A stretch of 63,580 nucleotides of DNA, the filler included, from Globobulimina sp. (Eukaryota): assembly GCA_003354225.1 (NCBI GenBank). It is 48 parts of 48 records of this genome, joined end to end, with 100 filler letters (N's around TTAATTAATTAA, not from the genome) between each part and the next. Parts side by side here need not be neighbours in the genome. Positions count along the whole stretch, not along the records: positions 7,967 to 9,193 come from PIVH01020557.1; positions 9,294 to 10,520 come from PIVH01020558.1; positions 10,621 to 11,847 come from PIVH01020559.1; positions 11,948 to 13,174 come from PIVH01020560.1; positions 13,275 to 14,501 come from PIVH01020561.1; positions 14,602 to 15,828 come from PIVH01020562.1; positions 15,929 to 17,155 come from PIVH01020563.1; positions 17,256 to 18,482 come from PIVH01020564.1; 40 more parts are not named here. The stretch is one strand, 5' to 3'. Below, one piece after another: positions 1-63,580 of the stretch (positions within the stretch are counted from its first letter, which is position 1; each line of letters opens with the position of its first letter). The position numbers and the translations under genes are program-made. The notes below the pieces were generated by a model. It was not told the DNA's origin. It saw only the letters and a program-made list of their open reading frames with translations, and made no database searches.

Positions 1-899
1 TATTATGGTCAAGGGAGGAGTGGAATGAGTACTTTTAATTAATCCACGCTCCCAGCAGGCAATTGACTAAGTGCTTTTTGAGTATTTAAGTAGTAGAAGA
101 TAAGAAAAAGTTAGTTGACAATGGTCAATTGAATTTAGAAAGGGTGTTTGACAAAGTTTTTTTAAATTCAGTACTTATCGGATAGGCATATTACATAGTA
201 CTTATCGATATTACACAAACACAGACAAAACACACAGAACAGATCACATTTTATCACAAAAGAAAATCGATCACAATAAATGACAATTTTCCTTGCGCAG
301 TAATCTTCGCATCTTTTATTTATAAATTTGTATAAATCCTTTGCGCTCCGCTGATTAATTGAATGTAGATTAATTTGGTCATAAACAACGAATTGTGTTA
401 AATTCATTATATGAAAACAGTCTAAAGTGTAGTTGACATTGGGTTAAATTTGTCAATCTAAAGTGTAGGTGACATTTAACTGAAGTTTTAAGTCTTGCCA
501 CTTATAAAATAGTTAGTTAGCAATAGTCTAATGGTGCTGGTCTTGTTTAGCACAAAATTACAATTAATAGTCTTCATTGTAAAATACAATATTTCCTTTG
601 GCACTATTTTTCCGGAACATAGTTGTGGAGTTTTTGCTATTTTGGAACAATCATTGCGGAAAAGTCAAAGTGCAAAGTCGTGATTTTGCGGAACAGTTTT
701 TAGAAGTGAGGAAACACAATGCGGATAATTTATACAGCTCAAGTTAATTTCAAAAGCATTAGCAGCGAGCTGAAATACGGGATCAATGGCAGGGTTTGAA
801 TAACCAGGTCCTGGGTACAGCTGGACGCTGTCGAGCTATGCTCGTTGACTGTGTATATTATCAAAGAAAAAATATATTATCCCTTGACAGGTCCATCTT

Positions 900-1157
900 A
901 TGATTCTTATCCGAAACACCTCTGTAAGAAGGAAAACAAGTTTATTAAATGGTTACAAATTCATACCATTGGCATTTGAAAGCTTTGGAGGAATCAGTAA
1001 GAAAGTTAAGAAATTAATTAATTCAGCATTATTATATAAAGCAAGCAGATTAAAAAATGATATTATGATATTAAAAAATAATTTTTATGCAAAATTCGCA
1101 ATTTTTATGAAGAAAAATATGATTGAATCATTAAGGAATCATTTTACAATACAATAA
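900..1157 (+). pseudogene. Degenerate C-terminus of a non-LTR retrotransposon protein with restriction-like endonuclease (CRE/R2-type)
   Basis: FIPLAFESFGGISK resembles the F-x-P-x-x-x-E-x-x-G motif at the end of RLE-type ORFs. The upstream frames are broken. Confidence 0.45.
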
Positions 1158-1228
1158 ATTTAATATAATCAAAACATTAAATAATCATTTTAGATTAAAG
1201 TAATTGCTCCGGATATTAACTTAATTCG

Positions 1229-1328
1229 NNNNNNNNNNNNNNNNNNNNNNNNNNNNNNNNNNNNNNNNNNNNTTAATTAATTAANNNNNNNNNNNNNNNN
1301 NNNNNNNNNNNNNNNNNNNNNNNNNNNN
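1229..1328. other. Artificial contig-joining spacer (first of about 47, recurring every ~1327 bp)
   Basis: N44-TTAATTAATTAA-N44 (all-frame stop linker) recurs throughout the window and flanking sequences are unrelated. Confidence 0.98.
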
Positions 1329-2556
1329 GAGATGCATCACAGACGGGGAATATTGGCGGTCAAAGCGTATGTTGTTCCACATTATCGGGAATGGCTTATC
1401 GCTGATGTTATTATAGAATTTAATATGATCAAGGAATCTGTTTAGGTGTATTTGTGGTATTTCGTCTGTGTTGTAATGCTGTATTTGGTTATGTATGTTT
1501 ATTGTAGTTATTTGATTATTTACTGGTTTTTGAAGGAGTATCATTGGAGCAGGTTTATTGCTATTTATTTGTGGGTGGTTATGGTATTCATGGTTGATTA
1601 GTATTATGTCATTGATATTATACGTATTTATGTTGTTTTTATTAATGGTGCTATCATTGTAAATTATTGTTTTGCATTTCTTTTGGTTGAATTTGTAGCA
1701 CCATTTATTGCTATGGTCCTCGCATACTTTTAGGAGCTTATTAAGGTGCGAGATTTTGTTTGCTGTCAGAATGATATCGTCCGCATATAGGGTGCATGCT
1801 ATGGGCTTATTGGGATCTGGCGAGGCCGCACCACAGTCACTTGCCTGAAGTTCATCAATGAGATCGTTAAGGAAGGCAGCATATAGTACTGGTGACAAGA
1901 CTGACCCTTGTAATACGCCATTGTGGAGGAGGAATTTATTAGTAATGAATGGCAGATCTCGTATGGCGGATTGAGAGTTATCATAAATGGCATAAATTAT
2001 CTTACATAGTTTTAGTGGTATGTTAAAGTGTGTGTTTAGTTTATACAACAAGCCTTTCCGCCACACAGTGTCGAATGCTTTCCGGATATCCAGCAGCGCG
2101 CTATATAGTGGTATTTCTCTCATTTTCGCCGTTTCGGCGATTAAGTTGATGGCACCTATCTGTTCTGGGACTCCTCTGCGTGATCGGTTGCCACCTTGCA
2201 ATATATGGAGATTACTGCGGAATTTGTGGGTGATGGACATTTCCCACAGTATTAAGCGTTCGTAGGCTTTAAATATAATCGGCAGCAACGTTATGGGTCT
2301 GTATTGGTTTGGGGTGTCACCCGTTTTAGTTTTCAAGATAGGGATAATGGAACCAAGGCGCCAGTAATATGGGATGAAATAAGTGACATTCCATACATTG
2401 AACATAATACAAAGCAAGTTATTGATTTGGCTGCCGTTTGTTTTAAGATGTATGGATTTTATGCCATCATAGCCTGGCGCACTATTTTGGTTGGCATACG
2501 AGATCGCCATCTCAATGGAAGTATATTTTGTTTTACGGCTAACACATTGGACTGGT
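1329..2556 (-). mobile_element. Non-LTR retrotransposon reverse transcriptase, partial
   Basis: Motifs in order: YRPITLL, LDIRKAFDTV, GVLQGSVLSP, LYADDI, FNQKKCK. Confidence 0.93.
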
Positions 2557-4032
2557 NNNNNNNNNNNNNNNNNNNNNNNNNNNNNNNNNNNNNNNNNNNN
2601 TTAATTAATTAANNNNNNNNNNNNNNNNNNNNNNNNNNNNNNNNNNNNNNNNNNNNAAAATCAATAACAGATTCATAATAGATTTATGGACAAACATTCG
2701 AAAGTCGAAACTTAATCGAAATACAAAAAAAAACAAAGCAATGTCAGAACAAATAACTAGTTCTTTTATAGGTTTTTTTTAGTAGTATCTGCTCAGAAAA
2801 AAAAGGAGGCGAAATAAAAAGTGTATAAATACTTTAGCAGCAAATCTGAGGATGTCGGGAAAGAGTGTGAGTGCATAATGTGGTCCGCGCCGGGCATTGA
2901 GCCAACTTTGTCCGTTCGATAAACACTGATTAAAACTGGCTGGAGGAGTTCGATGGAAACCATTCCATTCCATTATATATTTTAAATACGTGTTCGACGG
3001 TAAGTCTTTTAAAGTGAATATTGGTAAACGCGCGTCCGCGATGTTTAATTTCTGCGCGATGAGTTTGACCGAATCGTTTACAATTTTCGTCCAACTTTGG
3101 ATTCGCGTGGTTACTGTTCGTTGTTCGGTTTTCTAGAAAATAAAAATACAAAACAAAAATATTTTGTATATATTTATGTCAGATCTTACTTATTATATAT
3201 TTTTTTGCTTGCTCAACTATTAACATTTCGCGTGTTTGACTGATCCAATTGTTGAGGTTGTTGCTGTTTTGTTTTTGCTGTGTGTACAAATATAAGTGAT
3301 ACGCAGCGCTATATATATTAAGAAAGGACCAAACTGCATTCACTGAGTGTGGCTGTACATAAGCTGCATTTGCATTGTTGTGCTGGTTGTTGGTGTTATT
3401 TATATTGGTGGTGTTGCTAAGCATTTGTTGTAGCATGTTATTCATATTTACACTCATTTTACTCAGTTTGTCGTTTGTTGTGTTCTTCATTCGTTTGTTG
3501 AATTGGTTTCTTCGTTGAATTGGTCTTCTTTGACTACTCGTGCGGAGAAACAAGATGCTCACCACAAGTTACAGTTTGCAAATGTAATATTCTGATCAGG
3601 GAGAAAAAAGGAGGATGCAAAGATATCCAAGGTTCTGTCACAAAAAAACTGTTTGAGCTACTTGGGTATTTAGTAGTTTTTCTTACTTAATATCTTATGA
3701 ACAATGTCCACCGGATAATATGTCCGGATTACTCCATGTAGAACCTACTGAGATATTCTCGCCACCATATGCTATATTCGGCCCTCATCCTGAACCCCGT
3801 GACCGGTCGACTGGCGCTCGGGATCGCGGAGATCGACTTCGACGATGTTCTGAGGATCTACGTCCGCTGGAGTCTCGGCCTGGGNNNNNNNNNNNNNNNN
3901 NNNNNNNNNNNNNNNNNNNNNNNNNNNNTTAATTAATTAANNNNNNNNNNNNNNNNNNNNNNNNNNNNNNNNNNNNNNNNNNNNCCTTGACAGCTCCACC
4001 ATTTCGTAAATATATGATTAGATAATATATAA

Positions 4033-4077
4033 TATTAGTACTAATATGCGTACCTCTTATCGGGAACACTACTGTAC
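4033..4077 (-). mobile_element. Terminal repeat of a Tc1/mariner-pogo-like DNA transposon or MITE
   Basis: Reverse complement reads TA-CAGTAGTGTTCCCGATAAGAGGTACGCATATTAGTACTAATAT. The same sequence is on + at about 50202-50247 in another contig. TA followed by CAGT is typical of this superfamily. Confidence 0.7.
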
Positions 4078-4107
4078 ACTAACTACACTAATCATTATAA
4101 GTGACAG

Positions 4108-4201
4108 TTCTCGGACCCTAACCAACGTCAACTAGGCGTGGTAGAGATTTGTGTCAATTCTCGGACCCTAACCAGCGTCATCAGGCGTGGCAGAGATTTG
4201 T
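4108..4201 (+). repeat. Two imperfect ~50-bp tandem repeats upstream of ORF 4250
   Basis: TTCTCGGACCCTAACCA...GGCGTGG(T/C)AGAGATTTG occurs twice. Confidence 0.85.
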
Positions 4202-4249
4202 TTGTTGTGAATTGTTATTGATTTAGTATTTGAGGAAGAGAAGAAAATC

Positions 4250-5212
4250 ATGACAACCTTTTATGGATTTAATTATAATAATATGCGAAATATGGGCATG
4301 AATGATACATTTTATGCTCGACAATCTATGGTTGATACAAAAAAATGTGCCAAAGCTGAAGAAATAATTAATTGTATCAATGGAAATTTTCAGAAATTAT
4401 TACAAATAGTCGTAGGTAGCAATGATTTGTATAAGAAAGAATCGGAAAAAAATAATAAGAATATGATGAATATTAATAATAATTTTGATTTTATTTTTAA
4501 GTCATTGAAAAAATTGAGTTCAAACTTCAATGATCAGAATTTGAGAATAAATGATTTAAAAGAAAAATATCCATTAAAAATGCTCGAAAAAGTAAAAGAA
4601 TACATTGGTGAGCAAGTAAATTTATTACGCTTCGATCTATCACTTATTTATGGCGATATTATAAAATTATTTGATGAATTTGCAAATAAAAATAAGAATA
4701 AAAATATAATTTTAGAACCAGAATATGACATTAACTCTTTTGAATTTCATGACGATGCTAAACATGAAAGCGAATTACAGTTTGAATATGATGTGCTACA
4801 AAATTCACTTATTAGTGTAGCTAAAATTGATTTGGAAATTGCTGAAAATAGAATTGATTTAAAAAATAATAACAGCGGTAATATCATATCATTACCACGA
4901 CAGAATAAAATTAAAAATAAGAGGAAAAGAAAGGAAAAGACACCAAAGAATGTCAAAGCAAAGCCGCCAGACAAAATTATTGGTAAATTTGTGTGTAGCA
5001 ACGCCTTTATTACACCAAAATTTAGAAGAAGCAGAGCGTCTGAGGATGACCGAGCAGCACAAGAAATATTAGATATTGTTGAAAATAATTATCATGGACT
5101 TAAAATAAAATGTGAGCGATTTGGAGACTTATCAAGAAAAATCAGCCAATCACTTTTATTAACCTCATCTGGGAGCATTGGTATTAAATGGTTAGAGAGA
5201 AAAATTAGGAGC
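4250..5212 (+). CDS. Hypothetical protein, 3'-truncated; possibly a retroelement ORF1
   Basis: Intronless ORF of about 320 codons with a coiled coil and a basic KAKPPDK linker; no family recognised. Confidence 0.5.
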
Positions 5213-5917
5213 NNNNNNNNNNNNNNNNNNNNNNNNNNNNNNNNNNNNNNNNNNNNTTAATTAATTAANNNNNNNNNNNNNNNNNNNNNNNNNNNNNNNN
5301 NNNNNNNNNNNNTTTGCCATTATATTGTTTGATATTGGTGCTGTAGTAGGATTTAGTATATTTTTGTCAATTTTCTTAATTTTGCATGTCTAGCTTTATT
5401 GTGATAATCTTGTCAAAAATTTAATTTATAGCTTTTTGAGCGAAAGTGAAGTGTATGTCTGAAATTAACATTTTATTCACTTAAATGTGGTATTTATAGG
5501 ATTGTTTTACAAAAATTTCACCGATAATTTATTTTTATCGATAACATTCTAGTCAAAATTTGTGGAGAATATTAGTCATCGATCACTTTGAGATTACTAG
5601 TCATTGATTATTTCAAGATTACTAGTCATTGATTACTTTTAGATTACCTAGTCATAGATCATTTGAATTTTTAACGTCAGATTTAAATTTTTGAAACATA
5701 TTTACATGCAATTTGTGATGAAAATAGCATCAACTCCCCATTGTAAATAAACCTTTAATGTATTGAACTGTGATATGTAAATAAAATAAAGATTCCTTAC
5801 ATGTAAGCAATTATTTTGCAGCTATTGGTTAGGTAGTGCAGGGAGTGATTCATTACAGCACATATCCATGGTTTTGGTGAGTCTTAGTAGTTAAGGCTAA
5901 CACCATTAGATTAAGGG

Positions 5918-6163
5918 TCTGTTACACTGATCAGATAACTTGCAATTTGGCTAAAAACTATTTTTTGCTAAAAATACGGAAACTCCGTCAAAAGACGTCA
6001 ATTCCGTCTTTTCTGTTAATTGGTCAAATTTAATTAAAACAATTTATTTTTCTAAAAATACGGAAACTCCGTCAAAAGACGTTAATTCCGTCTTTTCCAT
6101 AAATTAGTCAAATTTAATTATTAATTCAAACTTTCAAATTTAAATACGACTCAGTGTAACAGA
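5918..6163. mobile_element. MITE-like element with 13-bp TIRs and an internal duplication
   Basis: TCTGTTACACTGA (5918-5930) and TCAGTGTAACAGA (6151-6163); CTAAAAATACGGAAACTCCGTCAAAAGACG occurs twice inside. Confidence 0.6.
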
Positions 6164-6639
6164 TAGGTGAGTATTGCATGATGTACTAAATATTTATTTT
6201 CAGTTTGTGTTGTAGTGTATACATATTATTGCCCTCTTCATTAACTCCCGAACAGACGTGGTGCCCGATTGCGTCGCGGAAATTCCGTATTTTCGTCGTC
6301 TTTTCTTTAACTTCATGTAATTCTGCGGCAAATATTGTATAATTTTCTCGGTTATTTTCGCTGTAACTTTTACGTAAATTTTACAAATATTTTACGTAAA
6401 TACTTCGTACAAATTGTGTTGCATGCGCATTTGAGAATTTTGCGCTTATCAGCATACACTTTGTATGATATTGTATTTACTCAGGTGATAAAATCTATTA
6501 CAATTTACTGTACTGTAAATTAATAAATTTTGTGGTGTANNNNNNNNNNNNNNNNNNNNNNNNNNNNNNNNNNNNNNNNNNNNTTAATTAATTAANNNNN
6601 NNNNNNNNNNNNNNNNNNNNNNNNNNNNNNNNNNNNNNN

Positions 6640-7800
6640 GCACCAACCGCAACAACAAATACTCCAACTCCTTCTCCAACACCAGCACTAACATCTCCCC
6701 CAACACCAACACCAACACCAACACCTTCTCCAACCCCTCCTCCAACACCAACACCAACACATTCCCCAACACCATCTCCTACAACCAATCCAACATACAA
6801 TCCAAGTGCTGCACCAACCACATTTGCACCTACGTTTAATCCAACACGCACACCTACCAATAATCCAACTGATTCACCTACTACAGATCCAACACTATCT
6901 CCTTCAATTGCACCTACTAATAATCCTACCACTGCACCCAGTACATTCCCAAGCAATAATCCTACGAATCCACCCAGCAATGCTCCAACAACTGCACCAA
7001 GTCATATTCCATCTGTTGCGCCAACTCATATTCCAACAACACAACCTATCACAACACAACCAACGCCAACTACACTGAGTCCAACAGCAGCTAAAGGTAT
7101 CGTACTTTACTAGGGTCAGACAGATACATTAGGCACAGACTTATAAATGCAATATATCTCACAAACTAATATTCATTTTTGGACATATATATATGTAGAT
7201 GGCGAAGTGGATGACAGTGATATCGATGGAACAGATAACGGACAGACAGTGGCCGAAGAAAATGATTCTGATTCATTGACAAGAACCATATTGAATGAGT
7301 ATAAAATAATGTTTATATTTGTATTATGTTCAATTATTTTAACGTGCTTTCTATGCTGTTATTTTATTGCATATATCGTGAAAAAAAGGAAAAGAAAACT
7401 AAGTGAGAGAATGACCGGTAATATGGAAATGAACATTGAAATGGTAAGAATGTCATCGGATGTTGACGGGGAGAAAAGCATCAAACGAATGCATTCATTG
7501 AGTTCCCCGTCAACGGATTTAATAATAACGCCGGAGTCATTTAATAATAGGTTGGGAGCCGAAGATGCTGAGCAAATGTCATCGTTGCCATCTTTGCCAC
7601 CGCTGCCATTGCAGGACATTGGGTCAACGATGCCGTCATTACCACCATCGATGGGGAAGGCGCTACAAAATAATGCGGAAATTGAAGCACTTCCACCACC
7701 AACAGAGGGTATTGATTTATATGGACATGAAAATGATGAAAACGAGGATGAAGCGATGTATTGTAATCAAACATTATCGCAAGTTACTACTGGGCAATAA
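6640..7800 (+). CDS. Pro/Thr (PT)-repeat single-pass membrane protein, 5'-truncated, intron 7097-7198
   Basis: Open PTxxPT frame; the GT..AG intron joins K-D in frame; TM segment IMFIFVLCSIILTCFLCCYFIAYIV followed by KKRKRK. Confidence 0.8.
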
Positions 7801-7966
7801 TGTACAGTATATGAAAATAATTAATGCTGTTTTCTTTGTTTTTGATTCTGTTTTCCTGTAACACTTNNNNNNNNNNNNNNNNNNNNNNNNNNNNNNNNNN
7901 NNNNNNNNNNTTAATTAATTAANNNNNNNNNNNNNNNNNNNNNNNNNNNNNNNNNNNNNNNNNNNN

Positions 7967-9193
7967 AAAATCCAATCTCTGCTAGAAGTGACTGAAAAGG
8001 TGACATGCTTTCGAATGTTTAACCTCCGAACTTAGTTGACCCCAGTCAATTGTTAGCAGATTTATTTTGTTCGGCTGCAGCTGGTTTATCCTGTTTTGCG
8101 TCTGGAAGACCCTGTGGTTTTGCCATTTATTATTGTTTTAATTGTAATTAACAGTTTTGATCGAATCTGCTGATTGTTTTATACGTAACGTCAATGAGAT
8201 ATTGTGTAGCTAAATTGACGTCTTGATTGGCGGCAGTTAGCGCGTCCACAACGTCGTGATGTTAGTAGCCAGCACAGACAGCAGTCACAGAGTGATGGAC
8301 AGAATTTAAAATTTGATTATGCAAAAGCAAAACGTTGCGTACAAGACATCAATTTGGGCTTTAGCTGGAAGCGTTCTAAAAAGTGATTCACGTCCCTTCG
8401 AAACATTTATCAAGATATACATATCCAAAAATTCATTTCAAAATTACCTCTTACATTAAATTATTATACTCATAAACACCCATAAAAAGCATGGGGATTC
8501 CATAACACAGCATAATATATATAGCCTTGCATGTTATATAATTGTTTGTTTGATATTTTATGAAAAATATATATGTTTTTTTTTATATAAAATTGCAAAA
8601 GTATAACAGAAACACAAACAAAAAACAGAAATTAAAAATAATAAAATCATTAAAATGTGATGATTGGGATTGGAACCCAAATCTTATTTAAATATATGCT
8701 TTCCTTAAGCTATCATCACAATAAATTAGACGCCGTACATTATCTATTTATCGTTTTGTTTGTGTGATTGGTAATAATTTATTGCCACTAAAATCTCATT
8801 ATAAACTCATTTTTTGCTTTACTGTGGCTGTTGATTTTTGGAGCATGTGTATCATAGCAGAGGCTTTTATTTTAATTATTACTTTAATCCATAAAATTAT
8901 ATACCTTTTAATCCATTCCAATATGCTCCACACGACGTATAATAACTATATATACTATTTTATTTTTTATTTTTATTGCAAAATCGCCTGTTGTTTTTGA
9001 GACTGCTTTTAAACTAAGATAGCATATGCTTATGTTTCATAAATGTTTCGTATGTAAACCGCTATCGTAGTTTAAAAATCCAATCTCTGCTAGAAGTGAC
9101 TGAAAAGGTGACATGCTTTCGAATGTTTAACCTCCGAACTTAGTTGACCCCAGTCAATTGTTAGCAGATTTATTTTGTTCGGCTGCAGCTGGT
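7967..9193. repeat. Contig with an exact 119-bp terminal direct repeat: 1108-bp circular or tandem unit, non-coding
   Basis: 7967-8085 is identical to 9075-9193. Confidence 0.92.
8656..8720 (-). ncRNA. tRNA-like element without a proper anticodon arm
   Basis: TGTGATGA-TA-GCTTAAGGAAAGC-ATATATTTAAATA-AGAT-TTGGG TTCCAAT CCCAA-TCATCACA: 8-bp acceptor stem, D arm and 5-bp T arm. Confidence 0.7.
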
Positions 9194-9772
9194 NNNNNNN
9201 NNNNNNNNNNNNNNNNNNNNNNNNNNNNNNNNNNNNNTTAATTAATTAANNNNNNNNNNNNNNNNNNNNNNNNNNNNNNNNNNNNNNNNNNNNAAGGAAT
9301 GCATGGGGAGAATTTACATGACTTTGGTTTAAGGTATCAAGAGGAATTAGGCCCAGATGCATTCGAACAAAGCAATTGGAAACGTATTCAAAGAAATAAG
9401 ATTATGGCGCCTTCCTGGCTGAGCATTTGCCGGCACAAATAGGCACAGCATAAAAACAGGTTGCAGACACGCCGAGTCTTGAATAAATGTATGGGCTACT
9501 AAACTGTAGGGGGTAATAGAGGAAGACGAGGCGACTTAGTTACGAGTACAGGAAGTGGGCATGTTGGCACAAAAGCTAACCAACCATGCACGCTTCCACA
9601 AATAACTTTTTCACAGTATTAGGTATCACCGTAGCGTCAAGTAACCTTTACTAAGACTACCCATGAAGTAATCGTTTTTTACAGACAAAGCATTGCAATC
9701 AGTTCAGTTGAGAAATGATGAAGATAAAGGTATACCAGGTGAACACATTTGGACAACGTAACATAATATTTT

Positions 9773-10096
9773 AGTGACATACATCGTGCTCTGTATAAAT
9801 TATGAAGTTCAACTACAAGCATCGTTTGCGTCAACTTCACTTAAACGATAACAGCGCGTTCTACGGCCAAAGTAACTTAAACTTCAATGTGCATTGAGTG
9901 ACATACACCGTGCTCTGTATAAATTATGAAGTTCAACTACAAGCATCGTTTGCGTCAACTTAACTTAAACGATAAGTAGACGTTGTATGCCTTAAGTCAC
10001 CACAACTTTGTTGTGCTTTGAGTGTTATACAAGCTGTCAAGTACTACTAAAAGCATCGGTTGCGTCATCTTTACTAAAACGACTACGGCGCGTTCT
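9773..10096 (+). repeat. 124-bp tandem repeat, two good copies and one degenerate copy
   Basis: GTGCTCTGTATAAATTATGAAGTTCAACTACAAGCATCGTTTGCGTCAAC starts at 9786 and 9910. Confidence 0.9.
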
Positions 10097-10248
10097 TTGT
10101 AATCGTTAATCTGGTATCAAACCAACCTGTATGTCCTTTGCACGTATTCTTCTTTCCACAATTTACACCCTATAAGTTATCACCATTGTGTCAAGTTATT
10201 GGCATTTACTTAGTCATTTTTATTCCTTTGAGTACTTAGGTAAGAAGC

Positions 10249-10333
10249 CTGGCAGGTTGTCTACTGACGAGGTCCCCCTGTCCAGTGCTCTGTATCAGGT
10301 CTAGATAATTAATGGACCGAAACCTGATTCAGA
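10249..10333 (+). ncRNA. Hammerhead ribozyme with non-circularly permuted strand order
   Basis: Core CUGACGA 10264-10270, GAAA 10319-10322, GUC 10299-10301. Stem I 10257-63/10302-08; stem II 10271-75/10314-18; stem III 10322-28/10294-10300. Confidence 0.85.
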
Positions 10334-10436
10334 TAGGAGTAAAATTGCCTTATATAGTTGTACTGGGACGGATTTCCATCATTTTTTTAAAATATAGCCT
10401 TTTTATTTGTTTTTCACTTAATATAATTTTATTACA

Positions 10437-10520
10437 TACAGGGTGGTCCACCTAAAAGTGTCGATTTCATTCTTTTATAACTTTTCTAATTTTCAACGAA
10501 AGTTAATGAAATTTTCACAC
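10437..10520 (+). mobile_element. Probable left end of a Tc1/mariner-family element
   Basis: TA-CAGGGTGGTCCA terminus, then truncated by the contig end. Confidence 0.5.
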
Positions 10521-10620
10521 NNNNNNNNNNNNNNNNNNNNNNNNNNNNNNNNNNNNNNNNNNNNTTAATTAATTAANNNNNNNNNNNNNNNNNNNNNNNN
10601 NNNNNNNNNNNNNNNNNNNN

Positions 10621-11761
10621 ATTCTCAGCAACGCGACCATTCGAACAGATTAGTATTGATATCGTCGGACCATTGCCGACCACCGATGACGGATTCAAAT
10701 ATATGGTAACTATGATTGACAAGTTTAGTCGCTTGTGTATGATACAAGCAGTAAAGGAGACAGACACTCCGACCATAATACGAGCATTGGAGCGTTGGTA
10801 CTGTACATACGGACCACCAGACGCTATATTATCCGATAACGGGTCCCAGTTTCTATCAAAGATATATCAACATTACCAAAACACAAATAAGACAGACATA
10901 AAGTACATAACTGCGTATCATCCGGAATGCAATGGGCAAATTGAACGGCTCCATAGATGGATAAAAGAGAGGCTCGCGATGCTCGCATATGACTTAGGAC
11001 TGCAATTCGCTGTTGGTGCTGCGTACCAATGTGATAACTGGGCGCATTATTTGCCAATAATACAATATAAATACAATACCACCATAAATAGAATGACTTC
11101 GTATACTCCATACAATATAATATTCGGTATGGACACAAATGACATAAAAAAGATAAAATTCGATCCCAAATCGCCCGAATCATATAAAAAATACATGGCA
11201 GCACGGATACACATAATACGAAATACAGCAAATGAGAAGCAACGAAAATATGATACCGTACGAAAACGTTCCTATGATAAACGTTCCCGTAATATACGAA
11301 TAAGGAAAGGTGATAAAATACGTTATGACGCCTCGCAAAGCTGGAATAAGAGCGAGAAGTCATTAATAGCAAACTACGTGGGACCGTATGTGGTATTAGA
11401 TACATTGAATAATAATAAAACGCTCCATATTCAAGATATTGACAAAATATATGATCCATTCTGGACCGATGTAATGTATTGTAAACCGCATATGGATGAT
11501 GATGAGAGCCCAACGGATGTGTTGTTGACTCATTATGTACATGATATAAATCAGATTGATATGAATTTGAATGTGAACAAACCAAATAAACGACAATTAG
11601 ATAGATTGCATGGCGCATTGTATTATAATAAGTTATTCTTCGCGTATGCATGCAATCCGTTGTTACAAATTAATAATAGACCGAATAGCGAAGCGTTTAT
11701 GAATATGATTAATATGGATTCGATGGAATCGACTATGACTGACTGTGAATTAATTGATTGA
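10621..11761 (+). mobile_element. Ty3/Gypsy-type LTR retrotransposon integrase, 5'-truncated
   Basis: IDIVGPLP, IDKFSR, SDNGSQF and AYHPECNGQIER (DDE core), plus a GPY motif. Confidence 0.93.
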
Positions 11762-11773
11762 GCGATATCCTTT

Positions 11774-11847
11774 GAAGGAAAGGGTGATGTGGAGGTTATG
11801 GCTTGTGACTGACTTTGTAATGTTTTTTGATGTTTATTCTTGTGCTT
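11774..11847 (+). mobile_element. Polypurine tract and start of the 3' LTR
   Basis: GAAGGAAAGGGTGA followed by TGTGG shortly after the integrase stop codon. Confidence 0.7.
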
Positions 11848-12132
11848 NNNNNNNNNNNNNNNNNNNNNNNNNNNNNNNNNNNNNNNNNNNNTTAATTAAT
11901 TAANNNNNNNNNNNNNNNNNNNNNNNNNNNNNNNNNNNNNNNNNNNNGTATGGTATGAGTACAGCACCTACCGAGCTCAGGTATTGTTGCTTATTCATAT
12001 CTCTGCATATTAGAAGAATTTAAAAAAATTCCACGGTGCTGAAGCATCTAATTTGTCAGAAATTTCGTGCATAAAGAAACTCCATCGATAATAAAGGCGA
12101 TTATGATGAAGACAAAAAAATAGATTCCATAC

Positions 12133-12206
12133 TGTCGGCCTAGCTCAAGAAGAGCACTGTGTCAGATGCGTCCAGAGATTCAGGTTCAAATCCTGAGGCT
12201 ACGCCA
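12133..12206 (+). ncRNA. tRNA-like element (SINE-head-like)
   Basis: TGTCGGCC-TAGCTCAAGAAGAGC...AGAT-TCAGG TTCAAAT CCTGA-GGCTACG-CCA, with A- and B-box-like motifs. Confidence 0.75.
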
Positions 12207-12920
12207 ACCAAATACAAGCAACGAAATTAATATTAATGAATTGAATTGGGAATAGAATTGACATAAATTGGGATATAAATTGAATTTGAATAAATTGAAT
12301 TGGGATTTGTTTGATTATGATGGATCATGGATGATATAATTAAATAAGAAGGGTATATGAATAAAACGGGCGCCAACCCCAGAACTGGCATCAATATGTA
12401 CAGTATGTATGATATGAAAAGCAAAGTAAAGTAAAGTAAAGCAACAAGAAATAATAACTCGTTCAGTCTTGTTGCAAGGACTTCTTTTTTCAATACAAAA
12501 TTTAAAACTTATGGATTTGCGCATAAATGCTGCATTTTTTTGATACTAGCTGTAGTTTGTTAGGAAGTAAGAAAAGTGTCCTGGCACTTCAGGGCTTACA
12601 AAGAATGCAGCATTTATGCGCAAATCCATAAGTTTTAAATTTTGTATTGAAAAAAGAAGTCCTTGCAACAAGACTGAACGAGTTATTATTTGTTGTTGCT
12701 TTACTTTACTTTGCTTTTCATATCATACATACTGTACATATTGATGCCAGTTCTGGGGTTGGCGCCCGTTTTATTCATATACCTTTCTTATTTAATTATA
12801 TCATCCATGATCCATCATAATCAAACAAATCCCAATTCAATTTATTCAAATTCAATTTATATCCCTCAATTCTATTCCCAATTCAATTCATTAATATTAA
12901 TTTCGTTGCTTGTATTTGGT

Positions 12921-12989
12921 TGGCGTAGTCTCAGGATTTGAACCTGAATCTCTGGACGCATCCAGTGCTCTTCTTGAGCTAGGCCGACA
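12921..12989 (-). ncRNA. tRNA-like element (copy in the second palindrome arm)
   Basis: Same element; the anticodon-position arm is CTGGA-TGCG-TCCAG (4-nt loop). Confidence 0.75.
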
Positions 12990-13274
12990 GTATGGAATCT
13001 ATTTTTTTGTCTTCATCATAATCGCCTTTATTGTCGCTGGAGTTTCTTTATGCATGAAATTTCTGACAAATTAGATGCTTCAGCACCGTGGAATTTTTTT
13101 AAATTCTTCTAATATGCAGAGATATGAATAAGCAACAATACCTGAGCTCGGTAGGTGCTGTACTCATACCATACNNNNNNNNNNNNNNNNNNNNNNNNNN
13201 NNNNNNNNNNNNNNNNNNTTAATTAATTAANNNNNNNNNNNNNNNNNNNNNNNNNNNNNNNNNNNNNNNNNNNN

Positions 13275-14311
13275 TACCCATATAAATTTTTGTAAAGCCA
13301 AAATAACTATTTAAGAACCAGCTTGCCGAACTTAATCGGATTGATACCCGTGCAGGCTTCGGGAGTGTTATACGGTATGCTTGTACTGGGCATACTATTC
13401 CTGCGCTGCGAAATTGTGTGATAATCCATGATTTTATATTGCTGTTTGGCAATAATTGGCGCCACCTGTTTGTTGACATAATGTGTAGCAATGTAGATAG
13501 CATACCATTGTCCACCATTGGAGACGTTCAAAACGAAAAAGAAACATATTTGGTCAATATGTTCCGAGGGATTCTCAATGATTTGATATAAAAATATCGC
13601 AAACGTCAATAAGTTTTTAATTAACAAAATAATAAATATCTTCTTCAATTCAGCAGCAACAAAAAATTGATCCTGGAAATGTGGTGTTCGCCAATAAATC
13701 AATAATAATAAAATGAATGGAAAACATAAGTTTGCGGAACCAAACAATTGGAGTTTATGCCAGATGGATTGCTGTGACATTGTGGAGTGTATGAATGCAA
13801 AATAAATGATTGGTATCACAATGAATAGAGTTTGTATGCTGATCAAAGGAATAATGCAATGGTTTTTAAACCAAGTATAATTTCCATATTTCAATTTGTT
13901 GTTGATATACCAATTCGTTTTCAAATCTTTATAGCGTTTGTTAATGATTATGGCCCAATCAATTTTGACTGTGCACAATGCAAAATTTGTGTCGTAATGG
14001 ATTAGCCAAAATCGCCAGACCCAGCTGTATAATAACATGAATGAGAGCAATTGATATGGAATTTCGAAAATGGCGGCCCAACTGCTACCTTCACCAAACG
14101 AAATCACCATAAAAAATAAAAATATCCCCCAAATTAATATGCTAACCATGATGATCACTTCGTAGTGTGTGATTTGAGAGTAACGCTTTTTCATTATAAT
14201 ATGATGCCGATGTTTGTAATAATTGTAACCATTGTGCAAGGCAATTGGGATTAATACCATCCACCATACAATTGAGGTTGATACACACAAAGCCAAAGCC
14301 AACCCGAACAT
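13275..14311 (-). CDS. Multi-pass (GPCR-like) membrane protein, probably followed by a frameshifted RGS domain
   Basis: About 7 hydrophobic segments. After AAA-TAG a shifted frame reads SYFGFTK, resembling the start of an RGS domain (inference). Confidence 0.6.
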
Positions 14312-14859
14312 TAATGATTATTGACTCTACACAACTGAAGTGGGTAAAATTCTTAAGTCGACATTTACGAAAATTGTAAAATGTAGAAGAAAGCAGTATT
14401 TATGGAAACATACGTATCATATATTTTAAATATTATAAAACAAACCACACAAATCACATAATTTGACGGATCCGATCTCGATTAAAATCCTTGGAACCAC
14501 GNNNNNNNNNNNNNNNNNNNNNNNNNNNNNNNNNNNNNNNNNNNNTTAATTAATTAANNNNNNNNNNNNNNNNNNNNNNNNNNNNNNNNNNNNNNNNNNN
14601 NTTCTCATCATATAATTCGTCAAACTGCAATACATCAACAATATCGATATCACTATCATTAAATTTAAATCGTTCAAAGCATTGTATTTTTGTATTAAAA
14701 TGATATTGTTTTACTTGAGCAGTATTAAAGGAAATCATATTTTAAATCCATCCATACGTACACACTGAGTCATTTTTTAATGACTTATTATTCGTAGCCA
14801 ACAATTATTGTGGTTTAGTTATGCATAAAAACACACACCGCAAAGTCAGCAAATTTTTT

Positions 14860-15828
14860 TGTATGTAAAGACATATAACAATGGCGACAATCTATTACTT
14901 GTAAACATACTGAGCGATGGTAACAGTTTATTGTATAAAAAGATACTCCGAAATGGCAACGATTTATTGGTGATGAACATACTTAGCAACGACAACAATT
15001 TGTAGTATATAAACACACTCAGCAATGCCAACAATTCATTCTATGCCAAGATCTACAGCAATGACGCTAATATATTATTTTTGGGCATACTCAGCAATGG
15101 CAACAGTTTATTGTATGTCAACACGTACATCAATGGTGATATATATTATTCGTAAGCACAGACAGCAATGGCAACAATTTATTGTACGACAATACGTACA
15201 GTAATGGCAACAATTTAATATATAAATGGCGACGATTTATTATATATAAACACAGAAATGGCGACAATTTGGTATGGAAGATGTGTTTTCGATTTATTAT
15301 GTAATTGTGTATAAGCATCAAAATCTTATTTTTAAATAAATAATTCATCTCTTGCTCTCTCACACGTCCTGTAATGATCATATCTAATTCATTGCACTCA
15401 GTCACTCAGTCACTCAGTCACTCAGTCACTAACTCCACTCAACATCTGCATTTTTAAAGTGCTTCTCAGCCAATGAAAGCATGTCTTCGTTGTGGTTGAG
15501 AAAGTATCTGTTTGATCAACAATAGAAAGATCAAGTCATACAAAGTACAAATCTTAATAGTATTATATCTTGACATGTATAACAACAATTTATTATACTT
15601 CAATGCCAACAGTTTATTGACTCAACACGTACAGGAATGGCGACAATTTATTATAGGTAAACACGCAATTTATTATACTTCAATATGTACAACGACCACA
15701 CCTTTATTATAACTGAATACTACACAGCAATGGCAACATTTATTGTAAATAAACAATTTATTATATATACCGATATTTTACATCTTTGACTTCAACACTC
15801 ATAGCAAAATGACAACAATTTATACGTT
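14860..15828. repeat. Degenerate ~39-bp minisatellite, interrupted by a (CACTCAGT)n tract near 15395-15430
   Basis: AATGGC(A/G)ACAATTTATT core recurs at about 39-bp spacing. Confidence 0.8.
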
Positions 15829-15928
15829 NNNNNNNNNNNNNNNNNNNNNNNNNNNNNNNNNNNNNNNNNNNNTTAATTAATTAANNNNNNNNNNNNNNNN
15901 NNNNNNNNNNNNNNNNNNNNNNNNNNNN

Positions 15929-16358
15929 GGCGTAATGAAACACCGGGTGATATTGCTACTAGGTTTTGAATGGGGTCAATAATTTTAACCTCAGTATAAT
16001 GTGACATGTCAATTTGAATGCATTTGTCATTATTAATGCCAGAGGAACATGAGGACAGTCCCGAATATTGATGTCCTCCGCTTCTAATTGATACAACGTA
16101 ACCGCACTCATTTGCGTATTCTAACATTAATTTTATATCTTGATCACATTCTGCAATTAATATCTTTGTTGGTGAAACATTCTCAGGATACGATGTAAAG
16201 GCATACTGATGCTGTGCTGTGGTATAATTGGTACCTCCCTCCACTATCAAGCTACCACACAACAAATCTGTGTTAAACTCATCACAATCGATATCTGTTT
16301 GTGCTACAACAACACTTGTTGTTGTCATTGCAACTAAAGCTGTAATCATCGCGTTCAT
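15929..16358 (-). CDS. Secreted FAD-binding oxidoreductase (berberine bridge enzyme-like), 3'-truncated
   Basis: Signal peptide; RSGGHQYSGLS flavinylation motif. Confidence 0.85.
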
Positions 16359-17289
16359 TTAAAATATCGCTGTTTAATCTTTTCAGTTTTTTTGATCGAC
16401 ACGTAAAAGAAGAATTGATTTTAAGTTTTTCTTTTTTGTGGATTATGCTAATTATTTAGCTAAAATTAGCGATAATAGCGGCAATTATGAACATTTAACA
16501 AATTAATCATGTATTTGTTCCAAGCGTCATCATGATCACATATTTTATTATTGAAATTAAGCGTGTAATAATTGTTTTGTTTTAGTTAAACATGAATCTG
16601 AAACATATAATGCTTCTCTCTCAATCTCTAATTGTTGCTCTTTTATATCAATAAATGTATTCGGATAAATGTGATTTTCAATGTATGATATTTTGCAATA
16701 AATTAGTTCTAGTTTTCTGAGGCAAAAATGATACACATTGAGATAATAATAATTAATATTGAGGTAATTTATTAAATATCGATGGATGTTTGAATAAATT
16801 AGTTTTCCTAAATGTTTTAGTGGAGGATTTAATAATTGATAAATGAATGGAAGAATTTGAATGATTTGCATTAAAATATTTTGATTTGTTTGAAGGCGTA
16901 AAAAATAATTTTAAATAAATTAACAACAATTCGATTCTTTTATCATGTTTGCATTGAACTTGCGGACCATTTTTTGTACTTTGGATGGCGAAGCATTATT
17001 AATTTTGGAATGCAATGATAAAATCTCTACAAAATCTGGTTCCATCTGCAAACGATTTTTTTTGAATCCTCAAAACTTTTAATTTCAAAAAAAGTAGTAA
17101 CAGATGAAATCATGATAAAAGTATCGAACTTATTTTATTGACTACGTCTACAATCNNNNNNNNNNNNNNNNNNNNNNNNNNNNNNNNNNNNNNNNNNNNT
17201 TAATTAATTAANNNNNNNNNNNNNNNNNNNNNNNNNNNNNNNNNNNNNNNNNNNNTTTTATAATAAATATGATGTGCTTGAACCAATTC

Positions 17290-17601
17290 TCAGTCATCAA
17301 CTCTTTCCGATTCATCAATGTATGTATATTTTTTATTCCATTCATCCACTTCATGTTGCAACCATTGTTGCACATTATCAAAATTTTGTGGATACCGCGT
17401 GCTGTTTATAAACAAATGATTTTCATCCAAATCCCTCATTACAAATTTATGATTTGATTTCTCATTTAAACGTAATAAAAATTGTTTCAATGCGCCATCA
17501 CAAGTTATCAATAATCCACGATGTGCTTTGATTGCAGGTTGATTTGGCAAGTTTGGTTGTTGATGTTTCATCTCTTGTGCATGTTGAACAGAAGAAGCCA
17601 T
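17290..17601 (-). CDS. GTF2H5: TFIIH subunit Tfb5/TTDA
   Basis: AHRGLLITCDGALKQFLLRL...FVMRDLDENHLFI matches the Tfb5 pattern. Confidence 0.88.
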   Translation of the reverse strand: MASSVQHAQEMKHQQPNLPNQPAIKAHRGLLITCDGALKQFLLRLNEKSNHKFVMRDLDENHLFINSTRYPQNFDNVQQWLQHEVDEWNKKYTYIDESERVDD

Positions 17602-17651
17602 TGTGTTCATGAATATCCGCACGCAGTATAAAAAAAACGTTACTTAAAACA

Positions 17652-18482
17652 ATGGCAGCGGCAGAGACTCACCAATTAAACGGGTCCCAGGACTCTGACA
17701 ATGAAGATGATCTCAATGACATTGAAGCCAGCGAAGGTGGTCTAGACTCATGCAAAGATACATGCGCTGAGTGTGTAGATAACTGTGGAGAGTGTGTGGC
17801 TACACAAGGCGGGAAAACAGCCATATACACTGTGCTCGGATTGGTGTGTGTCATTGGCGTATTATTGACAATTATATTAATCCCAATCTCAATACGCACC
17901 GTTGAATATGATGAGTATGCAGTGTGATATGACGATTTCACCAATAAATTATATACAAATATATATACCGAAGGAAAATATGTATTATCGCCACAATCAA
18001 AATTGTATAAATTCAGCAATTTGGTCAAAAAAATTGAAATTAATATTACCTGTTTGACATCAAATGGTATTGAGGTACACTTAGATGTTGATATACAATA
18101 TCAAATGCCACAAAAACAAGTTAATAAAATACAAACATTTTCCTAGTACTTGTTATTTGATAATTTGATATCTTGCATAGGTTTATAACGCATTTAAGAA
18201 TTTTGGTGAAGAAAGTAACTGTGCAAAATATCTAGCTTTGATAATGGCTGATTCTGTACGGGATACTTGCGGTGAATATGAAGCCAAAGATTATTATGAA
18301 AATAGGTTATCAATACAGAATACATTGGAAACCTCATTGATTGCAAATGTTCGCAGAGCCAAAGCATATTTTAATATCACATCCGCTGTTTTGGCGTCAT
18401 ATGATTTTCCAGACTCACTCGACGATTCAATTAATGAGAAACGGGCAGCGGAGAATGATATTGTTATTGCAGAGAATGAACG
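17652..18482 (+). CDS. SPFH/band-7 membrane protein with an in-frame TGA (17925-17927) and intron 18120-18180, 3'-truncated
   Basis: TM helix, then IRTVEYDEYAV*YDDFTNKLY...CLTSNGIEVHLDVDIQY; splicing restores the frame into ORF 18238. Confidence 0.8.
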
Positions 18483-19036
18483 NNNNNNNNNNNNNNNNNN
18501 NNNNNNNNNNNNNNNNNNNNNNNNNNTTAATTAATTAANNNNNNNNNNNNNNNNNNNNNNNNNNNNNNNNNNNNNNNNNNNNGGATCAGCACAATAAATT
18601 AGCTCAACTGTTGTGTCTGCAGTGGATCGGGCTTCAACTTTTGTGTCTGCAGTGGATTGTGTCTGCAGTGTTGTGCAGTGGTTGAATTGTGACTGCAGCA
18701 TGTGACATTGCTGTAAAAATTGGAGGGAACCATAGGGAGGGGTTGTCTCAAAAAAACAAATAAAACGAAAAAAGAAGTTCAAACAAGCAGATGCATATCG
18801 ACATGTAATATGCGTGGGAAAAGAAAGATTTATGGGAAAGATACATTTTTAAAAGTTTTGCAAGAGAAACGAAAGCGGAAAAATGACAGTATCAATATCG
18901 ATATCAGACATTCACGATTCTGCACCGTTTTAATCATTTAAACAAACAATATGAGGAAACAAAATTCATTTTACTTACATTCCACACAACCATTCATTAT
19001 ACGGACACAATCCTATTACATATAAGTCACAAATTA

Positions 19037-19757
19037 TTAGAAATTCATTTTTCTAACATTTACGTACGGGATTTGACAAATTGGACATAATTTTGTTTTC
19101 AATGATTGTTCACATTCCATACATAATGCAATATGATTACAACCATCAAATGACATATTTTTATACCGATCATAACATATAATACATTCTAATAACTTCT
19201 CTCTTGATTCCTGTATACAATTAATACCATTTTTCAGTTCTTGTTCGAAATTATTTAATTCTCTCAAATTATATCTTTCAATGTCATCCGATGTCCCATT
19301 ATATACATTTATTTTTGCCATCAATTCTTTATATTTCATCTTTATTCCATTATTTTCTTCTTTTAATCGAAACACATCGTTTTCTAATTCTTTTATCTTA
19401 TTCTGACGAATTCCATCCATACCACGTAATACCTCATTATTCTTTGTCAAACAATCAATTTGTTCAAGTCTCGATCGATCATATTCCATTTTATTTATAT
19501 TAAAATTATCCATATGCTTTTTCCGTGGCAATTGATGTTTTTCCGTCGTAATTCTAGTTTTTTGAGCATGTACATGTTTATTATGATTATATTTCATTTT
19601 CTTTGCTGGTGGACATGGATTATTATTATCCGATACCTGTAATCTTCGTTTATTATAAGTATTAATATTGATATTGTTTGTATTTTGATAAAATGAGTGA
19701 TTTAAAGACTGTGATACTCGAACAACTATTGCATCAAAGGCAGCTTTACATTCTTAT
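19037..19757 (-). CDS. Coiled-coil protein with a C-terminal C3HC4 RING finger (last exon)
   Basis: CIIC...GCNHIALCMEC...CPIC; the frame stays open upstream of the listed ATG. Confidence 0.85.
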
Positions 19758-19909
19758 ACACAATCGCTTAGGCTTCAATTAAAGGACAGTCCAATTAAAA
19801 TAATCGAAGNNNNNNNNNNNNNNNNNNNNNNNNNNNNNNNNNNNNNNNNNNNNTTAATTAATTAANNNNNNNNNNNNNNNNNNNNNNNNNNNNNNNNNNN
19901 NNNNNNNNN

Positions 19910-20734
19910 AAAATGCATAACTCTGAACTCGCACAATTGAAAGGGACAAACAATGAATTACAAAACGAAAACACTTCATTAACGGAAGAAAATCTGTCAT
20001 TGACCCATCATTTAAATCATTATAATGAATTACAAGATAGATTTGATGCCATCCACAGCATAAATATGAATTTAAGCGCTCAGATTAAGCGATATAAACA
20101 ACAAATAAATGATTTCCAAGATGAAAATAGCAGTTTATCGGTAAAAGTTGATACATTACACTCAGATTCGCTATCTTTTGAAATGAAAACGTTATCGCAA
20201 CAGAATGCACAAGCAATTGTGCATAAACAAAGAGAATTAGAACAAAACAAAACCATTTATCAGTTACAAGCAGATCTTGCCATGCTCGAATCTCATTTAG
20301 TTGACATTAATTCCAATAAATATGAAGAAAATGAAGAAAAAACGCATGGTTTACCATTATCATTAATAGATATGCCGTCCGCGGACAATATTCAATTTAT
20401 AAAAACTATGGAAACGCCGGATGTACATTATTCGCTCGACGACCTTGGCTTTGCCGCAATGAATCATTCGCGAAGAAGCAGCGCATTATTGATTCATCAA
20501 AGTCCTACCAATCATAAAATATCTGAGATGGAAATGCTTTTATCGCAACAAAAAGATGAATTTGATGATTTAATGGCGAAATTTGGACAAATTGAAAGGC
20601 TCTGTCAAGAACAGACAGAGACTTTGAGTTCGCGCAGTAATTCGATCAAAGAATTAGAAGCAAGAAACATGCGATTAAACAAACAATTGAGTAAAACAGA
20701 TAAATCTTGCAATATATTTGCTTTATTTAAGTGA
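19910..20734 (+). CDS. Coiled-coil protein, 5'-truncated
   Basis: Long heptad-rich ORF. Confidence 0.7.
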   Translation, partial: KMHNSELAQLKGTNNELQNENTSLTEENLSLTHHLNHYNELQDRFDAIHSINMNLSAQIKRYKQQINDFQDENSSLSVKVDTLHSDSLSFEMKTLSQQNAQAIVHKQRELEQNKTIYQLQADLAMLESHLVDINSNKYEENEEKTHGLPLSLIDMPSADNIQFIKTMETPDVHYSLDDLGFAAMNHSRRSSALLIHQSPTNHKISEMEMLLSQQKDEFDDLMAKFGQIERLCQEQTETLSSRSNSIKELEARNMRLNKQLSKTDKSCNIFALFK

Positions 20735-20874
20735 GTTGCGATTATGTTGGTGTATATTATGTATTGTGTTGTGTTATTATTTTAATTTTACATTTTTCAG
20801 AATTGCCTACAGTGTATATTATTTTACATTTTTCACTAGTAAAAATACAAAAAACTGTGCCAGTGTTGGCAATA

Positions 20875-21136
20875 ATGTCAACTCCGCTAAGTTTCTCTTG
20901 GAAAGGAGTGGATTTACGGGCAGATAAAACAGTATTAAATGATCTTAAAAAATATAAACTGGTGAATGTATTCGATACGATCCAACAACAGAAAAACGGT
21001 AAAATACCAAATTTAGCTGCAATATACACCAAATATTTGGCAATGACCAAAATCTATAAAAAATGTAAATTAGTATTATTAATGAGACATGGCGAGGGAA
21101 TCCATAATGAGGCAATATTAAAAATATATGGTTTAC
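20875..21136 (+). CDS. Histidine phosphatase (phosphoglycerate mutase-like), 3'-truncated
   Basis: LVLLMRHGEGIHN motif. Confidence 0.85.
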
Positions 21137-21236
21137 NNNNNNNNNNNNNNNNNNNNNNNNNNNNNNNNNNNNNNNNNNNNTTAATTAATTAANNNNNNNN
21201 NNNNNNNNNNNNNNNNNNNNNNNNNNNNNNNNNNNN

Positions 21237-21377
21237 ATATTTACAATTGTGGTTACAAATATTTGTTGGTTTAATTCGAATATGCAAGGGTGGTAGAATT
21301 TCAGATTTTTCTTTTGGAAGAGAATCTATTTTCTCTTTAAAATGAAAAATCTTCATGCTTGTGTACAAGTTTCCCAT
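21237..21377 (-). CDS. Bacterial radical SAM protein, N-terminus
   Basis: IKPTNICNHNCKY, the start of a CxxxCxxC motif. Confidence 0.8.
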
Positions 21378-21387
21378 GGGCTATATC

Positions 21388-22050
21388 TCACTCAAAATAT
21401 ATAAATTCATAATCGCCGGTATAACCAAATTCTTCAAAAAGCCACACCCATTCCTGAGGCTTGAAAAAGGACTCACATGTCAATGCCCAGCATTGCAGAT
21501 TAAATAATTCTTCTTCATTTCTATAACCTTCAACAACGATATATTTATTTTTTCCCACCCGATCAATTTCTATAACAGCCGATTTGAGCTCAAATATCTG
21601 AAGATTGTGAAGCGTGGTGAGAGATACGACAAGGTCAAATTCTTTATCCCCAAAAGCGTATGGCGACTGGGCATTGTATTGAAACAGGTTGCCTTTTATC
21701 TCAGGTTTTGCATTCGCAACAGCATATTGAGATATATCAAATCCGGTAACTGTTGAATCCGGAAGAAGTTTGTTTAATTCATACAGCAAATAGCCTTTTC
21801 CACATCCCACATCCAGGATATTTGCATCACCCGGCAAATTATATGTTTCTATCAGGCGCCTTGCCACGGCTTCCCATCTTCCGTCATACTTGTAGCCGCC
21901 ATACCCGAACCTTCTGTCTCCATCCCAAAACTCAAGGTCATATTGTTTGGCAACACGCATGCAATTGACTTTATCGTCAGTCATCCTGTTAATATAGTTC
22001 CTTTTGGTCCTTGTATGTAATGGTGTTACGATATTTAACAACTTACCCAT
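21388..22050 (-). CDS. Bacterial class I SAM-dependent methyltransferase
   Basis: ILDVGCGKG motif; intronless; overlaps the upstream stop codon. Confidence 0.9.
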   Translation of the reverse strand: MGKLLNIVTPLHTRTKRNYINRMTDDKVNCMRVAKQYDLEFWDGDRRFGYGGYKYDGRWEAVARRLIETYNLPGDANILDVGCGKGYLLYELNKLLPDSTVTGFDISQYAVANAKPEIKGNLFQYNAQSPYAFGDKEFDLVVSLTTLHNLQIFELKSAVIEIDRVGKNKYIVVEGYRNEEELFNLQCWALTCESFFKPQEWVWLFEEFGYTGDYEFIYFE

Positions 22051-22463
22051 AATTGAGACTCCGTTTTCCTATACTGGGGATGTCCTTCTTTAACAGCAGC
22101 TGTTTTGCTGCCAAAGCAATGCCTTTAGAATCAAGCCCGTATTCTTGTTGTAAGTCCGCTTGTTCTGCATTTATTCTTATATATGCATCATTTAATCCTA
22201 ATCTCTTAAATGGAATAGACCCATCAAATTCTTCAGATAAGACCTCTGCCACAGCGCCCCCCAACCCACCGATAACATTATGTTCTTCCACAGTAATCAT
22301 TCCGGCGGTTTCTTTGGCGCATCGCAGCACTTCCATCCGATCAATGGGTTTAACTGTATGCATATTTATTACAGTTGCCTGAATACCGTCCTGCGATAGA
22401 ATATCTGCCGCATCAAACGAATTTTTTACCATGACACCATAAGCAATTAATGTAATGTCTTCG
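22043..22463 (-). CDS. Bacterial transketolase C-terminal subunit, partial
   Basis: VINMHTVKPID and TVEEHNVIGGLGGAVAE motifs. Confidence 0.92.
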
Positions 22464-22894
22464 NNNNNNNNNNNNNNNNNNNNNNNNNNNNNNNNNNNNN
22501 NNNNNNNTTAATTAATTAANNNNNNNNNNNNNNNNNNNNNNNNNNNNNNNNNNNNNNNNNNNNTGCTTGCTGTGCAGAATTTGAATTTGTTGCTGAATTT
22601 AACGCAGCGGTTAAGTTTCTTGTAGATTAAATGTAAAATATCATTTTTTCCAGCTTCTCTTCATTTGGTGAATATTCAGCTGGTGAATATTCAGTCAAGC
22701 TTTTGGAAAACTGCAGAAAACTGTACTTTACCATCGACCATTTCACAGGAAGCAAAAAGTCAAATGCGATTAGTAGCTATCAAACCAATACAGATATATT
22801 GTCCCCCCTCTTGCCCTGATGTACAGTAATTGATAATTCATAATTATCTTTCTCTATATTTTTGCATAGAAGTCTAAAAATACATTTATTAAAC

Positions 22895-23790
22895 ATGGCT
22901 AAAATTATTCAATTATGCTGTGAATTCGTGTTAAATCTGCTAGTAATTAGCATAGTGATCACAAATGGAATTCCATTCTCAACTCAAGTTCATATTGGTT
23001 TGATCCCTTCAAATAAAGTGTCTATATCATGGGTAACAAAAGCACCATACAACAATCCACCAATTGTGTATTTCACAGCAACCAATCCAAAGTTGCAAAA
23101 CATTACATTGCAATCAACACAAATCACAGCTTACACACAATCAAACAGTGGAATAAGTCGTTATTATCACCATGCAATAACACCATCATTAATGCCATTG
23201 AAGCAATATTGGTATGAACCAGGACAAAACGCATCAATATATACCTTTATTGCACGTGATCCGTCAACAAAACGTCAGCCACCAACAAAACGTAAACCAT
23301 TTTCCTTCTTAGCCTACGGTGATTTGGGCGTTACCAATTCCCAAAACACAGTGTCTTTAATCAAAGACTTGGCCGCTCCATCAAATGCAATCGATTTTAT
23401 TCTGCATATCGGTGACATTGCATACGCAGATGATAAAGATTTATTTTCCTACAATCCATCTTATCCCCAAATATACGATAAATTCGGCACAATGTTGGAG
23501 CCGATTTGGAGCAAAATCCCGTACATGACAGCTCCCGGAAATCATGAATCAACCTGTTTTTCATGGACAGGTATCACAGATTTGAATTGTCATTCTGATG
23601 TAGAGAAGTTTACAGTGTATCGGGAATATTTTCGGATGCCATCAGCTGCGGAGAATGAGGCAGGTGGCGGTGCTATGAATATGTGGTGGTCCATCAACTA
23701 TAAAAACGTGCATATATTAACAATTTCGACAGAAACAGATTATCCCGGCAGTCCTGCTCAAGATTGGAGCCCTTTTTTCGAAGCGGGACC
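22895..23790 (+). CDS. Purple acid phosphatase, 3'-truncated
   Basis: Signal peptide, FN3-like N-domain, GDLG, GDIAYAD and GNHE motifs. Confidence 0.92.
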
Positions 23791-23890
23791 NNNNNNNNNN
23801 NNNNNNNNNNNNNNNNNNNNNNNNNNNNNNNNNNTTAATTAATTAANNNNNNNNNNNNNNNNNNNNNNNNNNNNNNNNNNNNNNNNNNNN

Positions 23891-24892
23891 AATATAGCAG
23901 CGCTTATAAATGAATGTACAATTTCAAGCTTAAGTATTGAAATATTTGATAAACAAAAATTGTCAGATATTACACAAGTCTGTCAAGTCATGCAATTAAT
24001 CAATGATAAGTCAGGCATATATATTAATATTGATATCGATAAAATGAAATCGGATTTTTATAAAGAATACGATGAATTGGTACAGCGGACAAAGCATATT
24101 ATAAACACAATAAATAACAGTGAATTATATTGGAAACAATTATTGGATTATTTGGTATGTTTAAAAGCAACATGTACGCAAGAATTCAATTCATTAAAAC
24201 AGCAATCTTTCCGGCAACAAAATGAAATCAGTGCATTGAAGGAAGAATTACATACGAAATCAATGGAATTGGCTGTTTCTACAGATGCGATTCTCAAATA
24301 TAAAAATGAAGTGATTGCTATGAAAGCGGAGTTGGATGGGAAGGATAATGAAATAATTGAATTACGGGAGCGAATGCGAGGATTAATTGGCCATGGAGTA
24401 AATGCAGAAATGCAACAAATTAAACATCAAACAAAGATAAATCAAATGGAAATGGAGCTAAACGTAGCAATAAATGATCTTCATTCTGTTCAGAACGGAA
24501 TGGATGTTCAACAAGAAAAGAATCGAGAAACAATCAGTAAATTAACAGGAAAAATGTGCCAATATAAATCACGAAATCACGAATTGAAATTAAAACTTGG
24601 ATTTTTAGAAAAGTCTCTAGGAGATTTATCAAACTTATATCCGCGAAAAATATCTGTAAGAAATGAGGCTCATTTCTTAAATCGTATGGATAATACTCAG
24701 TTATTAAAAGAGATAGAAAAATTGCGTGGATCTCTTCAAACAAAAGACTTGGAACTCTTCAAACAGAAAGCAAGTAATGATGCGATGAACGACGAATTAA
24801 AATTATCACAAGACATTGTCAAGAATTATAAAGATGAATTAAATGCATTTATGAATAAAACAAACTCTTTTGTCCAACAACAATTATTATAA
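23891..24892 (+). CDS. Coiled-coil protein, 5'-truncated
   Basis: ORF of over 300 aa with a heptad pattern. Confidence 0.7.
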   Translation, partial: NIAALINECTISSLSIEIFDKQKLSDITQVCQVMQLINDKSGIYINIDIDKMKSDFYKEYDELVQRTKHIINTINNSELYWKQLLDYLVCLKATCTQEFNSLKQQSFRQQNEISALKEELHTKSMELAVSTDAILKYKNEVIAMKAELDGKDNEIIELRERMRGLIGHGVNAEMQQIKHQTKINQMEMELNVAINDLHSVQNGMDVQQEKNRETISKLTGKMCQYKSRNHELKLKLGFLEKSLGDLSNLYPRKISVRNEAHFLNRMDNTQLLKEIEKLRGSLQTKDLELFKQKASNDAMNDELKLSQDIVKNYKDELNAFMNKTNSFVQQQLL

Positions 24893-25374
24893 ATATCGCT
24901 AACAAATGATATTTGAAAGTATACCGTATGCATCGTCCTATAGATAATGATCAGGATCACGATTGAGATACGCATGAGTTTCTCCTTCTATAGGATTTAT
25001 CGAATCCGATAGTGCGAGATCAGTTTGGAGTGTAGCACACTTCGACGGTTTCGAGATAGGGGGTGAGGTAGCCGGACCCGACCAGGCGGGCGCGCCACTG
25101 GATGAACCGCGCCGCCGNNNNNNNNNNNNNNNNNNNNNNNNNNNNNNNNNNNNNNNNNNNNTTAATTAATTAANNNNNNNNNNNNNNNNNNNNNNNNNNN
25201 NNNNNNNNNNNNNNNNNGAAAAATTCGATAAAAACAATGCAAGTCTAATAGTTGAATGTCAAGGAATTGGGTTTCAAAATAAATTTGTCGTTTGATTCTT
25301 ATTGGTTTTCACAATATATTTTTAATATTAATTATTTCACTTACTTTTTCACTTTAAAAACAATACCAAACAAA

Positions 25375-26298
25375 ATGGCCAGCCAAGACCAGATAATCAA
25401 ACTTATCCTAATCTGGCAGCAGAGACAGGTCCAGTTATCAAATGTGAGTACCTCATGGACAATCAGCGAATTGAAAGTATATATTTGTGATCAAGAGGGT
25501 GGAAATCCGGCCAGATGGTTTCAGTTTAAGATTTAATGGGAAGATGTTGAATGATGGCCGAAAATTGAGAGAGTACGGTATTGCAAATGGATCGCAGATC
25601 CAGGCTGTGATGCGACTGCGAGGTGGAGGAGGATCGGATGAAAAGAAGCAAGAGAATGAAGGTGGTGACGAACGAAAGGCATTTTTAGCTGAGTCGGCCA
25701 GAAAAAAACAACATTATAACCAATTTACGTCATTAAGCGATTACGCAAATTCGACAGCAAACCCAGATCAAATAAGTGGCAGCATATTAGTGCAAGATCC
25801 GCATTTTGTACTGACCTTAAATGATTTAAGCGATTTCGGTGTAGGTAGTAATAACTCAGCTGTCGGATAGCCGGCGTTGTGTTGTATATGAAAGATGGGC
25901 AAAAGAAATGGAAATGTAACGGGAGAAGCTGCCGAATGGGGTATATTATCGTGAAACAAACGAATAAGATAAGTTCGTTGACATCAAAGCATGGCGCAAT
26001 TCATGGCAAAGTGTATAAATCCGTATTTAATGAGGAAGCAGACGGCATTGTTGGCTCTGGCTTTTCCAGATCTGGTGGAGTATGGAAATGGGGCTCTGGC
26101 TCCTTTAACGGAGGGGGTACCAATAATGCTCAGGGTGCCGATAAATATCATGGTGGTTCCACTATAAATCATGGTTGTGGATCTACTATGAATCAGGTTG
26201 AATCAAAATGGATTGAGAAGGCTATTAAAAATTGGTGGCAGACCGGCAATCAAAATATAAATATTGATGAAAGTCTCGTCATTTTCAAAAATAACTAG
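25375..26298 (+). CDS. Ubiquitin-like domain fused to an unknown Gly-rich domain, with two single-base frameshifts
   Basis: Removing one A near 25504 and adding one A near 25867 gives MASQDQ...DQEGGIRPDGFSLRFNGKMLNDGRKLREYGI...MRLRGG...SAVGIAGVVLYMKDG. Confidence 0.75.
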
Positions 26299-26544
26299 TG
26301 ATGCTGTGTAATATCATTCAATGAGCGAAATATTGTTCACTCATTAAATGTGTTTGTTTTGTTTAGTTGGTTTATATAAGACCACGTGTTTAATTTCAAT
26401 TAAATCTATCATTTCTTTTCATATTATACTGAAATTTCGAGAATNNNNNNNNNNNNNNNNNNNNNNNNNNNNNNNNNNNNNNNNNNNNTTAATTAATTAA
26501 NNNNNNNNNNNNNNNNNNNNNNNNNNNNNNNNNNNNNNNNNNNN

Positions 26545-27536
26545 GCCAACATATTTGTATTTATTTAGAGATTTGTCAATATGAAAAAGCGGAAAAATAT
26601 GCAATTAATATTACAAAATATTTAGACAAATTACAAAGGCGAGAAAAAAAGACACAGCTTATAATTATAAGAAATCAAATAATATTTCATGGTTATTTAT
26701 GTCTCATCAATTCAATAAATACTGCAAAAATCCAGAGATATACAAATTGTCGAATATAATAAACAAAATATATAAAAAATATGAACAATTAATTAAAAAG
26801 TACAGACACTATGTTTGTGATAAAGAGATTCATCCAAATGTTGATTTAAAGCAAACAGTTTATTTCATGAAGATTTGTTTTGTAAAGTTATGCTGTAAAA
26901 CAAAGTATATGTCACAAAATATTGAATGTAATCAAATTTGTAAAATGTTGCTGAAATCAATTAATTTAAAGCTTGTTGCAACTTCATTGGGGACAGAAAG
27001 TTTGGTCCAAAATCATATGACGACGCATGATACGAATAGATGTATAATATCTATATGTAATGCTTATATCTTAGGAATAATTGTTAAAATTAATGGACCA
27101 ATGACTCCAAATATTTTGCAATTGGATGGAACTGCTAATTTTTATTTTAAGCTATGCTTATTATTGGCACAAAAATGTATTTGCACAGCATTCGAGAGTT
27201 ATCATGCATCCATTTGTACCGTTATCATATTATCATATTGGTTTGAACGCATTCAATGACAAATTATACCAAATTGCTGCCAAATTTTTGAAAAAATCTA
27301 TGAAAATTACAAATGATTTAACATTGATTAGAAATCATTGTAAGAAAGTAATTAAAAAAAGCAAAGCAAAATGGGCAAAACAAAGATGTTGTTACTGTCA
27401 ATTTCAAAATATTGCAATTGGTATAAATGGATCACAGCTAAGATGTAAATGTTGCAAAGGATGTGGCTGCGCATTTTATTGTAGTAAAAAATGTCAGAAA
27501 ATGCATTGGAAAACAACACATAGGTATCGATGCTAA
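26545..27536 (+). pseudogene. Zn-finger MYND protein, frameshifted
   Basis: CCYC...CKGC...FYCSKKCQKMHWKTTHRYRC; the coding signal is spread over three frames. Confidence 0.75.
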
Positions 27537-27871
27537 AAAGTGTGGTGCGAGTTTATCAATATGTTGTAATGTGGTCACTGTCTTGCGATTTCATGAAGTA
27601 ATTAACACAATTATTACTATTTTCGATGCCATCTTGTGGGTCCGAAAAACTAAAATAAAAAACACTGTACAAACAAGGAACACTGTACAAAAAACACTGT
27701 ACAAACAAATAATAAATCGCAATAAACGGCCACTGTCACACATGTGTAACTTCATTGTCACCCTCATATAANNNNNNNNNNNNNNNNNNNNNNNNNNNNN
27801 NNNNNNNNNNNNNNNTTAATTAATTAANNNNNNNNNNNNNNNNNNNNNNNNNNNNNNNNNNNNNNNNNNNN

Positions 27872-28297
27872 TCAAGGTTTTTGTTAAATCACTGCAAAAC
27901 TGACTGTGATAATCGGCGTATAATTCTCTTCACCGACTCCATGACCAACTTTGTCTCCCTCGTAGTTACCCCTTCAAACGTTAAAAAATTAACTTATTCT
28001 ACGTTATTCCGAGAAACACAGAAACATCTTATAAACACAAAAACGATTCTATGGAAGATAAAATCACACACCAAACCTAAACAACAAATATATAATTTAA
28101 TTGCAGATAGACTAGCATATATTGGCAGAATCCACCCCAACAATAGTAACCTAATCATACCCAGCATCAATTCTGTGCAATTTGCAAAATATAAAAGTTA
28201 CCATCTTCCGCCCGGATCCAGTCATGAATCCCTCTATAACCTCACGGAGATGTTCCAGCAATCCGTGAGCCTGGAATCGGACTTACGTCCTGATTGA
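27872..28297 (+). mobile_element. RNase H domain, 3' end of a retroelement ORF
   Basis: LFTDS, WKIKSH and YNLIADRLA match RNase HI motifs. Confidence 0.8.
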
Positions 28298-29198
28298 ATT
28301 TTGCCTCACTACTCAGACTCTGTAAATTAATAGTTAACGAGCATGGCGACCAACCATAAGCCTATCAGTCTATCTCCTTGATTTTGTGGTTGATTTATCC
28401 ATCTTTCGTATGATTTTTGAATTTCTGATTACTTTATAATATCTTAACTGAGTCTGAAAAAGCTATATGATTTTAATACATATTTTATGCAATATTTAAT
28501 TTCCCCATTCATCATCATCATTATTGTCTCTTTCAGCATAAATAGGGAACGCAATACGAGAAGAATCCAACATTTCGAGAATTCAATAGTTTCGTATTGA
28601 AATATTTTCTGTTTTTTTTATGATGATTTATTACACTTCATATGTTTTTCGTGAATGAAATAATAAATATCTTTTGACCGAGAACCAACAATCTGAATAT
28701 GACATCATTTGCATTTTATTTTTTTCAATAATTTTTGTACATTATATAGGTTCGGGCATTGATAATAGTGCGGATCTGATGAATTAACACTGATTAATGT
28801 GCTGTGCTGCTGAATGAAGTTTACTATTTCTGTTTGTATACTTTGTAGCCATTAAAATGTGTATCAAATATACGAATTATGAATGTGGATAGGTTTTGAT
28901 TTACCAGATGGCTTAAATTATTTTTTTAGTGTAAACTGTACTGGTACCAATTGGCTGCTTTTTATTTGATGGCTTGCGAATTATGTCAGTTTTTGTACAT
29001 TATATAGCTTCAATTCGCACAAATCAATCATTGGTCGGCAGAAAGTTTAGTATTGGTAACAATTGATTTGTTTTTAATGATGATTCGTTTCGCAAGCTNN
29101 NNNNNNNNNNNNNNNNNNNNNNNNNNNNNNNNNNNNNNNNNNTTAATTAATTAANNNNNNNNNNNNNNNNNNNNNNNNNNNNNNNNNNNNNNNNNNNN

Positions 29199-30367
29199 TC
29201 GATTAAAATACCCAATAAACGGCGGTATAATAAATAACTGGAATGATATGATTCAACTATGGCAACATTTGCATAACAATATATTACAAGTCAACACCTC
29301 CAATCATCCAATTTTAATCACGGAAGTACCGAAGAATCCAATCTCAAACAGAATACGAATGACACAGATTTATTTGGAATATTTCAACTCGCCCTCCATT
29401 TATTTTATATCCCCAAACATTCTTGCTTTGTTAAGTGCTTTTTGCTTTTCTTTTTTATGTCCAATGAGTGCGAGGATCGGATGCAATATATATCAGATAT
29501 GCCACCGGTCGCTTATCCGGCTGTGTCTTTGACAGTGGTTTTGGTGTCACCTCATGTGTGCCCATCATCGATGGCTATTCCATACCAAATGCAATCACCA
29601 GGATGGACATTGGCGGTTATAATATCACCAAATACCTAAGCAAAATATTAACAAAATATGGGGATTATAATTTTAAAACTTCGTCAGAGTTACAAACAGT
29701 TCGCATCATCAAAGAGAAGGAATGCATCTTAGCAAATGCGTCAGTGGACACAATGGTAAATCCCGCATATCACAGTACGGGGATAATGGGCATAAATAGC
29801 TCAACGAATGGCAATTTATTGTCGAATAAGTTATCTTCGTTATCGGGCAAATTGGGCAGTTCTTTCCAGACGTTAGGACTATCAAAGAGTGGCTCCACGG
29901 GATCAAAGAGTGACAATTCGCCGCAATACACCTTGCCGGATGGCACGATCTTAGGTATTGGCAATACGCACGAAAGAGCGGCGGAAATATTGTTCCATCC
30001 CGAATTGATTGGTTATACCAAATGTCGCGGGATACAGTATTTATTGTTAAATTGCATTCGAAAATGTGATGTGAAGCAAAGGAATAAGTTATATGATTCT
30101 ATATATTTAACCGGCGGTAATTGTAATATTAAAAATTTTGGACAGAGATTGGTGAATGAATTAAAGAAAAAGGTTTATGATAAAAAAAATAATAAAAATA
30201 TTAAGATAAAGTCACATGTTGTTACCAAAGCAAATGAGAAACATTTAATCCCATTTATAGGCGGTACTTTACTTGCTTCTAATTCGCTATTTCAACAATT
30301 AGCTATTACAAAGGAACAATTTGATGAGTATGGTGCAAGTGTATTGTTTAGAAGATCTTTGTGTTGA
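29199..30367 (+). CDS. Actin-related protein with a Ser/Gly-rich insertion, intron 29430-29496, 5'-truncated
   Basis: LKYPI..G.I.NWNDM, HPILITE, spliced LALYATGR, DSGFGVT, YTLPDG, FIGGTLLAS. Confidence 0.92.
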
Positions 30368-30525
30368 CTCTGGTTTTTTTTTTATAGTGTCGTGTCATTT
30401 CAAAAAACGCTTTTTCGGTCGATCANNNNNNNNNNNNNNNNNNNNNNNNNNNNNNNNNNNNNNNNNNNNTTAATTAATTAANNNNNNNNNNNNNNNNNNN
30501 NNNNNNNNNNNNNNNNNNNNNNNNN

Positions 30526-30751
30526 ATTCGGTGTAAGTCACTGCGTCTTTGACAACATTTTCTAAGAAGGTCTTAATTACAGATCGCGATTCATCATAAA
30601 TCTGGCCAGAGATCCTTTTGACTCCACCTCTTCGCGCTAAACGTGTGATGGCTGGTTTTGTAATTCCAGCAATATTTCCTTTTCCTCCTTTTCTGAAACG
30701 TTTGGCACCGCCTTTTCCCAAACCTTTGCCTCCTTTACCACGACCTGACAT
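30526..30751 (-). CDS. H4: Histone H4, divergent, 3'-truncated
   Basis: [18 protein letters not shown]...[13 protein letters not shown]. Confidence 0.97.
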
Positions 30752-31312
30752 TATTGATTTATTAATAAATTAAAGTAAAATGGAATATATTATAATATTA
30801 ATATGAATATGAAAGAGATTGATGTTGTTTTTGGTGAAGAAATGACAATTGCAAATACATGACATATTATATCATAATTCCCAATATGTTGCTCGTCAAT
30901 AATTAGAAACGAATTTCTATTTTAGTGGTCACATCAATCACAACTCGCTAAGTTGCATTTGGTGTCTCATTTGAATTAATATTGCAATTGAATCCATTCT
31001 CAATGACATCATCATTGAATCATATCATATCATATCATATCAAGTCGATTGTACATCCTTCAATTGATAAACTATCCACTGATTCCACTCCATAATTTAA
31101 CAAATATAATTTAGCGCCAACACCAACATTTGTTATATTTAGATCCAGATCAAAGTGACTTGAAAGTGTGCTATCTGATGTACATGACATGGAGGGTATG
31201 TGCCATGTTTTTGATTGTCATGTGATCAGCAAAAATCCATAATGTATACAGATACTAAGCATACAAATCATTTACTAGTAATTCTCAAATTGAATAATAT
31301 AATATTCTGAAA

Positions 31313-31337
31313 TTGGTGGTGTTGAAAAACACCTGGT
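31313..31337 (-). promoter_or_regulatory. Histone mRNA 3' stem-loop
   Basis: ACCA-GGTGTT-TTTC-AACACC-ACCAA about 45 nt after the H2A stop: 6-bp stem, 4-nt loop, ACCA tail. Confidence 0.85.
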
Positions 31338-31380
31338 AAAAAATAAAATAATTATATACAAAAAAAATTAAATGCTGATT

Positions 31381-31752
31381 TTAGTTTTTCTTTTTTCCTT
31401 TTTTTTCTGGCAATAAGGCAGCATTAATATTTGGTAAGACGCCGCCTGACGCAATAATAGCATTTCCAAAGAATTGGTTCAATTCATCATCATTACGAAC
31501 AGCTAACTGAATATGTCTTGGGATGATTCGCAATTTCTTATTATCTTTGGCAGCATTGCCGGCCAATTCCAATACTTCAGCCACAATATATTCTAAAACA
31601 GCTGCCATATAAACGGGTGCGGCGCCACCAACTCTTTTGGAATAACCTCCTTTCCGCAAATAACGGGCTAAGCGACCAACTGGGAATTGTAAACCTGCTC
31701 TGGCTGAACGGGACACTTGTTTTCCTTTTCCTTTTCCTTTGCCTCTGCCTCG
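31381..31752 (-). CDS. H2A: Histone H2A, 5'-truncated
   Basis: [14 protein letters not shown]...[12 protein letters not shown]...GGVLPNI. Confidence 0.98.
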
Positions 31753-31852
31753 NNNNNNNNNNNNNNNNNNNNNNNNNNNNNNNNNNNNNNNNNNNNTTAA
31801 TTAATTAANNNNNNNNNNNNNNNNNNNNNNNNNNNNNNNNNNNNNNNNNNNN

Positions 31853-33079
31853 TGATGATGGCGATTACAGATGGATGTTTGAAATAGAAAATTCGCTCGA
31901 AGGTATAGTGTAATATTTTATTGTGTATCCGTTTCTTACAACAATTATACTCACATTACAGTATATTTTAAATCATCAAAGACAAACGACTACTGTTTTA
32001 TTATTTTTTTCCAGGCAAAATGATCGGTGAATCCATAGTGGACGAAAATGATGATGATCATGATGAAGAAGATGATGATGAACAGTGGTTTTTGGAGGAA
32101 GAATGGGCACAAAGAGGTAAGATAATTTCAAAATTTTCAAAATTTTTCGAAGTCTGTATCCTGGTTAAAAATCTTGGTTTTACATGGTGCATAAAGTATA
32201 CCTAATAATGTTTGCAATTTATCATATAACCAATTACAGGTGCAGGCGAAGTAGTGCCAGATGCCGAAGTCCCAGGCCCGTCCCATCGTCGTGGTCGCGC
32301 AGTGGTGTCAGAGAAATATCAGCAAGAAGTCAAACGTTTCAAGACAACCGGCAAAGCGTATGATGTGAGATTTGAAGATCTGGATGAAGTGGAAGATGTT
32401 CAAGCTTTGGCCAGAGATACAATTCAGGTACTTTTTTCATATATTCTTTTGTTAATGAGATTTTGGCACCTAAATACCTACAGTAAAGCTACACTAAGTG
32501 ATTACTTACAGTAAAGCTACAGTAAGTGATTACTTACAGTAATGCAACAATGTATATAAATTAGTGAAAAGCTATGTTAAAACGCCTCCAGTGTTTGAAA
32601 TACTGAAAAAGGGCTTTCAAATTAGATAGTTCACATTTACACACAATCTGTAAGGTCACCCACCTTCTGTATATCATCATTCAATGTTAGTTCCACATTA
32701 TTATTATTATTATTGTACTTGATGTTGTCTTGGTGGTCTAAATGCAACTTTAATGTGTGCATCTATTTATCTTCAATGTTTTCAAATAAATTTTTCAAAA
32801 GAACTCAATTCTTCCAGCGCCAAATCGATGAAGCTTGCCAAAACGGACAACCTGGTGATTTGTTAGGTATTGAAATAAATCACCCAGCACTTGAGAGACC
32901 TGTCTTAATCCCTTTCCGTGACCAAGAAGAACAAGATGCCGATAAAGTTATCCATACAATTGAGCAAGTGGCTCAGTCCAAGACTGAATTCCGAGTTGAT
33001 GATGGATTTGTGATGAAATTTATTCATGTACAACCCCCCAGAGGTAGTGGTGCAGAAAGGACATTCCGTGGGAACTTTG
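31853..33079 (+). CDS. Four-exon fragment resembling the N-terminal region of Polinton/Maverick-type PolB
   Basis: GT-AG introns 31903-32014, 32117-32239 and 32428-32817 all splice in frame; GDLLGIEINHPALERPVLIPF...IEQVAQS...HVQPPRGSG. Confidence 0.6.
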
Positions 33080-33196
33080 NNNNNNNNNNNNNNNNNNNNN
33101 NNNNNNNNNNNNNNNNNNNNNNNTTAATTAATTAANNNNNNNNNNNNNNNNNNNNNNNNNNNNNNNNNNNNNNNNNNNNTACTTAATTTACTTGCA

Positions 33197-34406
33197 GTGG
33201 TTGTTATACATTTAAACTGTTTTACCGAGTCCCAAAATGAATGGAGAAGTGATTCATCGAGTTGGTGGCAATCAACATCAGATTTTTCACCAACACATGG
33301 CACAGCATTTGGTACATTACAATTACGTGATGCTTTATATATGCACTTTGATATAATATTCCATGGTCCAACACCGTCCGTTTGGCAAAATGTATTTCGT
33401 ATTGGATTTCAATCATCTAACGGTGACTGCGCACACCATAATAGTCGATATCCGTCACTGTGGATGCTACCAAACGTAAATAAATGGCATTTCAGTGTGT
33501 CAGAAACAGCGAATTGTGGTAAACAATGGGGATATCAGCCAGCTGCCATCATTGGATTGCAATATCGTGTTATCATTCATTATAACCAAGCCCATATATT
33601 AATATCTTTAAATGACATCATCTATGTCAACACCACCCGTACCTCTACAATGGCAGAATTAATAGGTAATGCAATGAATGTCTATATCAGCACCGATGAG
33701 CCAGGCTATTCAATTCCTGCTGCAAATGTTACAATGTCCAATATTGTCATTGTATCATATTGGAATAATCAAAGTTTTACCTTTCCGCCCACACTTTCAC
33801 CTACAAATCCTCCTTCTATCCACCCCACAAAACATCCATCCAATTCACCTACGTCGCCTTCTATAAATCCAACAACTTATCCTACCAACGTTTAGATATA
33901 TATTTCATTTAATATTCATTTATATATATACATTATATACATATATTGTATACATATAGGAACCAACCAAGTATCCAACAATAAACCCCACCGCAGTTCT
34001 GTAATCTGTATTGCATACTGTTTCTGTTTCTGTATACAACAATATCCATTCTATGAAAACAGGATCCAACAACAGTACCATCAGTACAACCGACAACATA
34101 TACAAGCTATAATCCAACAATATTTACATCGACATCAGATTATGCACACAACGCTGTGACTAAACAAATGCAAGCCATTGATCCTGTGATTACCATCATG
34201 GTTGAAAGTATGTACATTATGTTTCTGTATGTTTCTAGAATACATCGTACACATATTTTGAATATAGATTTAATATATATTGGTATTGCTTTGCTAGCTT
34301 GTTTAGCAATAAGTTGTCCTGCAGTTATTTTTTGGATATGCTGTTATGCCAAAACAATGGGTACGCGGAGTGAACAGAATAAGGACAAAGATAGCGACAA
34401 AGAGCT
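33197..34406 (+). CDS. Lectin/LamG-like domain plus PT repeats and a TM segment; multi-exon, partial
   Basis: Beta-rich domain, PT repeats, and a later hydrophobic exon; exon boundaries uncertain. Confidence 0.6.
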
Positions 34407-36699
34407 NNNNNNNNNNNNNNNNNNNNNNNNNNNNNNNNNNNNNNNNNNNNTTAATTAATTAANNNNNNNNNNNNNNNNNNNNNNNNNNNNNNNNNNNNNN
34501 NNNNNNAAAATTAATGGTAAACGGGTCGTTTCTCTAAACAACAGTTTTGGTGAATTCTACAAAGCCAAGTTATATAATTACAGCTAATCGTTGCATTTAC
34601 AGTACCTAAATATATTCATGTGTCATATCTATGGGTGTAGAATACTCTACTACCCTGGTTCCAAAGACTCCTGTAATCATAAGATACTTGCGTTCAAACT
34701 TTTCTGGCAGTTTATTAGCCTAAAGTTACACAAAATCCAAGCGTGCCAAACCGAAACATGGCTAATCGATGCTATGCACAAAGCACGCCAATCTCTCCGA
34801 GGTCGTCCCTATCCCTAGTCAAAAGGGCTCCGACCATTGGCTTTTTCATTGGACCTATCTCTAATGGTTCAAACTAAGTGGTACTTTTGGAGCTCAACCT
34901 ATTCGTTTGCTATTGCATTCGTTTTGCTTTGACTTCTTATCCACTTTTCATCCCAACAGTCCACATCTGGACTATTAAATTCATTTGATATCAAGTAATT
35001 GCTACATACATTTAAGGTCTAGCATTGCTATAAACAGCTACAGTGTGGTTATAACCGTTATCACTAGCTGAACCTTGGGAGCTGCTGAATACGGCAATAG
35101 CACCAAGTGTATTATTATCTTAAAAGATAAATTTGAATTCTGATATCAAATAAAAAGCCATTTTGAGATTGCTATTTTTTAAACAATTAACTGAGAGCTG
35201 GTGTATACGCCAATAGCCTCAGAATACATAAATAACATAAAATCATGACTTCTCCTATAAAGGAAATGAGTACGGAAAATATGAACGTCTCTAGACAAAT
35301 GAGTACTGCACCTGAAGATGCCCTTGTGGGCGAAACCGGTCGTGCTTTAAGTCCTATGACTGGTGCTAATTTGCCTGGAGACAAAAATACTAGTGCACAA
35401 ATTTCAAATGTTTCTATGTCAATTTCAAAATTCCGTCCGAGCATCGGACTGTCAAAATCTCATGCTAAACGCACTACAAACAATGGCTTCAAAGCCCCTA
35501 AAAGATTGAACGTAAAGGGTTCAAGTGAGACCGTTGGTCCCCCGCCGTGCTCTGGCACAAATATTTCAATGTTTCGGCACAACCAATATTGTCTAAAGTT
35601 ATTTCTACCAGAATGCTTTCTCTTGCTTCTGACGTTCTAATCGAAAAGTATCCTTAGCATGAATAAAGTTTGTCTTCCCCAAGTCAAATAGTATTCTCGA
35701 TTTAGCTTCTGGAAAATCTTTAAAGGCTTTTGANNNNNNNNNNNNNNNNNNNNNNNNNNNNNNNNNNNNNNNNNNNNTTAATTAATTAANNNNNNNNNNN
35801 NNNNNNNNNNNNNNNNNNNNNNNNNNNNNNNNNGTTTGCCTTCGTTTCTCAGAAACAATAAAAATCTGACGCTGAAAACCTGATGCTCTTTTAAAAAAAT
35901 GCAGTGTTTCATATTCACTGTGTCAGAAATTATATTTTTAACAAAGAGATATTGATTGATTCATTGTTTTTTTCAATTTTAATTTGATTTAGATTTTGAA
36001 ATGTATGGCTATGCGATGGTGCTGTTAATAATTTGTACAAATAATCTAATGTATTCTGTGTGAAAATAAATCTATTTACAATATTTTCTTCACCTTTTTG
36101 CAAACATAAAATCTTTCAATATATCATATTCTGTAATTATAAGTTGATGATTTTTTGTAATATCAATCCGGATCGTTTTATCCCGGCCCAATTGCAACTA
36201 AAATAACGATCGAAACAATTGTTGTATATACCATACAATTCAACAAATTATCGCTTTATTTCTTGATTTTACACTACTTTGTTTCAAATTGCAGTTATTT
36301 TGCAATCTGTGATCAACCAATCAATTTTTAGATTAAATTTAAATCCAAATAATTCAAATCATATTATTTAGATTGAGAAAATTTATTTTGTAAATTATCA
36401 TAATTTAATACAGTACAATAGAATAACAATGCAATAATATGCTGCAAATCTACATAAAATGCAACGATGAACCAACAATTGATATAAATATTCGCTTTTG
36501 AATACACAGCATCCCACTCATGTTTTTCTGCAATTTTACATATAATATTTTCTAATAATTGTTCCGCCAATCATATTAACTGGAACATCCACAGGTGAAT
36601 TTGCAGCTAGAATTTGCAGAATGCGCGCTGCAAAACATTAATTAATTCACTAAACTAAAAGTTTTGCCTTGACAAACATCTTTGCATTGTATAATTACG

Positions 36700-36991
36700 A
36701 TGTCGTCGATCGAACAAGCAGATAAAGCGTTGGCAAGATATTACAAACAACATGACACTGCCTACTTCGACAACGAAGGCAATGGCAAATTCCAAAGCTG
36801 GGCTGATGACAATGGATTTGATACAGATCTGATTGAAGAAGAATTCGATCTCGACGATGTTGCTGACTCTACCTTAACTGACGTCGACGACAATTTCCCA
36901 GGCGACTTGGAACCCGAACAAATCATTGCAATATTAAAGAAATGCTGGACTGACAAAGATGCATACACCAACCAAGTAGCACCATTGCAAG
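36700..36991 (+). CDS. Hypothetical acidic protein, first exon
   Basis: MSSIEQADKALARYY...; probable donor AAG|GTAC. Confidence 0.55.
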
Positions 36992-37160
36992 GTACATACA
37001 CACCACATTCACGTACTATACACATACATTTTTATACATATATACTATATACACAGTGACNNNNNNNNNNNNNNNNNNNNNNNNNNNNNNNNNNNNNNNN
37101 NNNNTTAATTAATTAANNNNNNNNNNNNNNNNNNNNNNNNNNNNNNNNNNNNNNNNNNNN

Positions 37161-37625
37161 GCTATAGCCGAGTCCGAGTAAGTAGACCCGGCAATAAACA
37201 CGTTATTAACGCTATCCACCGTGCAGTCATTCAAAATATCATCTTGAGTACCACCATAATATGTGGCCCAAAGTCTGATTCCATTCCCATTGAATTTAGC
37301 TAGAAAACCGTCAGATTTTCCCCCATAGTTGCTTTGATGGGATAATGATGTTGAAATTCCACCGGAAGAACTTGTATGACCAACTATGAACACATTGCTT
37401 TGCTGATCAAATGTGATGCTTTTCGCCCCATCACGGAGACTCCCACCGTAATAGGTTGCCCATAAAATTTGCCCCTCATTGTCGAACTTAGACAAAAATG
37501 CATCAGAATACGATCCGCTAATGGTTGTCTGATGACTTCCTGAAGTAACTATATAATCTAAAGAGGTTGTAGAACCACATATATAAACGTTATCGTCATT
37601 ATCCACATTAATATCAGCAGGAATC
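37161..37625 (-). CDS. SBBP/beta-propeller repeat protein fragment, bacterial-like
   Basis: Repeated DAFLSKFD...WATYYGG...VD..NNVFI.G.T units. Confidence 0.8.
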
Positions 37626-37684
37626 TTAAAATAACGCTCATAGCGCACAATTTTCCGACATGCAGTTAACTGGTCATTGCCATG

Positions 37685-38235
37685 GAAAGATAATCACTCC
37701 CATTGACCACCAATCTACTTTCTTATCATAACCTTTCTGATATAACACTTCAATGGCAATATAATCCGGTGTACCCACGGTGGAATAGATTTTTTTACGA
37801 TCCACCTTCACATTTTTACCACGCTTTTTATCTATTTTCGAGTCCTCTTTCTTCATTTTTTCAATATCCGAGGCCTGCACAAAAATATAAGATATTATAT
37901 ATATATATATCAATTATCAATAAACAAGAAACAATTTAGTATATACTTTGAGTGTAGCGACAAATTGCTGCCAATTTCCTAATTGTAAGTCATTACTGGA
38001 CTGGTATGCTTTGGTTAGAATGAAATCAGATAAACGGATATGTCCCGTATTGGATATCAAAACTTTATCAGGTGTAAGGTCACGAAGAACATATCCGAGG
38101 CCATGAACGTAATTAATAGCTGCGGCTAACTCAGACATATAAAATCGAGTATGCGACTCGGATAAAAGCCCGTTAAATCCCGTTAAATCCCCGCCACCGC
38201 AATATTCCATCACCCAATACATAGTCGAAGCATCC
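37685..38235 (-). pseudogene. NDR/AGC-family kinase fragment with degenerate catalytic motifs, intron 37875-37946
   Basis: [13 protein letters not shown]...VDWWSMGVI is intact, but HRD reads LRD, the catalytic-loop N reads K and DFG reads DFI; truncated at a junction. Confidence 0.75.
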
Positions 38236-38708
38236 TATGTAGTATGCCCATGTACAAAGGTTATGTTATTAATATATAACCACATTGTTGAGTTTTAACT
38301 ATTTTGATAATTTTAAGAGTTGAGTATTTTGATAATCGCAACAGTTGAGATTGATAATTTATTTTTTGAGTTGCGCGTTAGCGCAANNNNNNNNNNNNNN
38401 NNNNNNNNNNNNNNNNNNNNNNNNNNNNNNTTAATTAATTAANNNNNNNNNNNNNNNNNNNNNNNNNNNNNNNNNNNNNNNNNNNNCTCATCAAATTAAA
38501 AAAAATTATATTTATTTATTATACAAAAAAAAAAAGAAAAAACATTATTATATTTATTATTACATTTTAGGTCAATTATATTTTTTATTAAACTTATTCT
38601 CCCATTTCCATACCATTTCGTGTACAGTTGCATCCATAACTAACCGTAATGTACTTTGTATCGATTCTTCCTGTTTTATTCAATAAGTTTTAATATACGC
38701 AGTGTTTA

Positions 38709-39227
38709 CTAATCATAAAAAATAAGCTCAACTAATAATTTTATGGATTGATTATTAATTTTTCTTTCTTCTAATTTTAATTCTAATGCATCCAATTTCT
38801 TTTGTTGATAATCGAATTTCTTTTGTTGTTGGAACATTTTTTCTTCCCATCGATGCTGCATAGAAAGATTCATTTGATCCATCGATCGGGCCAGCATAGC
38901 AATGGATTGTTGATTATTTTGTGCAGACTGTCTGATCTCATTTGTTATTTGTGTTGTTGTGTAAAATGTGGACATTGAAATTATTGCGCATATTACAATG
39001 GTAAGTATTAATTGATATGTACATGTAGCAACTGCTTGTGATGGTGTTTGTGTGTCTTGTGATAGTGTTTGTCGTTGATGTGTCTGTGTTTGCTGTGGTT
39101 GGGTCTGTGTTTGTGCATGTTTTTGTTGTGTTTGTGCGTGTTTTTGTTGTGTCTGTTCATTGTTGCGAGATATGTATGGTGAAAGATCATAAAATGCTTC
39201 ATCACATACACTGTTCATCATCTTCAC
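38709..39227 (-). CDS. Hypothetical Gln-rich single-TM protein
   Basis: QQKHAQT repeats, one TM segment and a coiled coil. Confidence 0.5.
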   Translation of the reverse strand: MKMMNSVCDEAFYDLSPYISRNNEQTQQKHAQTQQKHAQTQTQPQQTQTHQRQTLSQDTQTPSQAVATCTYQLILTIVICAIISMSTFYTTTQITNEIRQSAQNNQQSIAMLARSMDQMNLSMQHRWEEKMFQQQKKFDYQQKKLDALELKLEERKINNQSIKLLVELIFYD

Positions 39228-40177
39228 TTTGTTTTTATTTATATACGAACGGAGAAGACAAATGAAAGTGATGTTTTGGGGTTTTCAAGCTTTGTGAAAC
39301 CAAGTATATTGCTTTTAGTTTGTGTTTCGATCATTCGATGTCGTGAGAAAAGATTATATTGTCCAAATTAAGGTGGTTATGTTTTGAATATGTTCTGAAT
39401 ATCATTTTGATCAATAATTTTTTTGTCAGGATTTGATCGGACATATTCAAATAATTTTTGTTTGATAGTATCAGTTCCTTTTAACATAATATCCAATGCA
39501 TCCAATGTCTGTTTGCGTGGCAACTTTGTGATTGAATCCGCGATCATTGCATCAGTAGAAAATGCTGCGGTTAATTGCTGTGATGGATTTATATTCAAAT
39601 CTGGTTCATTATTATTATTATTATTATTATTGTCATTATCCACATCCGCTTCAAATAACCACTTTAATTTATATTTATTATCAATCCGTTCCGCACAACT
39701 TTCACATTGACANNNNNNNNNNNNNNNNNNNNNNNNNNNNNNNNNNNNNNNNNNNNTTAATTAATTAANNNNNNNNNNNNNNNNNNNNNNNNNNNNNNNN
39801 NNNNNNNNNNNNGTGTTTCGATTATTCTGAACTCAAACAAACGTATAAATATTATATAGCTAATGATTTAGAGAGATATCCGCCGGCTCACCCTACAAAG
39901 AGACTTCTTGCCGTAATTACTGATTCATTTATTGTTGGATGTATTGTTGGCATTACTGGCTTTCCCATGATAGTTCGGATTGGAATGATATTGTTGACAG
40001 CAAAATGTGCAATGTTTTTTACATTCATTCTTGCATTGAATACGATCGTTAATATTAATATAAATAAAAAAGATCGTATTTAATTCAAGCATATTAATGT
40101 AATATTAATTAAACATTAATGATTATAGATTATAATCAGCAGTCACCAGGCTTTATGATCTTTGGTTTACGAGGGAT

Positions 40178-40426
40178 TTATGTTGAAAATGAAAATGCAA
40201 ATAAAAATAATGATGTGACTAATACACGGGAGTAGGCAGACGATTTAGTGGTCGATATTGTTGATGATTCAGTTTGAATCGAAGATTTAAACCATCGCTT
40301 GTGAATGTATCTATTCATGTGTTTGTATCCAATAGTTTTATGGTATGAGTTGAGATATAATCTATTTTGACAAATTTTGTAAGCACTGATAACTCGTGAT
40401 CTGGCACATCTGCAATTTGAATGCAT
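40178..40426 (-). CDS. Probable first exon of a mitochondrion-targeted protein
   Basis: Arg/Lys-rich, acid-poor N-terminus ending KRWFKSS; divergent from MAT1. Confidence 0.35.
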   Translation of the reverse strand: MHSNCRCARSRVISAYKICQNRLYLNSYHKTIGYKHMNRYIHKRWFKSSIQTESSTISTTKSSAYSRVLVTSLFLFAFSFST

Positions 40427-40494
40427 GTCAAATCCAATTGTGAAAACTTTTATATCCTTACACTTTAGTCTTCAGCCATGGGCAAGAATTAATT

Positions 40495-41038
40495 ATGCAA
40501 AATTTTGATGAAATTCAAGAATGTCCACATTGTCATACAAACAAAGAACTTAAAGCAGATTTACAATTTTTATTTTCAGAATGCTGTGGGTACGCATTAT
40601 GTGAATCGTGTACCTCGCAAATATTTAGTAAAAACGCATCATTGCGGTGTCCAAACTGTAATGAAACAGTCAATAAAAAGAAATACTCCAAACATAGATT
40701 AAGTACACAACAATTTCAAAATGAAGTATCAAAACGAACACAAATTCATCAAGCATGTAATTTGCGGAGAGATGATTTTAAAGCAAACAAAGAATATAAT
40801 GATTATTTGGAATTTGTGGAGGATTTAATTTATGATTTGTCGCATGGCACTGGTGAGCAACGAAAAAAAGCGGAACAAAGTTTCAAAGATTGGAAACTTA
40901 AAAATCAGCTAAAAATTGACAAAAACAGAGACAAGGAATACGAGGAACAAATGGCAAAAGTAAATAACAGTTATAACAAAAATAATAATAACAACGAGCT
41001 GGATGATACCGATAGCGATAAGAAAATGGGAATGAATA
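40495..41038 (+). CDS. MNAT1: CDK-activating kinase assembly factor MAT1 (Tfb3), 3'-truncated
   Basis: N-terminal RING finger, then NLRRDDF...EYNDYLEFVEDLIYDL. Confidence 0.92.
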
Positions 41039-41462
41039 NNNNNNNNNNNNNNNNNNNNNNNNNNNNNNNNNNNNNNNNNNNNTTAATTAATTAANNNNNN
41101 NNNNNNNNNNNNNNNNNNNNNNNNNNNNNNNNNNNNNNTAAATCATTATAATTGAATTCATCATATTAATTGGCTGCTGCTTTGATTTTCTTTGGATGAT
41201 TCGACAAAGAAATCAGTACACAGATGATTCACATGAACAAATCTGCTGCTGTCTAAAGTTTTTTTTTATTTCCTACATTTTTGAGACCTCTCAACTCAAC
41301 AATGCAAACAAAAAATTAGTCTCAGATAGTTTGTTTATGGGGCAGGTGATCGATACCAAAATATAGTTTGGCATTAATATATTAATTGATAGTGTTCGTG
41401 TTTTGTTTTACATTTATTTTTCATTTGTTTTAAATTGGTTGCTGTATTTTTCTAAGTTTCTA

Positions 41463-42160
41463 TCATTTTAATGTTGCTTTTTTTATTCGAAAGGCAATGG
41501 GAAGATCATCATCATCTGACTCAGAATCCGAATCAGAATCGGAATTAGAATTTGATTCACTTTTATTACCGCTCTCATTATTTTCAATATGAATATGATA
41601 GAAAGTGTCTTTGTTTGTGATTGATCGAATATTTTGCAATTGATTCCGTACATATTGTGCATATACAATGGCACTATTTGATTTTTTACAAATATTAAGT
41701 TCACACTCTGCACTCATATCCATTAATAATTCTTCATTCTTTTGTTTATTGTTGGCATGATTTTCCTTAATAATTTGAAATAGTTTTGAGAGTGCACGTT
41801 TTCTCGTATCCAATGTTAATTGCTTTATATTTATTGTTAATTCAATGTTTTTTACATTTCCTGTATAGTTTTTACATTCATCTCTCAATTTAAATATCCT
41901 CTCTCTTTCTTTATTACAATCACTATTTCCACTGTCTTTTAACTCTTCCTCTTCTTCTTCTAATTCACACAAATCATTTAACATTCTCATCATTCCTTTG
42001 CCAGTTTTTTCATAATTTTCATGTTTGTTTAAATTCCCCAGTTTTTTATCAATTTCATTATATTTTTGTTTATTTTGATTCAATAGTAATAATTGATCTT
42101 TTTTACTAAATACTTTTGTGTGTTCATCATTAAATGATTCAAAATGTAGCTTTTCCTTAA
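41463..42160 (-). CDS. Hypothetical protein, last exon
   Basis: Open frame of over 200 aa with an acidic tail ending DDDDLPI. Confidence 0.5.
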
Positions 42161-42497
42161 AATATTGTTGAATTTTTTAATAATATTATGTTGTAATAGA
42201 AATCATACAGATATTTGTTTTCTGGTTAATTGTGTTCGTTGATTTGTTGGCACAAAATTGTGACTGCTACAATGATGATTGTATTTCATTCGTTTTGATG
42301 ATGAATTATTATCTCTGTTATTTGATTCACTAAATCGTCTTTTTTTGTCCCTGTTTGCCATCACNNNNNNNNNNNNNNNNNNNNNNNNNNNNNNNNNNNN
42401 NNNNNNNNTTAATTAATTAANNNNNNNNNNNNNNNNNNNNNNNNNNNNNNNNNNNNNNNNNNNNGAAAGTTTTTTATCTGGATTGTATTTTGTGGCT

Positions 42498-43406
42498 ATG
42501 AGTAATTTAGAAGCAAAAGATTCTACAGGAGTTTCGAATGAAGAAGAAAAACATGAACAGTCGATGGGTTTGCAATATGGACAAGTTTCATTGCTTGATT
42601 TTTATAATATTTTACAACAAGCCATTGCATTGTATGATATCCGGACAAAAGATAAGTTCAAAAGATCACATGTTAAACATGCACAAAACCTAACAGTCCT
42701 AACTGATCCATCCAATTTGAAACGATTTAAATCAAATAAATACTTATTTTTTTCAATTGTAATCTATGGAGATAATGAAAGTAATACTAGAGAAAGATTG
42801 GAATGTTTATACAAAATTGCACAATCACAAGATAAAAAGGATAAATTTTATGTTTTTGATGGTGTTTATAATGATTTCTACGATAAATACAACTTTTTAT
42901 GTGTTGACGAAGAGTCAAAAGAAACGTCATTCGTTGAATATCCAGCAATGTTATTGCAGGATGAATTATTTATTGGTGATGCAAATATGGCCCAAAATAA
43001 TGAGATTATGGCAAATCTACAAATAACACATATTGTTAATGTCAGTTCTTTTTTGAATGAAAACATTGATAAAGAAATTAAATATTATCAGATTAAAATT
43101 TATGACGATGGATCAGAGAAAATAATGAATTATTTTGATAAAGTGTATGAATTTATTAACAATGATAATGTCAACAATAAAAATAAAAATAGAAAGAATA
43201 AAGTTTTTGTTCATTGCATGATGGGAATTAGTCGGAGCAGTACAATATGCATTGCATATTTAATGAAATCAAAAAAGTATTCATTGGATGAGGCATATTT
43301 ATTGGTCAGAAAAGCTAGACCTCAAATTCAACCAAACGGTGGATTTTGGGATCAACTCAGTAAATATGAGCAGCAAATTCAACAACATAAAATCACCAAG
43401 AAATGA
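42498..43406 (+). CDS. Rhodanese plus dual-specificity phosphatase (MKP-like)
   Basis: YDIR...FKRSHVKHA rhodanese-like motif; VHCMMGISRS; RPQIQPNGGF. Confidence 0.93.
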   Translation: MSNLEAKDSTGVSNEEEKHEQSMGLQYGQVSLLDFYNILQQAIALYDIRTKDKFKRSHVKHAQNLTVLTDPSNLKRFKSNKYLFFSIVIYGDNESNTRERLECLYKIAQSQDKKDKFYVFDGVYNDFYDKYNFLCVDEESKETSFVEYPAMLLQDELFIGDANMAQNNEIMANLQITHIVNVSSFLNENIDKEIKYYQIKIYDDGSEKIMNYFDKVYEFINNDNVNNKNKNRKNKVFVHCMMGISRSSTICIAYLMKSKKYSLDEAYLLVRKARPQIQPNGGFWDQLSKYEQQIQQHKITKK

Positions 43407-44883
43407 CTAATAAATATATTTTCAACCAAAACTTTCCTACAGCCAATGTCACTATGTTCACATCGAAATTTATATTTGAAATGAGCGAATAATTGAATTG
43501 TTTGAGAGTCGCCCGCGTTTTTTCTTCTTTTCTGCCAGTTTCAGATTGTATGCATTTGTATCGTATGCTGGCTCGTCATTTCACTGCAGTCACTATTGAG
43601 CTAATTTTCATTGTGGTGATCGGACTTCAACTTTTGGAGTAAATTAGCTCACTAGTTGTGTCTGCAGTGTCGACGGTCAAGAACTGGAAANNNNNNNNNN
43701 NNNNNNNNNNNNNNNNNNNNNNNNNNNNNNNNNNTTAATTAATTAANNNNNNNNNNNNNNNNNNNNNNNNNNNNNNNNNNNNNNNNNNNNAAATTGCCTA
43801 TTTGATAATATTTAACAATAATTCCAATTGGTACCCGTTCCCCCTCTCATTTCATACGACATGTGATTGGCTATTTTGATTTTGAGGTGGCATCCATTGA
43901 AAATATTCATTATAAATGCTCCATGCTCGACCTTCCCATGGATTCACGGGTTGTAATAATACAGTTCTTTACAAATCAAAAACTTTTCACCTCTTCTCTC
44001 TCAAATGTTTAATTTCAGTCTTCTGCCATGGAATGGATATTGGTTATAAAATGGGTAAAATAAACGCAAAAAGTGTCCTCTATAGAGGAAGCAACGTTGT
44101 TGATCCTTCTGTCGGATCCAATACGTCCATTGTTCAACCCCTAAAATAGGTTCAGCATTATTTACGGCCAATCGCTGCCTATGTTGTGGATATAGTTTTT
44201 AAAAGGCACTTTTTGTGGGACATTTGATGCTATTTGGTTTATTTCAGCGTGTGTTGCAAAAACAAAACGAAATTTTTATTAACTTTTGAATTATAAAATA
44301 TACAGAAAGTGGCATTCGCACAATCAGGGAACTAAATAAAATGTAGGCAAGAAAGAAGACTCTATTTCAGTGTATGTCTATAAAAACAAACTAATTCACA
44401 TTAATTTTTCAATTTTTAAAATATACAGAAATATAATTAATTATAGTTATTTGGAGAAAGAAAGAAAGAAGAATTCATGTGCCGCTCGTTATGATTTGCT
44501 TATTGGTCGAATGGTTTGTTTCGTTCATTAATTTGCTTATAATCCAAACCTAATTCTAATCATTATATTCTATAATCCAAACCATTTAAATGCACCAAGC
44601 TGAAAAACATAGTCAAAAAAAAAAGTTTGTTCAAGTCATCATGGCTGCTCTTAAGATCTTGACTGTGAATATTATAATTTATAAATAGCGCCGAACAGAA
44701 TGTCTCAAAATATCTTGCGAATTTGCCTGGAACCGCAGACATCGTGGAATTAATTCTAAAAAAATGTTCAAAATCAAATCCGATTGGAATCGAATCGCAC
44801 CGAATCGGGACTCGATTGCAAAAGGAATCTACGAAAATATATTTGCTGACTGCACACCATTGGAAATATGAATGATTTTGGCA

Positions 44884-45016
44884 TTGCCCACAACTACCTT
44901 CAACTGGAAATTCCTCGCTTCCTTAATGGATTTACCGCCGTTAATACGCAACATCGGCTTCATCGGACACTTACATCATGGAAAGACATCCTTTATCGAC
45001 ATGTTAGTGAAACAAA
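44884..45016 (+). CDS. EFTUD2: U5 snRNP GTPase Snu114 fragment
   Basis: PTTTFNWKFLASLMDLPPLIRNIGFIGHLHHGKTSFIDMLV. Confidence 0.88.
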
Positions 45017-45376
45017 NNNNNNNNNNNNNNNNNNNNNNNNNNNNNNNNNNNNNNNNNNNNTTAATTAATTAANNNNNNNNNNNNNNNNNNNNNNNNNNNN
45101 NNNNNNNNNNNNNNNNTTTTTTTGCTTTATCGTAAAAATCTATTTTCTAAGGGAAAAATCCCGTAATTCACTGAGGCCATTAAAACAAAAATAAAAAAAA
45201 AAGAAAAAAAAGTATGATATGCACAGGATAGTCAGACAATATCTAGGGAGGCCAAATTCGTTCACACACATCCCATGATGGGTAAAAATCCTAATACTCC
45301 CGTATTCATAGAGCAACGTTTTTTTTGTTTTTTTTCATTTTTGTTTTAAGAGCCTCAGTTACTAAAAGCTCTAATC

Positions 45377-45877
45377 ATGAGTGCAGAGGGGTTAATGTGG
45401 TATTTTTATGTTGTATTAATACTTTATATCGTATCATCTGTCATATTTCTGGTTTATATGGCAAAAAATGAATCAAATCACATAAATAAAAATGAATTGT
45501 TGAATAAATTTCTTTCTTTTTCTTTAATTATTTTAACTTTACCAATGGAATTTGCAATTGCTGTAATCATTTGGAGTGATAAAAAAGGATCATGAGATGT
45601 ATTGAGTTATGATGGTGTTATATCATTATTCAGTACAAAATCAGAATATTGGTTAATTGGAATATGGGGTGAAACAATAATATGTGCAATGATGATTGTT
45701 GTGTTAATTGTCTATGATGCAGTCTCCAATTCATTCAAATTATGGTTTTCCATTCCAGTGTTGCTGCTTGTAATCCCTTGTCAGGCATTTGCATTGATTC
45801 CGCATATCATCATTCGAACAACGTTGCTATTTTGCTGCAAAAAAACATCAAACTATAAATTAACGAAAAAGATATAA
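45377..45877 (+). CDS. Small four-TM hypothetical protein with an in-frame TGA (45593-45595)
   Basis: Two hydrophobic ORFs in the same frame, separated only by TGA. Confidence 0.55.
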
Positions 45878-46442
45878 TTTTCATATTAACAAAGTATTGT
45901 ATTAAATATCTAAGTGAGTGTTGAGGACTGAGTGTCCAAAGTTGATTCTTTTATTTTTGTTATTTTGTTACATATATTTATTTCCTGTGTGGTTTCTTTT
46001 CTTTTTTGTGTTGTGTACACACCATTGCTAAACATTGTGTTTTTTTACACATGTTTATGTTAAATTAATCGAATCTAATCTAATCTAAAGAGCCTCAGTT
46101 ATATTAATACTTATGCGACTTAATAACGAGTACAACAAACAAGCTGAAATCTATTAAAAAATGGTGGGCTTAGTTATTTTTTGTCCATTTACACCATTTA
46201 TCATAAAAATATATTGATTTTGAGTGGCATTTCCTAACATTTTCATCTTTGATACCTGATAATTGTTTACATTTCAATAAATCTTTAATGGTTATTTTAT
46301 AGTGAACATCGTCATCATCATCTATATCATCATCAGTGTCCTNNNNNNNNNNNNNNNNNNNNNNNNNNNNNNNNNNNNNNNNNNNNTTAATTAATTAANN
46401 NNNNNNNNNNNNNNNNNNNNNNNNNNNNNNNNNNNNNNNNNN

Positions 46443-47668
46443 ACAAGTGTGTTGATAATGATATGCGTAGTTTGCCATCATATGTTGCGGATTTATTTAC
46501 ATATTGGTGCCTGCAAAGAGAATTTGTAACATTTGAGACCTTCCAAACAGAAAAGAATTACATGAACAACAAATTGAAAAAGTTCTTTTTTTATAAAAAA
46601 ACAGATGCGATAAATATAAAGAATGTGATTAAATTATTACCGAATTTGAAACATTTTTATAATATAAATGGAGAATTAGAGTTTGTGGATGATTTGCCAG
46701 TAAACAATGAACAAAGACTGAATTTGGTTGAGAATGATAACATCAATGAAGGATTCCGGTTGCTGTATAACTGCCAACCACATGACATACCATACATTGT
46801 TGCAGACGCCATGGCTGGAATACGTTTTGATTTTAATAAATGTAAAGGTGTTTTGAAGGAATCCTTTAAAATAAAAATATCAAAATTAAGTATCGAACCT
46901 GTATTATTTATTAAAAATGATAAATATTTAAATGTTCAATTCAGTAATATTGGCATGGATGGAATTGTTGAAGCTGTGAGAAATAAAATAAATGAAGAAA
47001 CAGAGACAGATATAATAATTGATATGATAATGACTGAATTAACAAATCGCAAATTCGAGTATAGTATTTGTGATATAGTTACTCAAAAAAGAGCATTTGT
47101 AAATTTATTTTCAACACAATTAATGATGTTTGAGCAAGAAATATTAAAACGTGAAAAAGTAGAAATTAATAATTTGTATCAAATAGCAATGAAAACAGCA
47201 ATATTTGATGAGAATACTGCGTCGCAATTAGCAAAGTATTTATATGTGAAAATGTTGGATGAAAAACAAAGAATTAAACCATGGAAATGTAAAAATTGTG
47301 ATTTTTTTAATTGTAAGTTAATGGTAAATGGTTTATGGAGACTCTATAATCAATTAAATAAATGCGGTTTGTGTGGACATAAAAGATATGAAAAGATTGA
47401 TGCGCAATCACAGCATATTAAAAAGGAAAAACCATATCATATTAAACCAACACTTTATCAGAAATTAGATAAAAACATTGCAAAAATACCAACAATAATT
47501 TCAGAGCAATTAGCAGAAATCTATGATTCCGATTGTATTTTAAATACGAAAGCAATTATAAATGTATCAAATTCACAAATTATATATTTGATACAAAATT
47601 ATTTTATTCAAACAGCAGGAAAATTGAATAATTATAAGGAGAAAATCGTAGCATACTTTAAAGTGCGT
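46443..47668 (+). CDS. Hypothetical protein with a Zn-ribbon, partial
   Basis: Open frame of about 400 aa; WKCKNC..N...CGLCG. Confidence 0.65.
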
Positions 47669-47768
47669 NNNNNNNNNNNNNNNNNNNNNNNNNNNNNNNN
47701 NNNNNNNNNNNNTTAATTAATTAANNNNNNNNNNNNNNNNNNNNNNNNNNNNNNNNNNNNNNNNNNNN

Positions 47769-48994
47769 GCTGCATCTTTTTTCTCTTCGTCCTTCATCGA
47801 CGAATACTCATTGAACTCTTCTTGCAACTTTGCATTCGACTCATTAATCCCTCTGAAAACCTTCAAAAACTGCCTGCTGTCATCTTCATTGTGCAGCCGC
47901 GGGAAAAAGCCGTTTTGCGCTTGGAACTCCAACGCCGTGGCATACAACAAATGGATCAATTTGCCAGCACCTTGTTCCCACGCACCTTGATCGGGATGCT
48001 GTGGCCCAAAAAATGCAGCCAAGCCTTCCGTGGCCGGCACAGTCAGCGTATCCACGAAGGGACGGAACTTGTACTCCCGCGAAGGCTTCACTTCGTTGAC
48101 CAAGCCGCCCGTCTTCCAGGTCGACAATTGCTTGCCGGCCAAGCTAGTTTGGCTCAAATCCAGTCGCAATTTCTCAAAAACCTGTTTTTCGCGAGGCTCG
48201 ATGCGGCCGTCCGGTCGTTTATAATCGTATTTGTAATATATGCGTTTCACGCGGAGCCCGGGCAAATTGTTTAGTTTCTCGATGTAAACGGCATCGTCGG
48301 TTTCCATGGCGATTTGAGCCTCGTCTGGCACGCCTTCGATGTCTTCGATTAATATGGAATCGCCGTCATCGAAGCCATGGCGTTTGGCGGCTACGGTGAT
48401 GATGCCGTCCTCATTGAGGTCGTCAATGACTAAGACTCGCGTTGGTTCGCCGTCGGCGTCGGTCACAGTGTGGGAGGCCCCGAAATCGCTGAAAAAATGC
48501 GCGGTTATGCCGTGGGTCACGGCCAAGATGAATATGCCTGGCGTGGATTTGCCATCTGCGTTCTGTGTGATTTGCAGTTTGAAACCGAAGTTGTGTATAT
48601 TTTTTAGTTTCGAACTAGAAAAAAATGATTTTTTTTTCATGCATAGTTTTTTTTTTTAGTTTGAAACTGAAATTGGATATGCATGAAATATCAGAAATGA
48701 TTTTTTTTCAGTTTGAAACTGAATGAATGTGCGATTTTGCGCCACGGTGAATCGCACTGAACTGTTCTGGATCGACATAATTGATTGATACGATTTAATT
48801 CATTTCGAGGCAACGTTTGAGTGATAACCACAGCGCCGAATGATTGGATGAAATCATCTTTTAACTCGCCAGAGACCGCTGTTACATCGCAATATGGATT
48901 TAACTCTGCTAATATTTTGGTGCACGCTTCAGATCGCGTACATTGACCAACATGTTTTTGAGATAAATAAAAATTTGCGCCCAAATCTGCAATG
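47769..48994 (-). CDS. UBA1: Ubiquitin-activating enzyme E1, partial, intron 48563-48762
   Basis: DLGANFYL...LAELNPY, FSDFG..HTVTDADGE, RHGFDDGD, GGLVNEVK. Confidence 0.9.
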
Positions 48995-49094
48995 NNNNNN
49001 NNNNNNNNNNNNNNNNNNNNNNNNNNNNNNNNNNNNNNTTAATTAATTAANNNNNNNNNNNNNNNNNNNNNNNNNNNNNNNNNNNNNNNNNNNN

Positions 49095-49636
49095 AACAAC
49101 AGATCTGTTATTTTAACAACCCATTCAATGGAAGAGGAATGTATTTCAAATACATATAAAACATACAATATATAACATAATATAATATAATATACAATAT
49201 ACAGTGTGAAGCATTATGTAATCGCATCGGTATTATGGTTAATGGACAGATTCAATGTATTGGAAATAACCAGCATTTAAAAACAAGATTTGGAAAAGGA
49301 TATCAATTGGATTTAGATTTATGTTTTGATCATGTTGATGATGATGATAAAGAGCATTGTAATATTATTGAATCAATACAAAATAAATTAAAACAAGAAT
49401 TTGGAGAAATTAAATTAATCGAACATAATTCAAATAGAATATCATATCAATTATTGGGTTCTGATGAGAATAATAAGGCTATGCGATTAGGTCCAATGTT
49501 TAATGTATTACAGGATATGAAAAATAATGAATTTAAAGATATTATTGATTCATACGGATTATCGCAGACCACTTTGGAACAGGTGTTTTTAAGGATGGCC
49601 AAAAAAGGTAATGAAATGAAACAAAATGAACTGTGA
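49095..49636 (+). CDS. ABCA-family transporter C-terminus, intron about 49137-49204
   Basis: SVILTTHSMEE / CEALCNRIGIMVNG, HLKTRFGKGY, SQTTLEQVF. Confidence 0.92.
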
Positions 49637-50201
49637 CCATTATTCCATGAATGAATTCAAAATAATTTATGTAACATGATCTTACCTCATGTACTATGAC
49701 TGTTTGATTTTGTAATATACATTTATATCGGTTTACAACTTTATATTTATTTTTTTCAGAAACATCATAACCAACCAACATTTGAAAACTCTGAAAATTT
49801 TGGATCTTTTTTGAATTCTTCTCTACTCATAAACCTATAACAAACGTATACAAAAGTATACAAACTAACTCTCGAAACACCATTCTTTAGTCCGAACACG
49901 TACAACACACAATTAATTTGACGTAGATTGTATGTGTTTAGCATTAGTACATGGAACTAAAATCTCGAATTAAATTATATATTTTCACGTGAATCTATTG
50001 ATTACGTTCAAGTGTGGATCGTACTGTAACACCGTGAATTAGAAAAATCATTGTTTTTTCAGTGAAAAACATACTTTTCATCGAAAATACACAGTTTGCA
50101 TTTAAATGGCACTGATTTTACATTGAAAAACATGCTTTTTGATGCAAAAGTGCGTTAATTGGAAATATTAATAGCAACTAATATGACAAATAATCTTCGA
50201 A

Positions 50202-50247
50202 GTACAGTAGTGTTCCCGATAAGAGGTACGCATATTAGTACTAATAT
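50202..50247 (+). mobile_element. Second copy of the Tc1/pogo-like terminal repeat
   Basis: Matches the reverse complement of 4033-4077. Confidence 0.7.
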
Positions 50248-50449
50248 ATATATTAGTTGTACTAATATATTTATAGAATGGAGCACATGTCACGCATTTT
50301 TTTACTAATATATAATATATNNNNNNNNNNNNNNNNNNNNNNNNNNNNNNNNNNNNNNNNNNNNTTAATTAATTAANNNNNNNNNNNNNNNNNNNNNNNN
50401 NNNNNNNNNNNNNNNNNNNNTCTATTTCCATTCATTTTGTAACTAACAG

Positions 50450-51574
50450 GTTATGCGTGTCAAGCGGCACAATTACATGCAGAATATGCGTCATTTTTCA
50501 CTTTGGATTGTTTAGTGTCACAAACTTATACATGCACCTCGCAATGGATATGGTTCCCTGAAAATGTCGCTGGCACTAAAATGTCCATTATATACGCTCG
50601 AGATGACAGCTTTAGCGATGCCGGTTTGTCACAGCAACCACAATTATTTTATGCAATAAATGGTTGGGCAGATGTCGATATACAATACGATGTAAATAAA
50701 AATTGGAACTGGCATTCAGGAACAATGTATTGTAATATCGATTACGTACAATTATGTTCATTCGCAACCAATGCATTTGCATGTGGTACAGGTGATGACT
50801 GCGATAATCCTATTTTGTTAACGACCGCTGCACCCACACCACCAACCGGTGCACCCACTGCATTTCCCACAGCAAATCCAAGCTATCCAAGTCGTTCACC
50901 AACCAACTTACCCACTGTCCCAACACAATCGCCCTCAGAAAACCCTACAAAAAATCCAACCAACCCTACTCCAGCACCAACCTCTGTGCCTACGCCCGGT
51001 CCAACTGCTAATCCAACACTTGTACCAACACAAAATCCGAGCACAGTCCCAACAACAAATCCAACCGATTCACCGACAAAAACATTTATAGCCAATGACG
51101 ATTTTGCTGATTATACAGTTACATGTGATACTTCTTATGAATGTCAGCGTACATTGATAATCTGTCCGACAAATGCAAATTGTAATATTATATGTTCTGC
51201 GTTGGGCGCATGCAATGAGGCTGTCATTCAATGTCCTGTTAATAGTGGCATTTGTGCTGTAACATGCACTGCAAATTCAGCGTGTAAGAATGCAGATATT
51301 CAATGGATTGATGGTCTGGAGAACAGTATAAATTGTGCAGCATTTGACAGCTCTTGCTATGGAATACATTTTCGGCCCTATGATGAAAATACGCCATGGA
51401 CTATGGATTGTTCTGCCGCCAGCAATATGTGTAAAGCCGCGATATTTGATTGTCCACAAAATGCAGATTGCACCGTAAAATGTGATCCTATCTCCACTTC
51501 AATATCGAATGTATGCCAAGGAGCTGTTATTAATGGACCTGTCAATCATCAATTGACTGTTATGTGCAATCAAG
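50450..51574 (+). CDS. Cys-rich repeat plus PT-repeat extracellular protein, internal exon
   Basis: PT repeats flanked by C-x-x-x-x-x-C...I-x-C-P repeats; bounded by AG and GT. Confidence 0.8.
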
Positions 51575-52313
51575 GTATTTTATACTATTTATATTTTAAT
51601 ATCATTCCAAAAACATTGTTTTTGATGCAAATTGTATACACACTCTNNNNNNNNNNNNNNNNNNNNNNNNNNNNNNNNNNNNNNNNNNNNTTAATTAATT
51701 AANNNNNNNNNNNNNNNNNNNNNNNNNNNNNNNNNNNNNNNNNNNNTAAAAAACTAAAAAACTTCACTTTAGTTAACGGTTTTTTTTAAGTGCACTCACA
51801 CTTTTTTTTGTAAAAGCATGGCAGGATCACAATCATTGGAATTTTTCGAAAAAAATAATTTTACCATCAAAAAATAGCAGACTACCACCTTAAATAAGCT
51901 CACTTCAAGAAAACTTCAATATATAACATCTCACCAGTAAGACTGGACAAAAAAACATATCGATCAATATTATTACAGTTTGCATTGGGTTTGCGAAAAA
52001 ACAATTGCAAATTGACTATGTCTAACTGACGGTTTTTTTAGCGTAACTTTTAATGTTAACTTTACACTGCGATGTCTTTTAGATTGCCAATTCTAAACAT
52101 GATTTCTGCTAAAGAATTATTTTTTTGTTTCATAGTATTTTCATAAATATTTTTTTGTTGTTGCAATAGGGGTCTCCGATAAGTACTGGATTTTTTTGCT
52201 GTTCGAAAATGTTTTTTTGTTTTTTACTGATCTTATCGAACACCTCACCAATCGTCGCTATGCCTGCGTCTCATCGTAATATATTTTGAAAAAATAACTC
52301 GGTCCATATGAAT

Positions 52314-52390
52314 TGTCGCTTAGCTAAAGAAGAGCGCTGGAATGGATGATACGTCCAGGAGATTCAGGTTCAAATCCTGAGGCGATGCCA
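52314..52390 (+). ncRNA. tRNA-like element (SINE-head-like)
   Basis: TGTCGCT/GGCGATG acceptor stem, CTGGA/TCCAG arm with a 12-nt loop, TCAGG TTCAAAT CCTGA T arm, then CCA. Confidence 0.78.
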
Positions 52391-52679
52391 AATAAAGAAA
52401 CCAAATAAAAACGAAAAGAATTAATTAGTTGATTGTGAATGAAAAATGGAAAAATGTATTTGGTGGTAATAAATATGTAATAAGCATCCACCAAATACAA
52501 ACAAAGAAAGAAAGAGTATTATTTGGATTTGAATTAATATGATGATGACATTATACCTGGACATGGTGAGCATCATCATAAGATTTATCTGGATTGGAGG
52601 ATAAAGATAGATTTATTTGGAAAAATGATAAAACAAAATTTGAGAAATTAAATTGATTGGATTGAATTGGATGGATAAA

Positions 52680-52827
52680 TTGGATGAAAATGAAATGTTT
52701 GATGGTGGCCATCATTACCACCACAAACAACACCAATGACAAACGTTTTAATTTTTGTTTTTGTGCGTTTTGTTGTTGCTCAGACAATTACTAACTGTCA
52801 GATCTTATCCTCGCACAAATAAAAAAT
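52680..52827 (+). repeat. Dispersed repeat 3' module shared with 57645-57855
   Basis: GATGAAAATGAAAT..GTTTGATGG..GGCCATCAT..CACAAACA...GTCAGATCTTATCCT(C/T)GCACAAATAAAA in both contigs. Confidence 0.85.
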
Positions 52828-53154
52828 GTGTTGTTGATCTCCCATTTAACAAGCTCAAATAAAAAAATCTTGTATTTATTTTGGACAATTGTTTTGTATT
52901 TATTTTGGACAATGTGCGAGTTCTAATTATTTGGTGCGGGTTATACTTATTTCGTGTATATATACTTATTTGNNNNNNNNNNNNNNNNNNNNNNNNNNNN
53001 NNNNNNNNNNNNNNNNTTAATTAATTAANNNNNNNNNNNNNNNNNNNNNNNNNNNNNNNNNNNNNNNNNNNNATGGGGCTTAACACGATGAAACAATGGA
53101 GTTGACATGCCCAATAATTGCCAAAATATTTAAAAGCAAGTTTTCTTTAGTTGC

Positions 53155-54271
53155 ATGACCATGGACACCATACAAACATTGATAAAAACAGTGCAACAAT
53201 TTTGGAATGCGTCCAATAGATATACCAAAATATTATTGGCGTCTGGATTTTCAATTGCCACATTACTTACAACCCGCATATTATTGCTTAAACTTCATCG
53301 TAAAATCACTAACGCTCCTCCTGGGCCAATTGGCTTATTTCCAATTCTTAACATTATGCCAACCTTCATCACCTTTGGACCATTTACATTCATGAAAGAT
53401 TTCCTTCCAAAATATGGTCCAATTACAAAATATTCATTTTTCTTCGGAACAGTATATATGATCAACGATGGCCCGATGGCTAAACGAGCATTAAAAAAAT
53501 TAAAAGTAAAAATGGGCAGCAGTGGAGATTTCCGATCAGAAAATAAAAATCGTGACTTATTTGGTAACTCATTTAAAACCATCCAGAAATTCAAAGAGCT
53601 GATGACTCAAAACTCTTTGAACAATGCATCCATCGAACATGGGATTAAAAAAGCATTAAACAAATTTATTTATCCAGTCATTGAGGAACAAAAAGGAAAA
53701 ACAATAGTGGTTGACACCATATTCCGACCATTAATATTTGACTTATTATACTTTACAATGACTGGTTTTCATTTGGAATCATTAACGGATCCATTTTATA
53801 CTAAATTCAATGATATTTCTGGTGGCTGCGCAGCTCAGATAATGCATAAAATATTGAGTGCAATGTCAATGGGTAAACATGAAATAAAATCGAATGATGC
53901 GTCACAGCAAATATATTCTCCTTTACTTCCATTGAAAGAATGTTTTGCCGAATATATAGAGAAAAATGAAGAAAATATATTATTGAACAAAGATTGTTTT
54001 TATGCGCAATTATATAATGATACTGCTTACGTCAACGCAAAGGATGAATTAATGTTTGATGCAGCATTGATAATAAATGCAGGTTTTGATACAGTGAGTA
54101 TTGTGATGGAATTTATGTTGTTATGTTTAGCAAAACATATGAAAGTTCAAGAGTTAATATATGATGAATTGTCAAATATTTTTAAGGATGGTGAGGTTGA
54201 AAACATGTCATTGAACATAAAAAATAAACAAGTGAATACATTGCAAGCTTTTGTTCATGAGGTGTTGCGAA
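53155..54271 (+). CDS. Cytochrome P450, 3'-truncated
   Basis: N-terminal anchor, PPGP, I-helix AGFDTV, K-helix EVLR. Confidence 0.93.
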
Positions 54272-54463
54272 TGTATGTACTGTTTAATATATGTCATANN
54301 NNNNNNNNNNNNNNNNNNNNNNNNNNNNNNNNNNNNNNNNNNTTAATTAATTAANNNNNNNNNNNNNNNNNNNNNNNNNNNNNNNNNNNNNNNNNNNNAG
54401 TTCCAGTGTAAAAGTACAAATCATATCATGTTTTCAGGATATTACAATAAATACAGAAGAAAA

Positions 54464-55252
54464 ATGCCAACAACAAACTGTATCAGATGTTGAGTCCCAA
54501 TCCAGCGTTGAAATTATAATCGATGAAAAAAATACCATTTGGCATCATATATTGAACAATGTACATATTTTTGATGGAACAAAATATGCAAATTTAATAT
54601 TACATGGAGCACAATCGAACTATGGTGTAGCTGTCGGTGTAGTTTTGGTATTATTGTATATGTTTGGATTGTATACATTTGACAGAGCTGATTTTTATCA
54701 ATTTTCATCCATTTATTCAATTTGTATTTTATCAATAACTCTGCCAGGATCAATATTATATTTTGGCACATTGAATGTTCCCATTTGTTTATCAATTTTC
54801 AAGAAATTTACTTTTTGGTTCAAAATGTACAATGTCGTGTTGTGCAATACAATGAGTCTTGTTTGGGCATATCATAATTTATCATTTGATGTTATCTCAA
54901 AAAGCAAATGGTTTACAATCTATTCAGTTTATTATTTCATTAACTTAGTAACAACGGCTATGGGCGGATTATTGGATGGCTTTAAATGGTCAAAATGGTT
55001 AAAAATAATGGGCCCTCCTTATTGGCCATATATTTTACTAATTCCTTCGTATACTGGCATTTTTTAAAAGATGATACAATTTTAAAATTCAAATTCAGTA
55101 AATATGAAAAAGATTTTGTTCTAACAACAATCGCAGAAGGAGCTGCATTTAATACTGCATTGTTTTTTTGGGCTCAGGCATATAATGCCATTCGTCATAA
55201 TAACCAGACAACTGTTTTATCCACAAAAATTATAATAGATTGGAAAAAATAA
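54464..55252 (+). CDS. Multi-TM hypothetical protein with two single-base frameshifts
   Basis: The hydrophobic coding signal continues across frames near 54476 and 55011. Confidence 0.55.
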
Positions 55253-55499
55253 ATAACATTTGTTTGTTATGTGTGAGTTCTGTGAGTAATATTATAGATC
55301 CACGTCATTGATCAAATTAAATCAAAACAAGAGATAAAAAATTTAAAACAATATATTAATACAATTTTAAATTGATACTGTGTTTGATAGCAACAAAGTG
55401 GCGAAAAATTTAGATGATCATCACACAACATTCATAACTTATAATTATTAGTTATTTGGATGCAAACACATAACATGCAACGCCTTCTGACGCATATAC

Positions 55500-55624
55500 A
55501 TGTTTTTCCTTCAGATTTATACCCATACTTTCCTTGTAAGCCGGGGGTTATCGTTCCGATTTCTTGTGCATTTGACGTATAGAAATGTTCACTGCCGTAA
55601 TAGCGATAAAATGGCGACAATTGC
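55500..55624 (-). CDS. DUF5648-like repeat exon
   Basis: PFYRYY..EHFYT...EIG...GYKSEG. Confidence 0.6.
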
Positions 55625-55870
55625 NNNNNNNNNNNNNNNNNNNNNNNNNNNNNNNNNNNNNNNNNNNNTTAATTAATTAANNNNNNNNNNNNNNNNNNNN
55701 NNNNNNNNNNNNNNNNNNNNNNNNATCATCCAATTCATCTGTTGATTCTTCTGTTGAACCGTCTGATAATTCTGATAATTCGTCTTTGGATTCGTTTGTG
55801 TCTTCAACAATTAACGCCATCTAAAAACAGAAATACAGAATCTTTCTTTTTAAAGTTGTAGCTCTAACGA

Positions 55871-56950
55871 ATGGCACACAACTCTGCCACATTCAACTTT
55901 GATGATTGGATTGATGACTATAAATTGGGTGATATAAAAAAATGTTTTGTTGGCTATGAAATGACCACCTTAGAGACCTTAGAAGCAGACGATTCGAATT
56001 ATATCAAATTGATTGGTGATCCCAGAGTTCTGCAATATGCACTTTTAGCGATTCATGTCAAGATTCATGAAGGAATATCGGCGTTGAATGATTTGCTGGA
56101 AGAAATTGCGTCAGCTACAAATACTGAAGAAAAAGAATTGTGTCAGCTACAAATTGTGTCGTCGGATGAAAAAGAAGCCACAAATACTGCTATTATGGTA
56201 CCGGTATATTTGACTGAACCAGAAATAAAAGCACTCAGTGCCATAGAGCATAATATCAAAGATTTGGAGCAGAAACAATCCAAATTATCTGACTCCGCTG
56301 CATTAGACGCACAAAAACAAGAAAATAGAGAGATTATGAAAGAATATCAAACAAAAATGAAAGGGCAATTCACTGAAATTATGTCTGTGATTGACAATGT
56401 ATTTGAAACATTAGAATATGAAGTTGCAAAATGTCAAACTAACTTAGATAATAAAATGAAAAAACATGAAAATTATATTGTGGAACGGGAAAGGAATCAT
56501 AATCGACAAACGACAATGATAGAAAACAGCATACAAAATTGTTTAACGCGGATCCATCAAACTATTGAGCATTCTGCAAATATAAAGAAAGAGTGTGGAT
56601 CAATTTTGAGGGCATATCCAAACAATATCGGCAACAGCAATAATTGGAAAATATTTGGCTCCGAAAATAAGCAAAGAGAGGATGCGATTGTGGAGAAATG
56701 TGATATGGCACAAAAAGAATACAAAATACAATCCGATCGGCTCAGTGATGATATAAATGAAATGTATAAATATATGTCAGCAGAATTAGAGTTATCCGAT
56801 GATGAGCACGCATATCCCTCAATTAATCAAAATGTTTATGATCGAATTTGTAAGGCAGCAAACCAATTACTTGAAATTGCTGATGACCATGACACCGAAG
56901 AGAAGGAGAGCGAAATGAAGCAAATCATTGAATTAATGATTGATAACAAT
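55871..56950 (+). CDS. SAM-like plus coiled-coil protein, 3'-truncated
   Basis: FDDWIDDYKLGDIKKCF N-terminus followed by a long coiled coil. Confidence 0.65.
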
Positions 56951-57644
56951 NNNNNNNNNNNNNNNNNNNNNNNNNNNNNNNNNNNNNNNNNNNNTTAATT
57001 AATTAANNNNNNNNNNNNNNNNNNNNNNNNNNNNNNNNNNNNNNNNNNNNTTTTTTATCAAAATTTTTATTTACAATTTTTAAGAATTATTTTTATTCGC
57101 ATTTTGGTGATGGAAATGGTGATCAAACGTGTATGGGAATGATGATTTTTCATCACACAACATCATGGAACATGATTATATGCTTTATTTTGCGTTTTAA
57201 GCTCATTAGGGCTTTCCGATATGTACTGCAAATGTCAAAAACTTTTTGAACACCACCCTACTCAGTACATGCAGTTCGAAAAGTCGCAGACTATCAAAAG
57301 GAGCCGCAGGTACATCCATTGATGATCAGAGCTGCCATCTTTTCTTTTCTGTTCGGTATACGGTATACGCCTCACTTGACTAGATTTCAAAAACCTTGCT
57401 TAATTAAACAATAACTCTCTCACTTTCTCATGCCTCGACGTCGACGTCAAAGCCAAACTAACCAGCATTCACAGCTTGGTTTACAGCAACAATTAATACA
57501 TGGATTCATGGTTGATTATCCTGTGAATAATTCATTTGATTGCGAAGGGAGATTCGGGAAAGTGACAAAAAGCAAACCAATGAAAAATAGAATAGGAGAT
57601 TCGGGAAAGTGAGCACCATATGAATAGAAATGAAAAATAGAATA

Positions 57645-57855
57645 GGATGATGAAAATGAAATATGTTTGATGGTTTTGATGATGGCGTATTGCGAGGCCA
57701 TCATCATCACCATCACCATCACAAACAAAGAAACAACATGCACAAAATGACAAACATATCTTAATTTTTGTTTGTTTGTCCGTTTTTATTTTGTTTGTCC
57801 GTTTTTATTTTGTTGTTGATCTGACAGTCAGATCTTATCCTTGCACAAATAAAAT
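57645..57855 (+). repeat. Second copy of the dispersed repeat 3' module
   Basis: Shares the motifs of 52680-52827. Confidence 0.85.
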
Positions 57856-60096
57856 ATCATTTTCTCAGTTAAACAAACAAACAATTGTCTGATTTGCAAA
57901 CTCATTCCCATATTTTTCCAAATTGTCCTTCAATTTCGCAATCAACACTAAATAATGCGTTAAATGCAATAATTACGCATTTTTATATGGTTATTATCAT
58001 CAATATGAATGGTATTCGCCGATTTCGTATTCACTCACAATGTTGCTGTCAATATTACCATTCACGACGTAATCGAATAAATTATTATATTTGCACTTAT
58101 TTCCCGCATATATCATTTGCTTAAATGGTCGCGATATCTTTGTATTCTGTTACATTCATATTGTTTCGATAATTTATGATCTAAATTTAACAGTGACTTA
58201 CTTAGAAACTGTATGCCTTTCTCATAATATTTAGCCGCGGCTTCATAGCATTGTTTTGATTCATACTCAAAAGCCANNNNNNNNNNNNNNNNNNNNNNNN
58301 NNNNNNNNNNNNNNNNNNNNTTAATTAATTAANNNNNNNNNNNNNNNNNNNNNNNNNNNNNNNNNNNNNNNNNNNNTCCAGAATACAGAAAAACACAAAA
58401 ATACAGAATACATAAAAAATAACCGCCGTTTTTAATGCTTTTGATTGAATTTGCGGTTGATTATAAATTGAGTGTTGATTAAAAAATAGCATGGGGTTTG
58501 ATCGAGGATACTTTGGGTCTTTGGTTGAAAGGACGACGGTGTTGATAGCCAATAACTAATGTGATAGACCATGCACAATGAACCAAATCACTCCATGACA
58601 AATACTCCTCAAAAGAGTGCAGCGCAGCGAACTGCCGAAGAACTGGTTCAGTGAACATTGGGCCACAGTTTGATTTTTTAAATTTGTTTATATTTGTTTA
58701 TAAATTGTAAGGTGATTGGTTGGTTTTCGTTGATGTTGTAATTGTTTGCGTGATGGTTCATTGTTGCTTATGGCTCATTGTTGCGAGATGGCTCATACGA
58801 ATTGATTGGGGACATCGAGCTCATTTAGGATTTGTGTTTTGTATATCGTGTACGGTCGAATTAAACCGCCAAAAAAAATCATACAGAACACGTACCGCGC
58901 CGGTAGCTTTAGCTTGAGACTGGGAGCTATGAAAGGATGTAGGTTGAGTGTTTTGAATTGGCGTATCATCAATTTTGATAATAAGGAAATGGGCATTATC
59001 TCATACAATTTCCTATATTTATTAACTCGAGTGAGCAATCATCACTATCTTCTATGGATGCAATAAACGAAGACGAGCCATATTCCTCATCCTCTCCTTC
59101 CTCACCACACAAATAATATGAAATCACAGCTTGTATTATAATCTGATCAAATTTGAAATAAATGAGAATAAAAATTATTAAAATCTAAGTGTAACACAAC
59201 ATTAATTGCACTGTGGCTAAGTGATTTATTTTTTATTTTGTCAATTGTCACCAAACAGAACTTGTATAATCTGTCAAATTGGATATCAATCAAAGATATT
59301 TTAATGCATTGTCCTTTAATCTCCATAATTTATTCTTTTCTAATTTATTTCTTGTTTAAATTCTAAATATTGCACAATCTCTTTTCGCCAACTTTTTTGT
59401 AAATCATAACTGCACAAAAACAACTTTATAATATGCGATGAAATGATATTTTGTTCTCTTCCGTGAGTGGGCAAAAATAAATTTTGTAACATTTTTTGTA
59501 TAAATTTATTATGTTTTTCGCAGATAATAGAAAGCAGCAAAATTGATGAAAGAGAAAACGAAGAATCGTTAGCATTGTTGTCAAACACTGCAAAATCTCA
59601 GCNNNNNNNNNNNNNNNNNNNNNNNNNNNNNNNNNNNNNNNNNNNNTTAATTAATTAANNNNNNNNNNNNNNNNNNNNNNNNNNNNNNNNNNNNNNNNNN
59701 NNTGATTTCTAAATTCTAATCATTCCATAAACTGAGTTCAACCCATTACAGGTGAAGCTCCATCCATTATTCCATTTGTTATTTTAATATTTTTCTGTTA
59801 AAATTCATTAAAATTAAATTGATTGTATAGATCCAGATTCATAGTGGTAAAGCAGGAACTATTAAATATCAGTTTATGATCAATCATTCCAATATGAAAT
59901 TTGCTTCAATATAGAATGAAATACAAATATATTGTTGATTCTAGACATGTACAATTTTGAGCTATCTCATAATTTCATACCAATGTCTACAGTCATTTGC
60001 TTTTCTGTGTATTATCCATTAAATTTATTTCTTGTCACTTCAAGCTGGCATTCATAAAGAACGAAAACTCGTACTATATTTAATATAGATTTGTCA

Positions 60097-60804
60097 ATGT
60101 CCACCGATTTCATTACAATAAATCACGTTAGTAAACATTGTGTGTTCACGGTGTGTGGATATATAAAAATGATGCAGAAATTATTGCCAGATTCTGCATT
60201 TTATAATATTCCATCGTTAATTAAGCATATAATCATAATGTATTATTGGATTGGGGAATATTTTGAGAAATGTGGTGACAATATGAAAATTAGTGGGGTC
60301 AACCATGATATACTCATAAAAGAGAAAGAACAAACATATTGTAATGTAGCATTCGGAGCTAATTGGATCCCATCAAATACACAAAATATAATTAAATGGA
60401 CATTGAAAGTCATTAAAAGTGGTGCTAAAAATGCAAATACGGGTGTTATGATTGGCATTGTGTCCAAAGAAGTTAACAAGAACACACGTTCAATATGGAG
60501 CTATCCGGATGCATCACCAAGTTATTTTTGGTGCTGGTCATACATTTATAATAATTGTAAGGCCACAACCTATGTTTATGGCGGAGGTGGTACTGAGGAA
60601 TATTTTGGTAAAACAGGATCTTGTGTCACCATTGAGCTTAATTTAAAGAAAGAACAATTGATATTTCATGTGGATGGTAAATGTTACGGTGTTGCAGCTG
60701 AAAATATAAAAAAACACGAAAAAATTCAGTATAAGTTGGCAATATCTTTGTATTGGCCTCAGACCGTGTTACAAATTCAAAAATTTGAGTGCGTGGATCC
60801 GTAA
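60097..60804 (+). CDS. B30.2/SPRY-like domain protein
   Basis: IPSLIKHIIIMYY, VMIGIV, ITIELNLKKEQLIFHVDGKCYGVA-type segment, YKLAISL. Confidence 0.75.
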   Translation: MSTDFITINHVSKHCVFTVCGYIKMMQKLLPDSAFYNIPSLIKHIIIMYYWIGEYFEKCGDNMKISGVNHDILIKEKEQTYCNVAFGANWIPSNTQNIIKWTLKVIKSGAKNANTGVMIGIVSKEVNKNTRSIWSYPDASPSYFWCWSYIYNNCKATTYVYGGGGTEEYFGKTGSCVTIELNLKKEQLIFHVDGKCYGVAAENIKKHEKIQYKLAISLYWPQTVLQIQKFECVDP

Positions 60805-61028
60805 ATCAAATAAGGGAATGTTGTTAAATTACGTAATTAAAATTTGACCCTAGGTCCTAGGTCCCATCGCAATTGCAACAAATTGTAACAACTTCAAACT
60901 TTTTTTCTTAAAGGATTGTAAAGGAGTTNNNNNNNNNNNNNNNNNNNNNNNNNNNNNNNNNNNNNNNNNNNNTTAATTAATTAANNNNNNNNNNNNNNNN
61001 NNNNNNNNNNNNNNNNNNNNNNNNNNNN

Positions 61029-61096
61029 GACTGTAACTAATTTATGTCCTTTGGACTGTAACTAATTTCTGTCCTTTGGACTGTAACTAATTTATG
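61029..61096 (+). repeat. 25-bp tandem repeat, about 3 copies
   Basis: GGACTGTAACTAATTT(A/C)TGTCCTTT. Confidence 0.9.
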
Positions 61097-61592
61097 CAGA
61101 CATGCGCATGCCCCAGTACCAGCCCAGTACTGGTACTGGGCTGGAGCAAAAAAGTACTGGGCTGGTACTGGGCAAAAATCTTGGAAACTGCCAACTTTTT
61201 CCCTTTTTTGAGAAAAAGGTTAAAAATAATGAAAAAAGCCAGATTTCACTCTGCTACAGTAAATTTCGCACCTCAGAATTTCGATTTTCGCTAAAGTTTT
61301 GGCCTTCGGCCAAATTCCACTCCACTATAGTAAATTTTCCATTTCGAAACTGTGATTTTCGCAAACGTCTGGCCTTCAGCCTTAAAACTGACAATTTTGA
61401 CTATCTATGTAATGACTGCAATAAATGATTTTTTTCCTTTGTAGGCTGAAATATGGCCGATTTTTAATGTTATTTTAAAAAAAATTCTTAGTACTGGGCA
61501 AGTACTGGGCAAAACGTGAAAGTACTGGGCTGGTACTGGGCAAAAAAATTGCAAAATGGTACTGGGTAGGAAAAATTTGGTGCGCATGTCTG
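61097..61592. mobile_element. hAT-like MITE, 496 bp
   Basis: 12-bp TIR CAGACATGCGCA/TGCGCATGTCTG and many subterminal GTACTGGG motifs; no target-site duplication seen. Confidence 0.75.
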
Positions 61593-62710
61593 GCCGTATC
61601 CATCCATACCCGTGGCTCTTATATTTTTATTTTTGAAAGAATAATAAACAATACAGCTTTTAATGATGAAAATCTTTATCCAAAACAGCAATATACAACT
61701 TTTACATTATGAACATACAATGATTATTGTCGCATAAAACGCACATTATTACATTACCACCAAAGAACAACATTTACTAATCACTACTTTCAGCATCATC
61801 ATCATCACCCTCCCCATCATCACTACTACCATAATCCTCATCTTGACGAACAGAAATGAATCTGATTAATGCATTGCCTTTTGACAGAGAAACTGACACA
61901 CGATCATCTCTTTCTTCATCCTCATCATCATGAAACTCAACTTTGATGTCAGCCACTTGACAGGAATTAGTAAGAGCTGATTTGAATGCATCAAAATTAG
62001 GCAAAATTAAATTATATACCACTATTTCACGAGGGAACAATTCAGATTGAGCGACATTCAAGAAACTAACCATGTTGGTCAATAACTAAAAATAGAAAAA
62101 TGTAGTACAAGCATGCGTCGTAGGGGGTTTGGAGGGGGTTTTACCCCCAACCGGGCAAAATGACCAAACCCACCCCTGGCGAGAAATCTGGGGGCTATTT
62201 TTGGGCCTTCTGGAGGATTTTTGGTCAAAAACTGTCATTTTTTGGTAGAAAATCNNNNNNNNNNNNNNNNNNNNNNNNNNNNNNNNNNNNNNNNNNNNTT
62301 AATTAATTAANNNNNNNNNNNNNNNNNNNNNNNNNNNNNNNNNNNNNNNNNNNNATTGTATTTGCAAATATTCATAAAGGAAATGAATGGATTACTCAAG
62401 ATTTAAATAATGGACATTTGGATTGGTATTTCTTTTCCATTGCTTTATTTATGATTTTCGCGTGGATATTCTTTTTGTGTCACGCAAAAAAATATAAATA
62501 TAATAATTATAATTATTCACAACAAAATAATAATGAATCCTGTACAAAACGACAGCAATCAATTGGAAACTCCGTTGATTATACTGCTGACTGACATAAT
62601 TAGTTTAATATATACTATTACAACTAAAACTGGAGCATTCCAACACTGGACCAGCAGTAATGAAGACCCACAAAGAATTTCATGTCGAAAAAACTTTTAA
62701 AATAAAACAA

Positions 62711-63488
62711 ATGGCAGCTCAGTTGCAGACTAACGAAGGTATTGGAGAAACTGAAGAACTTAAAGCGTGGCTACAAGGAAATAAGTTGACAAAAGCAATA
62801 GATTTATTGATAGATAATGGTGTAACATTGGAAGAATTGAGGGATTTATCACAACAATCGTCAATTAAGGAGCTAAAGTTTATTATTTATACTTTTTATA
62901 TGTTCATTTAATTTTTGCATTTTATAAAACATATGCATTTAATACAGAAATTATGCTCTCCATACATTGAAATTCGATCTTGTACATTCAGGCCGTTTTG
63001 CAAAAGCGGTGTTTGCATTAAAATCGACTGAAACGCAGCAACCGCAACCACCAAAACAACAAATAACACAAAAAGTAATTCACATTGTTTTGAGCAGAGA
63101 GGAGCAAGAAGCCATTAATGCAATACACCAAAAACAAGAAATTATCAATCGAAAAATTAATACGTCCATCAAAGATCTAAATAGTTTAAAAAAATTAGGC
63201 AGAACAAATGAAAATAATATAAATCAATTTAGAAAACAAGCAATGGATCGATTAAACAAAAGAATTGATGAAATTATTAAAAAATCACATATTGGAATTA
63301 AGAAAAAAGAAGAAATTATCTCAAAACATATACAACAATTAAAAGTATACAATAAATCACTAAATATCGCCGATTCACAGAATGATAACTTATTAAAAAA
63401 TAACAAATTAAATAAATATCAACGTACAAAAAAGATTAATGAAATTTGGGCGAATGTGTTAAAAAAAAAAAGAGATAAAAGATATTAA
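62711..63488 (+). CDS. SAM-like plus coiled-coil protein, intron about 62878-62947
   Basis: LKAWLQGNKL...GVTLEELRDL, a short GT-AG intron, then a coiled coil. Confidence 0.7.
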
Positions 63489-63580
63489 TATTAATACAAA
63501 TGTAAAAGTAGAGATTGATAGGGATGCTGTGATGCAATTTATCGATGCTATCGGTGCAATAAATAATTATTTCTATCCGG

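Follow-up and report, generated by a model that had tools for sequence, protein, structure and literature searches.

Four tRNA-like sequences in the window, the whole 63,580-nucleotide stretch of Globobulimina sp. DNA analyzed here (48 contigs joined by spacers), belong to a family of tRNA-derived cassettes that lie within the ends of non-autonomous DNA transposons and are probably kept there by selection as putative Pol III units, rather than being tRNAs or the heads of SINEs. The cassettes sit 100 to 400 bp inside the inverted-repeat ends of their hosts. The first-pass annotation had placed four copies on three independent contigs; the positions and contigs are correct, but the copies are not independent: a single contig, a 93%-identical palindrome, carries the one beginning at 12133 on one arm and the one beginning at 12921 on the other. 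At most three loci, in two lineages, thus stand behind the four copies.

The lineage-A cassette (8656–8719, minus strand) was delimited from its match to the Rfam tRNA model (49.8 bits), its fold (z = −3.27), and the family alignment. It has a 7-bp acceptor, a 5-nt D loop, and a reduced anticodon arm and is oriented toward the left end of its host transposon. A T-rich run in the sequence directly 3′ of it (8640–8655, minus strand) is likely a Pol III terminator. The surrounding Pangu-like non-autonomous element comprises a left arm (8356–8655, plus strand), which in this copy is without the outer ≈60 bp and the left TIR, and a right arm with its TIR (8867–9159, plus strand) that ends at 9156 and is followed by ATT at 9157–9159, a region repeated at 8038–8051 owing to a 119-bp overlap between the contig ends. 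Positions 8356–8452 correspond to sequence lying immediately 5′ of a DDE transposase ORF (locus L157; 91.8% across 97 bp). The palindromic contig carries two lineage-B cassettes, one at 12133–12206 (plus strand) whose anticodon arm carries 5 inserted bases and one at 12921–12989 (minus strand) with a 4-nt loop. It begins about 55 bp inside an element end, with a sub-terminal arm (11948–12132, plus strand; mirror copy at 12990–13174) of a CAAG-ended family with 7-bp duplications, recognized by alignment with L146, L154, L225, L253, and L261, L225 being a complete element. No contig bridges the palindrome when checked against run X1, and it may be a real fold-back or an artefact of assembly or amplification. 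The remaining lineage-B cassette (52314–52390, plus strand; 12-nt loop) follows an AAT target site and the left end of a G-type Pangu-like element (52165–52313, plus strand), whose homology to an end joined to a transposase in L170 extends up to and including the start codon (ATG at 52260–52262) and which has a complete relative, L264, with an ATT/ATT duplication. This cassette lies ≈50 bp past the start-codon homolog, is directed into the element, and is followed by a 12-bp hairpin (52455–52499, plus strand) common to part of lineage B.

Among the four, only the 8656 copy matches the Rfam tRNA model and adopts a tRNA top-half fold (z = −3.3); the 12133 and 12921 sequences favor a different fold (z = −1.0 and −2.0, respectively), the fold of the 52314 copy is weak (z = −0.8), and ARAGORN called no tRNA among them. 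The D stem, the ≈5-nt D loop, the AGAT segment, the T arm (TTGGG/CCCAA versus TCAGG/CCTGA), and the acceptor halves all read as originally quoted, except that the acceptor 3′ half at 12921 is GACTACG, with one broken pair. The anticodon-arm forms needed some revision: the “AT-only stub” at 8656 is a worn 4- to 5-bp ATCTT/AAGAT hairpin, seen also in other lineage-A copies, and the insertion at 12133 had gone unmentioned.

A scan of the assembly returned 175 exact matches to the combined pattern of lineages A and B and none to a reversed control, 40 further exact matches for a third lineage, C, and 124 exact T-arm matches genome-wide, again with none for the reversed pattern. We parsed 178 copies (53 A, 93 B, and 32 C). 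Sequences of all lineages harbor a tRNA-related head with what we take, from general knowledge, to be A and B boxes, and their D loops (AAGGA, AATGA, ATTGA, AAGAA, and AAGCA) do not keep the conserved GG of a canonical tRNA. All acceptor and T helix pairs are formed in 32/53 lineage-A, 30/93 lineage-B, and 21/32 lineage-C copies, and a T4 stretch follows within 15 nt of the cassette in 41 of 48 lineage-A copies. A CCA end, proposed as a family trait, is found 3′ of the acceptor in 33/93 lineage-B copies, where a 6-bp acceptor is followed by N-CCA, and in 0/53 and 0/32 copies of lineages A and C; nor is a TG start shared, the first base being T, G, C, or A across lineage B. Viral contigs gave no match to the cassette pattern, and metagenome contigs gave seven loci from a single assembly that are 73 to 98% like elements of their own genome and therefore provide no cross-species evidence. 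No RNA run was listed as containing the cassette, a result that has no bearing on expression.

The anticodon position is free, as first described, and these sequences support a family of putatively non-decoding tRNA shapes. Anticodon loops range from 3 to 26 nt, including microsatellite growth, and drift by slippage and deletion; a YU-type 7-nt loop occurs in 2 of the 178 parsed copies. These loops make it very improbable that the cassettes represent an ordinary host tRNA gene in decayed or intron-containing form, although tRNA ancestry is evident and ARAGORN, at relaxed settings, assigns a few copies to tRNA-Ile or tRNA-???. No genomic match was found to a canonical version of the B/C arm, and the search for a parent tRNA, with an intact 7-nt loop or an intron, found none in a host set that is incomplete (63 of 4169 candidates scored); the best matches among the tRNAs fetched were low-scoring family members or contaminant-like bacterial tRNAs.

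Mapping of element ends and target duplications, a check proposed at the outset, revealed TIRs with 3-bp or 7-bp duplications. Duplications match in 7/8 complete G-type, 1/1 T-type, and 2/2 CAAG-type elements, and five of these ten elements contain a cassette. Judged on ends, duplications, and ORFs, most hosts are of the Pangu-like PHIS kind, with AAT/ATT duplications, AG ends, and a DDE transposase beside the same ends. The G-type and T-type duplications read AAT/AAT or ATT/ATT, in agreement with 5′-ANT-3′; the 8656-type left ends read ATTAGA in 15/17 cases and the right ends AATTGA in 14/19. The TIRs are 27 to 36 bp long and start with AG, within the 11 to 40 bp and AG/GG starts of Pangu, save that the 8656-type right end reads TG. 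In L157 and L263, the 8656-type left arm is joined to a 367-residue DDE_Tnp_4 ORF (Pfam, E = 1.5e-18), and L263 also carries a convergent second ORF of over 600 residues, its right end lying off the contig; in L170, a G-type end is joined to a DDE_Tnp_4 match. D, D, and E are invariant in 6/6 aligned proteins. Adjacent elements in L133 and L267 have a single AAT/ATT in common, and no paralogous empty site was found among the loci examined. The 12133 and 12921 copies ride in the other family, with CAAG ends and 7-bp duplications (L225 and L323, and L315 by eye). No transposase was linked to this family among the loci examined, and a search with PF21787 (P-type transposase) gave no match, its controls being likewise silent.

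In the portion of the published account on which we draw, the Pangu group of the PHIS (PIF/Harbinger-ISL2EU-Spy) superfamily is defined by an ANT duplication, AG-starting ends, a DDE transposase, and a second ORF, and is listed from plants, fungi, and animals with no mention there of an RNA-gene cassette (PMC4482050). To the extent of that portion, our host elements share the ANT duplication, AG ends, 27- to 36-bp TIRs, DDE transposase, and second ORF, but differ in harboring a tRNA-like cassette and in the one TG end of the 8656 type, the likeness being one of traits. The 12133/12921 host family recalls the Galileo/P-element superfamily in its 7-bp duplication and long or fold-back arms (PMC3573991), but is without a linked transposase here.

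These ends leave almost no room for an LTR carrying a Pol III cassette or self-primer, the Cassandra-like identity first suggested from the TG at the start of the four window copies, which is all that speaks for it. Homology upstream of the cassettes runs 100 to 280 bp to an inverted-repeat end, the first base varies as noted, complete elements have TIRs and short duplications, and an integrase-like ORF (10577–11761) lies on a different contig from the tRNA-like copies. Wherever the ends of copies were mapped they were inverted, with no paired direct LTRs bounded by TG...CA, and this identity was rejected.

Placement of the cassettes is directional. An inward-reading transposon end lies ≤450 bp upstream in 42/64 lineage-B and 11/19 lineage-C copies and never in the reverse orientation, against 3/180 and 0/168 background windows, counts that are inflated by shared descent and by some loci having been fetched via their ends; a known end is near the cassette in only 8/42 lineage-A copies. 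Orientation is fixed across four end types. The cassettes occupy the end at which coding relatives begin their transposase gene: lineage-B and -C cassettes are sense to the transposase and sit 3′ of its start codon, and lineage A is antisense to it. Cassettes from three different lineages are found ≤600 bp from 15/48 G-type ends. The majority of ends are without one (33/48 G-type and 20/22 CAAG-type), as are all 21 transposase loci, and the cassette is therefore dispensable.

Conservation and pairing were analyzed with HMM profiles, FastTree trees, and parsimony counts. Relative to the transposon arm that carries it, the 8656-type cassette evolves 2.5 times more slowly (15 changes over 64 columns against 187 over 318, p = 2e-5; 2 versus 28 indel patterns). 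In lineage B, the D and anticodon stems together show 18 changes over 16 columns, and the acceptor shows 65 over 12 (p = 8e-11). These are parsimony counts on short trees, and rearrangements gather in the edge columns. Because most lineage-B and -C copies were recovered by way of the T arm, its conservation is not measurable from them. The earlier proposal that the tRNA shape is under selection is supported in part: the D arm, the anticodon stem and, in lineage A, the entire cassette evolve more slowly than adjoining DNA, which fits its Pol III promoter option. The A and B boxes by themselves do not account for conservation of the anticodon stem. Recurrent recent capture from a source that is itself young could look like selection. 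Compensatory change, as read from the aligned sequences, is clear between lineages in the acceptor and T stems, as had been claimed; within-lineage tests mostly fell short of significance, and in lineages A and B maintenance of acceptor pairing is not supported, with G.U versus A.C outcomes of 12:8 and 18:17 and acceptor changes that look neutral. Compensation within lineage C is suggestive: the 9:2 ratio of G.U to A.C outcomes is not significant, and pairing is kept 9:1 on internal branches versus 12:15 at tips (p = 0.02).

The acceptor is the part of a tRNA read by RNase P and RNase Z, and a mascRNA-like cutting signal for these enzymes, trimming Pol II transcripts from the transposase promoter or releasing the downstream hairpins as small RNAs, is an explanation to which the compensation between lineages and the internal-branch pairing of lineage C lend some weight, as do the sense position of lineage-B and -C cassettes 3′ of the start codon, the hairpins downstream of part of lineage B, and the clean top-half folds of the A and D types (z = −3.3 to −4.0). 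We hold it to be distinctly unlikely: in lineage B the acceptor is conserved less than any other stem, with the helices complete in under a third of the copies, lineage A runs antisense to the transposase, and the 12133 and 12921 copies adopt other folds.

Rather unlikely, and already weakened, is the view that SINE heads or retroposed tRNAs landed in MITEs and were copied as neutral passengers. Neutral-looking acceptor changes in lineages A and B, A and B boxes in several lineages, and homology that frequently ends 10 to 20 bases 5′ of the cassette are all compatible with it, and the 6-bp acceptor with N-CCA in part of lineage B hints at a mature-tRNA source. Yet 67/77 lineage-B and -C copies have upstream DNA in common with another copy, so that there is no unique 5′ flank, and direct repeats ≥10 bp around cassettes, at 5/66 versus 0/66 in controls, are about at control level, four of the five being AT-rich or far-off matches. 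An 11-bp direct repeat flanks the lineage-A copy L175, the one candidate exception among cassettes otherwise found without a target duplication of their own and a unique 5′ flank. Nor is there a transcribable body with a LINE-like or A-rich tail: lineage-A T runs would preclude transcription of the common downstream “body,” which ends in a TIR, and three LINE stretches tried gave no match beyond two short internal repeats, none at the 3′ end. Fixed orientation and change slower than in the flanks also argue against passengers. Precedent comes from the fish V-SINE in the MER6 MITE, where a non-autonomous DNA transposon spread the SINE-type sequence that it carried (PMC6887750); as far as the excerpted source goes, MER6 was a single capture that lost its tRNA head, whereas here the tRNA head is the part retained, across several lineages and no fewer than four end types. 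The cassettes resemble tRNA-derived SINEs in their degenerate tRNA, internal A and B boxes, and free anticodon region, but are generally without a tail, LINE-like 3′ end, or own duplication, are copied within TIR elements, and in lineage A are followed immediately by a putative terminator.

Partial parallels to the cassettes exist in other systems. Cassandra TRIMs carry 5S in their LTRs and Caspar CACTA elements a 5S-derived sequence; like these, the cassettes are derivatives of a Pol III gene built into non-autonomous mobile elements, but here the source is a tRNA, and the carriers are two kinds of class II element with no LTRs. The tRNA mimics mascRNA and menRNA and the gammaherpesvirus tRNA–miRNA units have shrunken D and anticodon arms, as do the cassettes, which differ in the poorly kept lineage-B acceptor. 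A literature search, without most subscription papers and Repbase, listed no paper describing the retention of tRNA-like cassettes by DNA transposons.

Retro-elements commonly contain derivatives of Pol III genes, which they need for transcription. In a cut-and-paste element with no RNA stage, retention of the mimic in one orientation per lineage, with slower change than the arm, suggests that any advantage acts on DNA or chromatin. It offers a natural test of whether transposons can exploit the barrier or Pol II-blocking activity of tRNA genes. We tentatively propose, at less than even confidence, that non-autonomous DNA transposons of at least two superfamilies in this genome have on several occasions acquired anticodon-less tRNA genes, and passed them among themselves, as a cis-acting part under selection, a putative Pol III unit just past the lost transposase start that would shield the element from silencing or raise excision. 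On the more probable reading given at the outset, copies would multiply through DNA transposition, and cassettes would be exchanged between families by recombination or by template switching in gap repair. TFIIIC and Pol III would putatively occupy the A and B boxes and hold the transposon end accessible or, alternatively, stop Pol II transcripts that start at the orphaned transposase promoter from reading through, and derivatives with a cassette would out-copy those without. Annotation of fragmented protist assemblies will tend to mistake such repeats for SINEs or tRNA pseudogenes. If the proposal of repeated recruitment is true, Cassandra would have a class II counterpart that arose several times over, starting from several lineages of tRNA mimic.

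Inspection of the window sequence confirms all four tRNA-like cassettes as the first-pass annotation quoted them, at 8656-8719, 12133-12206, 12921-12989, and 52314-52390, on three contigs of an AT-rich, eukaryotic assembly (70 Mb in 48,370 contigs, of which the window joins 48, each ~1.2 kb, through N spacers). The contig with 12133 and 12921 is a palindrome (93% identity) of which these two copies are the mirror arms, and they therefore count as a single subfamily, perhaps a single locus; no contig from run X1 bridged this palindrome. The first and last 119 bases of the 8656 contig (7967-9193) are identical, so this contig is circular, a tandem unit that was collapsed, or a loop made by the assembly; L061 and L159 (L-numbers denote fetched loci, mostly from the same genome) behave likewise. 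ARAGORN detects no tRNA in the window, and only 8656 obtains an Rfam tRNA score there (49.8 bits); it folds into acceptor, D, and T stems with a z of -3.27. The folds of 12133, 12921, and 52314 have z of -1.0, -2.0, and -0.8, and two of these three favor a non-cloverleaf fold. Elsewhere in the window, two contigs look foreign (21237-22463, with two abutting bacterial-looking ORFs, and 47769-48994, with a GC content of 45%), and a histone 3′ stem-loop-like Rfam match at 31293-31338 (-) falls short of the gathering score (34) with 29.3 bits.

The T arm shared by 12133 and 52314 (lineage B, which includes 12921) matches 124 genomic sites exactly, and a pattern spanning this lineage and the 8656 type (lineage A) matches 175, 100 of them among the matches listed; both controls gave 0. 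Lineage C (40 exact T-arm matches) was discovered by looking inward from transposon ends, and the Rfam list yielded further types, lineage D being represented by L345, L349, and L026. HMM profiles recover 57 A, 103 B, and 35 C/D copies on the fetched loci, and structure counts are based on 53 A, 93 B, and 32 C parsed copies. The copies are indeed anticodon-less, as first proposed, with a YU-type 7-nt loop in just 2 of 178 parsed copies; lineage B anticodon loops range from 3 to 26 nt, often via GGAT/GAAT slippage. CCA follows the acceptor in 33/93 lineage B copies and in none of lineages A and C, and at least four T are found within 15 nt of the cassette in 41/48 A and 0/77 B copies. Neither the fetched tRNAs, an incomplete host set, nor a pattern search of the genome provided a canonical parent tRNA. 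Host tRNA genes occur in close pairs (Lys-Val, Gly-Ser, Ala-Thr, and Leu-Leu in L039, L043-L045, L341, and L344), some spaced by only a few bases. Additional degenerate tRNA-like types with different acceptor and T stems are present in L345, L349/L350, L026:1594-1659, L357, and L358; L350 and L026 fold into clean cloverleafs (z about -4) with loops of 8 nt and 3 nt. One or two hairpins, sometimes in tandem, lie downstream of many lineage B cassettes (window 52455-52499, L002, L136, L177, and L229), and some changes in them preserve pairing.

The 8656 contig aligns with two conserved arms that bound complete elements of 1.5-1.8 kb with unrelated interiors. The TIR core of these elements has 74 exact matches, with left ends reading ATTAGA in 15/17 and right ends AATTGA in 14/19. 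In L157/L263, the left arm leads into a 367-aa frame (Pfam DDE_Tnp_4, E 1.5e-18; 38 such matches in the genome) with a D-D-E invariant among six aligned proteins, and a second ORF of >600 aa faces this transposase frame. The 52314 cassette lies 150 bp inside a different kind of end, the G type (107 matches), which in L170 precedes the transposase start; window 52165-52290 aligns with this L170 end up to and through the start codon. AAT or ATT duplications match in 7/8 complete G-type elements (two of the eight from metagenome contigs) and in the single complete T-type element. These duplications and the pairing of transposase with second ORF liken the hosts to the Pangu group, defined in PMC4482050 by ANT duplications, AG ends, TIRs of 11-40 bp, and two ORFs. 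A 78-bp minimal derivative (L130:591-668, ATT duplication) consists almost entirely of two TIRs, and 155 bp 5′ of the G-type end, at window 52010-52022, sits a further end-like motif, this one from a different AWT family. Ends belonging to different families adjoin or are nested in L133, L267, L339, L322, and L127, at times with one AAT/ATT in common, which suggests that such elements insert into one another's ends.

Cassettes of the 12133/12921 subfamily are found 200-280 bp in from a CAAG end, a type with 67 matches. Both complete CAAG-type elements carry 7-bp duplications, as does Galileo (PMC3573991); a P-type profile search, in which the controls gave no match either, linked no transposase to this family. 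A 30-bp minimal derivative with a 7-bp duplication (L323:328-357) is almost only its two TIRs.

An inward-reading end of one of four types lies ≤450 bp upstream of 42/64 B and 11/19 C copies, fractions inflated by those loci that were obtained via their ends; the same test in reverse orientation gave 0, and background windows gave 3/180 and 0/168. Lineage A has a known end downstream in only 8/42 copies, the other A clusters sharing flanks on both sides with no defined ends; 5′ of one such cluster are tandem GC-rich hairpin units (L188, L192, L204, L208, and L210). Cassettes accompany 15/48 G-type ends (8 B and 5 C inward, 1 A and 1 B outward), 2/22 CAAG-type ends, and 3/3 long 8656-type arms versus 0/21 transposase loci, and the cassette is thus common in derivatives, dispensable, and gained more than once.

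It is unlikely that the cassettes are passive SINE passengers, since direct repeats of at least 10 bp surround 5/66 cassettes versus 0/66 controls, much like the controls, and 67/77 B/C copies have upstream DNA in common with another copy. After inspection, L175 offers the sole candidate for a genuine duplication in favor of a SINE origin. Three frames that by eye resemble LINE-like reverse transcriptase/RNase H, in window 1329-2556 (-), window 27872-28297 (+), and L135, returned just two short internal repeat matches when used as SINE-tail queries. The nearest published case of SINE-type sequence within a MITE is MER6, which, unlike the cassettes, lost its tRNA head (PMC6887750); a table passage of PMC9659126 and passages of PMC5381603 offered nothing specific to the cassettes. 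The earlier suggestion of LTR ends carrying a Pol III cassette fails for the copies with mapped ends, none of which shows LTR structure. Unrelated to the cassettes, a 394-aa open frame on its own contig (window 10577-11761, +) resembles a retroviral-type integrase by eye.

In the lineage A test set (12 of 15 loci from BLAST with the whole 8656 contig, the other three lacking a full cassette), the cassette accumulated 15 changes in 64 columns versus 187 in 318 for the arm (Poisson p 2e-5), with 2 versus 28 indel patterns. Among 74 distinct lineage B copies whose T arm matches exactly, the D and anticodon stems together show 18 changes in 16 columns versus 65 in 12 for the acceptor (p 8e-11), and the flanks 10-14 changes per column. 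These are parsimony counts on short trees in which rearrangements accumulate in edge columns, and T-arm conservation is to be read knowing that T arms belonged to most search patterns. The counts speak against the claim that acceptor pairing is kept through substitutions; within lineages A and B, pairing-keeping G.U and pairing-breaking A.C changes stand at 12:8 and 18:17, neither significant, as is also true of acceptor transitions in lineage C (9:2). Pairing-keeping changes are enriched on internal branches in lineage C alone (9:1 versus 12:15 at tips, p 0.02; lineages pooled, p 0.06). Covariation does hold between lineages, where pairing in the acceptor, D, and T stems survives differences at many sites, a pattern compatible with long-standing structural selection or with descent from separate parent tRNAs.

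Location, host type, orientation, and slower change in the inner arms characterize the cassettes. They would spread by DNA transposition, with exchange between families suggested by ~100 bp of upstream DNA common to elements with different ends. Pol III cassettes are already familiar in mobile DNA from SINEs, Cassandra, and Caspar, and tRNA genes have barrier and silencing effects in yeast; our literature searches, at the level of titles and listings, found no paper describing a tRNA mimic that class II elements have kept. That the cassettes act as an RNase P/Z signal we consider quite improbable. We rather favor the cassette as a probable Pol III/TFIIIC unit, whose predicted occupancy would keep a transposon end open or block Pol II read-through and may thereby give cassette-bearing derivatives a copying advantage.

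What the first reader, a model, noticed from the sequence alone, without database searches (positions are those of the whole stretch)
10249..10333. Hammerhead ribozyme with a scrambled (non-circular) strand order
Seen: every invariant core nucleotide is present (CUGACGA, GAAA, GUC with predicted cleavage after C10301). All three stems pair: I TTGTCTA/TAGATAA, II GGTCC/GGACC, III ACCTGAT/ATCAGGT, extended by CAGA/TCTG. Known: types I, II and III are the cyclic orders ABC, BCA and CAB of strands A (I-CUGANGA-II), B (II-GAAA-III) and C (III-UH-I). Here the order is A-C-B, so the cleaved strand lies inside what would be loop II and the fold is fully pseudoknotted. The 5-nt C-to-B linker (TTAAT) fits stems I and II lying side by side. 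A fourth helix, CTGGCAGG (10249-56) with CCTG-T-CCAG (10277-85), could replace the loop I/II tertiary contact, though it may not coexist with the stem III extension. From memory, natural non-circularly permuted hammerheads have been reported recently, so the class may be known while this instance or host is new. Standard type I-III models would probably miss it.
Basis: partly seen in the sequence, partly recalled or inferred. Interest (0 to 1): 0.9.

Follow-up and report, generated by a model that had tools for sequence, protein, structure and literature searches.

The report
Non-circularly permuted (type-CSG) hammerhead ribozyme
This is a real, evolutionarily conserved self-cutting hammerhead RNA whose three building blocks stand in a scrambled order published only in 2023 from two environmental sequences, here found as part of a short multi-copy element in what looks like an animal genome.

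Summary
Window 10249-10333 (+) carries CUGACGA, GAAA and GUC. Stems I (7 bp), II (5 bp) and III (7 bp plus a 4-bp extension) and a fourth helix of 8 bp all pair, in block order C-S-G.

This is the 'type-CSG' non-circular hammerhead permutation of Eckert et al. 2023 (PMC10085705). That paper knew it from two similar metagenome sequences, which cleaved in vitro.

Rfam finds nothing here. The core alone is expected about 8e-5 times per window by chance, which is too weak across a large scan. Relatives settle the matter:
- A diverged second copy in the only run that holds the stretch differs at 5 ribozyme positions. None touches the core, and one pair of changes turns A-U into G-C in stem III. Random changes do this in 0.24% of trials.
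- Two metagenome contigs, L006 and L008, have the same architecture, with 4 doubly compensated pairs in helix IV, 2 in stem III and 1 in stem I.

The ribozyme heads a roughly 210-nt repeated unit in eukaryote-like DNA. Cleavage and expression are untested. Verdict: a new member of a known but very rare kind.

The parts
10249..10256 (+). Helix IV, 5' strand. It lies directly 5' of stem I and bridges the far ends of stems I and II.
   Evidence: It pairs with 10277-10285, with T10281 bulged. Duplex energy is -10.5 kcal/mol. The plain MFE fold predicts it in both the window and L006. Four of 8 pairs are doubly compensated against L006/L008.
10257..10263 (+). Stem I, 5' strand
   Evidence: It forms 7 bp with 10302-10308, one of them G.U. 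In the second copy in run X1, 10306 T>C turns the G.U into G-C.
10264..10270 (+). Core box CUGACGA (C3-A9)
   Evidence: Read directly. It is unchanged in the X1 second copy. In L001, L006 and L008 it was fixed by the search pattern.
10271..10275 (+). Stem II, 5' strand
   Evidence: It forms 5 bp with 10314-10318, with the G-C pair next to the core. Duplex energy is -7.1 kcal/mol.
10277..10285 (+). Helix IV, 3' strand, one nucleotide after stem II
   Evidence: The only change in the X1 second copy falls on the bulged T10281.
10289..10300 (+). Stem III, 5' strand (10294-10300), with its 4-nt extension (10289-10292)
   Evidence: Stem III is 7 bp and the extension adds 4 bp after a T.T mismatch. 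Duplex energy is -13.5 kcal/mol. In the X1 second copy, 10297 A>G together with 10325 T>C gives A-U to G-C.
10301..10301 (+). C17. Predicted cleavage is between C10301 and U10302.
   Evidence: GUC lies at 10299-10301 and U10300 pairs with A10322. The site is placed by analogy with hammerheads. Eckert et al. confirmed the equivalent site for CSG-1 and CSG-2.
10302..10308 (+). Stem I, 3' strand
10309..10313 (+). Linker from the far end of stem I to the far end of stem II
   Evidence: The distance from the cleavage site to the start of the stem II 3' strand is 12 nt in the window, L006 and L008, and 9 nt in L001. 10309 T>C is seen in 2 X1 contigs.
10314..10318 (+). Stem II, 3' strand
   Evidence: It can also pair with 10298-10303 in a competing nested hairpin of -6.4 kcal/mol.
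10319..10322 (+). Core box GAAA (G12-A15.1)
   Evidence: Read. It is unchanged in the X1 second copy.
10322..10333 (+). Stem III, 3' strand (10322-10328), with its extension (10330-10333)
10227..10440 (+). Repeated unit of about 210 nt: a leader of about 22 nt, the ribozyme, and an A+T-rich tail of about 105 nt
   Evidence: Contigs of run X1 that match here run on into unlike sequence before 10227 and behind 10435 and 10440 (table 7). Record 3 covers 10251-10440 with 16 substitutions and 7 gap letters. L006 and L008 share a similar unit, 86.7% identical over 210 nt.

Best explanation
Window 10249-10333 (+) encodes a genuine type-CSG (non-circularly permuted) hammerhead ribozyme that is kept by selection.

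The fold is best seen as two hairpins. Hairpin A is helix IV closing a 20-nt loop that holds the stem I 5' strand, CUGACGA and the stem II 5' strand. Hairpin B is stem III closing a 21-nt loop that holds C17, the stem I 3' strand, a 5-nt linker, the stem II 3' strand and GAA. The two loops pair with each other through stem I (7 bp) and stem II (5 bp). This assembles the usual hammerhead core, with helix IV holding the far ends of stems I and II together.

The transcript is expected to cut itself between C10301 and U10302. That would leave a 2',3'-cyclic phosphate on the 5' piece and a 5'-OH on the 3' piece.

The ribozyme is the conserved 5' module of a multi-copy unit of about 210 nt in a eukaryote-like, probably animal, genome. 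I infer that it processes that unit's transcripts. The two products stay joined by all three stems (19 bp, 23 with the extension). I therefore expect slow product release and easy re-ligation.

Shown here: the motif, its order, its covariation and its presence in more than one copy. Inferred: cleavage, transcription and the biological role.
For: Motif and order.
- Searches give one hit in the window in any block order, classed CSG, with all 31 pairs standard.

Chance.
- About 8e-5 hits of this core quality are expected per window.

Selection within the same sample.
- Of 23 X1 contigs laid, record 3 is a diverged copy (16 substitutions and 7 gap letters over 10251-10440).
- Its 5 changes inside 10251-10333 fall on the bulge of helix IV (10281), the linker (10309), a G.U to G-C change in stem I (10306) and a compensatory A-U to G-C pair in stem III (10297 with 10325).
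- No core letter changes. The 107-nt tail carries 11 substitutions plus indels.
- Five random substitutions keep the core and all pairs in 0.24% of 200,000 trials.

Independent relatives.
- The metagenome and genome scans used a pattern that fixed only CUGANGA, stem II and GAAAC. They returned 16 loci.
- L006 and L008 also have GUC, stems I and III and helix IV in the same places. Helix IV is 8 of 8 pairs in the same register, and every other register gives 6 or fewer.
- Against the window, 4 of 8 helix IV pairs, 2 of 7 stem III pairs and 1 stem I pair are changed on both sides and still pair.
- Similarity to the window is limited to 10256-10324, 74-75% over 77 nt.

Energetics.
- The IV+III scaffold is -20.1 kcal/mol, and stems I and II add -4.1 and -7.1 as duplexes. 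The best nested fold is -25.6.

Published precedent.
- Both known type-CSG RNAs cleave at the equivalent site, and a helix joining stems I and II is part of the published motif.
Against: - No cleavage assay and no RNA data exist. No listed run holding the stretch is on record as RNA.
- The published type-CSG ribozymes are slow, at 0.004 and 0.026 per min.
- A nested hairpin competes with stem II and buries the cleavage site. It pairs 10298-10303 with 10313-10318 at -6.4 kcal/mol, and the MFE fold prefers it in the window, L006 and L001.
- Stem I is weak (-4.1 kcal/mol, A-U rich, one G.U).
- In L006 and L008 stem I reaches 7 bp only if one nucleotide of the 3' strand is bulged. Without that bulge only 3 pairs are contiguous.
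- Covariation rests on few lineages: the window, one second copy, L006/L008 (near-identical to each other) and L001. No R-scape-type test was possible.
- Conservation of stem II and the core in L001, L006 and L008 was imposed by my search pattern.
- The role in a mobile or repeated unit is inferred from contig ends only. The unit as a whole shows no unusual folding (z = -0.48).
Confidence: 0.8

Rival explanations
1. Chance: an A+T-rich eukaryotic sequence that happens to contain the hammerhead boxes and complementary runs in a scrambled order.
For: Random sequence does produce such cores. In 2.96 Gb I counted 2032 hits at >=(4,4,4), 282 at >=(4,5,5) and 2 at the observed quality. Over about 250,000 windows a few chance cores of this quality are therefore expected. 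Helix IV was noticed after the fact, and allowing offsets and a bulge weakens its weight.
Against: The same architecture, with compensatory changes in all variable helices, recurs in L006 and L008. A diverged copy in the same sample changes only structure-neutral positions (0.24% by chance).
Confidence: 0.02
2. A hammerhead-derived structured RNA or decaying relic. The fold is conserved, or was until recently, but this copy no longer cleaves at a useful rate. It may be locked in the nested alternative fold, or it may serve as a structural or protein-binding module.
For: - The competing hairpin is present in every lineage.
- Stem I is weak.
- The published type-CSG rates are low.
- There is no RNA evidence.
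Against: Every core position is intact in the window copy, the X1 second copy, L006, L008 and L001. Conservation of the core letters, and not of the helices alone, is what catalysis requires. Both published type-CSG RNAs are active.
Confidence: 0.12
3. A trans or dimeric ribozyme. Hairpin A (helix IV with the CUGACGA loop) of one transcript docks onto hairpin B (stem III with the GUC/GAAA loop) of another copy's transcript. The multi-copy family would then cut between molecules, not within one.
For: The active fold is a loop-loop complex of two hairpins that each fold on their own. Several copies exist in the same sample. Minimal type I hammerheads of animal retroelements are known, from recalled literature, to act as dimers. 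L002 from the same collection shows that palindromic stem III type.
Against: The two hairpins are only 3 nt apart on one strand. The 12-nt spacing from the cleavage site to stem II is conserved, which favours folding within one molecule. The published CSG-1 and CSG-2 cleave as single transcripts, but concentration dependence was not among the passages I read.
Confidence: 0.06

Closest known systems
Type-CSG hammerhead ribozymes (CSG-1, CSG-2) of Eckert, Friedrich, Weinberg & Weinberg, Nucleic Acids Res 2023 (PMC10085705; outline, sections 7, 13, 15, 18 and passages read)
   Same: - The block order C-S-G is the same.
- The full hammerhead core is present.
- Stems I-III all cross each other.
- An extra helix ties stems I and II together.
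- The RNA is encoded in DNA.
- The cleavage site is predicted after the H of NUH.
   Different: The published set is two similar sequences from metagenomes with 'modest covariation'. Their products of 48/49 + 29 nt imply a more compact RNA, like L001. From the start of helix IV to the cleavage site, the window has 53 nt, L006 and L008 have 59 and L001 has 42 (positions).

The present lineage sits in eukaryote-like, repeat-rich DNA as part of a multi-copy unit of about 210 nt.

I could not check whether L001, L006 or L008 are the published sequences, because the supplements are closed.
Type-SGC hammerhead ribozymes (HRIMA-1 motif and variants), same paper
   Same: They are also a non-circular permutation with a pseudoknotted core. 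[quoted passage not shown] All four helices were shown by mutation to be needed.
   Different: The block order is S-G-C. They were found almost only in metatranscriptomes, presumably in circular RNA agents, and not in DNA.
Classical type I/II/III hammerheads of eukaryotic repeats (retrozymes, Penelope-like elements, satellite and SINE-like elements; recalled, and partly seen)
   Same: The catalytic core is the same. They are also associated with short, multi-copy, non-coding elements of animal genomes.
   Different: They are nested three-way junctions in cyclic block orders. They usually lie in tandem arrays or pseudo-LTRs, and Rfam models detect them. Here there is no Rfam hit, no tandem arrangement of the unit in the 1.2-kb piece, and cleavage falls in the middle of the ribozyme.

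Membership tests
Hammerhead ribozyme (catalytic core) | CUGANGA box directly flanked by one strand of stem I and one strand of stem II | tested here: met
   10264-10270 is flanked by 10257-10263 and 10271-10275 with no inserted nucleotides.
Hammerhead ribozyme (catalytic core) | GAAA box between stems II and III, with A15.1 paired to U16.1 | tested here: met
   GAAA lies at 10319-10322 and A10322 pairs with U10300.
Hammerhead ribozyme (catalytic core) | Cleavage triplet NUH followed directly by stem I | tested here: met
   GUC lies at 10299-10301 and stem I starts at 10302.
Hammerhead ribozyme (catalytic core) | Three helices around the core that are maintained in evolution (covariation) | tested here: met
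   Stems I and III covary between the window, the X1 second copy and L006/L008. Stem II is invariant, so it says nothing either way; my pattern fixed it. The lineages are few and no formal R-scape test was run.
Hammerhead ribozyme (catalytic core) | Mg2+-dependent site-specific self-cleavage that core mutations abolish | not testable with these tools
   This needs in vitro transcription. No RNA run was available.
Type-CSG permutation (Eckert et al. 2023) | 5'-to-3' order of Block C (I-CUGANGA-II), Block S (III-cleavage site-I) and Block G (II-GAAA-III) | tested here: met
   The descriptor scan classes the hit as CSG, with CUGA at 10264, C17 at 10301 and GAAA at 10319.
Type-CSG permutation (Eckert et al. 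2023) | Additional helix bringing stems I and II together | tested here: met
   Helix IV pairs 10249-10256 with 10277-10285. It has 8 of 8 pairs in the same register in L006 and L008, 4 of them doubly compensated. L001 has 8 pairs at an offset of +1.
Type-CSG permutation (Eckert et al. 2023) | Sequence homology to the published CSG-1/CSG-2 alignment | not testable with these tools
Rfam hammerhead families (types I, II, III and variants) | Match to a covariance model of a nested three-way junction | tested here: not met
   There were no hammerhead hits at gathering thresholds, at E<=10 on 9800-10800 or at E<=1 on the whole window. This is expected for a non-circular permutation.
Animal non-LTR retrozymes / hammerhead satellites | Head-to-tail tandem copies of the ribozyme-bearing unit | tested here: not met
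   The 1227-nt piece and the window hold one copy only. The neighbouring 124-nt tandem repeat at 9770-10096 carries no ribozyme. L006 and L008 each hold one copy. Short contigs cannot exclude arrays elsewhere.

The most novel reading that the evidence does not exclude
Type-CSG hammerheads are not environmental oddities. They are the conserved catalytic module of a family of short (about 210-nt) dispersed non-coding elements in animal genomes, a ribozyme-bearing repeat class distinct from retrozymes and Penelope-like elements. In this reading the product-retaining, loop-loop topology is used for reversible cleavage and ligation, for example RNA circularisation, or for cutting between copies in trans.
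Probability: 0.3. Interest if true: 0.75.

Novelty: new member of a known kind. Interest (0 to 1): 0.62.

Why it matters
Non-circular permutation of an RNA fold was first shown in 2023. The type-CSG order then rested on two similar metagenome sequences with 'modest covariation', and its authors called the evidence weaker than for type-SGC.

The present lineage consists of the window, a second copy in the same sample, and L006/L008. It gives independent support for all four helices, especially the bridge between stems I and II.

It also places the type for the first time, as far as the searched literature goes, in eukaryote-like genomic DNA as part of a repeated unit. This makes two things testable: what such a topology is good for in a cell, and how a scrambled order arises. 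It also shows that standard hammerhead models miss these RNAs in genome annotation.

Tried and rejected
- **Own genome.** None is held for this window, so no genome-wide census of copies was possible.
- **Sequencing runs.** Only one run (X1, kind unknown) holds the stretch, and no RNA holder is listed. This says nothing on expression.
- **Laid contigs.** X2 and X3 laid nothing. X1 gives no depth for 10205-10219, and two flank contigs leave the window's sequence after 10198. The join between the upstream flank and the unit is therefore unconfirmed by that run. I draw nothing from it.
- **Viral contigs.** Two patterns gave 0 matches.
- **Prokaryote genome contigs.** Five pattern matches, none with a hammerhead architecture.
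- **Earlier notes of this scan.** Nothing for this genome, sequence or its relatives. Three unrelated phage hammerhead notes came up.
- **MAFFT alignments A1 and A2.** They misplace helix IV's 3' strand. I counted pairs from anchored coordinates in a script instead and did not use the count of structure pairs.
- **MITE reading.** The 14-nt inverted repeat 10121-10134 / 10434-10447 does not extend, and I treat it as chance.
- **Tail conservation.** Between the window and L006/L008 it is weak and A+T-driven. The whole unit has no unusual fold.
- **Coding.** There is no Pfam match for the small ORF at 9296-9439 and no ORF over the ribozyme.
- **tRNA-like promoter.** ARAGORN found nothing in 7967-10520.
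- **Host.** Atlas look-alikes of two window proteins point to eukaryotes, and for the STYXL1-like protein to animals. These are leads only.

Full report
**What the window is.** The 63,580-base window is not one stretch of DNA. It is 48 pieces of 1226-1228 nt joined by spacers of N44-TTAATTAATTAA-N44. The finding lies in the piece 9294-10520, so only about 1.2 kb of true context exists.

The pieces look like genomic DNA of a eukaryote:
- The G+C content is about 31%.
- Reverse transcriptase, integrase, P450, actin-like, MAT1 and dual-specificity phosphatase domains are present.
- An actin-like reading frame is interrupted by a short intron-like segment.
- A sub-threshold histone 3' stem-loop is present.
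- Atlas look-alikes are eukaryotic and, for the STYXL1-like protein, animal (leads only).

No whole genome is held for the window.

**The observation.**
- Helix IV: 10249-10256 with 10277-10285, T10281 bulged.
- Stem I: 10257-10263 with 10302-10308, 7 bp with one G.U.
- CUGACGA at 10264-10270.
- Stem II: 10271-10275 with 10314-10318, 5 bp.
- Stem III: 10294-10300 with 10322-10328, 7 bp, extended by 10289-10292 with 10330-10333 after a T.T mismatch.
- GUC at 10299-10301, a 5-nt linker at 10309-10313 and GAAA at 10319-10322.

All 31 pairs are standard pairs. A descriptor of my own that accepts any of the six block orders found exactly one hit in the window on both strands. It is this one, classed C-S-G. 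Rfam gave no hammerhead match at gathering thresholds, at E<=10 on 1 kb around the site or at E<=1 on the whole window.

**Chance.** I simulated 2.96 Gb of random sequence with the window's base composition, using independent letters and not dinucleotide-preserving shuffles. The same descriptor found:
- 2032 hits with all stems >=4 bp;
- 282 hits at II>=4, III>=5, I>=5;
- 2 hits at the observed quality (II>=5, III>=7, I>=7), in any block order.

This corresponds to about 0.011 and 8e-5 expected hits per window. For one window that is convincing. For a scan of a quarter of a million windows the core alone is not enough. Helix IV, found after the fact with freedom in offset and bulge, adds only one or two orders of magnitude. 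The decision therefore rests on relatives.

**Relatives in the same sample.** One public run (X1, kind not on record) holds 65% of the piece's sampled words. I laid its contigs on 10100-10520 at 80% likeness. Of X1's contigs 23 were laid, 8 of them listed. X2 and X3 laid none.
- Record 4 is the window's own copy, with one difference, 10309 T>C in the linker.
- Record 3 is a diverged copy covering 10251-10440, with 16 substitutions and 7 gap letters. It runs into unlike sequence after 10440.

Inside the ribozyme, record 3 differs at five places:
- 10281 T>A, the bulged nucleotide of helix IV;
- 10309 T>C, in the linker;
- 10306 T>C, which turns the G.U of stem I into G-C;
- 10297 A>G together with 10325 T>C, which turn an A-U pair of stem III into G-C.

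No core nucleotide changes, and the 107-nt tail carries 11 substitutions plus indels. In 200,000 trials, five random substitutions in 10251-10333 left the core and all pairs intact in 0.24%.

**Relatives elsewhere.** I scanned public collections with a pattern that fixes only CUGANGA, the stem II sequence and GAAAC.
- Viral contigs: 0 matches (a second, looser pattern also gave 0).
- Metagenome contigs: 11 matches.
- Prokaryote genome contigs: 5 matches.

I then ran the descriptor on all 16 loci (100.8 kb) at II>=4, III>=4, I>=3. It found a full hammerhead architecture in four and none in the other 12:
- L006 and L008: CSG order.
- L001: CSG order.
- L002: a classical type I hammerhead with a palindromic stem III.

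L006 and L008 resemble the window only over 10256-10324 (74-75% over 77 nt). Their layout is nevertheless the same:
- helix IV of 8 bp directly 5' of a 7-nt stem I strand;
- one nucleotide between stem II and helix IV's 3' strand;
- 12 nt from the cleavage site to stem II's 3' strand.

In a register scan helix IV has 8 of 8 pairs at the homologous offset and 6 or fewer at all 27 others. Pair by pair against the window:
- Helix IV: 4 of 8 pairs changed on both sides and still paired.
- Stem III: 2 of 7 such pairs, and the outermost pair is lost in L006 and L008.
- Stem I: 1 such pair, plus a G.U to G-C change, provided one nucleotide of the 3' strand is bulged in L006 and L008.

Without that bulge, stem I in L006 and L008 has only 3 contiguous pairs. 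This is the weakest point of the comparison.

Conservation of the core and of stem II in these loci was imposed by my pattern and counts for nothing.

L001 is a more compact and G+C-richer type-CSG candidate: stem I 6 bp with two G.U, stem III 5 bp, and helix IV 8 bp with three G.U. It lies just after a 100-aa ORF on a 5-kb metagenome contig that has no Pfam matches.

**What it is.** This block order is the 'type-CSG' hammerhead of Eckert, Friedrich, Weinberg and Weinberg (Nucleic Acids Res 2023, PMC10085705). I read the outline, sections 7, 13, 15 and 18, and the passages holding 'CSG'.

The paper divides the hammerhead into Block C (I-CUGANGA-II), Block G (II-GAAA-III) and Block S (III-cleavage site-I). 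Types I, II and III are the cyclic orders CGS, GSC and SCG. The paper reports:
- many type-SGC RNAs from metatranscriptomes;
- two similar type-CSG sequences, found only in metagenomes, that is in DNA;
- one doubtful type-GCS.

Both type-CSG RNAs cleaved at the expected site, with products of 48/49 + 29 nt and rates of 0.004 and 0.026 per min. [quoted passage not shown] They also say the evidence for type-CSG is weaker because few covariation events were seen.

Full-text searches for 'type-CSG', 'type-SGC', 'non-circular permutation' and 'non-circularly permuted' with hammerhead found no other primary report. The two later papers whose passages I read (PMC13725137 and PMC10761166) only cite this paper.

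The published fragment sizes fit a compact RNA like L001. From the start of helix IV to the cut, L001 has 42 nt, the window 53 and L006/L008 59. I could not check identity with the published sequences, because the supplements are closed.

**How it most likely works.** The nested part of the fold is two hairpins.
- Helix IV closes a 20-nt loop that holds the stem I 5' strand, CUGACGA, the stem II 5' strand and one C.
- Stem III closes a 21-nt loop that holds C17, the stem I 3' strand, the linker, the stem II 3' strand and GAA.
- Stems I and II are then loop-loop pairings between the two hairpins. They assemble the normal core, and helix IV sits across the far ends of stems I and II.

Plain MFE folding, which cannot see pseudoknots, still predicts helix IV and the outer part of stem III in the window and in L006.

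The energies are plausible:

| Element | Energy (kcal/mol) |
|---|---|
| Helix IV | -10.5 |
| Stem III with extension | -13.5 |
| Stem II | -7.1 |
| Stem I | -4.1 |
| IV+III scaffold | -20.1 |
| Best nested fold of the 85-mer | -25.6 |

That nested fold contains a competing hairpin between 10298-10303 and 10313-10318 (-6.4 kcal/mol). It hides the cleavage site and takes stem II's 3' strand. The same alternative exists in L006, L008 and L001. It may contribute to the slow rates reported for this type; that link is my inference.

Cleavage is predicted between C10301 and U10302. In this topology the two products remain joined by all three stems (19 bp, 23 with the extension). I therefore expect slow product release and a reaction that is easily reversed. 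This too is inference and was not tested.

**Context and role.**
- Contigs of X1 that match the region run into unlike sequence before 10227 and behind 10435-10440.
- Other contigs start at 10436 and belong to a second repeat family that fills the rest of the piece.
- L006 and L008 share 86.7% identity over 210 nt, from about 15 nt before helix IV to about 97 nt after the ribozyme, and nothing beyond.

In both lineages the ribozyme is therefore the 5' module of a unit of about 210 nt that occurs in more than one copy with different flanks. Between lineages only the ribozyme is conserved. The unit as a whole has no unusual fold, no ORF and no tandem arrangement in the sequence available.

My best reading is a short dispersed non-coding element whose transcripts are processed by the ribozyme. 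That the unit is mobile, and by what route, is open. Retrozyme or satellite membership fails on the tandem criterion as far as these short contigs can show. I found no evidence on transcription.

**Verdict.** The class was published in 2023, so this is a new member of a known but very rare kind. It brings a new, eukaryote-like host context and useful extra covariation, above all for the helix that bridges stems I and II. I put 0.8 on a genuine, selected type-CSG hammerhead that self-cleaves at the predicted site, 0.12 on a non-cleaving derivative, 0.06 on mainly trans or dimeric action and 0.02 on chance.

Noticed in passing
window 1-63580: The window is a chain of 48 separate pieces of 1226-1228 nt joined by N44-TTAATTAATTAA-N44 spacers. 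Neighbouring pieces are not neighbours in the genome.
   Followed up: yes
L001:789-858 (- strand): A compact, G+C-richer type-CSG hammerhead candidate on a 5-kb metagenome contig. It has stem I of 6 bp, II of 5, III of 5 and helix IV of 8 bp with 3 G.U. It lies directly after a 100-aa ORF, and the ORFs have no Pfam matches. Its size fits the published CSG-1/2 fragment lengths.
   Followed up: partly
L002:868-950 (+): A classical type I hammerhead with a long stem II insertion and a palindromic minimal stem III, the kind recalled from animal retroelements. It was caught by the same pattern.
   Followed up: no
window 9770-10096: A tandem repeat of 124 nt, two copies plus a third degenerate one, lies about 150 nt upstream of the ribozyme. 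L006 also has a tandem repeat (about 70 nt) about 75 nt upstream of its ribozyme. The window's repeat shares an 11-mer (9786, 9910) with the ribozyme's junction at 10285. Whether any of this is meaningful is unknown.
   Followed up: partly
window 10436-10520: This is the start of a second repeat family. At least three X1 contigs begin to match at 10436 with unlike sequence before it. Its terminal letters recall Tc1/mariner inverted repeats; that is recalled and not tested. A 14-nt inverted match to 10121-10134 does not extend.
   Followed up: partly
window 10298-10318: A competing nested hairpin forms between the cleavage-site strand and stem II's 3' strand (-6.4 kcal/mol). It is present in all CSG lineages seen here and may act as an off-state.
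   Followed up: partly
window 8656-8719 (-): Rfam in E-value mode reports a tRNA at 49.8 bits, above its gathering score of 29. The gathering-mode run listed nothing, and ARAGORN found no tRNA in 7967-10520. It may be a tRNA-derived repeat or a filter effect. It lies in a different piece from the ribozyme.
   Followed up: no
window 31293-31338 (-): A histone 3' UTR stem-loop match lies just under Rfam's threshold, at 29.3 against 34 bits.
   Followed up: no
window 29199-30425: An actin-like gene has its reading frame interrupted near 29400-29470 by a short intron-like segment. This argues that the pieces are genomic DNA and not cDNA.
   Followed up: partly
L008:402-515 and window 61446-61593: There is weak similarity (71% over 106 nt, E=4e-6) between a repeat in L008 and a low-complexity repeat in another piece of the window. 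It could hint at related hosts or be a compositional effect.
   Followed up: no
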